Shown one piece after another: positions 1-64,000 of a stretch of 64,000 nt of DNA; position 1 is the first letter of the stretch, and every line of letters starts with the position of its first letter. Below the pieces are notes generated by a model. The model ran no database searches, had not been told where the DNA came from, and saw nothing but the letters and a program-made list of their open reading frames with translations. This DNA comes from Elusimicrobiota bacterium (GTDB lineage Bacteria > Elusimicrobiota > Elusimicrobia > UBA1565), in contig JBDRPD010000013.1 of assembly GCA_043827405.1 (NCBI GenBank), positions 32,990-96,989 on the forward strand. The letters run 5' to 3'. The translations under genes were made by a program, and so were the position numbers.

Positions 1-231
1 GACGAAGAGGGGGTTATCTCCCCGCATAATGGAGCTGCGGGCGGCGATATGAGGCAGGCTCATGGCCCGCGCCTCCCACAGGGCGCTCTTCGCCGCGCGC
101 GCTCCCGAACGCGCGCCCCGCAGCGCGGGGCTGCGCCGCACGACAAGGTCGGCGACCTCGGTCAGCCCGGCGGCCGATGCCGAGAGCGGAATTAACAGCA
201 AAGCGGCAACGATAAGGTTCCGATAAATCAT
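1..231 (-). CDS. TolC-family outer-membrane protein, 5' part (runs off window)
   Basis: Not in ORF track; my translation from ATG 231: MIYRNLIVAALLLIPLSASAAGLTEVADLVVRRSPALRGARSGARAAKSALWEARAMSLPHIAARSSIMRGDNPLFV. Signal peptide, 'SPAL..A' helix and 'LP.I' pattern as in TolC/OEP N-termini; AGGAG RBS upstream; co-oriented with the sigma/anti-sigma genes. Confidence 0.6.
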   Translation of the reverse strand, partial: MIYRNLIVAALLLIPLSASAAGLTEVADLVVRRSPALRGARSGARAAKSALWEARAMSLPHIAARSSIMRGDNPLFV

Positions 232-274
232 GGCGTTTCTCCTGCTGTTTGGATGCAGAACGGAAGGAAAGGAT

Positions 275-532
275 TCAGGACTTCTTTAAGGAAAGCGCGC
301 ATTCTTTCAGCTGCGACCGCAGGCTGCGGCGCAATTTTGCGGGGAGCGAGGACCGGCGGCCCGCCTTGTTGACAATGCGGACCGACTTGCGCAAGGTGGC
401 GATAAAGGCTTTGCAGGGCTTGCATTTAGGCGCGTGCGCGTCGATCACGCGGCATAGCTTGGGATCAAGCTCGCCGTCGATATAGTCCGACAAGCGGTGG
501 ATCATGCCGCCGCAGCCGTGCTTTTTTTTCAT
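275..532 (-). CDS. Zinc-finger (zf-HC2/ZAS) anti-sigma factor
   Basis: C..LSDYIDGEL..HxxxCxxC motif; 4-bp overlap with the ECF sigma gene. Confidence 0.85.
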   Translation of the reverse strand: MKKKHGCGGMIHRLSDYIDGELDPKLCRVIDAHAPKCKPCKAFIATLRKSVRIVNKAGRRSSLPAKLRRSLRSQLKECALSLKKS

Positions 533-1107
533 GCGCGCCGCCCGCGAAAATAAGCGTCGAGCTTCTCGCGCAGAAACAGCCGCCCCCGGTGCAGCCGGGA
601 CTTCACCGCCGCCACGCTGATCTTAAGGATCTTGGCCGTTTCCTTGTTGGAAAGCTCCTCTATGTCGCGCAAGGTCAAAACCAGGCGGTACTCGACCGGC
701 AGCGCCGCCAGCGCCTTGGCCACCGCTTCGCCCAATTCTTTCTTCTTGGCCGCCTCTTCCGGCGAGGCGCCCCAGTCCTGGAACTCGCGCACCGGTCCCC
801 GCGGTCCGTCCAGGACGCGGACGAAGGGCTGCCGCTTCTTTTTGCGGTAGCGCATCCAGCACAGGTTGGAGGCGATGCGGTAGAGCCAGGTACCCAGGCC
901 CGATGCGCCGCGGAACTTGCGGATTCCCTTGAAGGCGGTGAGAAAAGTCTCCTGGTAAACGCCGTCCGCTTCGGCGGGCATGCCGGCACAGACGCTCTGC
1001 GCCAGGCGGAAGATCTTGTCCTCGTGGCGGCGGATGAGCTTGCCGAAAGCTCCGGGGTCGCCGTTTTTGCTGGCCGCGATCAGCGCGGACTCCGTATCGG
1101 TTCTCAT
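529..1107 (-). CDS. ECF RNA polymerase sigma-70 factor
   Basis: Region 2 (QETFL..F.G.S..GTWLYRIA.N) and region 4 (LP..YR.VL.LRD.E.LS..E.A.IL......VKSRLHRGR); ATG 1107 preferred over TTG 1113. Confidence 0.92.
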   Translation of the reverse strand: MRTDTESALIAASKNGDPGAFGKLIRRHEDKIFRLAQSVCAGMPAEADGVYQETFLTAFKGIRKFRGASGLGTWLYRIASNLCWMRYRKKKRQPFVRVLDGPRGPVREFQDWGASPEEAAKKKELGEAVAKALAALPVEYRLVLTLRDIEELSNKETAKILKISVAAVKSRLHRGRLFLREKLDAYFRGRRA

Positions 1108-1143
1108 TCCCAATTATTTATCTTACAACTTGTGACCGTCCGC

Positions 1144-1172
1144 TTGACTTGCTGGGATTAATTTTTTATCAT
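1144..1172 (+). promoter_or_regulatory. Sigma70-type promoter of fur
   Basis: TTGACT(1144-1149)-N17-TATCAT(1167-1172). Confidence 0.7.
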
Positions 1173-1175
1173 TAT

Positions 1176-1190
1176 TGATATTAAGTATCA
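1176..1190. promoter_or_regulatory. Fur-box-like operator upstream of fur
   Basis: TGATATT-A-AGTATCA resembles the 7-1-7 TGATAAT-N-ATTATCA Fur core; lies between the -10 and the start codon. Confidence 0.75.
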
Positions 1191-1192
1191 TT

Positions 1193-1645
1193 ATGAAAAC
1201 AGCTAGAACCAGCCCCGCACGCCAGGCCAAAGAACTCTTTATTGAATACCTCGCCGCCCATGGCCTGCGCTTCACGCGTCAGCGGCTGCTGGTTTTAGAC
1301 CACCTGCTCAGCTCCGGCAAGCATCAGAGCACCGATGCGATATATCAAACCCTCCGCCGGCAGGGAGTCGGCCGCGCCACCGTCTTTAGAAACCTTAAAA
1401 TGCTGGCTAAGTGCGGCATTATCAGCAATATTCGCGATCCAAAAGGTATTTCCAATTTTGAAGTAACACATAACCGGCCGCATCATGACCACCTAATCTG
1501 CATTAAATGCGATGCCATCCACGAGGTTCGCTGGCCCGAATTAGAACGCATTCAGCAGCGTATATGTCGGAAAACCGGATTTGAGCCGCGCTGGCATCGG
1601 CATGAAATATTTGGCGTCTGCGCGCGGTGTCGGAAAGCACGGTAG
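1193..1645 (+). CDS. fur: Fur-family transcriptional regulator
   Basis: GLRFTRQR, ATVFRNL, HHDHLICIKC and C-terminal CARC motifs; ATG 1193. Confidence 0.92.
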   Translation: MKTARTSPARQAKELFIEYLAAHGLRFTRQRLLVLDHLLSSGKHQSTDAIYQTLRRQGVGRATVFRNLKMLAKCGIISNIRDPKGISNFEVTHNRPHHDHLICIKCDAIHEVRWPELERIQQRICRKTGFEPRWHRHEIFGVCARCRKAR

Positions 1646-1665
1646 CTGTTTTTTTAAATTACTAT

Positions 1666-1680
1666 TGATACTCTGTATCA
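1666..1680. promoter_or_regulatory. Second Fur-box-like operator, upstream of the porin
   Basis: TGATAC-TCT-GTATCA perfect inverted repeat in the same TAT-[box]-T context as the fur box; TACTAT -10 at 1660-1665. Confidence 0.75.
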
Positions 1681-1693
1681 TGAAGGGGGAAGC

Positions 1694-2932
1694 ATGAAAT
1701 ACCCGCTGCTCGCCTTAATGGCCCTGCTCGCGTCCGGTCCGGCGTTGGCGCAGGACCGCCTGACAGAGATGGAGCGCAAGCTTGAAGTTCTTGGCGCGGA
1801 GATCGAACGCTTGAAGCTTGACGGTACGCCGTCATCGCCCGGCGGGAGCGCCGGCGCCAACACCACCCTGGGCGGCTATGGAGAAATGGTTTACCAAAAC
1901 TACCGCCAGCGCCGGCAGGACGGCGCCGTCGCCGGCCAGCGCGACACCATCGACATGTATCGCACCGTCGCTTATATCGGCCACAAGTTCAACGACTGGA
2001 TCACCCTGCACTCGGAGATTGAGTTCGAACATGGGACCGACAGCACGCGCGGCGAGGTCTCAGTGGAGCAGGCGGCGCTGGACCTGGCGTTTAAGAAGTG
2101 GTTTGGACTGCGCGCCGGCATGATGCTGATGCCGGTGGGAATTATCAACGAGACACACGAACCCAATACGTACCACGGTGCCCTGCGCCCCAGCGTGGAG
2201 TCAAAGATCATCCCCAGCACCTGGCGGGAGAACGGCATCGGCATTTTCGGCACCGCCGGCCCGCTAAGCTACCGCTCCTATATAGTCGCCGGCCTGCAGG
2301 CGGCCAACGCCTCCAGCGTCAGCGGCTTTAATCACAGCAGCGGCGTACGCAGCGGCCGTTCCAAGGGCTCCAAGAGCTTCGCCGACGACCTGGCCTGGGT
2401 CGGCCGCATCGACGTCTCGCCGCTGGCCGGCCTATCCGCCGGCGGCTCGCTCTACATCGGTGAGGCCGACCAGAGCCAGCTCAGCCTGCCCTCCGTCCCG
2501 GTAACCATTTGGGAGCTGCATACTGACGCCAAATGGCGCGGCGCCGAACTGCGCGGCCTCTTCGCTAAAGTGAAGATCGGCAGCGTCGACGAACTCAACG
2601 TGGTCCAGGGCGTGGCTGCGGGCTCCAACAGCTCGATCGGCTCGGAGATGTTCGGCGTCTACCTCCACGCCGCCTACAACATCTTTACTCTGTGGCCGGG
2701 AAGCGGCGAGCAGTATCTGGCACCGTTTTTCCGCTTCGAGCGCTACGATACGCAGCACAAGGTTCCGGACGCTTGGAACAAAAACCCGGCCAACAACCGC
2801 ATCGAGTATACGGTGGGCCTCACCTACCGGCCGCATCCACGGGTGGCGCTAAAGCTCGACCATCAGTTCATGCGCAACCTGGCGCGCACCGGCATCGAGC
2901 AGACCAACTTTGGCGTTGGCTATGCGTTCTAG
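1694..2932 (+). CDS. Outer-membrane porin-like beta-barrel (OprO/OprP-like)
   Basis: Signal peptide, short coiled coil, GGYGE..Y, SEIEFEH, HEP.TY motifs, C-terminal GVGYAF. Confidence 0.8.
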   Translation: MKYPLLALMALLASGPALAQDRLTEMERKLEVLGAEIERLKLDGTPSSPGGSAGANTTLGGYGEMVYQNYRQRRQDGAVAGQRDTIDMYRTVAYIGHKFNDWITLHSEIEFEHGTDSTRGEVSVEQAALDLAFKKWFGLRAGMMLMPVGIINETHEPNTYHGALRPSVESKIIPSTWRENGIGIFGTAGPLSYRSYIVAGLQAANASSVSGFNHSSGVRSGRSKGSKSFADDLAWVGRIDVSPLAGLSAGGSLYIGEADQSQLSLPSVPVTIWELHTDAKWRGAELRGLFAKVKIGSVDELNVVQGVAAGSNSSIGSEMFGVYLHAAYNIFTLWPGSGEQYLAPFFRFERYDTQHKVPDAWNKNPANNRIEYTVGLTYRPHPRVALKLDHQFMRNLARTGIEQTNFGVGYAF

Positions 2933-3461
2933 CTTATTCCTTGTCTGGTTCGCGGCATCCGCGGCGCTGTTGTCAGCGGCGCTCGCGGATGCCGCGGACT
3001 CCTCCCGCGAGCGAGCGCTCCAGCGCGCCTTCCCCGCGGCGGCCGTCGAACGCAGGACGGCCTACTTATCCGCGGCGCAGCTGACAACGGCCAATGAAAA
3101 TGCGGACTCGACAACCGAAATCGAGTCGCGAATCTGGACCTACTATGTCGGCAGTAATTCGGCGGGAGTTGTCGGCTTCGCCTATTTTGATCGCTTAATA
3201 ATCCGCGCCGCGCCCGCCGTTATCATGACGGTCGTCGCTCCGGACGGACGGCTGCGCAGCATCGAGGCCGTTGAGTTCAACGGCCCGCCGGAGCGCGCGC
3301 CCACCCGCGCCTTCCTGAAAGGTCTGCGCGGCATGAGCCTCGGCAGTGAAATCCGGCTGGGCGCGGGAGTCGACGGCATCTCCGGCGCCACCTACACCTC
3401 CATGACTTTGGTCGACGCGGCCCGGCGCGCTCTGGCAATCCACTCCGTTTTGCACCCCTAA
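2922..3461 (+). CDS. Exported FMN-binding-domain protein
   Basis: Signal peptide; DGISGATYTS flavinylation-type motif; overlaps the porin stop. Confidence 0.8.
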   Translation: MRSSLFLVWFAASAALLSAALADAADSSRERALQRAFPAAAVERRTAYLSAAQLTTANENADSTTEIESRIWTYYVGSNSAGVVGFAYFDRLIIRAAPAVIMTVVAPDGRLRSIEAVEFNGPPERAPTRAFLKGLRGMSLGSEIRLGAGVDGISGATYTSMTLVDAARRALAIHSVLHP

Positions 3462-3481
3462 ACGCTATAATCAAAGGCGTC

Positions 3482-4900
3482 ATGCATGACGTCGCCATCA
3501 TCGGCGGAGGAGTCATCGGCTGCGCCATCGCGCGCGGGCTTTCGCGCTTCAAGCTGCGGGTAGTCCTCGTCGAGAGCTGCGAAGAGGTGGGCTTCGGCAC
3601 CACTAAAACCAACAGCGGCATCATCCATGCCGGACACCACAGCCCGCCGGGCACGCTGAAGGGGGAACTGGCGGTGCGCGGCAATGCGCTTTTCGACCGC
3701 CTGCACGCCGAGCTGAACTTCGGCTTCAAGCGCATCGGGGAGCTGGTTGTCGCGCGCGAGCAGGTAGACCTGCCGGTCCTCGACCGGCTTAAGGCGCAGG
3801 GAGAGAAGAAAGGCGTCGCCGGCCTCGAGATCTGGGACGCCGCGCGCCTGCGGCGCGAAGAGCCGAACCTCTCGCCGAAGCTTTTGGGCGCGCTCCATGC
3901 TCCGTCCGCCGGCGTTATCAACCCCTACGAGTTCGCCTTCGCCCTGATCGAGAACGCCCAGGACAACGGCGTCGAGCTGCGCGTCAACAGCCCGGTGCAA
4001 AGCATCGAAAGCGACGGCGACGGCCTAACGCTGCGCACGCCCACCGCCGCCATCCGCTCACGCTTCGCGCTCAACTGCGCCGGCGTCTTCGCCGACGATA
4101 TCGCGCGCATGCTCGGCCTCAAGGACTTTAGAATCCTGCCCCGCAAGGGCGAGGAGTATATGCTCGACAAGCGTCTTGAAGGCCTGGTCCGGCGCCTGAT
4201 CTTCCCGGTGCCGCAGAAGACGACCAAGGGCATCCTCATCATCCCGACTTTCGACGGCACCATAATGGTCGGGCCCACCGCCGAGGACACCGCGGACCGC
4301 CATGATTTGGCCACCACCCCGGAAGGCGCGGAGAAGGTCTTTAGCTTTGTCCGCGGCATGTGCCCGTCCATCGCGGAACGGGACACCATCACCGAATTCG
4401 CGGGCCTGCGCGCGGTCAGCGACAGCAACGACTTCATCATCGGACCGACCGCGGTAAAAGGCTTCATCAACGTCGCCGGCATCCAATCCCCCGGCCTGAC
4501 CTCGGCGCCGGCCATCGCCGAGCGGGTCGTGGAGATCCTCAAGGACGAAGGCCTGCGGCTCGACCGGAAAAAAGGATTCAACCCCAAGCATCAGGGACCC
4601 GCGCGCTTCGCCTCGCTCGACCTGGAAGCGCGCCGGAAGCTGATCAAAAAGGATCGCCTGTTCGGCAGGGTGGTCTGCCGCTGCGAGCTGATAACCGAGG
4701 CCGAAATCCGCAGCGCCGTCGACAGCGGCGCCCGCACCCTGGATGGGATCAAGTTCCGCACCCGGGCCGGCATGGGCCGCTGTCAGGGCAGCTTCTGCAC
4801 CACCCGCTGCCTGGACACTTTGGCCGAGCGTCTCAACAAGCCGCTGCATGCCATCACCAAACGCGGCGGGAAGTCCTGGCTGACGGAGGCCATGGACTGA
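3482..4900 (+). CDS. FAD-dependent oxidoreductase, glycerol-3-phosphate dehydrogenase/L-2-hydroxyglutarate oxidase-like, with C-terminal BFD-like [2Fe-2S] domain
   Basis: GGGVIG, NSGIIHAG, IQSPGLTSAPAIA, CRCE...RTRAGMGRCQGSFC. Confidence 0.88.
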   Translation: MHDVAIIGGGVIGCAIARGLSRFKLRVVLVESCEEVGFGTTKTNSGIIHAGHHSPPGTLKGELAVRGNALFDRLHAELNFGFKRIGELVVAREQVDLPVLDRLKAQGEKKGVAGLEIWDAARLRREEPNLSPKLLGALHAPSAGVINPYEFAFALIENAQDNGVELRVNSPVQSIESDGDGLTLRTPTAAIRSRFALNCAGVFADDIARMLGLKDFRILPRKGEEYMLDKRLEGLVRRLIFPVPQKTTKGILIIPTFDGTIMVGPTAEDTADRHDLATTPEGAEKVFSFVRGMCPSIAERDTITEFAGLRAVSDSNDFIIGPTAVKGFINVAGIQSPGLTSAPAIAERVVEILKDEGLRLDRKKGFNPKHQGPARFASLDLEARRKLIKKDRLFGRVVCRCELITEAEIRSAVDSGARTLDGIKFRTRAGMGRCQGSFCTTRCLDTLAERLNKPLHAITKRGGKSWLTEAMD

Positions 4901-6183
4901 TGCTCGGCCGGATGCAAGGACGCTATGATGCGGTAGTGGTCGGCGGCGGCCCCGCCGGCATGGGCGCGGCCCTGGGCGCCCGCGACGCCGGGGCCAGGCG
5001 CGTGCTTATCGTCGACCGCGAGCCGGAAGCCGGCGGCATCCTGCACCAGTGCATTCACTCGGGCTTCGGCCTGCACTACTTTAAAGAAGAGCTGACCGGC
5101 CCCGAATACGCCGAACGTTTTTTCGCCCAGGTGATCGACCGGGACGTGGACCTGGCGACCGACAGCTATGTCTGCGGCGTGGCGGTCGACTCCAACGGCA
5201 GCAAGCGCGTCCGCATTATGAGCGAGGCGCGCGGCCTCTCGACCATAGAGACCAAGACGGTGGTGCTCGCCATGGGCTGCCGCGAGCGCACGCGCGGCGC
5301 CATCCGCATCCCGGGAACCCGCCCCGCCGGGATCATGACCGCCGGCCTGGCGCAGAAGCTGGTCAATATGAAGGGCCTGCTGCCGGGCAGAAAAATTGCG
5401 ATCCTGGGCTCGGGAGACATCGGCCTGATCATGGCGCGGCGTCTCGCCCTCGAGGGCTGCGAGGTGGTCGGCGTCTATGAGCTGATGCCTTATTCCAACG
5501 GCCTGACCCGCAATGTCGTGCAATGCCTCGATGATTTTAATATCCCGCTGCATCTATCTACCACCGTGGCCTGCATCCACGGCCGCGACCGGGTGGAGAA
5601 GGTGACGGTCGCGCCGGTCGACAAGGAGCTGCGGCCGATTGCGCGCCGCGCCAAGGATGTCGCCTGCGACACTTTGCTCATGTCGATCGGCCTGATCCCG
5701 GAAAACGAACTGTCGCACGGCCTCGGCATTGACCTCGACCCCATCACCGGCGGCCCGCGCGTATCGAGCGCTCTGGAGACCAGCATGCCGGGCATGTTCG
5801 CCTGCGGCAATGTCCTGCACGTTCACGACGTGGTGGACTTCGTCACCCGGGAAGCGCTGCTGGCGGGACGCTACGCCGGAGAATGGGCGCAGGGCATCCG
5901 GCGGCCCGCCGACAATATCCGCCTCGTCGCCGGCGACAATGTCCGCTACTGCCTGCCGCAGTCGCTGAGCCCCGAACGCGAGCATACGATCTACCTGCGC
6001 TGCAAAGAGGCCGTGAAGCCCTGCGTGATCCGCGTCGGCGGCATTATGGAGAAGAAGCTCCGCTTCGTGGTCCCCGCCGAAATGATCATGCTCACCATCC
6101 GCCCGGACGTGCTCGAGCAGTTTCAGGGCGACTCCCTGCGCATCGACATCCTGCCCGCCGAAAAGAAGGTTAAGCGTGCCTAA
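4900..6183 (+). CDS. NAD(P)/FAD-dependent pyridine nucleotide-disulfide oxidoreductase
   Basis: GGGPAG, QCIHSGFG, GSGDIG, CGNVLHVHD; ATG overlaps the upstream TGA (TGATG). Confidence 0.88.
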   Translation: MLGRMQGRYDAVVVGGGPAGMGAALGARDAGARRVLIVDREPEAGGILHQCIHSGFGLHYFKEELTGPEYAERFFAQVIDRDVDLATDSYVCGVAVDSNGSKRVRIMSEARGLSTIETKTVVLAMGCRERTRGAIRIPGTRPAGIMTAGLAQKLVNMKGLLPGRKIAILGSGDIGLIMARRLALEGCEVVGVYELMPYSNGLTRNVVQCLDDFNIPLHLSTTVACIHGRDRVEKVTVAPVDKELRPIARRAKDVACDTLLMSIGLIPENELSHGLGIDLDPITGGPRVSSALETSMPGMFACGNVLHVHDVVDFVTREALLAGRYAGEWAQGIRRPADNIRLVAGDNVRYCLPQSLSPEREHTIYLRCKEAVKPCVIRVGGIMEKKLRFVVPAEMIMLTIRPDVLEQFQGDSLRIDILPAEKKVKRA

Positions 6184-6553
6184 GACCGAAAACTACACCT
6201 GCGTGCGCTGCCCGATGGGCTGTCCCTTGCGGCTCGCGCATGAGGGAAAGAAGATCGTCGAGGTCTCCGGCAATGAGTGCAACCGCGGCGCCAAATACGC
6301 CCGCCAGGAGTTCACTGAGCCCCGGCGCGAACTCAGCACCACAGTGGCGATATCCGGCGGCCTCTGGGCGCGCCTGCCGGTCAAGGTGAAGGGCGGGGTG
6401 CATAAGAAGCGAGTCCTGGAAGCGGCGCGCGAAATCCATAAACTGCGGGCCAAGGCTCCGGTCAAGGCGGGCCAGGTGCTGCTCAAGAACCTGCTGGGCG
6501 AAAAGGGCGCGGATGTGGTGGCTTGCCGCACGATGAGACAGGTCGGCGGCTAG
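6176..6553 (+). CDS. DUF1667 small Cys-cluster protein
   Basis: CVRCPMGC...GNECNRG..YA; usual third member of this oxidoreductase triplet. Confidence 0.85.
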   Translation: MPKTENYTCVRCPMGCPLRLAHEGKKIVEVSGNECNRGAKYARQEFTEPRRELSTTVAISGGLWARLPVKVKGGVHKKRVLEAAREIHKLRAKAPVKAGQVLLKNLLGEKGADVVACRTMRQVGG

Positions 6554-6780
6554 GAGGTCCGCTCGCAGCGGCAGCAGTTATGCTTGTCGAGCAATAAGCA
6601 GGGGCAAACCTTGAGCGCCCGGGCGATCTTATCCAGCGTGGGCAGGCTGGGCAGCTTGGTGCCGCGCTCTATGTGGCCGAGAAAGGTGTAATGGATGCCG
6701 GCCCGGTCGCTAAGGTCTTCCTGGGTCAGCCCCCTATCCAAGCGATACTTCTTAATGCTCTTGCCTAAAGCTTTAAGCAT
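6550..6780 (-). CDS. XRE/Cro-type HTH regulator with Cys-rich tail
   Basis: RGLTQEDLS..AGIH..FLGHIERG..LPSL.TL.KIARAL; tail CPCLLLDKHNCCRC. Confidence 0.85.
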   Translation of the reverse strand: MLKALGKSIKKYRLDRGLTQEDLSDRAGIHYTFLGHIERGTKLPSLPTLDKIARALKVCPCLLLDKHNCCRCERTS

Positions 6781-6988
6781 GGATATATCCCCTTGCCGTA
6801 GGTCCCAAAATACTACACCAAGCGCGGAATTTTATGAACAGCCTCACGGTCGCATCCCGCCCCATCATCTCAGCATACTTTAGCCGCCCGCGCTCACGTA
6901 TTCCTCAAATCTACCGGTGATAAACCTCAAGAAAATAAAACGGCAAATATGACTGCAGGACTCTACCCTAATTTTTCCGCATCATGTA

Positions 6989-7345
6989 ATGTACACGCAG
7001 ATGGGACATCTATTGGTCATCGACAATGACGAATCAGTGCTGCGCGTGCTTAACAAGTTTTTGACCGCCCAAGGCTTCATGGTCGACACGGCGACACGCC
7101 CCCCCGAAGTATCCGGCTCCTACTCCCTGATCCTGCTCGACATCATGATTTCCGGCCATCACGTTCTAGAAACCATCCGCTGCCTGCGCGAAAAACTGCC
7201 GGAAACACCGATTCTTCTAATCACCGGCGGCGCTGATCAGAAACTGATAGAAGAAGCCCGCGCGCTGGGCGCGGCGGGACCGGTGAGAAAACCCTTCGAC
7301 TTCGACGAACTGCGGGGCGCTATCGCGGACCTGCTCGGCCGTTAG
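6989..7345 (+). CDS. Single-domain response regulator (REC)
   Basis: LLVIDND, LLDIMI phospho-Asp, ITG, KPF; alternative start 7001. Confidence 0.85.
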   Translation: MYTQMGHLLVIDNDESVLRVLNKFLTAQGFMVDTATRPPEVSGSYSLILLDIMISGHHVLETIRCLREKLPETPILLITGGADQKLIEEARALGAAGPVRKPFDFDELRGAIADLLGR

Positions 7346-7365
7346 CGGCGGGGAGGGCGGCTCGC

Positions 7366-8904
7366 TTACTTCTTCGCCGGCCGGGGTTCGGCGGCTTTGC
7401 GGAAGGTTCCCATCGCGAACTGTCGTCCGCCCACCGTTACTCGCGAGGTACTGCCGCTGAGATGGATAATTGATCCGTCCTTGCGTTTAAAGGGCAGCGA
7501 TTTTACAACCGCCGACTCCCCACGGAACAGCTTCTTGAAATCCGCATGCACCTTGGCGTGGGCTTCTTTGGAATGACAGTCCAAAACAGAAAGTTTCAGG
7601 AATTCCTTTTCGGAATAGCCCAACATCGCGCAGAATATTTTATTACAGCCCGTAAGCCGGCGCGTCTTGACATCCACAATAACAAAGCCGTCCGGCGCAT
7701 TCTCAAACAAGGCTCGATATCTCTGCTCGCTGTCGATCAGGGCATTCTCCAGCTTCTTCTGCTCCGTATTGTCGCGGATGGACAAAATGATCCGAACCGG
7801 CGTCTCGCCATGCGCCGCGAGACTATTGGCGTCAACAATAACTTCGATATCGGTTCCGTCGAAATGCTTCAGCACAAAACTGCGCCGGCGCGCGAAGCCC
7901 GCCTCACCGAGCTCCTCAAGCAGATCATTGAGCTTGCCGTGCAGTTCCGGATGGACGAGCTTGCTCAGCGGCTGACCCAAAAGTCTTTCCTTCGAGCGGC
8001 CCAAGATCGTTGATGCCCGGTCGTTGCATTCCGCGATGGTCCCGTCCGCGTCCACCGACAGCATAAGATGCGGCGCGTTCTCAAAAATCAGCTTATAGGT
8101 CTTTTTGGTTTCCTGCACATCGTCGGCGGCGCGCAGCTGCCGCGTCCGGTCCTGATATACCGCGACGACATCGCCCATCGGCAGCTTGTAGACGTAGTTT
8201 TCCCGATAGCCGCAAATGCGCTGATCTTTATACAGGCCCACGGGATGATGTTCGGGCCGCCCGGTTTTCCATACCCGTTTTAACACATCAAAGAGGCCGA
8301 ACATCTCTACCCCGGGGAAAGAGGCGCGCAGGCTGCGGCCGACGACATGCTCGCGCTGCACCTTCTCGGTCCTTTCCGCGGCGTTATTAAAATCAACAAA
8401 GACGAAGTCCCGCCCGCCGTCCACCGCGCGGTAGACCGCCACGCAGATATTCAAGCTCTCGAAGAGCTGGTGAAACCGCTCCTCGTTTTTATTCACCCGC
8501 CGGGACATGTCCATCTGATGCTCAATAACGCACAGCAGGCTCTTGCCGTCATAGATCGGCCGGCCCAAAATCTTCATCTTTTTCTGCCGGCCCTTTTCGT
8601 CCTTATGGGAATGCTCGAGCGTAACAGACTGCTTGGTCTGCTTGAGCAGCTTGATCGTGCATGCTTCCCCTTCCGCATCGCAAGGGAGCGCTCGACCATG
8701 CGTCAGCTCATAGCACTTGATCCCTTCGGGCAGCCGGCGCAGGCTCCATAGAGCCAGGGCCGCCGGATTGGCGTAGATCACGGTGTAATCCTCGGGATTG
8801 ATAACGTAAACCGGCTCGGGATTGGAGTCGATGACGGAGCTCAGCGGAACTGTCGTGAGCGCCGCCGCCTTCTTCTTTTTACTCTGTGCTTTCTTTTTTG
8901 CCAT
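7366..8904 (-). CDS. Multi-PAS-domain protein without output domain
   Basis: About four PAS repeats (VIYANPAA; FVDFNNAAE; LIFENAP..CN; ALFENAPDG..CN..FC.MLGYS); start MAKKK at 8904. Confidence 0.8.
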   Translation of the reverse strand: MAKKKAQSKKKKAAALTTVPLSSVIDSNPEPVYVINPEDYTVIYANPAALALWSLRRLPEGIKCYELTHGRALPCDAEGEACTIKLLKQTKQSVTLEHSHKDEKGRQKKMKILGRPIYDGKSLLCVIEHQMDMSRRVNKNEERFHQLFESLNICVAVYRAVDGGRDFVFVDFNNAAERTEKVQREHVVGRSLRASFPGVEMFGLFDVLKRVWKTGRPEHHPVGLYKDQRICGYRENYVYKLPMGDVVAVYQDRTRQLRAADDVQETKKTYKLIFENAPHLMLSVDADGTIAECNDRASTILGRSKERLLGQPLSKLVHPELHGKLNDLLEELGEAGFARRRSFVLKHFDGTDIEVIVDANSLAAHGETPVRIILSIRDNTEQKKLENALIDSEQRYRALFENAPDGFVIVDVKTRRLTGCNKIFCAMLGYSEKEFLKLSVLDCHSKEAHAKVHADFKKLFRGESAVVKSLPFKRKDGSIIHLSGSTSRVTVGGRQFAMGTFRKAAEPRPAKK

Positions 8905-8972
8905 GTCGCGAATGGGGGATATACGTCGCAGACACTTTAGCAAGATGCGCTGCCGGCACACAAGAATGGGCA

Positions 8973-9012
8973 TGGGCCCTTGGGCCCACATTATCCTGGG
9001 TCCCTGGGCCCT
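8973..9012. promoter_or_regulatory. Pair of 16-bp palindromic boxes
   Basis: TGGGCCCTTGGGCCCA (8973-8988) and TGGGTCCCTGGGCCCT (8997-9012), starts 24 bp apart. Confidence 0.55.
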
Positions 9013-9112
9013 CGTTGTTTTGCGCCTTCCCGCTACCCTACTAGGGTACCCTTGTAATCCTTGCGATCGGGCATGGGAGCATCCACCTCCGGACCATATT
9101 CCGGAGTCACCA

Positions 9113-9146
9113 GGGGACGGTAAACAAGCCGTTCCCGTTTCTTTTT
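9113..9146 (+). terminator. Intrinsic-terminator-like hairpin in the 5' leader of the 9157 gene
   Basis: GGGGACGGT-AAACAA-GCCGTTCCC followed by GTTTCTTTTT, directly before the GGAGGT RBS. Confidence 0.6.
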
Positions 9147-9156
9147 GGAGGTGGCG

Positions 9157-11160
9157 ATGCGCAGGATCCTGGCGAGACAACTGGCTCTGTCTCTCGCGCT
9201 TTCCGGCTGGAGCGCCCCCCTGCGGGCCTACGCGGCCTGCCCTTCCGCCGCCGGCCTCAACCGCCTCGGGCAGCTGGCTCAGGGAGAACCCCTGCGGCAG
9301 GAAGACTTCCCGCTCACCCACAAGGCCTTGCGGCAGGCGCGCCCCGAATGCGGCGCCGACTGCTTCGCCGGTTTGCTGCTCGGCGGCGCCGACGGCGCGA
9401 TCCGCCTGACCCCGCCGGGAAAACAGCTCCTAATCCAGGCGGCCGCGCAATGCGCTCCGTACCGTTTTCTTCCCGCGGGGCCCCGTCCCGCCTTGCCGGC
9501 GAAGACGGTCGAGCTTCGCGGCGCCGGGACACCGCTGCGGAATCTGACGCAGCCGGACGGCGGCAGGTATTTCGACGGCGCCGCGGAGCTCAAGCCGGCG
9601 GTCGCGGTCGGCGCCGCACGGGGCGCATCCTACACCGCCGCCGTCATCCCGGCGCGCGTGACCGCGAAGCACTCCGGCCTGAGCCTCAACCGGGATCCGC
9701 CGGCTCCCGCGCTCGAATATCCTGAAGACATAAAAGCCAAGAAGGAGTTCTGGGGACGCCTCAAGGGGATGTTCGGCAGCATGGCATCGTTTTACGCGAA
9801 CCAGATCACGGGCGCCGGGACCTGGGTCCACGAGAAGGGCCATGAGATATTCATCCGTCTGCTGCACAACCCCAAGCATCTCGAGGTCCAGGTCGACGGC
9901 ATCGAGAATATGCGCAATGTGGGCCGCGCCCCCTCCTGGGACAGCCTGAAAAAATTCCTCGGCAGCCATGATACCCATCAGGACGGCGCCGCCGGCTACG
10001 CTTCCTACGGCGGCTTTCAGGATACGCCGCTCGGTACCCGGCTGGGAGATTCGGCCTCCACCGCGATCATCTCCGCCGCCGGCTCGCTGGCGCAGGACGT
10101 TCCCGCCATCGCCGGCTACGCTGCGGGCTTCATGCTGCGCAAGAAACATCCGGCGATCGGCTATACCCTAATGACCACCTCGATGATGAACCACTTCGTG
10201 AACTCGCTCTATTTATGGAGTGCCGTCGGCATGTCCGCCGAGCAGCTGGCTGCGGCCGGCCGTTCCGGCCATGACTGGGCCAAGTTCGCCACGGCGACCC
10301 AAATTCACCCCGTTATCACCGCGCTCGCCTTTACCGCGATCCTCCCGCTGGAAGCGCTGACGCTGCACTATGCGAGCAAGGCCTATGCCCGCAAAGTCAA
10401 CGATCGCCGCGCGCTCGGCAGCCTGATCGAAAAAGGAGATATCGCGGAAATCGACCTGCTGGCGCTCTACGAACTATATCCCGGGCGCGATAAGCTGCAG
10501 CTGGCGGAGGCCCGGCTGAGCGAGCTCATGCAGGCGTACGACAAGAAGCGGGGCGCTGAGTCGATAGCCGGCATGCAGGGCGCCGCCGGCATCGTGGCCA
10601 AGGAGTTTGAGAAGTTCCAGTCTTACGTGATCAAGACCTACCGCGCCGAACTTGACGCCGAAATCGAACGGCTGCCCAAAATAGAAAGAGAGACGCTGGC
10701 GAATGCGGTACGGCAGGTCAAGGCGTATTACCGCGCGCGCTACCGGGCCGACAAGCTGGGGACCGGCATGGAAGTCGGCACGATCGGCGTGGGCGCCGCC
10801 GCCGGCGTCGCCGCCGCCGCCAGGGCCGCGGGGCTCGCGGCGGCCGGCACGGCGCTCGAAGTAATGATCCCGGGCCTGGGCGCCCTCGGCGTGGCCTCCG
10901 GCCTGCACCGGACCCGTAAAGCGCTGCGCGACGCCTCGCTTAACGGCGTTGAAAAGACGCTGGCCGTAGTGCAGCATGCCAGCGGCGCCGTGGGCTCTTT
11001 GGGCATGATCACCGCCGAACCCCTAATGATGCTCGGCGGCATGGCGGGCTCGCTGACCGCCCTCGGCGCCCGCTGGCTCTACGGCAAGTGGCGGGAGCGC
11101 AAAGAACGGCTGCTGACCGCTTTCGCCGTCCCGCTTCTTCCCTGCCCCGCGTACGCCTAG
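9157..11160 (+). CDS. Exported protein: FDG-type leader, M50-like HExxH metalloprotease domain, C-terminal hydrophobic helices
   Basis: Signal peptide, YFDG at 9568-9579, WVHEKGHE, ISAAG, GHDW, Gly/Ala-rich hydrophobic C-terminus; GGAGGT RBS. Confidence 0.65.
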   Translation: MRRILARQLALSLALSGWSAPLRAYAACPSAAGLNRLGQLAQGEPLRQEDFPLTHKALRQARPECGADCFAGLLLGGADGAIRLTPPGKQLLIQAAAQCAPYRFLPAGPRPALPAKTVELRGAGTPLRNLTQPDGGRYFDGAAELKPAVAVGAARGASYTAAVIPARVTAKHSGLSLNRDPPAPALEYPEDIKAKKEFWGRLKGMFGSMASFYANQITGAGTWVHEKGHEIFIRLLHNPKHLEVQVDGIENMRNVGRAPSWDSLKKFLGSHDTHQDGAAGYASYGGFQDTPLGTRLGDSASTAIISAAGSLAQDVPAIAGYAAGFMLRKKHPAIGYTLMTTSMMNHFVNSLYLWSAVGMSAEQLAAAGRSGHDWAKFATATQIHPVITALAFTAILPLEALTLHYASKAYARKVNDRRALGSLIEKGDIAEIDLLALYELYPGRDKLQLAEARLSELMQAYDKKRGAESIAGMQGAAGIVAKEFEKFQSYVIKTYRAELDAEIERLPKIERETLANAVRQVKAYYRARYRADKLGTGMEVGTIGVGAAAGVAAAARAAGLAAAGTALEVMIPGLGALGVASGLHRTRKALRDASLNGVEKTLAVVQHASGAVGSLGMITAEPLMMLGGMAGSLTALGARWLYGKWRERKERLLTAFAVPLLPCPAYA

Positions 11161-11167
11161 GCGGAAA

Positions 11168-12499
11168 CTACTCCGGCCGCAGCAGCTCGAAAGCCGTCGC
11201 CGCCAGAGCCTTGGCCCCGGCGGGCGGCGCCCGCTCGGGGTCGGGCAGGAACGTCGGCGAATGCAGCCCGGGCGGACCGTCCGGGGACTCCCGCATCGCC
11301 GCGGGCGTGACGACGCCCAGGCGGAACATAAACGACGGCACCGGCGGCTCGACTCGCCCGTAGCGCGCGAAATCGTCGCCTCCCATGCCCGGCAGGTTGC
11401 CGGCGACATTGTCCGGTCCGAACACTTCACGCAGAACGGGAAGCAGGCGCGCGGTAAGCGCGGGGTCATTATAGCCCGGAGGCAAATACGGCTCGTAGAA
11501 CTTCACTACCGGCAGCCGGTCTTCAGGAAATCCCGCCGCCCGCGCCGTATTCTCGGCCAGACGCCGGATGGCTCGCAGAATCTTCTCGCGCACCGGCTCC
11601 TCGCGCCAGCGTATGGTCAGTTCGAGCTTAACCTCTTCCGGGATGATATTGCGCTTGGTGCCGCCATGGATCGTGCCCACGGTAACGACCGCGTCATCGG
11701 TGGGCTTAAGCTCCCGGCTGACGATAGTCTGCAGCGCGTTCACAATCTGCGCGGCCAGCACGATGGGGTCTTTAGTCGTATGCGGATAGGCGCCATGGCC
11801 GCCCACTCCGCGCACCGTGATGTCCGCCGCGTCTATCCCGGCATTGTAAAAGCCCGCAGTATAACCGGCCTTGCCGACCGTCATGGCGGAGGCGGCATGG
11901 AGCGCGAGCGCGTAGTCCGGCCGCGGAAAGCGCGTGTATAGGCCGTCCTGAAGCATCTTCAAGGCGCCCTTGCCCCGCTCTTCGGCCGGCTGTCCGACCA
12001 GGACCAGGGTTCCCGACCAGGCCGCCCTGCTCGCGGCCAAAGCTCGAGCGGCGCCGACCAGCGAGGCCATATGCACGTCATGGCCGCAGGCGTGCATGAC
12101 GGAGACCTTATTTCCCTTATGGTCCTTGGTCGTCACTTTGCTGGCGTAGGGGGCGCCGGTCTTCTCTGCAACCGGCAGGGCGTCCATGTCGGCACGAATC
12201 AGCACCGTCGGGCCGTCGCCGTTCTTGAGCAGGCCGACAACTCCGCGGCCGCCGACGCCTTCGGTCACGCTATAGCCGGCCCGGCGCAGCTCCTCGGCGA
12301 TACGCTTGGCGGTATCAACCTCGTTGAGTGAAAGCTCCGGATGGCTGTGCAGATGTTCGTAGAGCCGGCGCAGATAAGACGCGTCCTTATCGACGTGCTT
12401 AAGCAGTTCGGCACGGCCCGCGCTCCAGGCCGCGCCGGCGGCCAGCAGAAAGAGGGCGGCGGCCAGCGGCGCCGCGCGGCGGCAGCGTATATTCATCAT
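11168..12499 (-). CDS. M20D-family amidohydrolase with signal peptide
   Basis: HPELS, RADMDALP, MHACGHDVH, QPAEE, GGHGAYPH, GGDDF, LHSP. Confidence 0.92.
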   Translation of the reverse strand: MMNIRCRRAAPLAAALFLLAAGAAWSAGRAELLKHVDKDASYLRRLYEHLHSHPELSLNEVDTAKRIAEELRRAGYSVTEGVGGRGVVGLLKNGDGPTVLIRADMDALPVAEKTGAPYASKVTTKDHKGNKVSVMHACGHDVHMASLVGAARALAASRAAWSGTLVLVGQPAEERGKGALKMLQDGLYTRFPRPDYALALHAASAMTVGKAGYTAGFYNAGIDAADITVRGVGGHGAYPHTTKDPIVLAAQIVNALQTIVSRELKPTDDAVVTVGTIHGGTKRNIIPEEVKLELTIRWREEPVREKILRAIRRLAENTARAAGFPEDRLPVVKFYEPYLPPGYNDPALTARLLPVLREVFGPDNVAGNLPGMGGDDFARYGRVEPPVPSFMFRLGVVTPAAMRESPDGPPGLHSPTFLPDPERAPPAGAKALAATAFELLRPE

Positions 12500-12524
12500 G
12501 CCTCTTTGTATCAATTTGCCGCGC

Positions 12525-12899
12525 TTAATCGTAACCCAGCTCGCGCAGGCGCTGTTCGGATAATCCGAAATAGTGCCCAACCTCGTGCAGGAAGGTCCGA
12601 TGGATCTCGCGTATCACGGCGTCTTCGCCGCCGCCGCAGTGCTCCATGATCGGCTTGCGAAACAGCGTAATCTTGTCGGGCAGCACTCCAGAGTAGCCCG
12701 TATCCCGCTGGTTGAGCGGAATCCCTTCATAGAGCCCCAACAGGGTCCAGTCCTTTCCGCGATCCCGCAGCAGGGCGCGGTGCCGCGCGGCGGGGCGCTC
12801 CTCGACGACGATCTCAATATTTTCGAGCGCCCGGCGGAACTCTTCCGGCAGGCGGTCGACGGCGAGGGAGAGGAGCTCGCGGAATCGGTTTTCCCGCAC
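12525..12899 (-). CDS. Zincin-like metallopeptidase (DUF1025/Zincin_1)
   Basis: LLGLYEGIPL..R, PDKITLFR, HEVGHYFGL. Confidence 0.9.
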   Translation of the reverse strand: MRENRFRELLSLAVDRLPEEFRRALENIEIVVEERPAARHRALLRDRGKDWTLLGLYEGIPLNQRDTGYSGVLPDKITLFRKPIMEHCGGGEDAVIREIHRTFLHEVGHYFGLSEQRLRELGYD

Positions 12900-12918
12900 T
12901 GGGCCTCAACCGCTCCCG

Positions 12919-14800
<1,882 letters not shown>

Positions 14801-14818
14801 CGGGGCATTGTACTAAAC

Positions 14819-16258
14819 CTACCCCTTCAGCACGCCGAGCGGGCTCATACGGGCGACCTTGCGGGCAAGGCCCGCCTGATGGCAGACTTCGACGACTTCC
14901 ACCACGTTCTTGTAGGCGAACGGCGCTTCCTCGGCGAAGCCCCGCCAGGAATCGGTACGCACTTCGATCCCGCGCCGCGTCAGCTCCTGGGCGAGTTCGC
15001 GGCCGCTTATCCTCTGGGCCGCCTGCGTGCGGCTCATCAGCCTTCCCGCGCCGTGACAGACCGTCCCGAATGTCTGCTCCATGGCCCGCTCGGTGCCGAC
15101 CAGCACATAGGAGTGCGTGCCCATAGAACCGGGCACCAGCACCGGCTGGCCCGCACGGCGGTGCGCCTCCGGCACCTCCGGATGCCCGGCCGGAAACGCC
15201 CGGGTTGCGCCCTTGCGGTGCACGCAAAGGCGCCGCTCGCGTCCGCCGACGCGGTGGGTTTCAATCCTGGCGATATTGTGGCTGACGTCATAGACGACAT
15301 CGAGTCCAAGCTCGCGCGGCGACAGGGAAAGCGCGCGCATCGCCGCTTCGCGGACCAGGTGAGTAATGACTTGACGGTTGGCGAGAGCGAAATTAGAGCC
15401 GGCGCACATGGCGGCGAAATAGTCTTTCCCCTCGGCCGACGTCAGCGGCGCACAAGCCAGCTGGCGGTCCGGCAGCGCAATCTTGTAGCGCGCGCGCGCC
15501 TTCTGCATGGCCTGCAGGGAGTCCGCGCATATCTGGTAGCCGCAGCCGCGCGATCCGGTATGGATCAGCACGACGAGTTGGCCCGGGAACAGCCCGAACG
15601 CCTCGGCGACGACAGGATCATAAACCGCGTCCACCGCCTGCAGTTCCAGAAAATGGTTGCCGCTGCCCAAAGTCCCCACCTGATCGCGGCCGCGTTCCAG
15701 GGCGCGCCGGCTCGGCCGGTCCGGATCGGCGCCCGCCACCGCGCCGCCGTCTTCCAGCATGTCGAGGTCGCAGCGCTCGCCGTAGCCCGCGGCAACAGCC
15801 CAGCGCGCGCCCTTGCGCAATACCCGCTTCATATCCTCCCGGCTCAGCTTGAGACGGCCGCCCTTTCCGACGCCGGAGGCGACGCTGCCGTGCAGCGCGT
15901 CCATTAAGACGCCGATCCGGCCGCGAACGGACGCGGCCGTCACGGCGCTGCGCAGCAGCCGCACTCCGCAGGAGATGTCGTAGCCCACCATGCCGGGGGA
16001 GATCACGCCGTCGGCGGCATCCATGGCGGCCACGCCGCCCACCGGGGCGCCATAGCCCCAATGACAGTCGGGCATGGCCAGGGAATAGCCGACAATGCCG
16101 GGCAAGTGCGCGACGTTCGCGACCTGCTGCGCCACCCGCTCGCGCTCGATCTTGGGCAGCATGGCGGCGGACGCGTATATTCGGCCGGGAACACGCATGC
16201 CGCCCGAGCGCTCCAGCTCGAACAGATAATCGCCGATCTTCTTGAGTTTATGGCCCAT
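14819..16258 (-). CDS. rtcB: RNA-splicing/repair ligase RtcB
   Basis: [53 protein letters not shown]. Confidence 0.95.
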
Positions 16259-16292
16259 TTTGCCAACCCAGAGTCTATGCTATTCTCTACCC

Positions 16293-17129
16293 ATGAGAAA
16301 AATTATTTTGACCCTGTGCGCTTGCGCGATACCGTTCCCGATCACGGCGGCTCCGGCCCCCGCCGCGAAAGATATGCGGCCGGTTGTCCTGCTTAAAACC
16401 TCCGAGGGGGACATCACGGTCAGGCTCTTCCCGGACAGCGCCCCCAAAACCGTCGAGAACTTCCTCGATTTGGCGGCGGGCAAGAAAGAATGGACGGACC
16501 CCGCGTCGGGCAAGAAAGTAAACAAACCCTTCTATGACGGCCTCGCTTTCCATCGTGTCATAGAGAATTTTATGCTGCAGGGCGGCTGTCCGCTGGGCAC
16601 CGGTACGTCGGGCCCCGGCTATCAGTTCGCCGACGAGATCAACGCCAAGGCGCTGAATCTGCACCAGGAACGTGCCCTGCGCGAAAACGGCGCCCCGCAT
16701 GACTGGCTGCTGATCCGCAACGGCGCCGACCTGCAGCGGACCCTGATTCATCCACTCGCCCGCAAGCTCGGCATCAAGACCCCGGAGGAGTTCGACCAGC
16801 GCCGCGACGAACTCAACAAGAAGCTGGAAAAGCTGACGCTGAAGGAAGCCTACGAGAACCAGGGCTACGTATACTCCGCTACCCTCAAGTCCCGCCCGCC
16901 CAAGCGCGGAGTCCTGGCGATGGCCAATTCGGGCCCGAACACCAACGGCTCACAGTTCTTCATTAACCTGGTGGACACGGACTGGCTGACCGGCAAGCAC
17001 ACCGTATTCGGTGAAGTGATCAAGGGCATGGACGTCGTCGACGCTATCGGCAAGAAGTTCGGGGGGCGTGAGACGCCGGAAGAAAAGGCCCGAATCCTTT
17101 CGATCCGCCCGATCAAACGTCCAGAATAA
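16293..17129 (+). CDS. Exported cyclophilin-type peptidyl-prolyl isomerase with internal insertion
   Basis: Signal peptide; [44 protein letters not shown]. Confidence 0.92.
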
Positions 17130-17529
17130 CGCGCGCGGTCCATATGCCGTTCTTGCGGCTGACCGCCAGCCCGTGGTAAGTGGCGGCCTTAATCTCGACG
17201 GCGAGCGGCGTCCGGCTCGACAGCTTGCGGCCGGCGCAGCGCGCGTGGAGCTCGGTCTTTCCGGCCTCGTCGAATAAAATTTCCAACGGCACCCACCGTT
17301 CGGTATTCACGTAGTAAATCAGCTCGTTGAGCCAATCCACGAGCAGCTCTTCCGGGGTCGCGGTCTCAAGAACGATAACCGCGCTTTGCTTCGACGGCCC
17401 GCGCAGCGCGCCGACTCCGAGGATATCCAGCAGGCCGCGGGCGGCGTTGTTATAAAACGTCTTAAAAGTCCGGCCCTTGATCTGCAGCCCGACCTCGGAC
17501 GTATGCGGAAGGATGCGGTATCCTTCCAT
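17113..17529 (-). CDS. Archease
   Basis: [26 protein letters not shown]-terminal ILDV. Confidence 0.92.
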
Positions 17530-17533
17530 GCCG

Positions 17534-20044
<2,511 letters not shown>

Positions 20045-20051
20045 ACAGCCT

Positions 20052-22652
<2,601 letters not shown>

Positions 22653-22949
22653 TTATCCGTTCATCGTCCGGACCCCTTTGATCCAGGAACGCTTAAAATA
22701 TTTATTAAGACTCTTAACCAGCTGCATGCCGCGCATCTGGAGCTCATGCGCCGCCGCGGGCGAGCGCACCTTGACGCACAAAACGCCGCGCCGTATCCCG
22801 ATCAGGTTCCACTGCCGGGAGAACATTCCGACTTCATTCTCCCACACTTGGTTAAGAATAAGCATGCGCTCCGATTCGAGGCCGGAACGCCGGGTCCACG
22901 CACCGAGGATATCCCCGGCTTTCGCCATGCGGGGCTTTCGGCCGTCCAT
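22653..22949 (-). CDS. DciA/DUF721 family protein
   Basis: W...VG......GVL.V.V.SPA.AHELQM pattern; located between dnaN and gyrB. Confidence 0.75.
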   Translation of the reverse strand: MDGRKPRMAKAGDILGAWTRRSGLESERMLILNQVWENEVGMFSRQWNLIGIRRGVLCVKVRSPAAAHELQMRGMQLVKSLNKYFKRSWIKGVRTMNG

Positions 22950-22951
22950 TC

Positions 22952-24055
22952 TTACGCGCGCATCGGCATGACGACGTATTTATACCCTTCCGCGTTCTCC
23001 TGCTCTATCAGAACGGGGTTAACGGGCGTCGTCAGGCTGATAATGACCTTTTCCGACCCCATCGCCTTTAATCCATCCAGGATATAGCTCGGGTTAAACG
23101 CGATCACAAAATCATTGCCTTTGTATTCCGCCGGCAGCTCATCCTCGAACTCCAGGGTCTGACTGGAGGCGGAGACATTAAGCGCCCCCTTCTTCAGTTT
23201 AAACTTGATGGAACCGCCGCGGTCGGTAATGCAGAGCGATGCCTGCTTTGTTATCGTCATCAAGTCTTTGGTATTGAATTCGACCTGGATATCCTTCTTC
23301 GTCGGGATAACCTGTTCATAGTTGGGGAAGCTTCCTTCCACCAGCCGGGAAAGCATGGTCGTCGTATGGGTCTGAAACGCTACCTGGTTTTCCGTAATGC
23401 CGACAAGAATATCCTCTTTCTCATCACCGGCGCTCATCATCCGCAGATACTCGTGCAGAATTTTGGTCGGGATGATGGCGCGAAACTCCTTATCCTTCGG
23501 CAGAATATTCCGCTTCACCGCTGCGAGCCGGCGCCCATCGGTCGCGACCATCTCCAACGCACCGCCGGAAGCCGCCCAGAACACCCCGTTGAGCACATAG
23601 CGGGTTTCATCCGACGATGCGGCAAAGGCGGTACGGCGAATCATATCCCCCAGTTCGCCGAGGGCCACCGTAAAGGCTTTTTTCTTATCGAAATCAGGAA
23701 TAATGGGATACTCGGACTTCGGCGTACCGTTAATGATAAAGCGCGAGCGCCCGCACTTAATGAGCACGCGGTTCTCTTCGCTCATGGATAGAAAAATATC
23801 CTTCTCATCGGGCAGTGTGCGCAGGATATCTGAAAACTTCTTCGCGGGGATGGTTATACTTCCTTCCGTTTCTATATCCGCGTTCAAATAGTGCTTAACG
23901 CCCATCTGCAGATCGGTGGAAACCAGTTTCAGCTTGGAGTTTTCCGTTTCCATCAGGAAGTTCAGCAGTATCGGCAGGGTCGTACGGCCCGACAAGGCAC
24001 TCTGGATGGTTTGCACGCCCTTTAACAGTTCTTCTGTCCGACAATTGATTTTCAT
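22952..24055 (-). CDS. dnaN: DNA polymerase III beta clamp
   Basis: TLPIL, STDL, DETRYVLNG, VATDGRRL, FPNYEQVIP, VVMPMR. Confidence 0.97.
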   Translation of the reverse strand: MKINCRTEELLKGVQTIQSALSGRTTLPILLNFLMETENSKLKLVSTDLQMGVKHYLNADIETEGSITIPAKKFSDILRTLPDEKDIFLSMSEENRVLIKCGRSRFIINGTPKSEYPIIPDFDKKKAFTVALGELGDMIRRTAFAASSDETRYVLNGVFWAASGGALEMVATDGRRLAAVKRNILPKDKEFRAIIPTKILHEYLRMMSAGDEKEDILVGITENQVAFQTHTTTMLSRLVEGSFPNYEQVIPTKKDIQVEFNTKDLMTITKQASLCITDRGGSIKFKLKKGALNVSASSQTLEFEDELPAEYKGNDFVIAFNPSYILDGLKAMGSEKVIISLTTPVNPVLIEQENAEGYKYVVMPMRA

Positions 24056-24220
24056 ATTTAATCATCCTCTTCATCCAAGGATAATTGGATGTGGATAAAG
24101 CTCTAAAGTCTAATTTTATAAATCGCTTTTTTCGGCGCCGCCAAGTTGAAGTTATCCATCTTATGCACAAGGCGTTGGGTTATACCCAAAAACAGCCTTC
24201 CGCCTCACTGGTTTTCCACA
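24056..24220. other. oriC subregion between dnaA and dnaN
   Basis: DnaA boxes TGTGGATAA 24090-24098, TTATGCACA 24161-24169, TTTTCCACA 24212-24220; degenerate TTATCCATC 24152-24160 and TTATACCCA 24180-24188; AT tract near 24111-24123. Confidence 0.8.
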
Positions 24221-25557
24221 GAGCGTATATGTTCCGTCAGCTTGTTAACGTTCTCGACAAAAAACGGATCGCTGCCCAGCATCTTTTTTATCTTCTCGCG
24301 GGCATGAATAACGGTGGTATGATCCCGCCCGCCGAAGGCCTTGCCGATCTCCGTTGTCGACATGTCGGTCAGCGTGCAAGTCAAATACATCGCCAACTGG
24401 CGGGGAAAAGCGATTTCATTGGTGCGTGAGCGGGACTTCAGCATCTTTAAATCGATTGAATATTTATCGCAAACTTCGCGTTGGATCGTTTCCAGCCGGA
24501 TGACGGGCTCCGGATCGACGCCGATGGAATCCTTCAGCAGTTCCTTGGCGGTATCGACCGTCAAGGGATTACCCGTCAACGAGGCAAAGGCGCTAAGCCG
24601 GATGAGAGCGCCTTCCAGCGCGCGGATATTGGATTTTATCACCGTGGCGACAAATAAAATAATATCGTCTGGAACAAAAACCTTTTCCGATTCAGCCTTT
24701 TTCCGCAGGATGGCTATCCGCGTCTCGAGGTCGGGGGCCTTGATATCGGAGACGACGCCCCATTCCAGTCGAGAGATGAGACGCTGTTCGGACGGCGCCA
24801 TTTCTTTGGGCGCCCGGTCCGAAGCGATGACGATCTGTTTGCGGGAATCGAACAGCGAATTAAAGGTATAGAAGAACTCTTCTTCGCTGCGGCCCTTGCC
24901 GATCAGGAACTGAATATCGTCGATCAACAAACAGTCGAGGTGGCGGTATTTGCCGCGGAACTCCTCAGGTTTGTTGTAGCGCAGAGAGTCTATGTACTCG
25001 TTGACGAACTGTTCCGAGGTGGTATAGAGGACGCGCGAATGCGGCTGGCTTTTTCGCAGCTGATGGCCGATAGCGTGCATTAGGTGGGTCTTCCCGAGCC
25101 CGACACCGCCGTAAATGAAAAAGGGGTTGAACTGCCGGCCCGGGTTTTTAGCGATGGCTTCCGCGGTCGCATGCGCGAAACGGCTGGAAGGTCCGACGAC
25201 AAATGATGCGAACGTGTAGCGCGGGTTCAGCTCGCTCAGCGTGAATTCGGTTTGCGGCCGCGCTTCCGGCAGGGGATCCGCTTGCGGCAGAATACTGCTG
25301 AGATCTTTTTCTATATCGTAATCGATGCCGATCGATTTCCCGGTTATTACTTTCAAAGACGCTTCAATTTTCGGCTGATAATGATCCTTGATCCATTCAG
25401 CAAAAAACTTGTTGGGGACCTTCAAAATCAATCGCTGTTTGTCCAGGCTCATGGCTCGAACGGGCTTCAGCCAAAGCTCGACATTGTCATCGCCGATGTC
25501 GCTTCTGAGAGCCGCAACGACTTCGCTCCAGATGTCGGCTGCTGTATTATTGTTCAC
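24205..25557 (-). CDS. dnaA: Chromosomal replication initiator DnaA
   Basis: NPRYTF..FVVG, GGVGLGKTHL, LLIDDIQF, SNIRALEGAL, FGGRDHTTVIH. Confidence 0.98.
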   Translation of the reverse strand: MNNNTAADIWSEVVAALRSDIGDDNVELWLKPVRAMSLDKQRLILKVPNKFFAEWIKDHYQPKIEASLKVITGKSIGIDYDIEKDLSSILPQADPLPEARPQTEFTLSELNPRYTFASFVVGPSSRFAHATAEAIAKNPGRQFNPFFIYGGVGLGKTHLMHAIGHQLRKSQPHSRVLYTTSEQFVNEYIDSLRYNKPEEFRGKYRHLDCLLIDDIQFLIGKGRSEEEFFYTFNSLFDSRKQIVIASDRAPKEMAPSEQRLISRLEWGVVSDIKAPDLETRIAILRKKAESEKVFVPDDIILFVATVIKSNIRALEGALIRLSAFASLTGNPLTVDTAKELLKDSIGVDPEPVIRLETIQREVCDKYSIDLKMLKSRSRTNEIAFPRQLAMYLTCTLTDMSTTEIGKAFGGRDHTTVIHAREKIKKMLGSDPFFVENVNKLTEHIRSVENQ

Positions 25558-25625
25558 AGGTTATCCACAAGTGGGGATAAGTTAAAATATAACTATAAAT
25601 AAAGAGTTTATTAAAGTAATTTAAG
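25550..25625. other. DnaA boxes at the dnaA start plus AT-rich tract (upstream oriC/autoregulatory region)
   Basis: TTGTTCACA 25550-25558 over the GTG start, TTATCCACA 25561-25569, TGGGGATAA 25572-25580, then an almost pure A/T stretch. Confidence 0.75.
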
Positions 25626-25678
25626 GACCATTTCGGCAATTATGAATAATGATTGCGCAAAGAGCCGAACTTATAGAT

Positions 25679-25707
25679 ATCCTATTTAATTTTCAATATA
25701 AAGTCAA
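25679..25707 (-). promoter_or_regulatory. Putative dnaA promoter
   Basis: Minus strand TTGACT-N17-TAGGAT. Confidence 0.55.
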
Positions 25708-25723
25708 TGAGATGAGGGTGTTA

Positions 25724-25752
25724 TTGACAGCCTTTCGGCAAAGAGCTAAACT
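25724..25752 (+). promoter_or_regulatory. Promoter of the hpf-PTS operon
   Basis: TTGACA-N17-TAAACT; AAGGAG RBS at 25761. Confidence 0.75.
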
Positions 25753-25777
25753 TGCTCTCTAAGGAGCGTTATCAGCC

Positions 25778-26311
25778 ATGAAAATACATGTCACAGGCCG
25801 CCGAATAAGTCTTACCCCGGCAATTAGGTCCTATATAGAAAAAAAGCTGCCCAAGGCGCAAAAATACTTTAAACAGATTGTCTGGGCACAGGTAATGATC
25901 GCGGTAGAGAAACGCGCGCATCAATGTGAAATCGTTATCCATGCGTCGAAGCAGACTTTCCGCGCGATGGCAAAATCCGCCAACCTGTACGCGGCCATCG
26001 ATCTGGCATCGGACAAGATCGACACGCAGCTGCGCAAGTACAAAGAACGGCTGAAGGATCGTGATAAGTGGCTGCCGTCTCCGGAGGACATCGTCCCCGA
26101 TGAGCCGGAGCTGTCTGCTGTGCGATTTTCCGTCGTTAAGCAGCTTTCGATGACGCCGATGTCTCCTGAGCGCGCGGCGCAGGAGATGGAGACCATGGGT
26201 TATAATTTTTGGATGTTCAAGAACGATAAATCCCGCCAGGTTAATGTGCTCTTCCGCCGGCTCGACGACAGCTTCGGCCTGCTCGAGCCCGAGAAGAAGG
26301 GCTCGCGATAG
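25778..26311 (+). CDS. hpf: Ribosome hibernation promoting factor (long HPF/RaiA)
   Basis: I.VTGR.I.LT.AIR.YIEKK, LYAAID, C-terminal domain PMS.E.A..EM..VNVLFRR.D..FGL. Confidence 0.93.
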   Translation: MKIHVTGRRISLTPAIRSYIEKKLPKAQKYFKQIVWAQVMIAVEKRAHQCEIVIHASKQTFRAMAKSANLYAAIDLASDKIDTQLRKYKERLKDRDKWLPSPEDIVPDEPELSAVRFSVVKQLSMTPMSPERAAQEMETMGYNFWMFKNDKSRQVNVLFRRLDDSFGLLEPEKKGSR

Positions 26312-26327
26312 TCGCCAGCGCCCATAA

Positions 26328-27278
26328 ATGATAAACCTCACCGTCGGCGATCTGCTCAAAGAGCAGCGCGATCGGTTGAGACTCAGCCTGGTGACGGGGG
26401 CGAAGTCGCTCGACCGTCTTATCACCACTCCCGAGGTGAACCGCCCCGGGCTGACGCTCGCCGGCTATCCCGCGCATTTCCGGGCGGAGCGCATTCAGAT
26501 TATCGGCTGGGGCGAGCATGCCTACTGCCGCAAGGCGCCGCCGTCGAGTCTGGAGCGCAACCTCAAGAACATGATCTCCAAACCGGAGACCCCCTGTCTC
26601 GTCATTACCCGGAACCTCTCCGCCCCCAAATCGCTTATTGACGCCTGCAAGAAGTTTAATGTTCCGCTGCTGCGCACGCGCCTGGATACGGCGGACTTTA
26701 TCGGCGAGCTCAATGCGCTGCTGGGTGATCTCCTGGCGCCCATGGTTCGCATGCATGGGGTGCTGGTGGACGTTTACGGCCTCGGGGTACTGATCGTCGG
26801 TGAAGCGGGTATCGGCAAATCCGAGTGCGCGCTGGAGCTGATCAAGCGCGGGCATATTCTGGTTTCGGACGATATGGTTGAAATCCACCAGCGGCACGGC
26901 GATATCCTGATCGGGGATTGCCCGGAAAACCTCGAGCACCACATGGAGGTGCGCGGGCTGGGTATTATCGATGTAAAACTGCTCTTCGGCGTCGGCGCCA
27001 CGATCAACAGCACCCGCATCGGTTTTATCGTGCAGCTGGAGGCGTGGAACCCCAGCGCCGAATACGAGCGCGTCGGCCTGGATCAAAAGACCATGCGCAT
27101 TTTGGACGTGGAAGTGCCGATGATCCGGATTCCCGTGCGGCCGGGGCGAAATCTGGCGGTGCTGATCGAAGTCGCGGCGCTGCATCAGCGCCTGCGCCTG
27201 CAGGGTTATTCCACGGCGGAGGTGTTTAATCGCGCCATTCTGGCGAAGACGGCGCACCGGGAAAAACGCGGGAGATGA
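26328..27278 (+). CDS. hprK: HPr(Ser) kinase/phosphorylase
   Basis: NRPGL.LAGY, HGVLVDVYGLGVLI.GEAGIGKSE, EVRGLGII, PVRPGRN. Confidence 0.96.
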   Translation: MINLTVGDLLKEQRDRLRLSLVTGAKSLDRLITTPEVNRPGLTLAGYPAHFRAERIQIIGWGEHAYCRKAPPSSLERNLKNMISKPETPCLVITRNLSAPKSLIDACKKFNVPLLRTRLDTADFIGELNALLGDLLAPMVRMHGVLVDVYGLGVLIVGEAGIGKSECALELIKRGHILVSDDMVEIHQRHGDILIGDCPENLEHHMEVRGLGIIDVKLLFGVGATINSTRIGFIVQLEAWNPSAEYERVGLDQKTMRILDVEVPMIRIPVRPGRNLAVLIEVAALHQRLRLQGYSTAEVFNRAILAKTAHREKRGR

Positions 27279-28126
27279 AAAAGCGGGTTCTCTACATCAT
27301 TACGGGGATTTCCGGCGCGGGCAAAAGTCAGGCGCTGAAAGTGTTTGAGGATTTCGGCTTCTTTTGCGTGGATAATCTTCCCGTAGTGCTCAGCGACAGC
27401 TTTTCCGACCTGTTAATGAAGTCGCCGCAGCGCCGCAAGGTCGCTCTTGGAATCGACATCCGCGGCGGCGAGTATCTGAAAAGCTTCGCCGAGTCGATCT
27501 CCAAACTGCGCGCGCGCGGCTGGAATTGCCGGGTGCTGTTTGTCGACGCGTCGGACAAGGTCGTTTTGCAGCGCTTTTCCGAGACCCGGCACCGCCACCC
27601 GCTGGGCAATAATCTGCAGCAGGCTATCCGGCGGGAGCGGCGGGACCTCTTGAATATTAAGGCGCTCGCCGACAAGATCATCGATACCAGCCAGTTGACG
27701 CTCGGCGAGCTGAAGGAAAAAATATCCGCCGCGATGGAGATGAAGCGCACGCAGGAGATGATCCTCTCTGTCGTTTCTTTCGGGTACAAGCATGGCCTGC
27801 CGCTGGATGCGGATTTGGTCATGGATGTGCGCTTTATGCCGAATCCAAATTATCAGCCCGCCTTAAAGAACAAGACGGGCCTCGACCGCCCGGTGCAGAC
27901 GTACATCCGGCGCCAGCCGCACGCCAAGGAATTTCTCAGGCAGTTTGGACGGCTGGTCCGCTCGTTGCTGCCGCACTATATTCGGGAAGGGAAGTCCTAC
28001 TTGACTATCGCGATCGGTTGTACGGGCGGGCGGCATCGCAGCGTTTACATCGCGCGCGCGATATATCGCGAGCTGAAGGACAGCGGGTACCGGGTGAAAG
28101 AGTATCATAGGGACTTGGACCGATGA
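27275..28126 (+). CDS. rapZ: RNase adapter RapZ/YvcJ P-loop protein
   Basis: TGISGAGKS, VDNLP, SFGYKHG, GCTGGRHRSV. Confidence 0.95.
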   Translation: MKKRVLYIITGISGAGKSQALKVFEDFGFFCVDNLPVVLSDSFSDLLMKSPQRRKVALGIDIRGGEYLKSFAESISKLRARGWNCRVLFVDASDKVVLQRFSETRHRHPLGNNLQQAIRRERRDLLNIKALADKIIDTSQLTLGELKEKISAAMEMKRTQEMILSVVSFGYKHGLPLDADLVMDVRFMPNPNYQPALKNKTGLDRPVQTYIRRQPHAKEFLRQFGRLVRSLLPHYIREGKSYLTIAIGCTGGRHRSVYIARAIYRELKDSGYRVKEYHRDLDR

Positions 28127-28533
28127 TTAATTTGATTATCGTGACGCACGGAGAATTCGGCGCCTATCTCGTAGAGGCCGCCGAGGGCGTCGTCGGCGGA
28201 CAGGAATCCGGCATCGCGTCCATCGGCATCTCCTCCCGGGTGACGGTTGATGAGGTGAGCCGCCGGCTGAAGTGTGCGCTGCGTGAAATGACCGGCAGCG
28301 GCGGCATTATCATCATGACGGATATGCCCGGCGGCACGCCGTGCAATGTCACGCTGCCGCTGGTGCGCGAGAGAGATGACGTCCGGGTAATAAGCGGCGT
28401 GAACCTGTATATGCTGGTGACGGCGTTCAACTCCAGGAAGACCCTGTCTTTGGCCGCGCTGGCGGAAAAGCTGATTGTCGCGGGAAAGCGCTCCGTGGCG
28501 GATCTCAATTCTCTGCTGGCGGCCGGCAAATGA
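28123..28533 (+). CDS. PTS mannose/fructose/sorbose-family EIIA
   Basis: IVTHG, TDMPGGTP.N, GVNLYML. Confidence 0.92.
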   Translation: MINLIIVTHGEFGAYLVEAAEGVVGGQESGIASIGISSRVTVDEVSRRLKCALREMTGSGGIIIMTDMPGGTPCNVTLPLVRERDDVRVISGVNLYMLVTAFNSRKTLSLAALAEKLIVAGKRSVADLNSLLAAGK

Positions 28534-29012
28534 TCGTACTGGTGCGCATCGATGACCGGCTGGTGCACGGGCAGGTTGTTGAGGGCTGGCTTCCCGCATT
28601 AGGCGCGGACGCCATTCTTGTCGTGTCCGATCAGGCGGCGAGCGATCCGCTGCAGACTTCTTTGATGCGGCTGGCGCTGCCGGAAGGCGTCGCGCTTGAG
28701 ATTTGCTCCGTGCCGGCGGCGACGGAGGCCTACGCCGCCGCGATGCGCGGCGGCGGAAACACCGTTGTTCTGGTGCCCGGTCCGGCCGAAGCGCTGGCCA
28801 TGGTCGAGGCGGGAGCCGAGATCCGTGAGATCAACGTGGGCGGACTGCATTTTGCCGCCGGCCGCGTGCAGCTGGGTAAAGCGATCTTCCTGAGCGAGGA
28901 GGATGCCCGGTCTCTGCGCAGCCTGGTCGAGCGGGGCGTCCGGCTGGAGGGGCGCGCGGTACCGACCGACCGCGCGGCCGATGTGGCGGAGATGATCGAG
29001 GAACGGCTGTAG
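28530..29012 (+). CDS. PTS mannose-family EIIB
   Basis: RIDDRLVHGQV, INVGG. Confidence 0.93.
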   Translation: MIVLVRIDDRLVHGQVVEGWLPALGADAILVVSDQAASDPLQTSLMRLALPEGVALEICSVPAATEAYAAAMRGGGNTVVLVPGPAEALAMVEAGAEIREINVGGLHFAAGRVQLGKAIFLSEEDARSLRSLVERGVRLEGRAVPTDRAADVAEMIEERL

Positions 29013-29017
29013 CTTAG

Positions 29018-29641
29018 ATGAGCGAATGGCACTTTATTCTGCTGCCGATGATGAGCGGGTGGGTGGCGCTGCTGGAGCTGGACGCGGTGTATGTCGGTCA
29101 GTGGATGCTGTCGCGGCCGCTTTTTGTCGGACCGCTCTTGGGCCTGATCTGCGGCCAGCTGCCTTTGGGCTTGTCGGTCGGCGCGCTGTTCGAGTTGTTC
29201 GCCCTGGAGGCGCTGCCGGTGGGGACGGTCATTCCCATCAACGGGGCGGTTGCGGCCGGCTGTGCGGTTCTGATGTCCGCCGGCCCCAACGCCGTTCCGG
29301 TCGCCGTGGCCTTTCCCGCCGCCGTGGGTATCGGCGCGGGGCACCGGTGGATGGAGAGCCGGGTCCGGCAATGGCGCGGAGCGCTCGGCCTGCGGGCGCT
29401 GCAGTCGCTGGAAGAAGACGACCGGGTGGATTGGGAAGACGTGCTGCTTTGGGGGCTTGGTCCGTATGCCGCACTGACGGCGTTATGGGTCTATCTGGCG
29501 GTCGCCCTGCTGGGTCCGATATTAGTGCTGCTCTGGGGCGCGGCGCCGCTGTTTCTGCGCGAGGGTTTGGATTTTGGGTTTCGGGCCGCCGCGGGCATCG
29601 GGCTGGGCGTATTGACGCACGCGCTTTTGAGGAAGAGCTAG
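29018..29641 (+). CDS. PTS mannose-family EIIC
   Basis: GQ.MLSRPL..G...GLI.G....G..VGA.FEL......PVG; hydrophobic. Confidence 0.85.
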   Translation: MSEWHFILLPMMSGWVALLELDAVYVGQWMLSRPLFVGPLLGLICGQLPLGLSVGALFELFALEALPVGTVIPINGAVAAGCAVLMSAGPNAVPVAVAFPAAVGIGAGHRWMESRVRQWRGALGLRALQSLEEDDRVDWEDVLLWGLGPYAALTALWVYLAVALLGPILVLLWGAAPLFLREGLDFGFRAAAGIGLGVLTHALLRKS

Positions 29642-30412
29642 GTGGATAAGGATATGCAGGCCGCGGTATTTTCCCGCTCGCTTCTGCTGCAGGCGGGCTG
29701 GAGCTATGAGGGGATGCAGAACCTCGGTTTTGTTATGGCTTTGGATCCATGGCTGCGGCGCCTGTACCGGGAGCCTGAGGAGTACCGGCGAGCGGTCCGC
29801 CGTCATCTGGGCTATTTTAATACGCATCCGTATATGGTCGGCATCGTGCTCGGCGCCGTCGGCAAGCTGGAAGAGCGGCGCTGCGAAACCGCGGAGGAAT
29901 CGCGCGACGAGCTCGACCGGCGTATCGACCAAATGAAAAAATCATTATCGGCGGCCCTGGCGGCGGTCGGTGATTCGTTTTTTTGGGGGGCACTGAGGCC
30001 GGCATGCGCCGCCTGGACGGTGCTGCTCTGGCTGGTGCTGTGGACGTACCGGGTGCCGCATGCGGCCTTTTGGAGCGCCGTGTTTTATTTGACGGTTTTC
30101 AATACGCCGGCGCTCTGGGCGCGCTGGCGCGGCATTCGTTTGGGCTACGGCGAACCGGAAGGAATCGTCGCGAAACTGGAAGGCCTGCGCTGGCAGCGAA
30201 AAGCGCGATGGCTGCGCCGGGCGGGATTGCTGGCGGTGGCGCTGATCCTCGCCGCGTCATGGCTCGTTCCGCCGTGGGGCGGCGCGGTGAGCTGGGTCGG
30301 CGCCGGTGTTTTCGGCGCGGCGCTCTGGCTGCGCACCATGGGTGCGACGGGGGTGACGATATATGCGGGCGCGGTGGTTCTGGGCTGCCTCGCGGCGCTG
30401 GCGGGTCTATGA
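29642..30412 (+). CDS. PTS mannose-family EIID
   Basis: WSYEGMQNLGF, HL.YFNTHP, LAAVGDSFFWG. Confidence 0.92.
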   Translation: MDKDMQAAVFSRSLLLQAGWSYEGMQNLGFVMALDPWLRRLYREPEEYRRAVRRHLGYFNTHPYMVGIVLGAVGKLEERRCETAEESRDELDRRIDQMKKSLSAALAAVGDSFFWGALRPACAAWTVLLWLVLWTYRVPHAAFWSAVFYLTVFNTPALWARWRGIRLGYGEPEGIVAKLEGLRWQRKARWLRRAGLLAVALILAASWLVPPWGGAVSWVGAGVFGAALWLRTMGATGVTIYAGAVVLGCLAALAGL

Positions 30413-30687
30413 TAGAGCAGGAATTTACCGTCGAGAATCGGCTCGGACTGCACGCGCGGCCCGCGGCGCTGTTTGTCCGCGCGGCGTCTAAATTCCGCTG
30501 CCAGGTGAAGGTCACTAAAAATGTCGACGGCGACAAGATTGAAGTCAATGGCAAGAGCGTGATGGGCATCCTGATGCTTGCGGTCGCATATGGCGAGCGC
30601 GTCAGCGTCGTTCTCGACGGTCCGGATGAGCAGGAAGCGCTGCGCGCGTTTGGGGACTTATTCGCGGAGAAATTTAGTGAGGAATAG
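30409..30687 (+). CDS. ptsH: Phosphocarrier protein HPr
   Basis: NRLGLHARPAA (His15), NGKSVMGIL (Ser46); ATG overlaps the EIID stop. Confidence 0.95.
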   Translation: MIEQEFTVENRLGLHARPAALFVRAASKFRCQVKVTKNVDGDKIEVNGKSVMGILMLAVAYGERVSVVLDGPDEQEALRAFGDLFAEKFSEE

Positions 30688-30696
30688 CGGCCAGGC

Positions 30697-32414
30697 ATGA
30701 TTGTCATTAAAGGCATAGCGGCCAGCCCCGGAATAGCGATCGGGAAAGCGTATGCCGTTGAAAATGAAGAGATCGTGATCAATCGCGTCGAGCTCGCTGA
30801 CGACGATAAGGTCAAGGACGAGGTTCGGCGGTTTAAGACGGCCCTGGAGGCAACGCATAAAGATTTGGATGCGGTGGAGGAGCGGGCGCTTAAGACCCTG
30901 GGCAAGGAGCATGCGCGGCTCATTGATACCCACCGCTATATCCTGCGCGATCCGCTGATCACCAAAGACGTTACCAAGCGCATTCAGGAAGAGCGCGTCA
31001 ACGCGGAGTTCGCCTTGTCGGAAGCGCTGGAGACGGTCAACCGCGCTTTCGAGCAGATGAAGGATGAGTTTTTCCGTGAACGGCGGCACGACTTGTTTGA
31101 TGTCGGCAAGCGGCTGCTGTCGCACCTGATGAAGAAGGAGAAGCGGAAGTTCTCCCACATCAAGCAGCCCTCCATCCTGGTGGCCCGCAATCTTCTTCCG
31201 TCGGACACGCTGCATATGCGGGAAAATAACGTACTGGGCTTTGTGACCGACCTGGGAGGCAAGACCAGCCATACCGCCATTCTGGCGCAGAGCATGGAGC
31301 TGCCGGCCGTGGTCGGCCTTTCCGACGCGAGCCACCGCGTTAAGACCGGCGATGGGATCATTTTGGACGGCGATCAGGGTTTGGTGATTATTCACCCCAG
31401 CCCCGAGGCGATCGCCAAGTACGAGACGGTCCGCCAGAAGTCGCTGCGTGAGGATCAGGTGCTCGACGGCCTGCGCGGTGCGCCGGCGGTCACCGCGGAC
31501 GGCCACCGGCTCAAAATGATGATCAACATCGACACGCCCGATGAGGTCAAGAGCGTCAAAAGCCTGAAGGCGGACGGGGTGGGCCTGTACCGTACCGAGT
31601 ACCTGTATCTTAATCGCGACAAGGCGCCGTCCGAGGAGGAGCAGGCGAAGATTTATACGCAGGTTACCAAATGCATGCAGGGCAAGCCGATCGTTATCCG
31701 CACCGCCGATATTGGCGGCGACCGGCTGACGCAGCTCGGCTTCGAGGGCCCGAAAAACGAAATAAACCCGTTTATGGGCCTGCGGGGAATCCGCCTGTTC
31801 CTGCGGCACTCCGACCTGCTGAAGACGCAGTTCCGTGCGATCCTGCGGGCGGCGCCGCACGGGAAGGTGCGGGTGATGCTGCCCATGGTCTCCTCGGTGA
31901 TGGAGGTGCGGGCGGCGCATAAAATCTTCCTGCAGGCGCAGCAGGAGCTGCTGGCGGAGGGAATCAAGCTGCCCAAGAAAGTGCCGCTCGGCATTATGGT
32001 GGAGATCCCGTCCGCCGCCGTGATTTTGGACCTGCTGCTCGAGGAGGTGGACTTCATCTCGGTCGGGACCAACGATCTTATCCAGTATATCCTGGCGGTG
32101 GACCGCATCAATGAGGAGGTCGCGCACCTCTATGATCCGTTCAATCCCGCCGTTGTGCGCGTGCTCAAGCAGATCGTCGACGTCTCGCGGAAAAAGGGAG
32201 TGAAGGTCACGGTATGCGGCGAGATGACGTCCGATCCCAAGGCCGTTCCGCTGCTGGTCGGACTGGGCGTCGACATCCTGTCGGTTACGCCGCGCATGTA
32301 TTTGCGGATCAAGCAGATCGTGCGCTCCCTGAAGATGGAAGATATGAAGAGCGCCGTCGCCAAGGCCATGAAGCTGGCGGATTCGGATTCCATTCGAGCG
32401 CTCTTCGGCGAATC

Positions 32415-32418
<4 letters not shown>
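30697..32418 (+). CDS. ptsI: PEP-protein phosphotransferase (Enzyme I)
   Basis: GIAASPG, GGKTSHTAI, GLYRTE, NPFMGLRGIR, GTNDLIQY, CGE. Confidence 0.97.
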
Positions 32419-34226
<1,808 letters not shown>

Positions 34227-34264
34227 GCGCGGGGCGCCGCGAAGAGTTAGAATACCGGTCAATT

Positions 34265-35263
34265 ATGGAAATGCGACTACTTTGCGCCGGCGTCGTGATG
34301 CTGGCCTACGCCTTATTGTCCCGGCGCTTTCTTAAGAAGAAGGCGCTGGATACGCGGTGGAAGACGGCGGCCTGGCATGGGCTGTTTTTGGCGCTGGCGG
34401 GCTTTCTGGTTGTTATGGTGGCGGCCCTTTCTATTGAAAGCCGCATGCGTTCAGCGGCGGATTTTTCCACGCTGTTCAGCCTGCGGCATCTTATGCCGGG
34501 ACTCCTCGGCGGGCTGGCGCTTGGGGGCGTCGGTTTTTGGCGCGCCTGGACCAGGGGCGGCACGGCCGAGCATCGGGGGCATTATCTTAATGAGGATTTG
34601 GAATGGGCCGAGACGATCTACTCGGCCGTTCTCCTGGCCGGCCTGCTGATGTCGTTCGTGATCCAGGCCTTTAAGATCCCCTCCGGTTCGATGGAAACCA
34701 CGCTGCGGATCGGGGACCATCTCTTCGTCAACCGCTTCGTATATGGTCTGCGCGTGCCGCTTTCGCATAAGTGGTTTATGCGTTTCTGGGAGGTGCGGCG
34801 GGGAGATATCGTGGTCTTCGACTTTCCGACCGCTGACAAAGACGAGGAGCACTGCGGCAGCCTGCAGTACGGCAAGGATTTTATTAAGCGCGTAATCGCC
34901 GTTCCCGGTGATCAGGTAGAGGTTAAGGAAGGCGTTGTGATTCTTAATAATGAGCCGCAGCTTAATGAGCCGTACGCGCATTTTATGCCCGGCGAAAGCC
35001 GGGTGCCGCGGCCGCGGGTGCCGTTGACGGCGCCGCAGTACCAGAAATATTGGGAGCAGCGCCTGCTGGATAAAAAGCTGGGAGAGCAGATGAAGGACAA
35101 CTTCGGCCCGATCACTATTGCGCAGGATGACTATTTCGTTATGGGCGACAACCGCGACCGCTCCTGCGACGGCCGCTTCTGGGGTCCCGTCCCGCACCGC
35201 TATTTGAAGGGAAAGGCCTGGTTTATTTATTGGCCGCCGTCCCGTATGGGATTTATCCATTGA
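34265..35263 (+). CDS. lepB: Signal peptidase I with extra N-terminal membrane segments
   Basis: QAFKIPSGSM, FIKRVIA.PGD, GDNRD.S.DGRFWG. Confidence 0.94.
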   Translation: MEMRLLCAGVVMLAYALLSRRFLKKKALDTRWKTAAWHGLFLALAGFLVVMVAALSIESRMRSAADFSTLFSLRHLMPGLLGGLALGGVGFWRAWTRGGTAEHRGHYLNEDLEWAETIYSAVLLAGLLMSFVIQAFKIPSGSMETTLRIGDHLFVNRFVYGLRVPLSHKWFMRFWEVRRGDIVVFDFPTADKDEEHCGSLQYGKDFIKRVIAVPGDQVEVKEGVVILNNEPQLNEPYAHFMPGESRVPRPRVPLTAPQYQKYWEQRLLDKKLGEQMKDNFGPITIAQDDYFVMGDNRDRSCDGRFWGPVPHRYLKGKAWFIYWPPSRMGFIH

Positions 35264-36552
35264 CGCATTGGCTGCTGGCCGCCGTTCTCCTCGTCGGCGC
35301 GGCGCAGAGCGCCGACGTCAAGCCGCGTGTTTTATTGGCGCCCTATACCGGCATCATCACGCCGGTCGCCTCCGAGTTCTACCGCGGCGCGATACGCCGG
35401 GCGGAAGACGAGAAGTTCGACGCCGTTGTTCTGCAACTGGACACGCCGGGCGGCCTGGACCTGTCGATGCGCGAGATAATCAAGGCGATTATGGGCGCTC
35501 GGGTTCCGGTCATCGTCTACGTGCATCCGACCGGCAGCCGGGCGGCTTCCGCCGGCGTCTTTATAACTATGGCGGCGCATGTGGCGGCGATGACCCCCGG
35601 CACCAATATCGGCGCCGCCCACCCGGTAGCGCTGCCGACCATTAGCCTGCCGAAGGACGAGAAAAAGGGCGGCGATAAAGTGCTCGAAGGGAAAATGGTC
35701 AACGATGCGGCCGCCTACCTCAAGTCAATCGCCCAGAAGCGGGAGCGCAACGAGGACTGGGCCTACGCGGCGGTTTCCAAGAGCACCTCGATCCCGGCCG
35801 GCGAGGCCCTGTCGCTGGGGGTGATCGATATCGTGTCGCCCGATTTGCCTTCGCTGCTCGGTGATATTGACGGAAAAAAGCTGGCCGATTTCGATCGGCC
35901 GCTGCGCACCGCGGGCGCCGTGATCGTGCGCGAAGAAATGACGCGGCGGCAGCGGTGGCTGGCCGCGATCGCGAACCCGAACGTCGCCATGATCCTCATG
36001 AGCCTTGGCGCCGGCGGACTTTTTATTGAGCTGTACAACCCCGGCCTGATCCTTCCCGGCATTATCGGCGCGATCTGCTTGCTCTTGGCGTTCTACGCTT
36101 TTGAGACGCTGTCGGCGAGCTATGCCGGAATCCTGCTGATCGTGTCGGGGATTGTTTTCCTGCTGCTGGAGATCAAGGTGACGAGTTTCGGCTTATTGGC
36201 GCTGGGCGGCGTCGCCGCAATGTTCTTGGGGGTACTCATGCTCTTTCAGCAATCCATGGGAGGCCTGAGCGTCTCCTGGGGCGTGATCGTTAGTTCGATC
36301 GGGGGGCTGGCCGCCCTGACCTTCCTGATTTCCTATGTCGTCTATCGCGTCTACAGGCGCCGGCCCGCGTCGGGTATGGAGGGAATGGTGGGGGAAGAAG
36401 GCGTGACCCTTGACGTCCTTGATCCGGTCGGGCAGGTCCGCGTTCACGGTGAGATATGGGAGGCCGAGTCCCTTTCCGGCGAGCTTGGGAAGGGTGCGGA
36501 GATTGTGGTCGAAGACGGCTCCCGCCTGCGCCTTAAAGTCCGCAAGAAGTAG
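35260..36552 (+). CDS. NfeD-family membrane-bound serine protease (ClpP-like + TM + OB fold)
   Basis: LDTPGGL, RAASAG, PGTNIGAAHPV, C-terminal GQVRVHGEIWEA. Confidence 0.92.
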   Translation: MTHWLLAAVLLVGAAQSADVKPRVLLAPYTGIITPVASEFYRGAIRRAEDEKFDAVVLQLDTPGGLDLSMREIIKAIMGARVPVIVYVHPTGSRAASAGVFITMAAHVAAMTPGTNIGAAHPVALPTISLPKDEKKGGDKVLEGKMVNDAAAYLKSIAQKRERNEDWAYAAVSKSTSIPAGEALSLGVIDIVSPDLPSLLGDIDGKKLADFDRPLRTAGAVIVREEMTRRQRWLAAIANPNVAMILMSLGAGGLFIELYNPGLILPGIIGAICLLLAFYAFETLSASYAGILLIVSGIVFLLLEIKVTSFGLLALGGVAAMFLGVLMLFQQSMGGLSVSWGVIVSSIGGLAALTFLISYVVYRVYRRRPASGMEGMVGEEGVTLDVLDPVGQVRVHGEIWEAESLSGELGKGAEIVVEDGSRLRLKVRKK

Positions 36553-36562
36553 CCGCCGCGGC

Positions 36563-36629
36563 TAGGACCTAAGACGGCCGTCTCCTGGGCCCTTTATCTC
36601 TTCCCGCTCCTGCTGCCGTGTGATAGAAT
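36563..36629 (+). promoter_or_regulatory. Two phased boxes plus extended -10
   Basis: TAGGACCTAAGACGGC (36563), TGGGCCCTTTATCTCT (36586), then 22 bp to TAGAAT (36624) preceded by TGA. Confidence 0.55.
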
Positions 36630-36637
36630 CACCGGAC

Positions 36638-38110
36638 ATGCAAAAACGGAGTTTATCCCGCCGTCTATGGGTGTTGATTCTATGCTGTGCGCTGCCGGGC
36701 CACGGTTTCGCTTCCGGCATCGCCGCTTCGATTACGAATGCCGCCCGGCCTGCGGGGACCGCCGCCGGCGCCGCGGGGGCGGCGTATTGTGCGCCGACGG
36801 CTTTGCGGTCGCTGGAGTTTCAGCTTAACGAAACCGCGCTGCGTCTCGGAACGTCTTTGCCGGCCGCCGCAGCGGCACAATACTTGGCGCGTGCGGGGCT
36901 GGAAACCTCGGCGCCCACCCGCGAGCTGACGGCATCGGCGCTGACCGCACGGTACTTAAGCGGCGTGCTCGCCCGGCCGGTACTGCGCGCGCGGGTACGG
37001 TCGGTGCTGGAAAAGCGCGGGGGAACGCGCGGTGCTGAACTAGCGCATAGGCTGGAGGAGGTCGGGCGCGCGGTCGAGTCGCTGGCGGAGTTCCAGCAGC
37101 TGGCGGCGGACGCGGATTTTGCGCCGCAGAAAGAGAGTTTTCACCGCGCGCTGTTTGACGGGAGCGGGCCGGAGTTGGGGCCGGAGCGGTTCGCGCAGTA
37201 CGCGGCCCGGCTTTTCGCCGGCGGCGCGCTGCGGGCGCCGGCGGTAGCGGAAACCGGCCGGCAGGGCGGGCGCATTGAGGCGGTTCCCGAGGATCAGGAA
37301 TTGTATGACCGCGTTGAGCTGTCCCCTTTGACCAACCCCGAGCGGGAGCGGGTCGTTATCGATCTTTTTCATCGCGCCGGGGCGGCGGAGCGGGAGGTTC
37401 TGCTGCAGGACGCCGGGGACGGCCGCAATAATATCTATGTCGTGAAGCCGGGACGAACCGACCGGGTCGTGGTCGTGGGCGGCCACCATGACAAGGTCCG
37501 GCGCGGGGCCGGCACCATCGACAACTGGACCGGCGCGACCATGGTCGTCAATCTCTACCAGGCGCTCAAAGACGTCGATACGGAGGCGACCTACGTTTTT
37601 GTCGCCTTCGCGCGCGAGGAAGAGGGGCTGCTCGGCTCCAAGCGTTTTTTAAGCGCGCTGTCTCGTGCCGAGCAAAAGAAGATCGATTCGATGATTAATC
37701 TGGATACGCTGGCGGTGGATGGGACATTTTCCTGGCAGAATAATTCCGACCAGACGCTGCTGCGGATGATTAAGGAAACGGCGCGGCGAACGGGCCGCGC
37801 TCTTCAGGAAATGAGCCTATGGGGCGGGGACGCCGACTCCTCAAGCTTCCGCCGCGCCGGCATTCCGGCGATGACGGTCATGGGCGCGTCCAACAGCGTT
37901 ATCTGGGATATTGTCCACAGCGCCAATGATAATATCGCCGCGTTTTCGTTGCGCCACTACAAAAACGCCTATCTCTTGGTGCGGGACCTGCTGCTGGATA
38001 TCGACGGCAGCCCGGTGCGTCCTTCCGGCTGGCGGCGCTTGGCGCGCTGGGCGCAGCGCATGACCGCAGCGCTGTTTAGGCCGGCGCCTGGGATGCCGCC
38101 GGCAGGCTGA
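36638..38110 (+). CDS. Exported M28-family peptidase with FDG-type leader
   Basis: Signal peptide; LFDG 37151-37162; GGHHD, IDNWTG, FAREEEGL.GS, INLDT, DADS, HSAND. Confidence 0.8.
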   Translation: MQKRSLSRRLWVLILCCALPGHGFASGIAASITNAARPAGTAAGAAGAAYCAPTALRSLEFQLNETALRLGTSLPAAAAAQYLARAGLETSAPTRELTASALTARYLSGVLARPVLRARVRSVLEKRGGTRGAELAHRLEEVGRAVESLAEFQQLAADADFAPQKESFHRALFDGSGPELGPERFAQYAARLFAGGALRAPAVAETGRQGGRIEAVPEDQELYDRVELSPLTNPERERVVIDLFHRAGAAEREVLLQDAGDGRNNIYVVKPGRTDRVVVVGGHHDKVRRGAGTIDNWTGATMVVNLYQALKDVDTEATYVFVAFAREEEGLLGSKRFLSALSRAEQKKIDSMINLDTLAVDGTFSWQNNSDQTLLRMIKETARRTGRALQEMSLWGGDADSSSFRRAGIPAMTVMGASNSVIWDIVHSANDNIAAFSLRHYKNAYLLVRDLLLDIDGSPVRPSGWRRLARWAQRMTAALFRPAPGMPPAG

Positions 38111-38774
38111 TGCGCAGCAGCGCGCCTGACTTCGATTTGGCGAGCTCGATCTTTCCCGCTTGACGCTCGAGAGCCTTGCGGGCGTAAGCCAAGCCCATGC
38201 CGATTCCCCGAGGCTTGGTGGTGTTGAAGGGCGCGAAGAGCCGGGCCCGAGCCTCCTCAGGAATGCCGGGCCCTGAGTCGGAGACCTCGATAATAACCCG
38301 GCGGCCCTTGACGGAAACGGCGACCGTCACCTTGCCCTGACCGTCTTTCTTTTCGCCGTCGCCCGCGGACTGTACCGCGTTTTCGATTACGCTGCGGAGC
38401 GCGGTCTTGGCGAGATCGGCATCGGCGGTTACGGACGTCCCGTCGGGAACCGGCGCAAGCGTTACGCCGGTGAAGCCCGCGGCGGCGGCTTCAAGGAGCG
38501 GCCCCAGGCGCAGCGGTTTCGGCTGCGCCGCCGGCATGCGCGCGTAGCTGATGATTTGGGTAAACACATCATTGGCGTGCTGCAGTTCGATTTCGATAAT
38601 GCTGAGATGTCTCTCGATTTTGGGATCAAAGATGCCGTCTTTGCTAAGCTTTGATTTAATAAAAAACGAAGAGTTGCCGATGATGGCCAGCGGGTTGCGC
38701 ACCTCATGGCTGATGATCGGAGCGATCAGGGCGATAACGTCCTCGATGCTGGAAAGGTCTCTCTCTTTAGGCAT
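38076..38774 (-). CDS. Sensor-less histidine kinase (HisKA + HATPase)
   Basis: SHEVRNPL, ENA, DSGPGI, FAPF.TTK.RGIGMGL. Confidence 0.88.
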   Translation of the reverse strand: MPKERDLSSIEDVIALIAPIISHEVRNPLAIIGNSSFFIKSKLSKDGIFDPKIERHLSIIEIELQHANDVFTQIISYARMPAAQPKPLRLGPLLEAAAAGFTGVTLAPVPDGTSVTADADLAKTALRSVIENAVQSAGDGEKKDGQGKVTVAVSVKGRRVIIEVSDSGPGIPEEARARLFAPFNTTKPRGIGMGLAYARKALERQAGKIELAKSKSGALLRISLPAASQAPA

Positions 38775-38833
38775 GGCGTTGGCTCCCGTTCGCCGACACG
38801 GCGAACGGCGATAGAGTAGCGGAAACTGAGACG

Positions 38834-39499
38834 ATGAACAAGCCTCACCCAGCGGTCAAGAACACGGCACCCGACATCCGGGCGGTCTTTTTTGATATTG
38901 GAAACGTGCTGCTGAAATTCGACGTCGGCGCCGTGCTGCGGCGTTTCGCCTGGGTCGTCCGCAGCCATCCGATGAAGGTGGCGCGCCTGCTGTGGTCGAG
39001 CAGGCTGTTTGACGGAGTAGAGCGCGGCGACATCACCTCGCGGCAGATTCACCGCATCTTTTGCGAGGACTTCGAATATTCCGGCAGCTTCGATGACTTT
39101 AAGAAGATTTGGTGCTACTCGTTCGAGCTGAACAAGGATACGGTCGGGGTGATGCGGCGGGTGCGCCGCCGGCGCAAAGTCTATCTCCTCTCAAATACGA
39201 ATAAGCTGCACTATGAGCACATTAGGGAACACTATGCCTTCGCGCGTCAGGTGAACGGCGCGGTGCTGTCCTACCGCCTGCGCGTGCGCAAGCCCGAGCC
39301 CGGAATTTATCACGCCGCGCTCAAGCGCGCGCGCGTTCAGGCGTCGCGGGCGCTGTTTATTGATGACCTGAAAGAGAACGTGGAGGCCGCCCGCAGCCTG
39401 GGCTGGCATGCGCTGCACTTTCGCGGGGCGAAGTCGCTGGAGCAGGACCTGTGCCGGCTGGGCGTGCTGCCGCGCGCTAGAAAACAATCGACAGCGTGA
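38834..39499 (+). CDS. HAD-superfamily hydrolase (subfamily IA)
   Basis: FFDIGNV, LSNTN, RKPEP.IY, FIDD...N. Confidence 0.9.
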   Translation: MNKPHPAVKNTAPDIRAVFFDIGNVLLKFDVGAVLRRFAWVVRSHPMKVARLLWSSRLFDGVERGDITSRQIHRIFCEDFEYSGSFDDFKKIWCYSFELNKDTVGVMRRVRRRRKVYLLSNTNKLHYEHIREHYAFARQVNGAVLSYRLRVRKPEPGIYHAALKRARVQASRALFIDDLKENVEAARSLGWHALHFRGAKSLEQDLCRLGVLPRARKQSTA

Positions 39500-40412
39500 A
39501 GTGCTGGAGGCTCCCCATGGCGGAGTTGCTTCCGAAGGCGTAGTCGAGTCCCACGATTCCTTGGCGGAACCCCACGCCGAACGTCAAGCCTTCCGTTTCC
39601 CGGTTGAAAATCCAGCCGCTGCGCAGCGCGATGCGGCCCGCCGACGGCGGCGTGAGGCCGATCTCAAGGCCCGCGCGCGGCGTGATCTTTTCATGCAGCA
39701 CGTGTACGTTGTCGAGGGTGACGGTGAGGTCGAACTCCTGCAGGTCGACGCTGGGGTCGATCTTGGCGGGGTCGATGTCCGGAAAACGGAAAGCCGCGCC
39801 GTAGCGCAGCGTTCGCGGCGACGGATCGCCGGCGCTTTCATAGGTGATGTCGGGACCCAGGAACTGGTAGGCGCCGCCGATCGAGAAGCCCTTCCAGGGT
39901 GCGCGCCAGAGAAAACCGAAATCCGTCTGGGAGGTGGTCGCCCGCGCGGTCTCGGCGAGCTCCAGCTGGATGAAGCGGTACGTCGCGCCCACATGCAGGC
40001 CGCCCGTCAGATGGCGGCCGCAGCTCAGCGCATAGGCCGTATTTTCTTCTGCGGTTACGGTTGTCTGCGTGCCGTCGGAGAGGTTGAGGTAGATTCGTCC
40101 GGCGTTGAAATAAAGCAGGCTCGCCGAGAACGTGGCCAGCGCCGTAGGATGGGCGTAGACGAAGTAGCCGTGCGTGGCGCCGCCCAGCCCCTTCATGTAT
40201 GAGGATGTGAAGGTTTTTTTGGTCAAGGTCCCGGCGGCGGCGGGGTTGTATTGCAGGGAGTCGGCGCGGTCCTGCACGGCGGTGAAGGCCGTGCCCATGG
40301 CGGCCGCTTGCGCGCCCATCGGCCGCTGGAGAAAGGGCGCCGCCGTCCGGCCGGACTCCGCCCCCGCCGGCAGGGCAAATAATACGATGATCGCCGTCAG
40401 CCGCAGGGTCAT
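39477..40412 (-). CDS. PorV/PorQ (UPF0164)-family outer-membrane beta-barrel
   Basis: FL..PMGAQAAAMG.AFTAV.D.A.SL.YNPA, LR.G, GVG, LDYA, C-terminal F. Confidence 0.85.
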   Translation of the reverse strand: MTLRLTAIIVLFALPAGAESGRTAAPFLQRPMGAQAAAMGTAFTAVQDRADSLQYNPAAAGTLTKKTFTSSYMKGLGGATHGYFVYAHPTALATFSASLLYFNAGRIYLNLSDGTQTTVTAEENTAYALSCGRHLTGGLHVGATYRFIQLELAETARATTSQTDFGFLWRAPWKGFSIGGAYQFLGPDITYESAGDPSPRTLRYGAAFRFPDIDPAKIDPSVDLQEFDLTVTLDNVHVLHEKITPRAGLEIGLTPPSAGRIALRSGWIFNRETEGLTFGVGFRQGIVGLDYAFGSNSAMGSLQHFTLSIVF

Positions 40413-41908
40413 TTGATGATTACGATTTTGCGGGTAACATTCGTTCCCGTGGCCTGGATATTGACGAGATAAACGCCGCTCGAAACAACATAGCCCGACA
40501 GCGTCCTGCCGTCCCAGTTCACCGAACTCAGACCGCTGGGCAGGTCCTCATCTACCAGGGTGCGGATGAGTTCGCCGTTCTGCGAGTACAGTCTAACCGA
40601 CACCCGGCCGGCTTCGTAGGTCTTGATGGATATCGTCGTCTGGCCGCCGTTTAGCGGGCGCAGCAGATTGTCGACCAAAGTGATTTCGGCGGGCGGCAGC
40701 GTCACATTGAGGACATTAGCCAGCGCTGCGATGACATAGTCGGAATTCATGACCTGAAGCGTCCAGAAGCCGGTTTTTTTACCCACCATGCTCATAGTGC
40801 CGGACAGCGATAGGTCGCTGTTGCGCGTCAGCGTCACGGCTCCGGTGGAATCGCCGGTGGTATATAGGGAGATCGTCGGCGGGGGGTCCGAGAACATCTC
40901 CCCCGTGATGGTGAAGTCGAAGCCGGCGTTGCCGCTTTGCACCGAGCCGGGCGTAAAGGCGGAGAGTGTCGGGCTTGAGCTGAAGGCGCTGGCGACCGCG
41001 GTATTGGTCGCGCCGTTAACGCCGTAGGAATAGAACATGCGCCAGCGCCAGCTTTCGGTGGAGCGTACGACAACGGGATAGCTCAGCGCCGCCGTCCCGG
41101 AGGCGGTGGAGAAGCGGATGCTGCTGGTCTCAACCGAGAAAGACTGACTGCCGGAAGACGCTATGACCGATAATATTTGGCTGCCCGTGGTCTCTCCGGT
41201 CAGCGGCGAGGTGTAGTAGAGACGGGTCCGCCCATCGGTCAGGCTGGTTACCGAGACCTGATAAGCGATCTCGGAGGCCAGCAGGGGGCCGTCGGTATTG
41301 AAGTCGATGTCGTTGCTTGAAGAAGCCGTATGGATGCGGTAGCTGGAGCGGGTATTGCCGCCGTCTTTGTCCGCGGCATAGTAGAGGCGGATAAGACCGC
41401 TCGATTCGGGAAAAGGCCGCGGCGAATCGAGAAAGCCGAGGCCGTTGTTGCTGATAATGTGGGTGCTGACTGTTTTTGACCAGGCCAGCCCGTCGGTCGA
41501 GGTAGCGCTGAGAATCCGATAGAGGCCCAGTGAGCTGATCCCGACATAATACATGCGCATATAGTCGGAGGTATTAGTAGAGACATAAATGCCGCAGGAG
41601 GTGATTGAGGAATAATCGACGTCGTTGGCTGGGTCTGTGGAGAGCCGGACACCGGCCTCGAGCGTCCAGCTGAACAGATCGTTGGAGGTCGCCGACAGTA
41701 TCTGGTAGCTGCCGCTGGTGAAATACATGCGGTATTGACCGCCGCTCTTTGGCAAGATGGCCTGTACCGCATTGCCTGTCGTGGAGGAAAGGATGACGCC
41801 GCTGTCCGCCCGGAACGGAATAGCGCCGGCCTCCGCCGGCGCCAGGAGGCAGGCGGCAAGGCACAGCCACGCCAGAGCATGTTTCGCCCGGTGGATCAGC
41901 ATATTCAT
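40409..41908 (-). CDS. Exported beta-propeller protein with Ig-like domain and C-terminal FlgD-Ig/T9SS-CTD-like domain
   Basis: Repeated R(M/L)Y(F/Y)...I.SA.S.D blades; C-terminus GELIRTL..WDGRT.SG..V.SGVYLV.I..KIVIIK; start uncertain (41902-41923). Confidence 0.75.
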   Translation of the reverse strand: MNMLIHRAKHALAWLCLAACLLAPAEAGAIPFRADSGVILSSTTGNAVQAILPKSGGQYRMYFTSGSYQILSATSNDLFSWTLEAGVRLSTDPANDVDYSSITSCGIYVSTNTSDYMRMYYVGISSLGLYRILSATSTDGLAWSKTVSTHIISNNGLGFLDSPRPFPESSGLIRLYYAADKDGGNTRSSYRIHTASSSNDIDFNTDGPLLASEIAYQVSVTSLTDGRTRLYYTSPLTGETTGSQILSVIASSGSQSFSVETSSIRFSTASGTAALSYPVVVRSTESWRWRMFYSYGVNGATNTAVASAFSSSPTLSAFTPGSVQSGNAGFDFTITGEMFSDPPPTISLYTTGDSTGAVTLTRNSDLSLSGTMSMVGKKTGFWTLQVMNSDYVIAALANVLNVTLPPAEITLVDNLLRPLNGGQTTISIKTYEAGRVSVRLYSQNGELIRTLVDEDLPSGLSSVNWDGRTLSGYVVSSGVYLVNIQATGTNVTRKIVIIK

Positions 41909-41968
41909 TAAACGACGGGGCACCCGCGGGCGAACCCACGGGTATCTACTCGGCGGGGTGCTGGTGGT

Positions 41969-41997
41969 AGTTTAGCCCCCCGGGGATGTGTTGTCAA
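41969..41997 (-). promoter_or_regulatory. Sigma70 promoter of the cargo-porV pair
   Basis: Minus strand TTGACA-N17-TAAACT. Confidence 0.7.
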
Positions 41998-42016
41998 TGG
42001 GCGGGTTCAGCTTGCC

Positions 42017-42592
42017 TTAGTTAATCTTGGCCAGCTTCTCGCGCTCCGCCTTCAGCTTATTGAGCTGCTCCTTCAGCATCTCAAGCTACTTTGTGGTCTT
42101 CTTGATCGGTATTTCAGTCTTCTGGATCTTCATGTCGAGACCCTTCAGAATGTCTGAATTGGAGGCGGGCCTGGGCGGAAGTGCGTCCTGCAGCTTGACG
42201 AGCCTCGCCTCCAGGTCCGCGAGCCGCTTCTTCTCCGCTTCCAACCTCTTCTCTAAGTCCGGTTTTTGATACTTGCTCTGCAGGCGCGTAATCTGTTTTT
42301 TCCATTCAGTGACCCTGGCTTTCTTTAAGAAATGGCCTTGAAGACCGGATCCCCGCTTCTTTGGCAGCGCGATCTTGCTGTTTAAGAAGGCGATGTCTTG
42401 TTCTATTTTTTTGTCATGCGCCGTGCGCTGCTTCTCCGCGTCCGCGATGCTCTTCTTGGCCTGATCGATGTCCGTTTGGAGTTTCTTGATCTCGGCGGCT
42501 TGGCGGGGATCCGGCTCGGCGGCGGACGCCGAGAGGCAGCCCAACAACAACGACCCGGCGACGACGACCGCGGCAATCCTCATGTTCTTCAT
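42017..42592 (-). CDS. Exported coiled-coil protein interrupted by an in-frame TAG at 42086-42088 (possible pseudogene, readthrough or sequencing error)
   Basis: Signal peptide plus heptads; after TAG the frame continues LEMLKEQLNKLKAEREKLAKIN to TAA at 42017. Confidence 0.65.
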
Positions 42593-42655
42593 TATTCCCC
42601 CTCGCCCTCAAAATCGTTCCCTTGTCGGATCATCGGCCGCCTGCAATCCCGCAGA

Positions 42656-42735
42656 ATGGTTAGCTCGCGCGGCGGCAATGCGCCAGGGGGCGTGTCAGGC
42701 GGGGCGGGTAATGGCGGTGGCGGTGATTCCAACTA
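42656..42735 (+). repeat. Left copy of inverted repeat element
   Basis: ATGGTTAGCTC and GCGCGGCGGCAATGCG (42667-42682) match the reverse complement of 43362-43372 and 43277-43292. Confidence 0.7.
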
Positions 42736-42768
42736 TGTTGCCTAATAGATTTACACGATTTATCCCAA

Positions 42769-42797
42769 TTGACAATAAGCTTGAATTAATTTAACCT
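42769..42797 (+). promoter_or_regulatory. Sigma70 promoter of the lipoprotein gene
   Basis: TTGACA-N17-TAACCT. Confidence 0.65.
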
Positions 42798-42831
42798 TAA
42801 AAAAATACAATTTCTTAACCCCTATCTCAAT

Positions 42832-43164
42832 ATGAAAAACATCATCAAAACAATCACTCTCCCATTATTCATCCTTGTAGTCTTAACATCCTGTACCCCA
42901 AAAAATCCGGAAGTAATCACAACAGAAGACACCCCAATCCCAGTCGCCCAAGCAGACCAACAATGCCGAATAGATGAAGACTGCATCATGACAATGACCC
43001 AATGCTCCTGCGATTGCGGAACCCCCATTAACAAGATACACGCTCAAAAATACTCAAACCTAAAAGATAAAAAATGCGAAAACTATAACGGACGAATGTG
43101 TAAAATGTCGTGCGAGTATGATATGAAGTGTGTTAGTAATGTTTGTGTGGCTAATAAAAAATAA
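42832..43164 (+). CDS. Small Cys-rich lipoprotein in an AT-rich islet
   Basis: Lipobox LTSC followed by 10 further Cys; strongly A/T-biased codons unlike neighbours. Confidence 0.8.
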   Translation: MKNIIKTITLPLFILVVLTSCTPKNPEVITTEDTPIPVAQADQQCRIDEDCIMTMTQCSCDCGTPINKIHAQKYSNLKDKKCENYNGRMCKMSCEYDMKCVSNVCVANKK

Positions 43165-43225
43165 AAATCATTCATATTAGATGGCTGATAGTAGGCCAAG
43201 ATATATTGATAATCCCGAATATGTT

Positions 43226-43372
43226 GCTTGGTTTCACCACCGCAGCCCCTTTCCGCTGATATCTCCCCGCCCCGGACGCATTGCCGCCGCGCAGGTTAAT
43301 CTCTCCACAAGATGGAAGGCCGTCGCTGGTTTTTTCTGTTAATGTTTTGCCGCTACCGCGGGAGCTAACCAT
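43226..43372 (-). repeat. Right copy of inverted repeat element
   Basis: Matches the left copy but carries about 70 extra internal bp. Confidence 0.7.
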
Positions 43373-43388
43373 CCATCCCGTAGCGAGG

Positions 43389-43757
43389 TTAGCCCGCGGG
43401 GAGCATCTCGTTGATGGTCTGGACCAAGGTCGGCATATCGACCGGCTTGTGCAGGACGCGTATTTTTTCGTTCGCGGGGATGACCTGCCGCGCCTGCTCC
43501 GGGGTTATCGCCGTCAGGAAGATTACCGGGATAAGTCTGGTGAGAGAGTCTTCTTGCAGGGCTTTGTAGGCGGCCGAGCCGTAGGCGCCGGGCATCATAA
43601 CGTCGGCGATAATGAGCTTCGGACGCACGGTTTTCGCCTTTTCCACCATCTGCACGCCGTCGGACGCCGTCACGACCTGGTGGCCGATGGACTCGACGAT
43701 GTCCTTAACCATCATGAGAATGTCGGGGGTGTCGTCGGCGACCATGATCAGCGCCAT
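43389..43757 (-). CDS. Single-domain response regulator (REC)
   Basis: VADD, ASDG, IADVMMPG, IPVIFLTA, KPV. Confidence 0.9.
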   Translation of the reverse strand: MALIMVADDTPDILMMVKDIVESIGHQVVTASDGVQMVEKAKTVRPKLIIADVMMPGAYGSAAYKALQEDSLTRLIPVIFLTAITPEQARQVIPANEKIRVLHKPVDMPTLVQTINEMLPAG

Positions 43758-43856
43758 AGAGGGCCATGATACCAGTCGTCGGAATGCCCGTCAAGCGGCG
43801 CTTTTTCCCGGCGCTGGGGGGCGCCCGGCATTTATTGGTAATATCAACGACAATCC

Positions 43857-44504
43857 ATGGCCAATAAAGCGAAGAATGGTAGCCGGATGACGCCCCGAGA
43901 GTCGCGGATAGCGGCTCGCTGCCGGACGCCGTACCTGGTGCAGCGGTGGCTCAAATCCATTCCTTATAATCGCGAGACCGGCGGGGAGACGATTAGGACT
44001 TTCCGCGGAGTCGTGAGGAGCGGCTCCGCCCACTGCCTGGAAGGAGCTCTCTGCGCGGCCGCCATTCTCGAGCGGCACGGCTATCCGCCGCTGCTGCTCG
44101 ACCTCGAATCCCAGGACAATCTCGACCATGTCCTGTTCCTGTTTCGCGGGCCGGACGGCTGGGGGACGGTCGCCAAATCACGCGATCCCGGCCTTTTTGG
44201 ACGGCGTCCCGTGTTCCGGTCGGTTCGGGACCTGGTCCGCAGCTACTTCGATCCCTACGTCGACATGACCGGACGCATAACGGGCTACGGCACGCTGGAT
44301 TTGCGGACCGTCGGCCGCGTGGACTGGCGCCTGTCCGCGGGGAATGTCTGGGCAATCCAGAAGGTCCTCATCAAAATGCCGCATCGCCGGCTGCGGTCCA
44401 CGGATGTTCGCTACCAGTATTGGCACGAGCGCTACCGCCGCTATCGCCGCCTTTATCCCGGCCGCAAGCCGGTCTACTACCCGGGCCGCGGCAATTGGCT
44501 GTAG
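43857..44504 (+). CDS. Conserved hypothetical protein, possibly transglutaminase-like fold
   Basis: VQRWL..IPYN, AHCLEGAL, DHVLFLF....WG.VAKS; putative Cys/His catalytic residues; start may be 43887. Confidence 0.6.
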   Translation: MANKAKNGSRMTPRESRIAARCRTPYLVQRWLKSIPYNRETGGETIRTFRGVVRSGSAHCLEGALCAAAILERHGYPPLLLDLESQDNLDHVLFLFRGPDGWGTVAKSRDPGLFGRRPVFRSVRDLVRSYFDPYVDMTGRITGYGTLDLRTVGRVDWRLSAGNVWAIQKVLIKMPHRRLRSTDVRYQYWHERYRRYRRLYPGRKPVYYPGRGNWL

Positions 44505-44510
44505 GGCTTG

Positions 44511-44619
44511 GCCGGCGATAGGCCCCCTGTAAACCGGGACGTTCGGGCGGCATAAAATACCTGAAGGTCCCGAAATCGGCCGGGGCGAAATCCTGCGCCG
44601 ATCCATCCTTGAAGACCCA
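44511..44619. promoter_or_regulatory. Phased array of up to five degenerate boxes
   Basis: Starts about 44511, 44535 (CGGGACGTTCGGGCGG), 44557 (ATACCTGAAGGTCCCG), 44580, 44604 (CATCCTTGAAGACCCA). Confidence 0.45.
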
Positions 44620-44679
44620 TAAAGTGTCGCCGCGCATAATTCTAATGTTGGGTGACCTTATTAGGAGGGGAAACCACTT

Positions 44680-45858
44680 ATGAGAATACTGCTGCGTATG
44701 GTTGTCGGCGCGGCGCTGCTGCTGCCTTCGGGCGCCGGCGCGGCGTCCGCCGCCGTTGTCGCCGCGGCCGCGAAGGCCGTGCGTCCGGGGGCCGTGATGC
44801 CGATACCCGGAGCCGCCCTGCGCGTTCCCGCCGCCGGCATCATGAATAAAACGATGGCGTCGCCGCTGCTCGGCGCCGGCGTCCTGCCGTCCTTGCCGGG
44901 CGTTCGCGTGGACGGCGTGAAGCTCGACCAGGCCTCGGTCCTGCCGTCGGTGAAGATGCTGCCGGCGCCGCTGACCCTGAAGGCGGCGGGCTCCGTGCTG
45001 CCGGCACCGCTTAAGGACAAGAAGGCGGCGGCCGGCGTGCGCGGCCGGCTGCGCGCGGCGGAGAAGGGCGTCGCCAAGTCGGTCAAAACCGGCGCCTTCC
45101 AGGCGGCGCGCAGCAAGCTCGGCGAGCTCTTTGACGGGCTCAAGGGGCGCGGCGCCAATGCGGTGTCCGGAACCGCTGACTTTCGACCGCCGAACGGGCC
45201 GGAAGACCGGCGCATCAACCGCGCGCTTGCGCGCCTGGCGGATTCGCCGGTGGGCCTGGATCTCTACACCTATGTCTACCAGAACTACAACCTGGAAATT
45301 ATGGTCGATGATGACCGAAACGCGAGCTATGATGCGCGGCTCGATCGCGGCAGCGGCCGGGATATTCTCTATCTGACCAGGAGCCTGGTGAATAATGAGT
45401 CCAAGGAGGTCGTCGCCGCCTACATCGCGCGGGAGATGTCGGACCTCTACTTCGAGACCTTCCCCGAGTCCGCCGAACGCGGGTATATGGCCTACAGCAA
45501 TATGGTCCGGGTCTTCGCCGAGCTGACCGACAGCGGCCTGGCGCGCTACGGCCACTGGTGGGACACCGGAAAGGACCAGCGGGTCGACGGGGCCTATGCC
45601 ATGGAGCGCTACTACGGCAGCTGGAAGGAGGCGGTCCATGACTATTATTACGCTGGCCGGTCCATCCAGCGCTCGCCGTTCTTCGGTTTTCTAAAGCAGA
45701 GCGATGATTCCAATGCGGGGAGCGCTTCGCACCGTAGCCTGTCTGAGCGCTACCGGCGCGGGGAGATAACCTATCGCCGGTACTACGAGATGAAGGATTA
45801 CTTTAAGCGGATGGTCGACAGCGAGACCGAATGGATCGGAGATACCGGCCGCTGGTAG
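44680..45858 (+). CDS. Exported hypothetical protein with FDG-type leader
   Basis: AGGAGG RBS; signal peptide; Ala/Pro/Lys-rich leader ending LFDG (45127-45138); Tyr/Asp/Arg-rich globular C-domain. Confidence 0.8.
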   Translation: MRILLRMVVGAALLLPSGAGAASAAVVAAAAKAVRPGAVMPIPGAALRVPAAGIMNKTMASPLLGAGVLPSLPGVRVDGVKLDQASVLPSVKMLPAPLTLKAAGSVLPAPLKDKKAAAGVRGRLRAAEKGVAKSVKTGAFQAARSKLGELFDGLKGRGANAVSGTADFRPPNGPEDRRINRALARLADSPVGLDLYTYVYQNYNLEIMVDDDRNASYDARLDRGSGRDILYLTRSLVNNESKEVVAAYIAREMSDLYFETFPESAERGYMAYSNMVRVFAELTDSGLARYGHWWDTGKDQRVDGAYAMERYYGSWKEAVHDYYYAGRSIQRSPFFGFLKQSDDSNAGSASHRSLSERYRRGEITYRRYYEMKDYFKRMVDSETEWIGDTGRW

Positions 45859-45868
45859 GTCCGGAGAG

Positions 45869-47515
45869 GTGATGAATATGAGGAAGCTGATATTTTCCGT
45901 GCTCGCGGCGGCATGCGTTTTCGCGCCCCGCGCCAGCGCCGAAACGTGGCAGCGTATCGCCGGTTTCGACAGCGGCATCCGGCAGGTCCGGACCGTCGCG
46001 GTGAAGGATGGGGCGGCCTGGGCGGAGCTGTGGGCGGAGCATACGCGGGGGATGGCGGCCGCTCCGGCGCTTCCCCAAGTCGACTTCGCCAGGGAAACCA
46101 TCGTCGCGGTGTTCTTGGGCGAGCGGCGGCGGGGCGGGCATGTCATCGAGCTGCAAACGAAGCCCAACCCGCAGAATCCGGCCGAGCTGGTGGTGACATT
46201 CGGGGAAAAGAAGCCGGATGCCGCCTTCGGCATTGCCCTGATGAACTATCCCTACGAGATCAGGAAGCTCAATCATGCGTATGCCAAGGTGCGCTTCATC
46301 GCGCCGCAACGTACGGCGGTGGTTTATGAAGCGGCGGAGCCGCTGTCCGAAAAGCCGGCGCCCGCCGTCCGCGTCCGGTTGGCGCGGGCGGAAGTCGCGC
46401 GGCTCAGCGGCGGACTCGGCGCCATGACGGCGCAGAAGTCGCGGACGGTATTTGATGGCGGGGCGCTGCGTGACGCGATGAGCGGCTCGGTCATGGCGGA
46501 AACATCGGCGCGGCTGCTGCCCGCGGCGCTGCCTCCTCCCCCCGGCAAGGGTGAGAAGAAGGCGGACCAGGGCAAGAAGAAGCTGCCGCCGCCGCCGAAA
46601 AAAGACGGCAAGCCGCTGCCGCCGCCGCCGAAGGAAGACGGCAAGCCGCTGCCGCCGCCGCCCGCCCGGACTTTGCCCAGGCCCATCTATCCGGGCGGTC
46701 CGCTGCCGGAGGATGATCTGCGCCTGCGGAAGGCGGAACGGACCTATTCGACCTACGACATGAGCTATGTCGGTTATTGGCATGACGGCTGGGGCTATGA
46801 GAGCGAGAGCGGCCGGGTCGTTACCTCGCCCCGGGACCGGGGCTCATATGTTCTCAACCTTACGAGCGGCAAGTATCAGTACTATGTCGAGTTCTACTAC
46901 GCCAAGTCGTCGGACTCGATCTATTATACCCGCACCAAAAAACGGATCGGCGGCAGATCCCGCCTCCTGATGGTGGAGTTCGCGGACCGCGATACCAAGC
47001 CGCTGCTGCCGTGGGAGAGTGAGACTTTTGTCTTCTCGCTTAAGGACACCACGGTCTCCCTGGAATCGGCCAGCGGCGCCTACCAATACGACATCACGTA
47101 TTCATTCTCGGCGCAGGACAAGTCCACGGTCTACATTACGCTGACCCCCGGCGGCAAGATCAAGACCGCGCCGGACGCGGGGGCCGTCGGCGCGGGCATC
47201 AAGCTCTATGGTTCGGACCTTAAGCTTGTAGTGACCGACAAGTGGGCGCAGTACTACGCCGGCGAGGAGCTCGAGGTCAGCGTCAGCATCAAGAAAGAGG
47301 TCGGGATGAGCTGGCGTAATCCGCTCGGCATCGACCCCGTCATTTATGACGGCAGGCTGAAGATGCCGGCGCAGAAATCCGGAGAGCTGTTCCTTAAGAG
47401 CGCGCTGGACCGGGGGACTTACTACATCTCGTCATGGTCCTTCCGCCGGGTCGATAGTGCGATAAGCGGAAGCGGATGGGTTTCCAAAGGCGGGGGGAAT
47501 GCCGTCACCAAATAA
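45869..47515 (+). CDS. Exported protein: PrcB-C-like domain, FDG motif, proline repeats, beta-rich C-terminal region
   Basis: W..LW.EH...P.VDF..E..VAVFLGER..GG..I (PrcB_C-like); VFDG 46448-46459. Confidence 0.75.
   Translation: MMNMRKLIFSVLAAACVFAPRASAETWQRIAGFDSGIRQVRTVAVKDGAAWAELWAEHTRGMAAAPALPQVDFARETIVAVFLGERRRGGHVIELQTKPNPQNPAELVVTFGEKKPDAAFGIALMNYPYEIRKLNHAYAKVRFIAPQRTAVVYEAAEPLSEKPAPAVRVRLARAEVARLSGGLGAMTAQKSRTVFDGGALRDAMSGSVMAETSARLLPAALPPPPGKGEKKADQGKKKLPPPPKKDGKPLPPPPKEDGKPLPPPPARTLPRPIYPGGPLPEDDLRLRKAERTYSTYDMSYVGYWHDGWGYESESGRVVTSPRDRGSYVLNLTSGKYQYYVEFYYAKSSDSIYYTRTKKRIGGRSRLLMVEFADRDTKPLLPWESETFVFSLKDTTVSLESASGAYQYDITYSFSAQDKSTVYITLTPGGKIKTAPDAGAVGAGIKLYGSDLKLVVTDKWAQYYAGEELEVSVSIKKEVGMSWRNPLGIDPVIYDGRLKMPAQKSGELFLKSALDRGTYYISSWSFRRVDSAISGSGWVSKGGGNAVTK
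46571..46663 (+). repeat. Three tandem 33-36 bp coding repeats (GK(P/KK)LPPPPK(K/E)D)
   Basis: Units at 46571-46606, 46607-46639 and 46640-46663 (partial). Confidence 0.9.
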
Positions 47516-47537
47516 TAGACAGGAATCCCGAACAATG

Positions 47538-47572
47538 AGAGGGCCCCGGCTGCCGCCGGGGCTCTTTCGTTT
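47538..47572 (+). terminator. Intrinsic terminator, probably bidirectional
   Basis: AGAGGGCCCCGGC-TGCC-GCCGGGGCTCTTT followed by T-rich tail, between convergent genes. Confidence 0.75.
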
Positions 47573-48492
47573 TAGGGGAGAAAGGGCAGGAAGCGCAGGC
47601 CGTCGCCGAGCAGGGTCAGAGCGATGAAGGCGCATAGCGCGGGCCGCAGCCAGCGCAGCTGCGTGGGATGCGCCCGGGTCAGGAGCGCGCCGAACCCGAA
47701 AGCGGTCAACAGCGCGAAGGTGAACTGACCCGCGGCGGCGAAGAAGTACGGGTCGACTCCCGCATAGAGCGGTATCTTTATCAGTCCGCGGTACAGCGCG
47801 GGCACCCACCACAGCGCATGTCCCGCCACATGCAGGCGCAGGCCGATCGTCAGCCAGAGCATGAGACCTGCCGCCATGAACCAGAGCCGGGCCTGGCTCT
47901 GATAGGACTGCGCGAGGATCAGTGCGCCGGTCGCCATGCCGAAGGCGGCCATGCCGACATAGTAGGGCGAAGGCTGCCATAGCTGCATGAAGTCGGCGCC
48001 GGTGGTCAGGACGGCAGCGGACGCGGGATGCATCCGGTGCCACCACCATAACGGGGCGTAGAGGGCGATGCCGCCGACTGTGGCCGCCGCCCAAGCGGCG
48101 AAGGGCGGACCCCAGGTTTCGCCGCGCCGCCGACGATCCATCAGGTAGCCGAGCAGCAGGACGATCCAGACCAAGAGCCCCGCGGTCAGCGCGAAGCGCG
48201 AATCAAGCGCGCCGCCGGTGCCGAGGCACAGGGTGAGCGCCGCGATATGGAGCTTGCGGCGATATCCCGGGGCGTCCCGCGCGATATCGTTGGTCCGGTA
48301 GAATAAGAGGAAGAGCAGCGGCAGCAGCGGCAGGCAGAATGCCAGGTTGACGCTCTCGGCCGCGAGCGTCCGTACCGCCGGCGAGAAGACATAGACCACG
48401 GACGCGAGCGCCGCGCCGTAGGGATCGCCGCAGAGCTTGCGGGCGAGCTGAAACATCAGCACCGCCGCCGCGATGAGTGCCAGGAGTTCCAA
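47572..48492 (-). CDS. Integral membrane protein (weak resemblance to GT-C/YfhO-like membrane domains)
   Basis: About 9 hydrophobic segments; GAALASVVYVFSP and LPLL.LLF patterns; TTG start uncertain. Confidence 0.55.
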   Translation of the reverse strand: MELLALIAAAVLMFQLARKLCGDPYGAALASVVYVFSPAVRTLAAESVNLAFCLPLLPLLFLLFYRTNDIARDAPGYRRKLHIAALTLCLGTGGALDSRFALTAGLLVWIVLLLGYLMDRRRRGETWGPPFAAWAAATVGGIALYAPLWWWHRMHPASAAVLTTGADFMQLWQPSPYYVGMAAFGMATGALILAQSYQSQARLWFMAAGLMLWLTIGLRLHVAGHALWWVPALYRGLIKIPLYAGVDPYFFAAAGQFTFALLTAFGFGALLTRAHPTQLRWLRPALCAFIALTLLGDGLRFLPFLP

Positions 48493-48501
48493 GTCCGGAT
48501 T

Positions 48502-51500
48502 TTACTTCTTCTGCTTGGGTTCCAGCAGGGTTTCGGGCAGCCCCGGCAGGCGCTTGGGTGCGGCGAAGAACAGCAGCCCCGCGAGCAGGTAGAAGACGCC
48601 GAGCACGCCCAGGAACGCCGGGAACGCCGGGTTCATCAGGCTGGTGGCCAAGGCGAGGATGCCGTAGCCCCCCGCGACCGCCGCGTTGAAGAACGAGCTT
48701 TGCACGCCGCCCATGGAGCCGCTCTTGTCGCGGGCGGCATTGCTGAAGAAGTAGCCCATCAGCGTGGTATAGGCGGGGCCGAAGGCCATGCCGATGCCCA
48801 ACACCGCCAGCATCATCGCGGTTGTGGCGGGGATGAAGGGGAACATCCCCAGGCCCCAGACCAAGTAGGGAATCCAGACGCCGGCAAAGCCGACCCCCAC
48901 AAACTTCAGCCAGGCCCGCTTGGTGAGCTTGCTGGCCATGGCGATCATGCCGCCGATCACGGCGCCGGCGATAAGCGCGGCGATGAGGCTGCCGGCGAAC
49001 AGGCCGGTGTAGACCCAGGTCATGCCGAGGCCGACGACCACGGCCTGAATGATGCGATGCAGCGCCACGCGGCCGATGAGCGGAATCTTGACCTCGCCCA
49101 GCTTCGCCTGCGCGGCGTTGGATATAAGGTTGCCGAAGAACAGCGCGCCCAGAAGCTGGCCCATAAGCAGCGCCTTGCCTTCAGCCCCGACCAGAAGAAC
49201 CGCGATTTTGGGCAGGGCCAGGTACTGGAAGGGATACATCATCATGGCGATCAAAGACAGCATGAGCAGGGCCTTGGGCAGGCGGCTCTTCCAGCGCGAG
49301 AGCTCGGTTTTCCACGAAGCCTTCGGCGCTGCGCCGGCTTTCTTGGCCGCCGCGATCTTGTCGGCTAATTCCTTTTCGCGGGCGGTGACATCCGAGCCCT
49401 TGCCGTACCACATGACTTTAAAGCCGGTCGTCGTCGTTATCCAAAAGAGCAGCGAGCCGATAATGGGCAAAGTCGAATTAAACAGGAAGTAGCCGCCTAT
49501 CCCGGCGGCCAAGAGCGTTGACGGGAGCCAGTTGCGGCGCAGGAACTTCGCCAGCTTGAGGAGGCGGTCCTTGAAGGTTAGAACCTCTCGCGCCAGCTCA
49601 GCCTTGAATCCAAGTATCGTTTTCTCGCGCAGGTCGACATCGGCCTGCAGGGATTTCATCTCCGCCCAGCGGTTCCAGCGCGCCCGCAGGCCCTTGGGCG
49701 TCTGGGCCTCGAGCTGGGCCAGGTCGCTCTTGGCCTCCGCGATGACGGCCTCGTTGTCCGCGATGCTCTTATTGAGGAAGCCTTCGCGGTCGCTGATCGA
49801 CTTCTTGATCTCCTCGATCTCGGCCCGGTCGGAGCCCTTGGCGTCCTGCAGCTTTTTGCGGCGCGCTTCCATTTTCTGAATGGTTTTGGGCTGCGGCGAG
49901 AGGGTCGGCATGGTGAACCAAAGGATCGGCAGGACGATCACGGCGTTGACGATGGCGTTGATCCAGAACGCCGTCATCGGGTTCCACTGATCGACGATAG
50001 TGCCGATGCCGAGAATAAGCCCGAGAACTACCTGGATGGCCAGGTAGTTCATCCAGGCCAGGTTGCCGACCATGAAGACGTTTTTGGCGCCGGCCAGCCG
50101 CTTGATATAGGAGTTCTCCGTGGTCATGATCGAGGAGAGCAGCCAGCCGTTGACGAAGGAGCCGATCAGCAACGTTCCAAAGTTTAGGTAGCCGAACATC
50201 GCCAGTACCGGCAGGAGCAGGCTCGAGAGCACCCGGATGACGGTGTTGAGCGCCATGCCGTTGCGCGCCGACAGGCGGTCGGCGATCAGGCCGTTAAGCG
50301 GTCCGGCGGCGATGGCGGCCAGCGGCCCGAAAGACATCAGCAGGCCGTAGGTGGCCCAGGCGGCGGGATTGGTCGCGCCGCCGAAGGCGCCGACAACGAG
50401 AAAGGGATAAGCGATAGAAGTCAGGATGAAGGCGGCGATGGAAGCCGTGCGCTGGGCGAAGAGTCCGATGACGGCCTTCTTGTTCATCTCGCTGGGCGCC
50501 TGCTTGCCCAGAGCCTGCAGGATTTCACGCGAGGCTTCGGCGCCTTCGGTAGGCCAAACCACAACATTCTCGAGCCGCGGATCGGCCTTGCCGCCCACCG
50601 AGATGGCGAGCGCGCCGGGTGAGGCGTAAACGAAGCCCATGTCGGCGGTGCGCATGTCGAAGAACTGGTCGCCGACCGACAGCGTCTTGGACAGCCCTAC
50701 CGGCCGTTTGACCAGCATGTTAACGGCTTTCCAGGCGGCCTTGGCGAAGCGTGCGGGCAAGCCGAAGCGGAGCATATCCTTAACCTGTTCGATGGCGCGG
50801 CGGTTGGCGCGCAGCGGCAGGACGCCGGTCCGTTTGTCGATCTTTGAGACGGTCATGTACGGAGCGTCCACTTCCGGGTTGCGGGCGATGCGCGGGGTCA
50901 CGGTAAACGGAACGTTGCGGGCGAACAGCTCTTCCTGCAGCTTTTCGGCGGCGTCGCGCACCGCCTGCTCCGACCAGCCCAGCGGCAGGAAGTGCGCATA
51001 GCTGTAGGATTTAAGATCGTACGTCTTGCCGTTGACGGCCTGCTCGCCTTTGGCGCTGCCGTCCTTGTGGTAGCCGTAATGATCGAGGAATGCCTGCCGC
51101 GCCTGCAGAATGCCGGCTTGCTCGGCTTCAGTCCAATGGACGGCGCTGCCGGTCTCTTCACGTACCAGCACCGGCTCGCCCTTGCGGTTGTAGAGCAAGG
51201 TCCGGGTACCGCGGCTGGAGACCAAAGTCAGGGACTGCTTCTGCGCCAGCGTAAGCGGGGTTAGTGAATCGACGATGGTGACATCCTGCTCCCGCTTCTT
51301 GGCGTCGGGCCGGTCGGTGAGAATGATGGGTTCGACGCCGGCGTCGGCCGCGGCCTTGAGCGCCTCGCCGGTCTCGGGAGAGATCGGCGTGTTAAACGGC
51401 GCCAAAGTGTCGTCGTAGTCGAAGAAGGCTTCTTCCGGCTTGTCTTTTTCCAGCTTCTGCAGGATCGCGTCGGCATGGGCCCGGGTAATCGGGCGCAGCG

Positions 51501-52302
51501 AGCGCAGCTCGCCGAAATCTTCGGCCAGGGCTTTAAGCGCCGTGCGGTGGATCTCATAGTCGGCGGCGCCGCCCTTCGGGTTGGCGTCGGCGATGCGCGA
51601 GAGCGCCGCCTGCGTCTCGGCGCCCCCCTGCTTGATAATGGCCTTGACCGCGCTCCGGCGTTCATCCTGCGGCTTTGCGGAGTCGACCGCTATAGCCTCG
51701 AGGTCGCCGATGGTGAGTTGGGAAAGTCCGGAATCAGCGGCGGCTTGATCGGCGGCGTGAACAAAATCGCCGCTGCCCTTGCGGGAGCGCGCGCCGGAGA
51801 AAAGGGATTTGAGCGCGCTGAAGCGCCCGGTCGTTCCCGCGGCCTGGTCGATCTTCTGGACGCCGTCCTGCAGGGTGCTTTTTACCGCAGGCTTGGCTTG
51901 GGCGGAGCGGCCGGCGGTGTCCGCCGCCGGCGCGGAGACCGTATTTTTTAATTTAGTTTTGACCGGCCCTTCAACGACCGCGACATGCGAGGGGGCGACG
52001 GTCACCGTCTTGGCATGGCCGGAAGTTATCGTTTCGCCGCCGACGCTCGGCAGGCCGGGCAGGCCCTGGGACAAGGAATTGGAGAGCTTGAGATTCTGCA
52101 GCGCGGAGGAGGTGTTGATGCCGCCGATCGCGGCGGCGCCCGCATTGCCGGGGATGCTGCTGACCGGCGCTGCCTTGGCGCGAATAACGGTCGCGGCGGC
52201 TTGCACGGCGAACGGCCCGGGCGCGGCGACGATCAAGGCCGCACATAGGGCCGTGCTAAGGATTTTAATGAAAAGTGTTTGTTTTTCTTTGAAGGAAGTC
52301 AT
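48502..52302 (-). CDS. Large fusion protein: signal peptide, FDG-type leader, helical domain, HAD-IIB-like phosphatase, MFS-like transporter
   Basis: LFSG 51793-51804; FFDYDDTL, LTDR, SVGDQF..D; MFS motif A GLIADRLSAR; about 12 TM segments split by a coiled coil. Confidence 0.78.
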   Translation of the reverse strand: MTSFKEKQTLFIKILSTALCAALIVAAPGPFAVQAAATVIRAKAAPVSSIPGNAGAAAIGGINTSSALQNLKLSNSLSQGLPGLPSVGGETITSGHAKTVTVAPSHVAVVEGPVKTKLKNTVSAPAADTAGRSAQAKPAVKSTLQDGVQKIDQAAGTTGRFSALKSLFSGARSRKGSGDFVHAADQAAADSGLSQLTIGDLEAIAVDSAKPQDERRSAVKAIIKQGGAETQAALSRIADANPKGGAADYEIHRTALKALAEDFGELRSLRPITRAHADAILQKLEKDKPEEAFFDYDDTLAPFNTPISPETGEALKAAADAGVEPIILTDRPDAKKREQDVTIVDSLTPLTLAQKQSLTLVSSRGTRTLLYNRKGEPVLVREETGSAVHWTEAEQAGILQARQAFLDHYGYHKDGSAKGEQAVNGKTYDLKSYSYAHFLPLGWSEQAVRDAAEKLQEELFARNVPFTVTPRIARNPEVDAPYMTVSKIDKRTGVLPLRANRRAIEQVKDMLRFGLPARFAKAAWKAVNMLVKRPVGLSKTLSVGDQFFDMRTADMGFVYASPGALAISVGGKADPRLENVVVWPTEGAEASREILQALGKQAPSEMNKKAVIGLFAQRTASIAAFILTSIAYPFLVVGAFGGATNPAAWATYGLLMSFGPLAAIAAGPLNGLIADRLSARNGMALNTVIRVLSSLLLPVLAMFGYLNFGTLLIGSFVNGWLLSSIMTTENSYIKRLAGAKNVFMVGNLAWMNYLAIQVVLGLILGIGTIVDQWNPMTAFWINAIVNAVIVLPILWFTMPTLSPQPKTIQKMEARRKKLQDAKGSDRAEIEEIKKSISDREGFLNKSIADNEAVIAEAKSDLAQLEAQTPKGLRARWNRWAEMKSLQADVDLREKTILGFKAELAREVLTFKDRLLKLAKFLRRNWLPSTLLAAGIGGYFLFNSTLPIIGSLLFWITTTTGFKVMWYGKGSDVTAREKELADKIAAAKKAGAAPKASWKTELSRWKSRLPKALLMLSLIAMMMYPFQYLALPKIAVLLVGAEGKALLMGQLLGALFFGNLISNAAQAKLGEVKIPLIGRVALHRIIQAVVVGLGMTWVYTGLFAGSLIAALIAGAVIGGMIAMASKLTKRAWLKFVGVGFAGVWIPYLVWGLGMFPFIPATTAMMLAVLGIGMAFGPAYTTLMGYFFSNAARDKSGSMGGVQSSFFNAAVAGGYGILALATSLMNPAFPAFLGVLGVFYLLAGLLFFAAPKRLPGLPETLLEPKQKK

Positions 52303-52331
52303 CCTGCCCCCACGCTTTAGCGTCTGACCAT

Positions 52332-52443
52332 ATTTTATCAGCCGGTACTCCGGCTGATATGGGTCCTCAGGGCGGATGAAAAATGTATTTTGGCCTAATT
52401 TTTCCTAGGCCTTTTGCGGTTGAGGGGTGGGCAGATGGACCTC
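52332..52443 (-). promoter_or_regulatory. Four phased boxes, a perfect palindrome and an extended -10
   Basis: Boxes at 52360, 52382, 52406, 52428; TATCAGCCGG-TACT-CCGGCTGATA 52336-52359; minus-strand TGA-TAAAAT with the -10 22 bp from the nearest box. Confidence 0.55.
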
Positions 52444-52461
52444 TACGAAAAACATATATTT

Positions 52462-53577
52462 TTACTTGTTTTTCTGCTCTTCTTTGAGCTCCATCACGCA
52501 GCACAGTCCTTTTCCTTTCAGAGCGGATATGAAGCAGCCGTTGCAGGACATGCATTTGGCGCGGGCGGTGTCGCCGCTGCGCCAGCGTTTGGGCAGCCCG
52601 GGTTCCCGAATGAAGGGGCGGGCCATGGAGATATAGTCCGCTTTCCCCTGCTGGATGATCTCCTCCGCCAGATCATAGGAGCGCAGGCCGCCGACCACCA
52701 TAACCGGACAGCTGACGACGCCCTTAATGCTTTGCGCCAACGGCAGATGGTATGCCTCCTGGCCGCGCTCTATGATTTTGGCGCGGGCCGGGGTCCGCTT
52801 GCCGGAGGCGGGCGTGCCGCCGCTGACCTCGATCATGTCGATCCCTCCGCGGTCCAGAGCCTGCGCCGCATGGAGCGCGTCGCTTTCGCTGAGCCCGCCC
52901 TCCAGGAAGTCCGAGCCGTTGAGCTTGATGCAGACCGGATAGTTTTTGCCGACGGCCGCGCGGACGCTGTGGTAGACCTCCAGCAGGAACCGGCAGCGGT
53001 TCTCGATAGAGCCGCCGTAGCCGTCGGTCCGGGTATTGGTCAGCGGGGAGAGGAACTGGTTGATGAGGTAGCCGTGCGCGCCGTGCAGCTGCACCGCGTC
53101 AAATCCGTACTCCTTGCCGCGCCGGGCGCCGGCGCCGAAAGCGGCGACGATTTCTTCGATATCCTGCGGGGTCATCGCCGCCGGCTCTTCCGGAAACTGC
53201 GGCACCTTGACGGCCGAAGGCGCGAGCGGCTGCCGGCCGGCGGCCTTGGTCGTCGCCTGGCCGCCCGCGTGGACCATTTGCAGGCAAACCCGGCCGCCCT
53301 CTTCGTGGACCGCGGCGGTGAGGGCCTTCATGTCCGGCGCGAAATTATCCGTATGGATGCCCATTTTCCCCGCCAGCTGCTTGCCGTCGGGCCGGACAAA
53401 TGCGAAGCCGCTGATGATGAGCCCGACGCCGCCGCGCGCCAGGGCGCGGTAGAGCTCAATAACTTCTTCCGTCGGACGGCCGTCGTCTTCACACAGGCCT
53501 TCCCAGGTGGCGGAACGCGCCAGCCGGTTGGCCAAAGTCATGCCGTTGATCGTTGTCGGTTCGAATATCTCGCTCAT
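52462..53577 (-). CDS. NADH:flavin oxidoreductase (old yellow enzyme family)
   Basis: NRLARSAT.E, GFDAVQLHGAHGYLINQFLSP..N.RTD.YGGS.ENR, ARPFIREP, CMSCNGC. Confidence 0.93.
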   Translation of the reverse strand: MSEIFEPTTINGMTLANRLARSATWEGLCEDDGRPTEEVIELYRALARGGVGLIISGFAFVRPDGKQLAGKMGIHTDNFAPDMKALTAAVHEEGGRVCLQMVHAGGQATTKAAGRQPLAPSAVKVPQFPEEPAAMTPQDIEEIVAAFGAGARRGKEYGFDAVQLHGAHGYLINQFLSPLTNTRTDGYGGSIENRCRFLLEVYHSVRAAVGKNYPVCIKLNGSDFLEGGLSESDALHAAQALDRGGIDMIEVSGGTPASGKRTPARAKIIERGQEAYHLPLAQSIKGVVSCPVMVVGGLRSYDLAEEIIQQGKADYISMARPFIREPGLPKRWRSGDTARAKCMSCNGCFISALKGKGLCCVMELKEEQKNK

Positions 53578-53640
53578 GGTCCGCTCCTCGCTCCGCAGTA
53601 TCGGCATAGTATAGCTTTCGCTCCGCCGGGATTCCGTTAG

Positions 53641-53669
53641 TTGACTGCTCCCCCGTCCTTCGATAACCT
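53641..53669 (+). promoter_or_regulatory. Sigma70 promoter of the a2M-pbpC operon
   Basis: TTGACT-N17-TAACCT; AGGAG RBS before ATG 53781. Confidence 0.65.
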
Positions 53670-53780
53670 TTCCATAGGAAAGAAAAGGCCGAAATAGGCC
53701 GTACTCTGCAGGGGCAGGGAGCGGCCGGTCAAGAGCGAGCGGACAGCCGCGCTGCCTTGGAAAAAAGGAGAATTCGTCCT

Positions 53781-56700
53781 ATGAGATACCGTTTTCGCGC
53801 CCTACTATATTCGGCCTTGCTGCTCTACGGCGGGGCCCTGTGCCTGCGGACGGTCCACGCCGGCTGGCTCGACAGCTTCACGCCCTTTACGCCGGCCGGC
53901 GAGTCGGAGCCCCGCGTCATCAGCCCCGGCGACAATATCCAGGACCCCTCTGGCCCGCGGGTCCTTTCCGTGGCGCCGAGCGGCCATGTCCAGGACGCCG
54001 GGGAGACCTTGGCCGTCACCGTCACCTTCGATCGGCCGATGATCGCTCTCTCCGCGCTCGCGGAGCAGAAGACGGAAGGCCTGCTGTCGATCGATCCTCC
54101 CTTGCCGGGCAAGTTCCGCTGGCTGGGTACGGAGACCTTGGTCTTTACCCCGGAGAAGCCGTTCACTCTCGCGACCCGCTATACCATGACCCTCCACGCC
54201 GGCATCACCGCGAAAGACGGCGCCCGCATGCAGAGCGACTATCGCTGGACGTTCGAGACGGCCCGGCCGCAGTTCTCGCAGTCCGATCCTTACCATGGTT
54301 CCCAGTTCATCGATCTCAAGGTCCCGATCCTCCTCGCTTTCAACCAGCCGATGTCGCCGCAGAAGGCGATGGATTTCCTGGAGCTTGTGGGGCGGCCAAC
54401 GGAGAATCTCTTCGGGCCGATACGCGCCTATGCCGGGACCGATTACCGTGAGTCGTTTCGCGTCAGCGTCCGCAAGCCGACCGAGGAGGAATTCAAGCAG
54501 CGTCAGTGGTTCGCCAAGGACAGAAACTATTGCCTCGTCGTCGAGCCGCAGAGACCGCTCAAGAAGGAGTACACCTACAGCCTCATCCTAAGGGCCGGTC
54601 TTCCCGCAGCGGAGGGATTCCTCGGCCTGATCGAAGATCGGCATCTCCAGTTCAAGAGCTATAACCACTTTCGCGTGCTCGGCATTCAGGGAATCGTACA
54701 TCCGGAGGAGGGATTGCCCATCACCTTTTCCAACCCGGTCCAGGGCAAGCTGTTGGCGGAGACGCTCTCCGTCGATCCGTCGCTGCAGATGCCCGAGCAT
54801 TATGCACGCTTCACGTACTACGCCCACGAGCACCGCATCCCGTTTAAGTTTGAGGTGAAGCAGGCTTATAGCGTGCTGATTAAGCGGGGACTCGAGGATA
54901 AGTTCGGCCAGAAGCTCAAGAATAACTGGGAGGGGGCCTTCCAGGTCACATCGTACGCGCCTTACGCGGCGATGCCCACCGGCAACCTCACGGTGGAGGC
55001 CAAACTGAAGCACCGGCTGCCCGTGACGGCGATCAATATGATGACGGTCGGCAAGCTGCTCTACCCGGTATCGGCGATCGAGGCGATCCCGCGGCTCCAG
55101 AACCAGTATGTGTTCCATCAGAACGAGCTGTTCGCTCCCGCCGGCGCCGTTCCCGAGGCCTGGAACATCCAGGGGACATTGGATAAGAGCGCCGTCCTCC
55201 CGCTCGAGCTGGACTCGAGCCTCAATAAGGACGGGCACGGCTTTCTGTTCGCGAATCTCCGGGCGATGGACCCCAATCCCGCGGTTGAGCCTCACCCTCT
55301 CTCCGTCTACAACCACGGCATAAGAAACCGGCTGTATAAGGCTTTTGTCCAGGTCACCAACCTGGGCATAACGGCCAAATGTTCGCCGGAGGACAACCTG
55401 GTCTGGGTGACCTTCCTGCGGACCGGGAAGCCGGTGATCGGCGCCGCGGTCGAACTGCGAGACGACAAGGGCGACCTCCTCTGGCAGGGGAAGACCGACC
55501 GCGAGGGCCTGGCGAAGAGTCCGGGCTGGGCGATCCTAAAGGTCGGCAAGCATCGTGGGCAGCAAAATCCTCGGGTATGGATCATCGCCAAGTGGCGCTC
55601 GGACTCGGCGATGGTGGCGTCGAATTGGGGCACGGGAATCTATCCATATAGTTTCATGCTGCCGTACGTTTTCCAGCAGATCCATCCGGAATACGGCGGG
55701 CACGTCTACAGCGACCGCGGACTCTACCGTGTCGGCGAGACCGCCCAGCTTAAGGGCGTTCTCCGGCAGAAGCGCAAGAGCGACTGGGTTATAGCCGACG
55801 TTGCTGAAGTTGAGATGACCATTGAGAACTCGCGGGGGGAGGAGGTGCACAAGCGCGTCGTCGCGGTCTCGTCCTTCGGGTCCTTTCATACCGATTTCCG
55901 CATCCCGCCGACCGCGGTCACCGGCCACTACAATGTCCATGTCCGCGATCCGAGGGATCCCGTAAAGCCGGAGAGCCCGCAGCACGGCGAAGCCCTGTTC
56001 GACAAGAACAAGCTCCAGTTCTGGGGCGGCTTCCAGGTAGAGGCCTTCATGCCGGCCAAGTTCGAGGTGAAGACCCGGCTATCCCGGGACAGCTACATCT
56101 TCGGCGACGAAGCCGAGGGCACGATCCGCGGCTGGTATCTTTTCGGCGCGCCCATGAAGAAGGCGAAGTTCACCTGGCGGGCGCGGCTCTGGGAGACCTT
56201 GTTCGCGCCCAAGGGCCATGAAGGCTACGCGTTCGGTCCTCGCCGGCACCTGATGGAGTACAAGGGGACGGCCGCGCGCACGGTGCTGACGGCTTCGGAT
56301 CAGGGCGAGCTCGACGAGAAGGGTGGGGCCCGCGTCAGCTTCCCGCTCAAGGAGGGCACGCTCTTGGGCAGCCTGACCGCGCGTTTGGAAGGGACGGTGA
56401 CCGACGAGGACCGGCAGTCCGTCTCCGGCAGCAAGACGGCGATCGTGCACGCCGGCGAGTTCTACCTCGGCATCAAGCCGTCCGCCTCGTTCCTTGAGGC
56501 GAGGAACCCGCTGGATATTTCGGTGCTCACGACGGACCCGGACGGCAAGCCGGTCTCCGGCGAGAAGGTGCGGCTGCAGGTCATCCGCCGGGAATGGCAT
56601 TCGGTACGCAAAGCGGGCATCAAGGGTCGGACCTCCTGGTTGACGGAGAAGAAGGATATCGAGGTCGAGAAATACTCCCTCGAGTCCGCGGCGGAGCCGG

Positions 56701-59603
56701 TGACCGTACGCTTCAAGCCCGATAAGCCCGGCTACTACATCATCCATGCCGAGGCCAAGGACGGCCGTTCCCGGCGCATCTACGCCGATGCCTACTTTTA
56801 TGTGACCGGCACGGATTACGTCGCCTGGGCTCGTTCCAACGACGACAAGATCGATCTGGTGGCCGATCGGACGCGCTACAAGCCGGGCGAGACGGCCAAG
56901 GTAATGGTCAAGTCCCCGTACGAGAGCGCCCTCGTCTTGGTCAGCCTCGAGCGCGAGGGGATTCTGCGCCAGTTCACGACCACCTTGAAAGGAAGCGCGG
57001 ATATCGTCGAGATTCCGCTCGAGGAACGTTTCGTGCCTAATGTCTACGTCTCGGTCGTGCTCCTGCAGGGCCGGACCGCACAGGGGGAGTTCGACGAGAA
57101 GGGCGACGACGTGGGGAAGCCCTCCTTTAAGATCGGATACGTCAACCTGCCCGTCGACCCGGGCACCCGCCGGCTCAAAGTCGAGGTCGCGTCCGACAAA
57201 GAGGAATACCGGCCGCGGGGCAAGGTGAGCCTCGACTTCTTAGTGCAGGACCCGTCGGGGAACGGGGTCGAGTCGGAGTTCTCGGTCTCCGTGGTGGACC
57301 GCGGCATTCTGGACCTGATCAGCTACCAGACCCCGGATTCGTTTGACAGCTTCTACGGGCCGCGGCCGCTGTCCGTGGAGACGGTCGAGAGCCGCCAGCA
57401 CGTGGTCGGACAGCGCAACTACGGCGAGAAGGGTGAGAACCGCGGCGGCGACGGCCGCTCGGTGCCGCCGGGACTCCTGGCGGACGCGGATTTACGCGGC
57501 TTATTCAAGGCCTCCGCCTTCTGGAAAGCCGACCTGACCACCGATGAAAAGGGCCGGGCGGCGGTCTCCTTCGAACTCCCCGACAACCTCACGACCTTCA
57601 AGGTCATGGTAACGGCGCACACGAAGAAGTCGAAGTTCGGCGCCGGCGACACCGAGTTCGCGGTCAAGAAGCCGTTAATGCTGAAGCCCTCCCTGCCTCG
57701 CTTCGCCCGGCTGGGCGACCGTTTCCAAGCGGGCGTGGTGGCTCATAACCATACGGGGAAGGGGGGGGAGGTGACCGTGGAGGCGGGCGCAGAGGATATC
57801 GCTCTGCACGGCGAGGGGCGAAAGAAGATCGTTCTGGGCGACGGTATGGCCCAGGAGGTAGTCTTCGACTACGCGGCCGACCGTCTCGGCATGGCGACTT
57901 TCCGCTTCGCCGCAGGTCTGGGTAATGAGCGCGACGGGCTGGAGCTGAAGCTGCCCGTGATCCTGCCCAGGATAACGGAGGCGGTGGCGCTCTATGGGAA
58001 TACCGACGGCAGTGCCGTGGAGCACCTAAAGATTCCGTCGGATATCTATCCCGAGGCCGGAGGTCTTAGGTTGGAGGCGGCGTCCACCGCGCTGCTCGGT
58101 TTGCGGGACGGGATCGAGTATCTGCAGGAGTATCCGTACGAGTGCCTCGAGCAGAAGATCTCCCGGGTGCTTCCATTTGTGCTCGCCAGCGACCTGCTGG
58201 AGGCGTTCGGGCTCTCCGCGCTGAAGGGGAAAGAGAAAAAAGAGGTGGTGGAGAATCTTCTGCGCGACCTGCCGAAGTTTCAGAACGCCGACGGCGGCTT
58301 CACCTATTGGCCCGGCAGCTCCATCCCCTCCGAGTATATGACCGCCTATGTCCTGTTCTTCCTCCGCGCGGCCAAGAAGGATGGATTCGACGCGGACATG
58401 AACGTGGTGAATAAGGCGACCGGTTTCCTGCAGCGGATTCTACGCTTGAAGGAGGGCGACCCCTGGAACTATCCCTACAACCGGAACGCGAGGCTGGCCA
58501 CCGAAGCCTTTATCGTCTACGCGCTGAGCCTATGGAATGTGCGGGAGCCGGCCTACATCACCCGGCTCTTCGAAGATCGGTTCCGCATCCCCCTCTTCGG
58601 TCGCACCATGCTGCTGAAGGCGGTTCGGCACAGCGGCATGTCCAAGCGCATGGAAGCCGAGCTGGTGCGGGATCTCTTCAACAGCGTCAAGGTTGATGCG
58701 ACCCGGGCGCATTTCGAGGAGCAGGACCCCGGCGGTCTGGACTGGATCTTCTACTCGCCCGTTCGCACCACGGCCTATGTCCTGCAGGCCATGCTCGAGT
58801 CCGGCCAGAGCTTCCCGCAGGAAGCGAAGGTGATCCGTTGGCTGATGGACGAGCGCAAGAACGGCCGCTGGCGGAGCACTCAGGAGAACCTCTATGTCTT
58901 CTACGCGCTCACCGAGTACTTCCGCCGCTACGAGTCCGAGCGGCCGGACTTTACCGCCGTCATCAAGCTGGAGGGGAAGGAAGCGCTCAGGCATCTCTTC
59001 GCCGGCCGGAGCGTGGACGCAGAAAAGAAGACCGTCCCATGGAGCGAGTTGCCGCTGGGGCGGGAGATCCCGGCGCAGATGTCGAAGGAGGGAACAGGCA
59101 GGCTCTACTACGGGATAAGGATGGTGTACGCACCCAAGGGCGAGCTGCCGGCCCGTGAGGAAGGTCTCCAGGTGACGCGCGAGATCACCTTGGCCAACGG
59201 CGATCCGCTGCCCAAGATCGTGCAGGCGGGCACCAAGCTCCTCGTCAAGCTCACGGTCACCACGCCGTTCGACCGGACCTATATCGCCGTGGAGGATCCG
59301 CTGCCGGCCGGCTTCCAGGTGATCCACACCGGCTTCAAGACCGCGAGCGCGGAGGACGGCGCGAACCTCGCGGCGGCGGGAAGGCCGGACGGCCGCTGGT
59401 GGGGCAGCTTCAACCACCGGGAGTTCTACGATGACCGGGTGGTCCTCTACGCCGATTATATGACGCAGGGAAGCCATACCGCCAGATATCTCGTCACCAC
59501 GGTCACGCCCGGCGACTTCTCGCTGCCCGCGGCCAAGGCGGAGGGGATGTACACGCCGGAGGTCTTCGGCCGCACCAAGGAGGGACGGTTTGATATCCGC
59601 TAG
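53781..59603 (+). CDS. Bacterial alpha-2-macroglobulin with N-terminal Ig-like domains
   Basis: YSDRGLYRVGE, LPDNLTTF, LPRF.R.GD, thioester YPYECLEQ, WRSTQEN, EGMY.PEVFGR. Confidence 0.95.
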   Translation: MRYRFRALLYSALLLYGGALCLRTVHAGWLDSFTPFTPAGESEPRVISPGDNIQDPSGPRVLSVAPSGHVQDAGETLAVTVTFDRPMIALSALAEQKTEGLLSIDPPLPGKFRWLGTETLVFTPEKPFTLATRYTMTLHAGITAKDGARMQSDYRWTFETARPQFSQSDPYHGSQFIDLKVPILLAFNQPMSPQKAMDFLELVGRPTENLFGPIRAYAGTDYRESFRVSVRKPTEEEFKQRQWFAKDRNYCLVVEPQRPLKKEYTYSLILRAGLPAAEGFLGLIEDRHLQFKSYNHFRVLGIQGIVHPEEGLPITFSNPVQGKLLAETLSVDPSLQMPEHYARFTYYAHEHRIPFKFEVKQAYSVLIKRGLEDKFGQKLKNNWEGAFQVTSYAPYAAMPTGNLTVEAKLKHRLPVTAINMMTVGKLLYPVSAIEAIPRLQNQYVFHQNELFAPAGAVPEAWNIQGTLDKSAVLPLELDSSLNKDGHGFLFANLRAMDPNPAVEPHPLSVYNHGIRNRLYKAFVQVTNLGITAKCSPEDNLVWVTFLRTGKPVIGAAVELRDDKGDLLWQGKTDREGLAKSPGWAILKVGKHRGQQNPRVWIIAKWRSDSAMVASNWGTGIYPYSFMLPYVFQQIHPEYGGHVYSDRGLYRVGETAQLKGVLRQKRKSDWVIADVAEVEMTIENSRGEEVHKRVVAVSSFGSFHTDFRIPPTAVTGHYNVHVRDPRDPVKPESPQHGEALFDKNKLQFWGGFQVEAFMPAKFEVKTRLSRDSYIFGDEAEGTIRGWYLFGAPMKKAKFTWRARLWETLFAPKGHEGYAFGPRRHLMEYKGTAARTVLTASDQGELDEKGGARVSFPLKEGTLLGSLTARLEGTVTDEDRQSVSGSKTAIVHAGEFYLGIKPSASFLEARNPLDISVLTTDPDGKPVSGEKVRLQVIRREWHSVRKAGIKGRTSWLTEKKDIEVEKYSLESAAEPVTVRFKPDKPGYYIIHAEAKDGRSRRIYADAYFYVTGTDYVAWARSNDDKIDLVADRTRYKPGETAKVMVKSPYESALVLVSLEREGILRQFTTTLKGSADIVEIPLEERFVPNVYVSVVLLQGRTAQGEFDEKGDDVGKPSFKIGYVNLPVDPGTRRLKVEVASDKEEYRPRGKVSLDFLVQDPSGNGVESEFSVSVVDRGILDLISYQTPDSFDSFYGPRPLSVETVESRQHVVGQRNYGEKGENRGGDGRSVPPGLLADADLRGLFKASAFWKADLTTDEKGRAAVSFELPDNLTTFKVMVTAHTKKSKFGAGDTEFAVKKPLMLKPSLPRFARLGDRFQAGVVAHNHTGKGGEVTVEAGAEDIALHGEGRKKIVLGDGMAQEVVFDYAADRLGMATFRFAAGLGNERDGLELKLPVILPRITEAVALYGNTDGSAVEHLKIPSDIYPEAGGLRLEAASTALLGLRDGIEYLQEYPYECLEQKISRVLPFVLASDLLEAFGLSALKGKEKKEVVENLLRDLPKFQNADGGFTYWPGSSIPSEYMTAYVLFFLRAAKKDGFDADMNVVNKATGFLQRILRLKEGDPWNYPYNRNARLATEAFIVYALSLWNVREPAYITRLFEDRFRIPLFGRTMLLKAVRHSGMSKRMEAELVRDLFNSVKVDATRAHFEEQDPGGLDWIFYSPVRTTAYVLQAMLESGQSFPQEAKVIRWLMDERKNGRWRSTQENLYVFYALTEYFRRYESERPDFTAVIKLEGKEALRHLFAGRSVDAEKKTVPWSELPLGREIPAQMSKEGTGRLYYGIRMVYAPKGELPAREEGLQVTREITLANGDPLPKIVQAGTKLLVKLTVTTPFDRTYIAVEDPLPAGFQVIHTGFKTASAEDGANLAAAGRPDGRWWGSFNHREFYDDRVVLYADYMTQGSHTARYLVTTVTPGDFSLPAAKAEGMYTPEVFGRTKEGRFDIR

Positions 59604-61965
59604 GTGCAAAAGCGGGAGGGTCCTGCTCCTCTGTTCGGTCGTCGTCCTCGCGGCGGCGGCCATGTGGGGATACCGTCGGCATATGCTCTCCTACCGGGAG
59701 TTCCGGTCGCTCCGGCTGACCGACCGGAATGGTCTTCCTCTGCGCACCGTGCTCTCGGACCGGGAGGGCACGAGCGCGTGGACCCCGCTGGACGAGATCT
59801 CCCCGTATCTTTCGGAGGCGACGATCGCGGCCGAGGACAAGCGTTTCTTCCGCCATCCGGGCGTGGATCCGTTCGCGATCTCGCGCGCCGTCCGCCAGAA
59901 CATACGTTCCAGGCGGGTCGTGGCCGGGGGCTCGACCTTGACCCAGCAGTTCGTCCGGATCGTTCGCGACTATCCGCGTAACTTGCCCGGCAAGGTCGCC
60001 GAGGCGGCCGAGGCGGTGCTCTTCGAGCTCGTCACGTCCAAGAAGGAGGTTTTGGCTCACTACCTTAACCGCGCCCCCTACGGCAACCAGAGTTTTGGGA
60101 TCGCCGCGGCGGCCGGCATCTACTTCGACAAGCCGCCCGCCCATCTGTCTCTCGCGGAGTCGGCGTTTCTGGCGGGCCTGCCGCAGTCGCCGACGCGGTT
60201 CGATCCCTATCGCCATCCGCGGCGGGCGCGCAAAAGGCAGCGCTGGGTGTTAAAGCGCATGCTCGCGACCGGCCGCATCGACCGCCGCGATTTCGAGTTG
60301 GCCAGCCGGGAGCCGCTGGCGCTCGTACCCAAAGAACGGCGCTTCCAGGCGCCGCACTTTGCCGACTGGGTGCTCTCCAGGCTGCCGCACAATAAGCGGG
60401 GACGCTTGTCCGTCGTGCGAACCAGCCTTGATCTGCCGCTGCAGCAGGAGCTGGAGAAGATGGTCTCCACCCATGTCCGCACCTTAAAGCGGGCGGGGAT
60501 CGGCAACGGCTCGGCCGTGGTCCTGGACAACCATACGGGCGAGGTCCTGGCCATGGTCGGCTCGGCCGATTATTTCGACGAGGCGACAGCCGGCCAGGTG
60601 AACGGCGCCCTGGCGCCCCGTCCCCCGGGCTCGACCTGGAAACCGTTCACCTACGCGCTGGCCGTCGAGCGCGGCATGACGGCGGCCTCGATCATCGCCG
60701 ACATACCGCTCCATGCCATGACCATGAGCGGCGACTTCACGCCGCGTAATTACGACGAGCGCTTCCACGGCCCCGTGCGGCTGCGGACGGCCTTGGCCTG
60801 CTCCTACAACATCCCGGCCGTGCGCGTGCTCGAGCAGGTGGGCGTCGAGGTCCTGCTAAACCGCCTGCGCCGGGCGGGCTTCCGCTTCCTCACCCGGCCG
60901 GCCTCGCACTACGGGCTCGGTCTCACCTTGGGCGGAGCGGAGGCGAGCTTGCTGCAGTTGGCGCGTGCCTATTCCGCTTTGGCCAACGACGGCATGTACT
61001 CTGAGGAGAAGACGGTCCTGTCGTCCGCGATCGCGCCGGGACCGGCGGAGCCGGTGTTCCTGCCGGCCGTCGCCCATGTGATCACGGACATCCTGTCGGA
61101 TGACGACGCGCGGGCACCCGCTTTCGGGGCGTATTCCGCGTTGTCTTTTCCGTTTCCCTGCGCGGTGAAGACCGGGACATCCAAGAACTTCCGCGACAGC
61201 TGGACCATCGGCTATACGAAGGACTATACCGTGGGTATCTGGCTGGGGAACTTCGACGGCACGCCGAGCAAGGGTCTGACCGGGGCGAGCGCGGCGGCGC
61301 CGCTGTTTCGCAACGTCATGATGCACCTGCACCGGAGCAGGCGGCCCGACGCGTTCGGGGAGCCTGTCGGGCTCGCGAAGGAGCATATCTGCCCGCGCTC
61401 TGGGCATAAGGCGTCGCCGACCTGCCCCACGACGATCACCGAGAAGTTTGTCCCCGGCACGGCGCCGCATGAGACCTGCGGCGTCCATCAGCTAGTCGAG
61501 ATCGATTCGCGCAACGGCCTCCTCGCCAGGGACACCTGCGAGCCGCAGTGGGTCGAGAAGGGACTGTTCGAGGTCTATCCGCCGATCTACAGCACCTGGA
61601 GCATCGAGCACGACGTCCCCATCCCTCCCCTGCGCTACTCGCCGCTGTGCGTCGACGACGGGAAGGAGGAGCCCGCGGCGGTCCGGCAAGCGCGGTCCGT
61701 GCGCGTGACCTATCCGGACGCCGGCGACGTCTTCGTGCGCGATCCCGTTTTGCGGTCCGAATTTCAGACCCTGCTGCTGACTCCCGAGGTGAGCCACGGC
61801 GCCGACATGGTCGAGTGGATCGTCGACGGCGAGAGCTTCGCGAAGGTCAGCGCGCCCTATACCGCGAGGTGGCCGCTGGCGCCGGGAAGGCATAGGATCA
61901 AAGTCCGCGCCCGGATCGGCGGGAAGTGGATGACCGGGGCGCCGATTGCCATCACCGTGTTGTAA
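59590..61965 (+). CDS. pbpC: Penicillin-binding protein 1C
   Basis: Transglycosylase EDKRF, GGSTLTQQ; transpeptidase STWK, SYN, KTGT; C-terminal PBP1C-like domain; downstream of a2M. Confidence 0.94.
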   Translation: MISARCKSGRVLLLCSVVVLAAAAMWGYRRHMLSYREFRSLRLTDRNGLPLRTVLSDREGTSAWTPLDEISPYLSEATIAAEDKRFFRHPGVDPFAISRAVRQNIRSRRVVAGGSTLTQQFVRIVRDYPRNLPGKVAEAAEAVLFELVTSKKEVLAHYLNRAPYGNQSFGIAAAAGIYFDKPPAHLSLAESAFLAGLPQSPTRFDPYRHPRRARKRQRWVLKRMLATGRIDRRDFELASREPLALVPKERRFQAPHFADWVLSRLPHNKRGRLSVVRTSLDLPLQQELEKMVSTHVRTLKRAGIGNGSAVVLDNHTGEVLAMVGSADYFDEATAGQVNGALAPRPPGSTWKPFTYALAVERGMTAASIIADIPLHAMTMSGDFTPRNYDERFHGPVRLRTALACSYNIPAVRVLEQVGVEVLLNRLRRAGFRFLTRPASHYGLGLTLGGAEASLLQLARAYSALANDGMYSEEKTVLSSAIAPGPAEPVFLPAVAHVITDILSDDDARAPAFGAYSALSFPFPCAVKTGTSKNFRDSWTIGYTKDYTVGIWLGNFDGTPSKGLTGASAAAPLFRNVMMHLHRSRRPDAFGEPVGLAKEHICPRSGHKASPTCPTTITEKFVPGTAPHETCGVHQLVEIDSRNGLLARDTCEPQWVEKGLFEVYPPIYSTWSIEHDVPIPPLRYSPLCVDDGKEEPAAVRQARSVRVTYPDAGDVFVRDPVLRSEFQTLLLTPEVSHGADMVEWIVDGESFAKVSAPYTARWPLAPGRHRIKVRARIGGKWMTGAPIAITVL

Positions 61966-62016
61966 TGAATTTCATACGAAGCGGGCGGGTAGAGGTGACG
62001 CTTCTCGCCGGCGCGG

Positions 62017-63999
62017 TTATCGGCGCTTGGCGAATAGTCCGGCGACAAAGGTCTTGGTCTTGTGCGCGGCAAGAAACAGCACCGGGATGAGCGCCAGGGT
62101 AAAAAGGATGGAGCCCAGCATGCCGCCCACGATGACCCCGCCCATCGAGGATTTTACCGAGAAGGGGTCGAAGACCTGGGGCAGAGCGCCGACGATGACG
62201 GCCAGCGAGGTCATGAGGATGGCGCGGAATTTAAATGATGCGCCGAGCCAGATCGCCTCGCGCGCGTCCTTTCCTTCATCCATCTTCTTGAGCGTATAGT
62301 CCAGCATGAGAATGGCGTTGTTCACCACGAGACCGACCAGCATCACCATGGCCATCATGGAGCCGATGTTCATGGAGAAGCCCAGGAAGAACAGCATGTA
62401 GAATACGCCGATGAATGAGGTGGCGATCGAAGAGACGATCACCAGCGGGTAGGTGAACGAGTTGAGGATGGCGGCGAGCAGCATGAAGGTAAGGATGACG
62501 GCGATCCCGCCCGCCCGGCCCATCTCGCGGTTTGTTTCCTCTGCAAACTCGGCCATGCCGACATATTTGTAGCGGTAGCCCTTGGGGAAGTCGATCTCCG
62601 CGAACACGGCGTCGAGGTGCTTCTGCGCTTGCCCCGCGGTGGCTTTCGAGAGGAAGGCGCTGAGCTGAATGACGCGCTCCTTGTCGCGGCGCTGCAGGCT
62701 GGAGAACCCGCGCTCTTTTTTGACTTCGCCGAGAAGCGAAATGGGAACGAGTCCGTCCCGGGACATTACGGAAATATCGGCGATATCGTCGAGCGAGCGC
62801 TTATAGAGTTCATCGTACGTGATGCTGATGTCGTACTCTTCCCCCCTTTCCTTGAAGACGTTCTTGTCGTCGCCGGTCACCGCCCAGCGGATGGCGGTTC
62901 CCACATCGGAGTTCTTTACCCCGAAACGGATCATCGCCGCGTCATTGGGGGTAAAGCGAATCTCTTCCTTCGGGGTTTTGTGCGAGGACTCCACGGACCG
63001 GAAGTATCCGCTGCGGAGCATGAGCTTCTTCATCCGCTCGGATAAGTCGATCATGGTGTCGTAGTCCGGGCCGTAGACGTTGACCGTCAGGTCGGCCTCG
63101 CCGGGGCCCGATTCGCCGCGCAGGAAGGAGAATTTCGCGTCCGGGACCTTCGCCGCCTGGGGAATGAACTCGTTGATAATCTCCAGGTCGCCGCGCGTCC
63201 GGTGCTCGAGAGGCGTTAGGTTGACGGTGAGCCGGGCGTTCTCGGAGCCGTCGATGCCCACATAGGAAAGATAGGAGCCGGCTTCGGGAATCTTCTTGAC
63301 CAGCGACTCAACGCCGACGACGGCGTCGAGGGTCGTTTCCAGCAAGGTCCCCTGCGGGAGCTCGATAGCGATTCCGATCACGTCCTGGTCCGACGGCGCC
63401 ATAAACTCGTTGCCGATATAGCGCAGGGGATAGCGGGCGCTGAACATGACCAAAACGCAGGCCGCGGCGGTCAGCCAGGGGTGGCGCAGCGTGAAGTCGA
63501 AAAGCCGGCGGTACTCCGCGACGAGAAACGACAGCGCCTTCTCGGATGTCCTTGCCGCCCAGCCGGCGCCGGAGGATTTCGGCTTGAGGAGCAGCGCGCA
63601 CAGCATGGGCGTCAAACTGAACGACGCCAAAATCGAGAATATCGTGGCGTAGACCACGGTCATCCCGAACTGTTCCATGAACTGTCCGACGATCCCTCCC
63701 ATGAACGCCAGCGGGGTGAAGACGACGAGGTTGGTGCCGGCGGCCGCCAGCACCGCCACCGTCGCGTCCTTGGTGCCGTCAATGGCGGCGCGTTCCGGGG
63801 ACTTGCCTTGTTCCAGGTGCAGGATGACGCTTTCGATGACAACCAGGGCATTGGCGATCAGGGTGCCCAGCGCCGTGGCCGCCGCCAGCAGCGTCATGAA
63901 ATTGATCGTGTATCCCGACAGGTCCATGGGAAAGAGCGTCGAGACCAGCGAGGTGGGAATCACCACCGCGGCGACAACCGTTGTTCGCCAGTCGCCGAG
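62017..63999 (-). CDS. RND-family efflux permease (AcrB-like), 3' part; start lies beyond the window
   Basis: Frame open to the window end (LGDWRTTVVAAVVIPTS); GLVVNNAIL, RAILMTS. Confidence 0.92.
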   Translation of the reverse strand, partial: LGDWRTTVVAAVVIPTSLVSTLFPMDLSGYTINFMTLLAAATALGTLIANALVVIESVILHLEQGKSPERAAIDGTKDATVAVLAAAGTNLVVFTPLAFMGGIVGQFMEQFGMTVVYATIFSILASFSLTPMLCALLLKPKSSGAGWAARTSEKALSFLVAEYRRLFDFTLRHPWLTAAACVLVMFSARYPLRYIGNEFMAPSDQDVIGIAIELPQGTLLETTLDAVVGVESLVKKIPEAGSYLSYVGIDGSENARLTVNLTPLEHRTRGDLEIINEFIPQAAKVPDAKFSFLRGESGPGEADLTVNVYGPDYDTMIDLSERMKKLMLRSGYFRSVESSHKTPKEEIRFTPNDAAMIRFGVKNSDVGTAIRWAVTGDDKNVFKERGEEYDISITYDELYKRSLDDIADISVMSRDGLVPISLLGEVKKERGFSSLQRRDKERVIQLSAFLSKATAGQAQKHLDAVFAEIDFPKGYRYKYVGMAEFAEETNREMGRAGGIAVILTFMLLAAILNSFTYPLVIVSSIATSFIGVFYMLFFLGFSMNIGSMMAMVMLVGLVVNNAILMLDYTLKKMDEGKDAREAIWLGASFKFRAILMTSLAVIVGALPQVFDPFSVKSSMGGVIVGGMLGSILFTLALIPVLFLAAHKTKTFVAGLFAKRR

Positions 64000-64000
64000 A

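Follow-up and report, generated by a model that had tools for sequence, protein, structure and literature searches.

A modular leader behind Sec-type signal peptides and a co-occurring operon suggest an undescribed export pathway in an order of Elusimicrobiota

At least 68 proteins encoded in the genome of an Elusimicrobiota bacterium begin with a signal peptide followed by a leader of 100–150 residues, and together these proteins account for 5% of the coding capacity. The same leader heads unrelated folds, transporters included, and is present in 95 of the 101 genomes of the order. These observations support a modular, lineage-specific sorting leader, as had been predicted from five genes of a 64,000-nucleotide stretch of contig JBDRPD010000013.1 (hereafter the window). 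Combined with a conserved operon that co-occurs with it, the leader suggests an undescribed export pathway by which a toolkit for metabolism and digestion reaches a different compartment, with another cell as the likeliest destination.

The leader is acid-poor, with an Ala/Gly/Pro/Ser composition, and comprises three elements: A (GAAG), B (xLPs) and C (a helix followed by [FWY]DG). The two earlier elements occur in 49 and 58 of the 68 members vs. 24 for FDG (41 in a loose form), i.e., FDG, which the original prediction took for the signal, is one optional element of three and not the signal itself. As judged by a loose heuristic, the signal peptides of the family have the basic n-region, hydrophobic h-region and AxA site of the Sec type; an AxA-like cleavage site is predicted in 63 of the 68 by this heuristic (rather than by SignalP) and is frequently followed by a PG..Y.A.A tail. 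With a median insertion score of 5.2 vs. 1.9, the GAAG stretch does not resemble a membrane segment, and it was rejected as a hairpin tether because it is too polar. Comparison of 66 leaders with Pfam gave no match above the curated cut-off (best E-value 0.004) and no family matched by more than one member, and an Atlas search with the leader of one window protein (44680, see below) gave no usable match. Given that the genes of this genome, which belongs to an uncultured groundwater bacterium, were called with a custom hexamer model and signal peptides with the loose heuristic, there is noise in the control sets, and at least one family member (C30:5719) escaped detection. The low-complexity leader profiles also yield false positives: of the 10 database matches inspected, two (one of them picked as suspect) turned out to come from Hyphomicrobium and from a eukaryote.

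All five genes of the window that prompted the original prediction indeed have signal-peptide-like starts and carry the motif at F139, F173, F151, F195 and F168, as claimed. Three of them (36638, 44680 and 52302) are full members of the leader family, 45869 is not a full member and 9157 is borderline: the first three, all in the training set, score 78–110 bits on the leader profile, vs. 17.2 for 45869 and 9.8 for 9157. The Ala/Pro/Gly-rich leader ascribed to four of the proteins is accordingly confirmed for these three and not for 9157. The 36638 protein (36638..38110, plus strand, 490 aa), recovered by the profile with 39 bits when held out, contains a signal peptide, element A at residues 40–49 (GTAAGAAGAA), element B at residues 71–75 (GTSLP), a helical insert between element B and FDG, and an M28 peptidase domain at residues 265–449. 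Its FDG at residue 173 (37154..37162, plus strand) is located in a low-confidence linker of the predicted model (pLDDT < 50 at residues 165–177) and is not folded onto the enzyme, so that propeptide docking of FDG was rejected. The 44680 protein (44680..45858, plus strand, 392 aa) is cysteine-free, with a signal peptide, element B at residues 68–75 (VLPSLPGV), FDG at residue 151 (45130..45138, plus strand) and a cargo that is a conserved Tyr/Trp-rich domain matching no Pfam family. In the 52302 protein (48502..52302, minus strand, 1,266 aa), elements A (GNAGAAAIG) and B (GLPGLPSV) precede an HAD-like domain and an MFS transporter with motif A in the canonical N-in position, and there is no cysteine downstream of the signal peptide; element C takes the variant form FSG at residue 168 (51793..51801, minus strand), which is FSG or FTG in the two database orthologues. 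The exported, cysteine-free 45869 protein (45869..47515, plus strand, 548 aa) has element C only (FDG at residue 195), behind a folded N-terminal domain; its C-terminal domain is shared with a protein of a separate FDQG class, and the gene is syntenic with 44680 in relatives. The 9157 product (9157..11160, plus strand, 667 aa), an exported membrane protein with one HExxH motif, likewise has element C only (FDG at residue 139), and there are four cysteines within its first 100 residues and none in its two orthologues. Pfam confirms two of the cargo labels originally assigned, M28 and MFS, and HAD is weak (Hydrolase_3, E = 0.006, with a DxDxT motif at 295), whereas M50-like (9157) and PrcB-C-like (45869) found no matching Pfam hit.

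It had been cautioned that FDG also occurs by chance, and genome-wide it is not enriched (268 observed vs. 220 expected). Nor is there an excess in other signal-peptide proteins (21/513) over cytoplasmic ones (31/902); enrichment is seen behind the leader. In a held-out set of 21 leader proteins, selected by a profile of residues 1–100 only, FDG is found at residues 100–260 in seven, compared with 31 of the 902 cytoplasmic proteins (p about 1e-5), and 20 of 62 family proteins contain it, vs. a mean of 1.3 and a maximum of 6 after shuffling. An unseeded motif sampler, the kind of check originally suggested, returned aaa.l..lFDG as the best motif in two of six runs. The FDG rate of 40/97 among database matches of profile A1 is partly circular, given that this profile includes FDG columns, and was not used as a test. 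FDG is kept in 8/8 orthologues of 44680 and in 17/31 of the M28 protein (24/31 in a looser form), and [FY]DG in 2/2 and 7/7 two-domain orthologues of 9157 and 45869, respectively, for which 18 homologues were aligned. The original prediction was to be abandoned if orthologues kept the leader and lost the motif, and this is in part what is seen: many adenylate kinase (ADK) orthologues keep a short leader without FDG. Some ADK orthologues have a signal peptide and only 28–64 residues before the enzyme, and in those without an inserted domain the leader length ranges from 28 to 174 residues. FDG-like elements are also present in two putative cell-wall hydrolases and in exported proteins that do contain cysteine, and motifs similar to helix+FDG in some products of the operon, namely its Gly-rich hairpin proteins and SecA-like motor.

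This candidate operon is the kind of co-occurring machinery that had been anticipated; it encodes TadG/TadE-like pilins, an extra FtsH, two to six Gly-rich hairpin membrane proteins and the SecA-like ATPase (the motor). In the 3,018-aa motor (C22:51959), a signal peptide and a weakly hydrophobic Gly-rich region accompany a SecA-like ATPase domain (about residues 1,400–3,018) that certainly has the SF2 fold. Six motif blocks are colinear between the motor and the genome's own SecA, and the top matches are SecA clusters in Atlas and SecA in Foldseek; the match to SecA is weak by hhalign, SecA is not the top match in VIA-align, a phmmer comparison with the genome's own SecA is not significant, and PDB sequence searches with the motor gave nothing significant. 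The operon is syntenic in three genomes (G013, G007 and G017) and in G000 is split over two contigs that overlap by 141 bases. There is also a full Tad locus (C83:127190-135895) encoding Flp pilin, RcpC, secretin, TadA and TadB/C, and the regulators that come after the Tad locus in G000 have homologues in G017, where the leader operon is located directly behind them.

Within the order (101 genomes), leader and motor are both found in 81 genomes, the leader only in 14, the motor only in one and neither in five, and the corresponding counts for the phylum (251 genomes) are 21, 2, 0 and 228; since the genomes are kin, p-values for this co-occurrence are overstated. Leader and motor are jointly absent in three separate lineages (G018, genus g21 and G036), G018 retaining only the N-terminal part of the motor. 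In G302, held out and from another order, the motor, which there adjoins a giant cargo, was found first, and then 11 leader matches. Exceptions are G193 and G194 (97% and 99% complete), with two to three leader matches and no motor found even with a profile, and G187, with a motor and no leader match; in family f8, the leader-profile match is limited to the signal-peptide part. Taken together, leader and operon probably form one sorting pathway.

Pfam matches were obtained for 38 of 66 cargo queries. They include ADK, PPK2, glycogen synthase, two ClpB-like ATPases, LonB, MoxR and RNase II, uridine kinase with cytidine deaminase, HD, Fic and ATP-grasp domains, and membrane proteins (an ABC exporter, five MFS transporters, SDF and MscS), as well as normally exported families (endonuclease I, S8, S41 and trypsin-PDZ). 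Paralogues without the leader are encoded in the genome for ADK, PPK2, GlgA, ClpB, RNB, MoxR and the ABC exporter. Walker and KTGG motifs of the cargos are intact where found. Membrane segments are present in about half of the cargos; in ADK, PPK2, GlgA, LonB, RNB and one ClpB, the signal peptide is connected to the enzyme without any such segment. Motif A is kept in six of seven MFS cargos (some degenerate) with basic loops on the N-terminal side, which implies that the leader faces a cytoplasm despite the preceding signal peptide.

Cysteine accounts for only 14 of 61,639 residues (0.023%) in the leader proteins; the remaining signal-peptide proteins contain 0.62% and cytoplasmic proteins 1.25%. 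Compared with the plain paralogue (18 pairs), it is lower in 12, equal in four and higher in two, and in 82 database matches it amounts to 0.034%. The usual reason to avoid cysteine is periplasmic disulfide formation. Given that DsbB and VKOR were not found in the genome and that signal-peptide proteins show no bias toward even cysteine numbers (129 even vs. 165 odd, in a noisy set), this reason is unsupported in the producer, and disulfide machinery was rejected as the cause of cysteine loss.

We propose that a dedicated pathway may well deliver unfolded cargo to the cytoplasm and membrane of another cell. In a single order of Elusimicrobiota and a few lineages close to it, the leader could plausibly serve as an address label, with prokaryotic prey or host as the most likely target. 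The signal peptide, Sec-type by sequence, would move the chain out of the producer's cytoplasm; the leader would remain unfolded and be read by operon proteins, helix+FDG serving as an optional docking or cutting site; and the cargo, presumably purged of cysteine because it is threaded unfolded, would be driven across by the SecA-like motor, pushing from the producer's cytoplasm or pulling from inside the target. There, proteases, nucleases, amylases and phospholipase would digest, ADK and PPK2 would regenerate ATP, ClpB and Lon would refold or trim, and MFS, ABC, SDF and MscS proteins would insert N-in and release small molecules. With respect to the destinations originally considered, most cargos are unlikely to be displayed at the surface, given their need for ATP or a cytoplasmic membrane, and effector delivery appears to be the best reading. 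It is possible, although doubtful, that the translocon itself is exported, such that a pore-plus-SecA protein inserts in the partner membrane and, on the partner's ATP, imports dozens of enzymes and transporters that bear the leader and lack cysteine. Equally tentatively, the partner cell would then become a managed feeding compartment, and the giant proteins of Omnitrophota would be a fused form of the system.

Alternatively, the same pathway might end within the producer, in a compartment that contains ATP. This could be an energised periplasm or an internal compartment for digestion, equipped with transporters, chaperones and ATP regeneration of its own. The cargo set would be self-contained (hydrolases, exporters, ADK/PPK2 and ClpB/Lon), no host is known for the producer, and G018, which lacks the motor domain, still has a signal peptide and ADK with almost no leader. 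We nevertheless consider this destination unlikely: MFS polarity is canonical, with leader and enzymes on the "cytoplasmic" face, whereas these cargos would end up inverted if they entered the producer's inner membrane after cleavage of a signal peptide, and Tad-type pilins, to which the operon is linked, face outwards. The ATP-dependent enzymes, which would have no substrate in the periplasm or at the surface, make it improbable that the cargos are ordinary periplasmic or surface enzymes, with the leader a propeptide, spacer or anchor, FDG a maturation site and the operon link a matter of shared ancestry. Such a role would suit the many proteases, the FDG-like elements outside the family and the variable ADK leader, but not the unrelated folds, including transporters, under one leader, the linker position of FDG in the M28 model, the joint losses of leader and motor or the held-out G302 case. 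An uncleaved N-terminal membrane tether that keeps leader and cargo in the producer's cytoplasm would account for ATP-dependent cargos and N-in transporters without export, and for membrane segments in half of the cargos; however, an N-in, C-out orientation is predicted from the basic n-region, with no further membrane segment downstream, AxA-like sites are the rule, cysteine is ~50-fold below cytoplasmic proteins and also below the cargos' own cytoplasmic paralogues, and some cargos belong to normally exported families, so a tether seems quite improbable. Finally, a chance origin of FDG and leader from low-complexity sequence in a GC-rich genome, to which the lack of genome-wide enrichment and some false profile matches might point, is refuted, to near certainty, by the held-out enrichment and shuffles, orthologue conservation, the motif-independent cysteine depletion and the taxonomic restriction.

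Delivery to another cell, if true, would define the lifestyle of an entire order of bacteria from groundwater and soil. Known bacterial delivery systems carry toxins and regulators; to our knowledge, no system moves a functional set of membrane transporters, chaperones and enzymes for ATP regeneration and storage polymers, all under a single label akin to a transit peptide. The open question of the Omnitrophota giant proteins becomes testable, given that here the SecA-like domain, cytoplasmic enzymes and Tad genes are small, separate, expressible genes. Even under the rival readings, 5% of the proteome bears an unexplained sorting tag. This leader and operon are not described in the literature covered on Elusimicrobia/Elusimicrobiota motifs, secretion, predation and SecA, a scope outside which lie most subscription papers and the supplements of 10.1101/765248 and 10.1101/2023.11.21.568195; in a 2020 survey of free-living Elusimicrobia, the word stems "secret", "pili" and "symbio" are absent.

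Among known systems, the accessory Sec system (SecA2/SecY2) of Gram-positive bacteria, as far as the available part of its description goes (PMC6973325), similarly combines a signal peptide with an Ala/Ser/Thr-rich targeting stretch (the AST domain of serine-rich repeat proteins), with a giant substrate gene beside the motor gene; its second, dedicated SecA-type motor would be a further parallel if the motor described here is indeed a SecA. Here, in contrast, a signal peptide and a Gly-rich hydrophobic region are part of the motor itself, the host is diderm, and ~68 unrelated cargos, cytoplasmic-type enzymes and transporters, take the place of one adhesin family of serine-rich repeats with an LPXTG anchor; in Pfam scans of nine operon proteins, in addition to the TadE-like and FtsH ones, no SecY2, Asp1–5 or glycosyltransferase (Gtf) genes were recognised. 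The Omnitrophota giant proteins, for which a predatory role has been proposed, share signal peptides, divergent SecA domains, many membrane segments, adjoining T2SS/Tad genes and cytoplasmic-type domains (HAD, starch synthase, lysine-decarboxylase family and AAA_5), according to the accessible portions of two papers (10.1101/2023.11.21.568195; 10.64898/2026.06.07.730766). In Omnitrophota the parts are fused into polyproteins that range from 10,000 to more than 100,000 residues, whereas here most are encoded separately and each carries a leader; within the same portions, a common leader is not described, and the second paper mentions neither cysteine nor Elusimicrob-. The Tad-like Kil system of Myxococcus xanthus resembles the present one in being a Tad pilus system with extra minor pilins and proposed contact-dependent effector delivery; it partners a needle-less T3SS, and the part of its description at hand mentions no SecA-like motor or leader (PMC12428579). 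The T3SS/flagellar export gate SctV/FlhA (PF00771), in contrast, was not found in G000, which is 98% complete (control positive in 4/14). Passengers of type V systems, to judge from part of one account (PMC8151025), share Sec export followed by unfolded passage and low cysteine, but the C-terminal barrel or TPS domain is absent from the Pfam matches of the cargos and leaders.

The T6SS sheath VipB/TssC (PF05943) was not found (control positive in 1/14), nor was the type IX translocon SprA, for which the control also gave no match, and none of the 66 cargo queries matched the type IX CTD/FlgD_ig sorting domain at E = 1e-5. The CTD/FlgD_ig domain does occur on other proteins of the window. Tad and type II substrates are secreted folded and are not known to use a linear leader, whereas the linear leader and cysteine loss seen here would point to unfolded passage. 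Bipartite leaders are known in eukaryotes, namely the signal plus transit peptide of the apicoplast and, in Plasmodium, PEXEL, which works with the PTEX translocon and its exported motor of the ClpB type. By functional analogy only, these resemble the system described here: a signal peptide and an acid-poor, unstructured leader direct cytoplasmic-type enzymes and transporters to a second compartment, and an ATP-driven motor pulls the unfolded cargo.

On re-reading of the sequence, the five ORFs of the window (9157+, 36638+, 44680+, 45869+ and 52302-, named by their starts) and their FDG/FSG motifs are exactly where the original prediction placed them. The leader, a signal peptide followed by 100–150 residues with elements A (GAAG-like), B (LP plus a small residue) and C (helix plus [FWY]DG), is present in 36638, 44680 and 52302, whereas 9157 and 45869 carry element C only. 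Among the labels assigned to the cargos, the protein parts behind the leader, Pfam confirms M28 in 36638 and MFS in 52302, whereas 9157, 44680 and 45869 have no Pfam match (E 0.01). The AlphaFold model of 36638, built from 30 sequences (pTM 0.76), falls below pLDDT 50 at residues 20–49 and 165–177. Within a helix, the conserved 44680–45858 cargo carries A(R)E[MF][ST]D at the place of HExxH in zincins; this cargo is possibly an inactive zincin-like fold.

Elsewhere in the window, Pfam identifies dnaA-dnaN-gyrB-gyrA (17534–25557, minus strand), so that the replication origin region probably lies inside it; a PorV-like barrel gene and a coupled protein with a FlgD-Ig/T9SS-like C-terminal domain (39477–41923, minus strand); and an alpha-2-macroglobulin gene followed by PBP1c (53757–61965, plus strand), a usual gene pair. 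A SprA search of G000, the genome containing the window (4.33 Mb, 98% complete), gave no match, the control being equally silent. Relatives of the M28 gene belong to Elusimicrobiota in 22 of the 23 loci with an organism name.

Genome-wide, FDG is not enriched in G000 (268 seen, 220 expected), and therefore the family was defined without using it. A profile of residues 1–100 was built from 41 seeds chosen by a signal peptide heuristic, leader composition and eye, one of which came from a motif-guided list; at a 20-bit threshold, it retrieved 21 further proteins. Among these held-out proteins, 7/21 contain FDG at positions 100–260 (a count still including three of the 21 that were later removed as non-members), whereas the rates are 31/902 for cytoplasmic (p about 1e-5) and 21/513 for other signal-peptide proteins (p about 4e-5). 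An unseeded motif sampler also returned aaa.l..lFDG as the top motif. The final family comprises 68 proteins (64,699 residues, 5.0% of the called coding sequence of G000), of which 49 contain element A (shuffles: mean 19, maximum 28), 58 element B (mean 20, maximum 30), 24 strict FDG and 41 the looser [FWY]D[GASN]/FSG, at median position 158. The leaders match no Pfam family.

Element C is kept throughout for 44680 (8/8 orthologues), 9157 (2/2) and 45869 (7/7 of the two-domain type), and in 17 (strict) or 24 (loose) of 31 M28 orthologues (distinct sequences with a recognizable start, from 47 loci). Against the original prediction, FDG precedes adenylate kinase (ADK) in 5 of 29 loci, with a looser form in about six more, and at least 10 of the 29 have a short leader without FDG (two rows were scored improperly). 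FDG is an optional part of a shared leader.

Several other exported proteins of G000 carry related elements. In a second class, [NSD]FDQG directly follows the signal peptide and precedes a helix (C53:180354, C54:33541, C54:39637, C54:105597, C76:2527, C83:188491 and C83:191072); unlike the leader family, these have 2–10 cysteines, and one shares a domain with the C-terminus of 45869. Two lipoprotein-like putative cell-wall hydrolases, C82:11268 (L100; amidase_2) and C39:90759 (L101; peptidase M15), have helix plus FDG at about residue 90 and no other leader elements. Three short exported proteins (C82:5256-5840, C23:17656-18219 and C91:37985-38617) are nearly all leader or end in the FDG element (…LDGLFDGE); they could be decoys, adaptors or pathway regulators.

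A Pfam match was obtained for 38 of 66 cargo queries. The cargos include hydrolases (M3, M28, M48, M50, S8, S41, trypsin, CAAX, endonuclease I, EEP, RNase II, PLD, amylases), nucleotide-dependent enzymes of cytoplasmic type (ADK, PPK2, glycogen synthase, two ClpB-like proteins, LonB, MoxR, uridine kinase/cytidine deaminase, HD, Fic, ATP-grasp) and inner-membrane proteins (MFS, ABC exporter, SDF, MscS). Most recognizable cytoplasmic-type cargos have a leaderless paralogue (26–44% identity), and in several of them the signal peptide is followed by no membrane segment. In the MFS cargos, motif A and the basic inner loops still lie on the side of the N-terminus, and a topology conflict results: the signal peptide exports the N-terminus of a protein built with its N-terminus facing a cytoplasm. 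No eukaryote-type interaction domains (ankyrin, LRR, F-box) are found among the cargo Pfam matches, which favors a prokaryotic target.

Cysteine loss is a marker independent of the leader motifs. Family-wide, 14 cysteines occur in 61,639 residues, compared with 0.62% in other signal-peptide proteins and 1.25% in cytoplasmic proteins; 59/68 members are cysteine-free, including those of 5,435, 4,027 and 3,386 residues. The leader copy has fewer cysteines than its paralogue in 12 of 18 pairs, and the M28 orthologues have two in 12,726 residues. Proteins that pass through the periplasm and are then threaded unfolded are known to be low in cysteine (PMC8151025). However, searches of G000 found neither DsbB nor VKOR, and its signal-peptide proteins show no even-cysteine bias, which leaves an oxidant outside the producer or some other cause as possible explanations.

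A candidate operon, spread over two overlapping contigs of G000, adjoins the largest cargo. It encodes a TadG-like protein (motif only), a TadE-like protein (E 9e-4, which does not reach the Pfam cut-off), an FtsH whose HExxH is intact, Gly-rich hairpin membrane proteins, three proteins without a family and the candidate motor, a protein of 3,018 aa (C22:51959). Next come a transposase-like gene and the 5,435-aa cargo. Synteny extends to G013, G007 and G017 and partially to G018. The intervening 284-aa gene (C22:50879-51733), which by eye resembles a REP-type tyrosine transposase, occupies the same position in G000, G013, G007, G017 and G302 at 44–55% identity and is probably domesticated. G000 has 11–14 hairpin paralogues, several with E..a...[FWY]D[GSA] ahead of the hairpin; copies outside the operon are at C52:10881, C52:12651, C23:13280, C1:218, C1:1946, C30:475, C22:32945 and C14:1948. 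The genome also has a full Tad locus, 20 PilB/PilT/TadA-family (T2SSE-family) ATPases over the cut-off, three secretins and six Omp85 proteins; a T3SS export gate and a T6SS sheath were not found in it.

The candidate motor combines a leader-type signal peptide with YDG at 185. Six cysteines lie at 226–391, with none beyond, and a region at about 725–1,040 is Gly-rich and weakly hydrophobic. It is certainly an SF2 ATPase and probably of SecA type: its SF2 motifs are colinear with those of the SecA of G000, Atlas matches are exclusively to SecA clusters (best 0.92), and Foldseek on the model of the last 499 residues (pTM 0.69) ranks SecA first, with low TM-scores (0.26–0.30); on the other side, VIA-align ranks Snf2/DEAD ATPases first, and the hhalign result is weak. 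In family f8, a SecA-like domain lies inside ORFs of 4,256 and 6,078 aa (G129:C65:7395, L213; G163:C15:79041, L214), and giants of that family start with the same signal-peptide type; this could be a bridge to Omnitrophota polyproteins.

The leader profile, into which leaders from several positive genomes went, has matches in 95/101 genomes of the order, with counts per genome capped; among 251 genomes of the phylum, 23 match (E 1e-4). Leader-ADK is present in 28/61 genomes of the order. Among 1.84 billion representatives, the profile has 132 matches (104 outside our own set), N-terminal almost throughout; of the 79 long matches, 52 show homology to cargos of G000, and the other 27 (10 with a Pfam match) include MutS-like, lysine-decarboxylase-family, CheR and more domains. 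Of 10 matches checked for origin, one is from Elusimicrobiota and two are false. In the order, 82/101 genomes have the motor (53/59 among those of high quality), and in the phylum 21/251 do. In the order, 81 genomes have both, 14 the leader only, one the motor only and five neither (Fisher p 8e-4, inflated by kinship); in the same 251 phylum genomes, the counts are 21 both, two leader only and 228 neither. Twelve of the 14 leader-only genomes are under 90% complete, and G229, counted as leader-only, is motor-positive in a profile search. Two kinds of case are informative: the joint absences (G018, genus g21, G036), and G302. The latter belongs to another order; the prediction for it was made from its motor, and it then yielded 11 leader matches and the same linkage of motor and giant cargo. 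G193, G194 and G187 are exceptions.

The analysis demonstrates a shared leader, its optional FDG, the cargo type, the topology conflict, the cysteine purge, the operon and leader–motor co-occurrence, and one reading accounts for all of these together. The signal peptide would be cut, the leader recognized by operon products and the cargo passed unfolded; the proteins would pass out of the producer into a second cytoplasm containing ATP, where transporters would insert N-in. That this destination is another cell is an even call. A compartment of the producer itself, the best surviving rival, is unlikely. Ordinary export with the leader as a propeptide we consider improbable, and a cytoplasmic tether about equally so.

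The searched literature on Elusimicrobia/Elusimicrobiota nowhere describes the leader or the operon, and a sludge secretome survey, in its accessible text, has Elusimicrobiota only as small genomes with few extracellular proteins (PMC11495043). By analogy, the leader pathway appears most like the accessory Sec system, which similarly combines a signal peptide, an Ala/Ser/Thr-rich AST and a second SecA (PMC6973325); its substrates are serine-rich repeat proteins with an LPXTG anchor, whereas the cargos here are enzymes and transporters. Parts are also shared with Tad-like predation machines and with the giant proteins of Omnitrophota, the function of which is unsettled. In a phototrophic consortium, giant proteins are reportedly moved by other means into the cytoplasm of the partner bacterium (10.64898/2026.03.19.712371).
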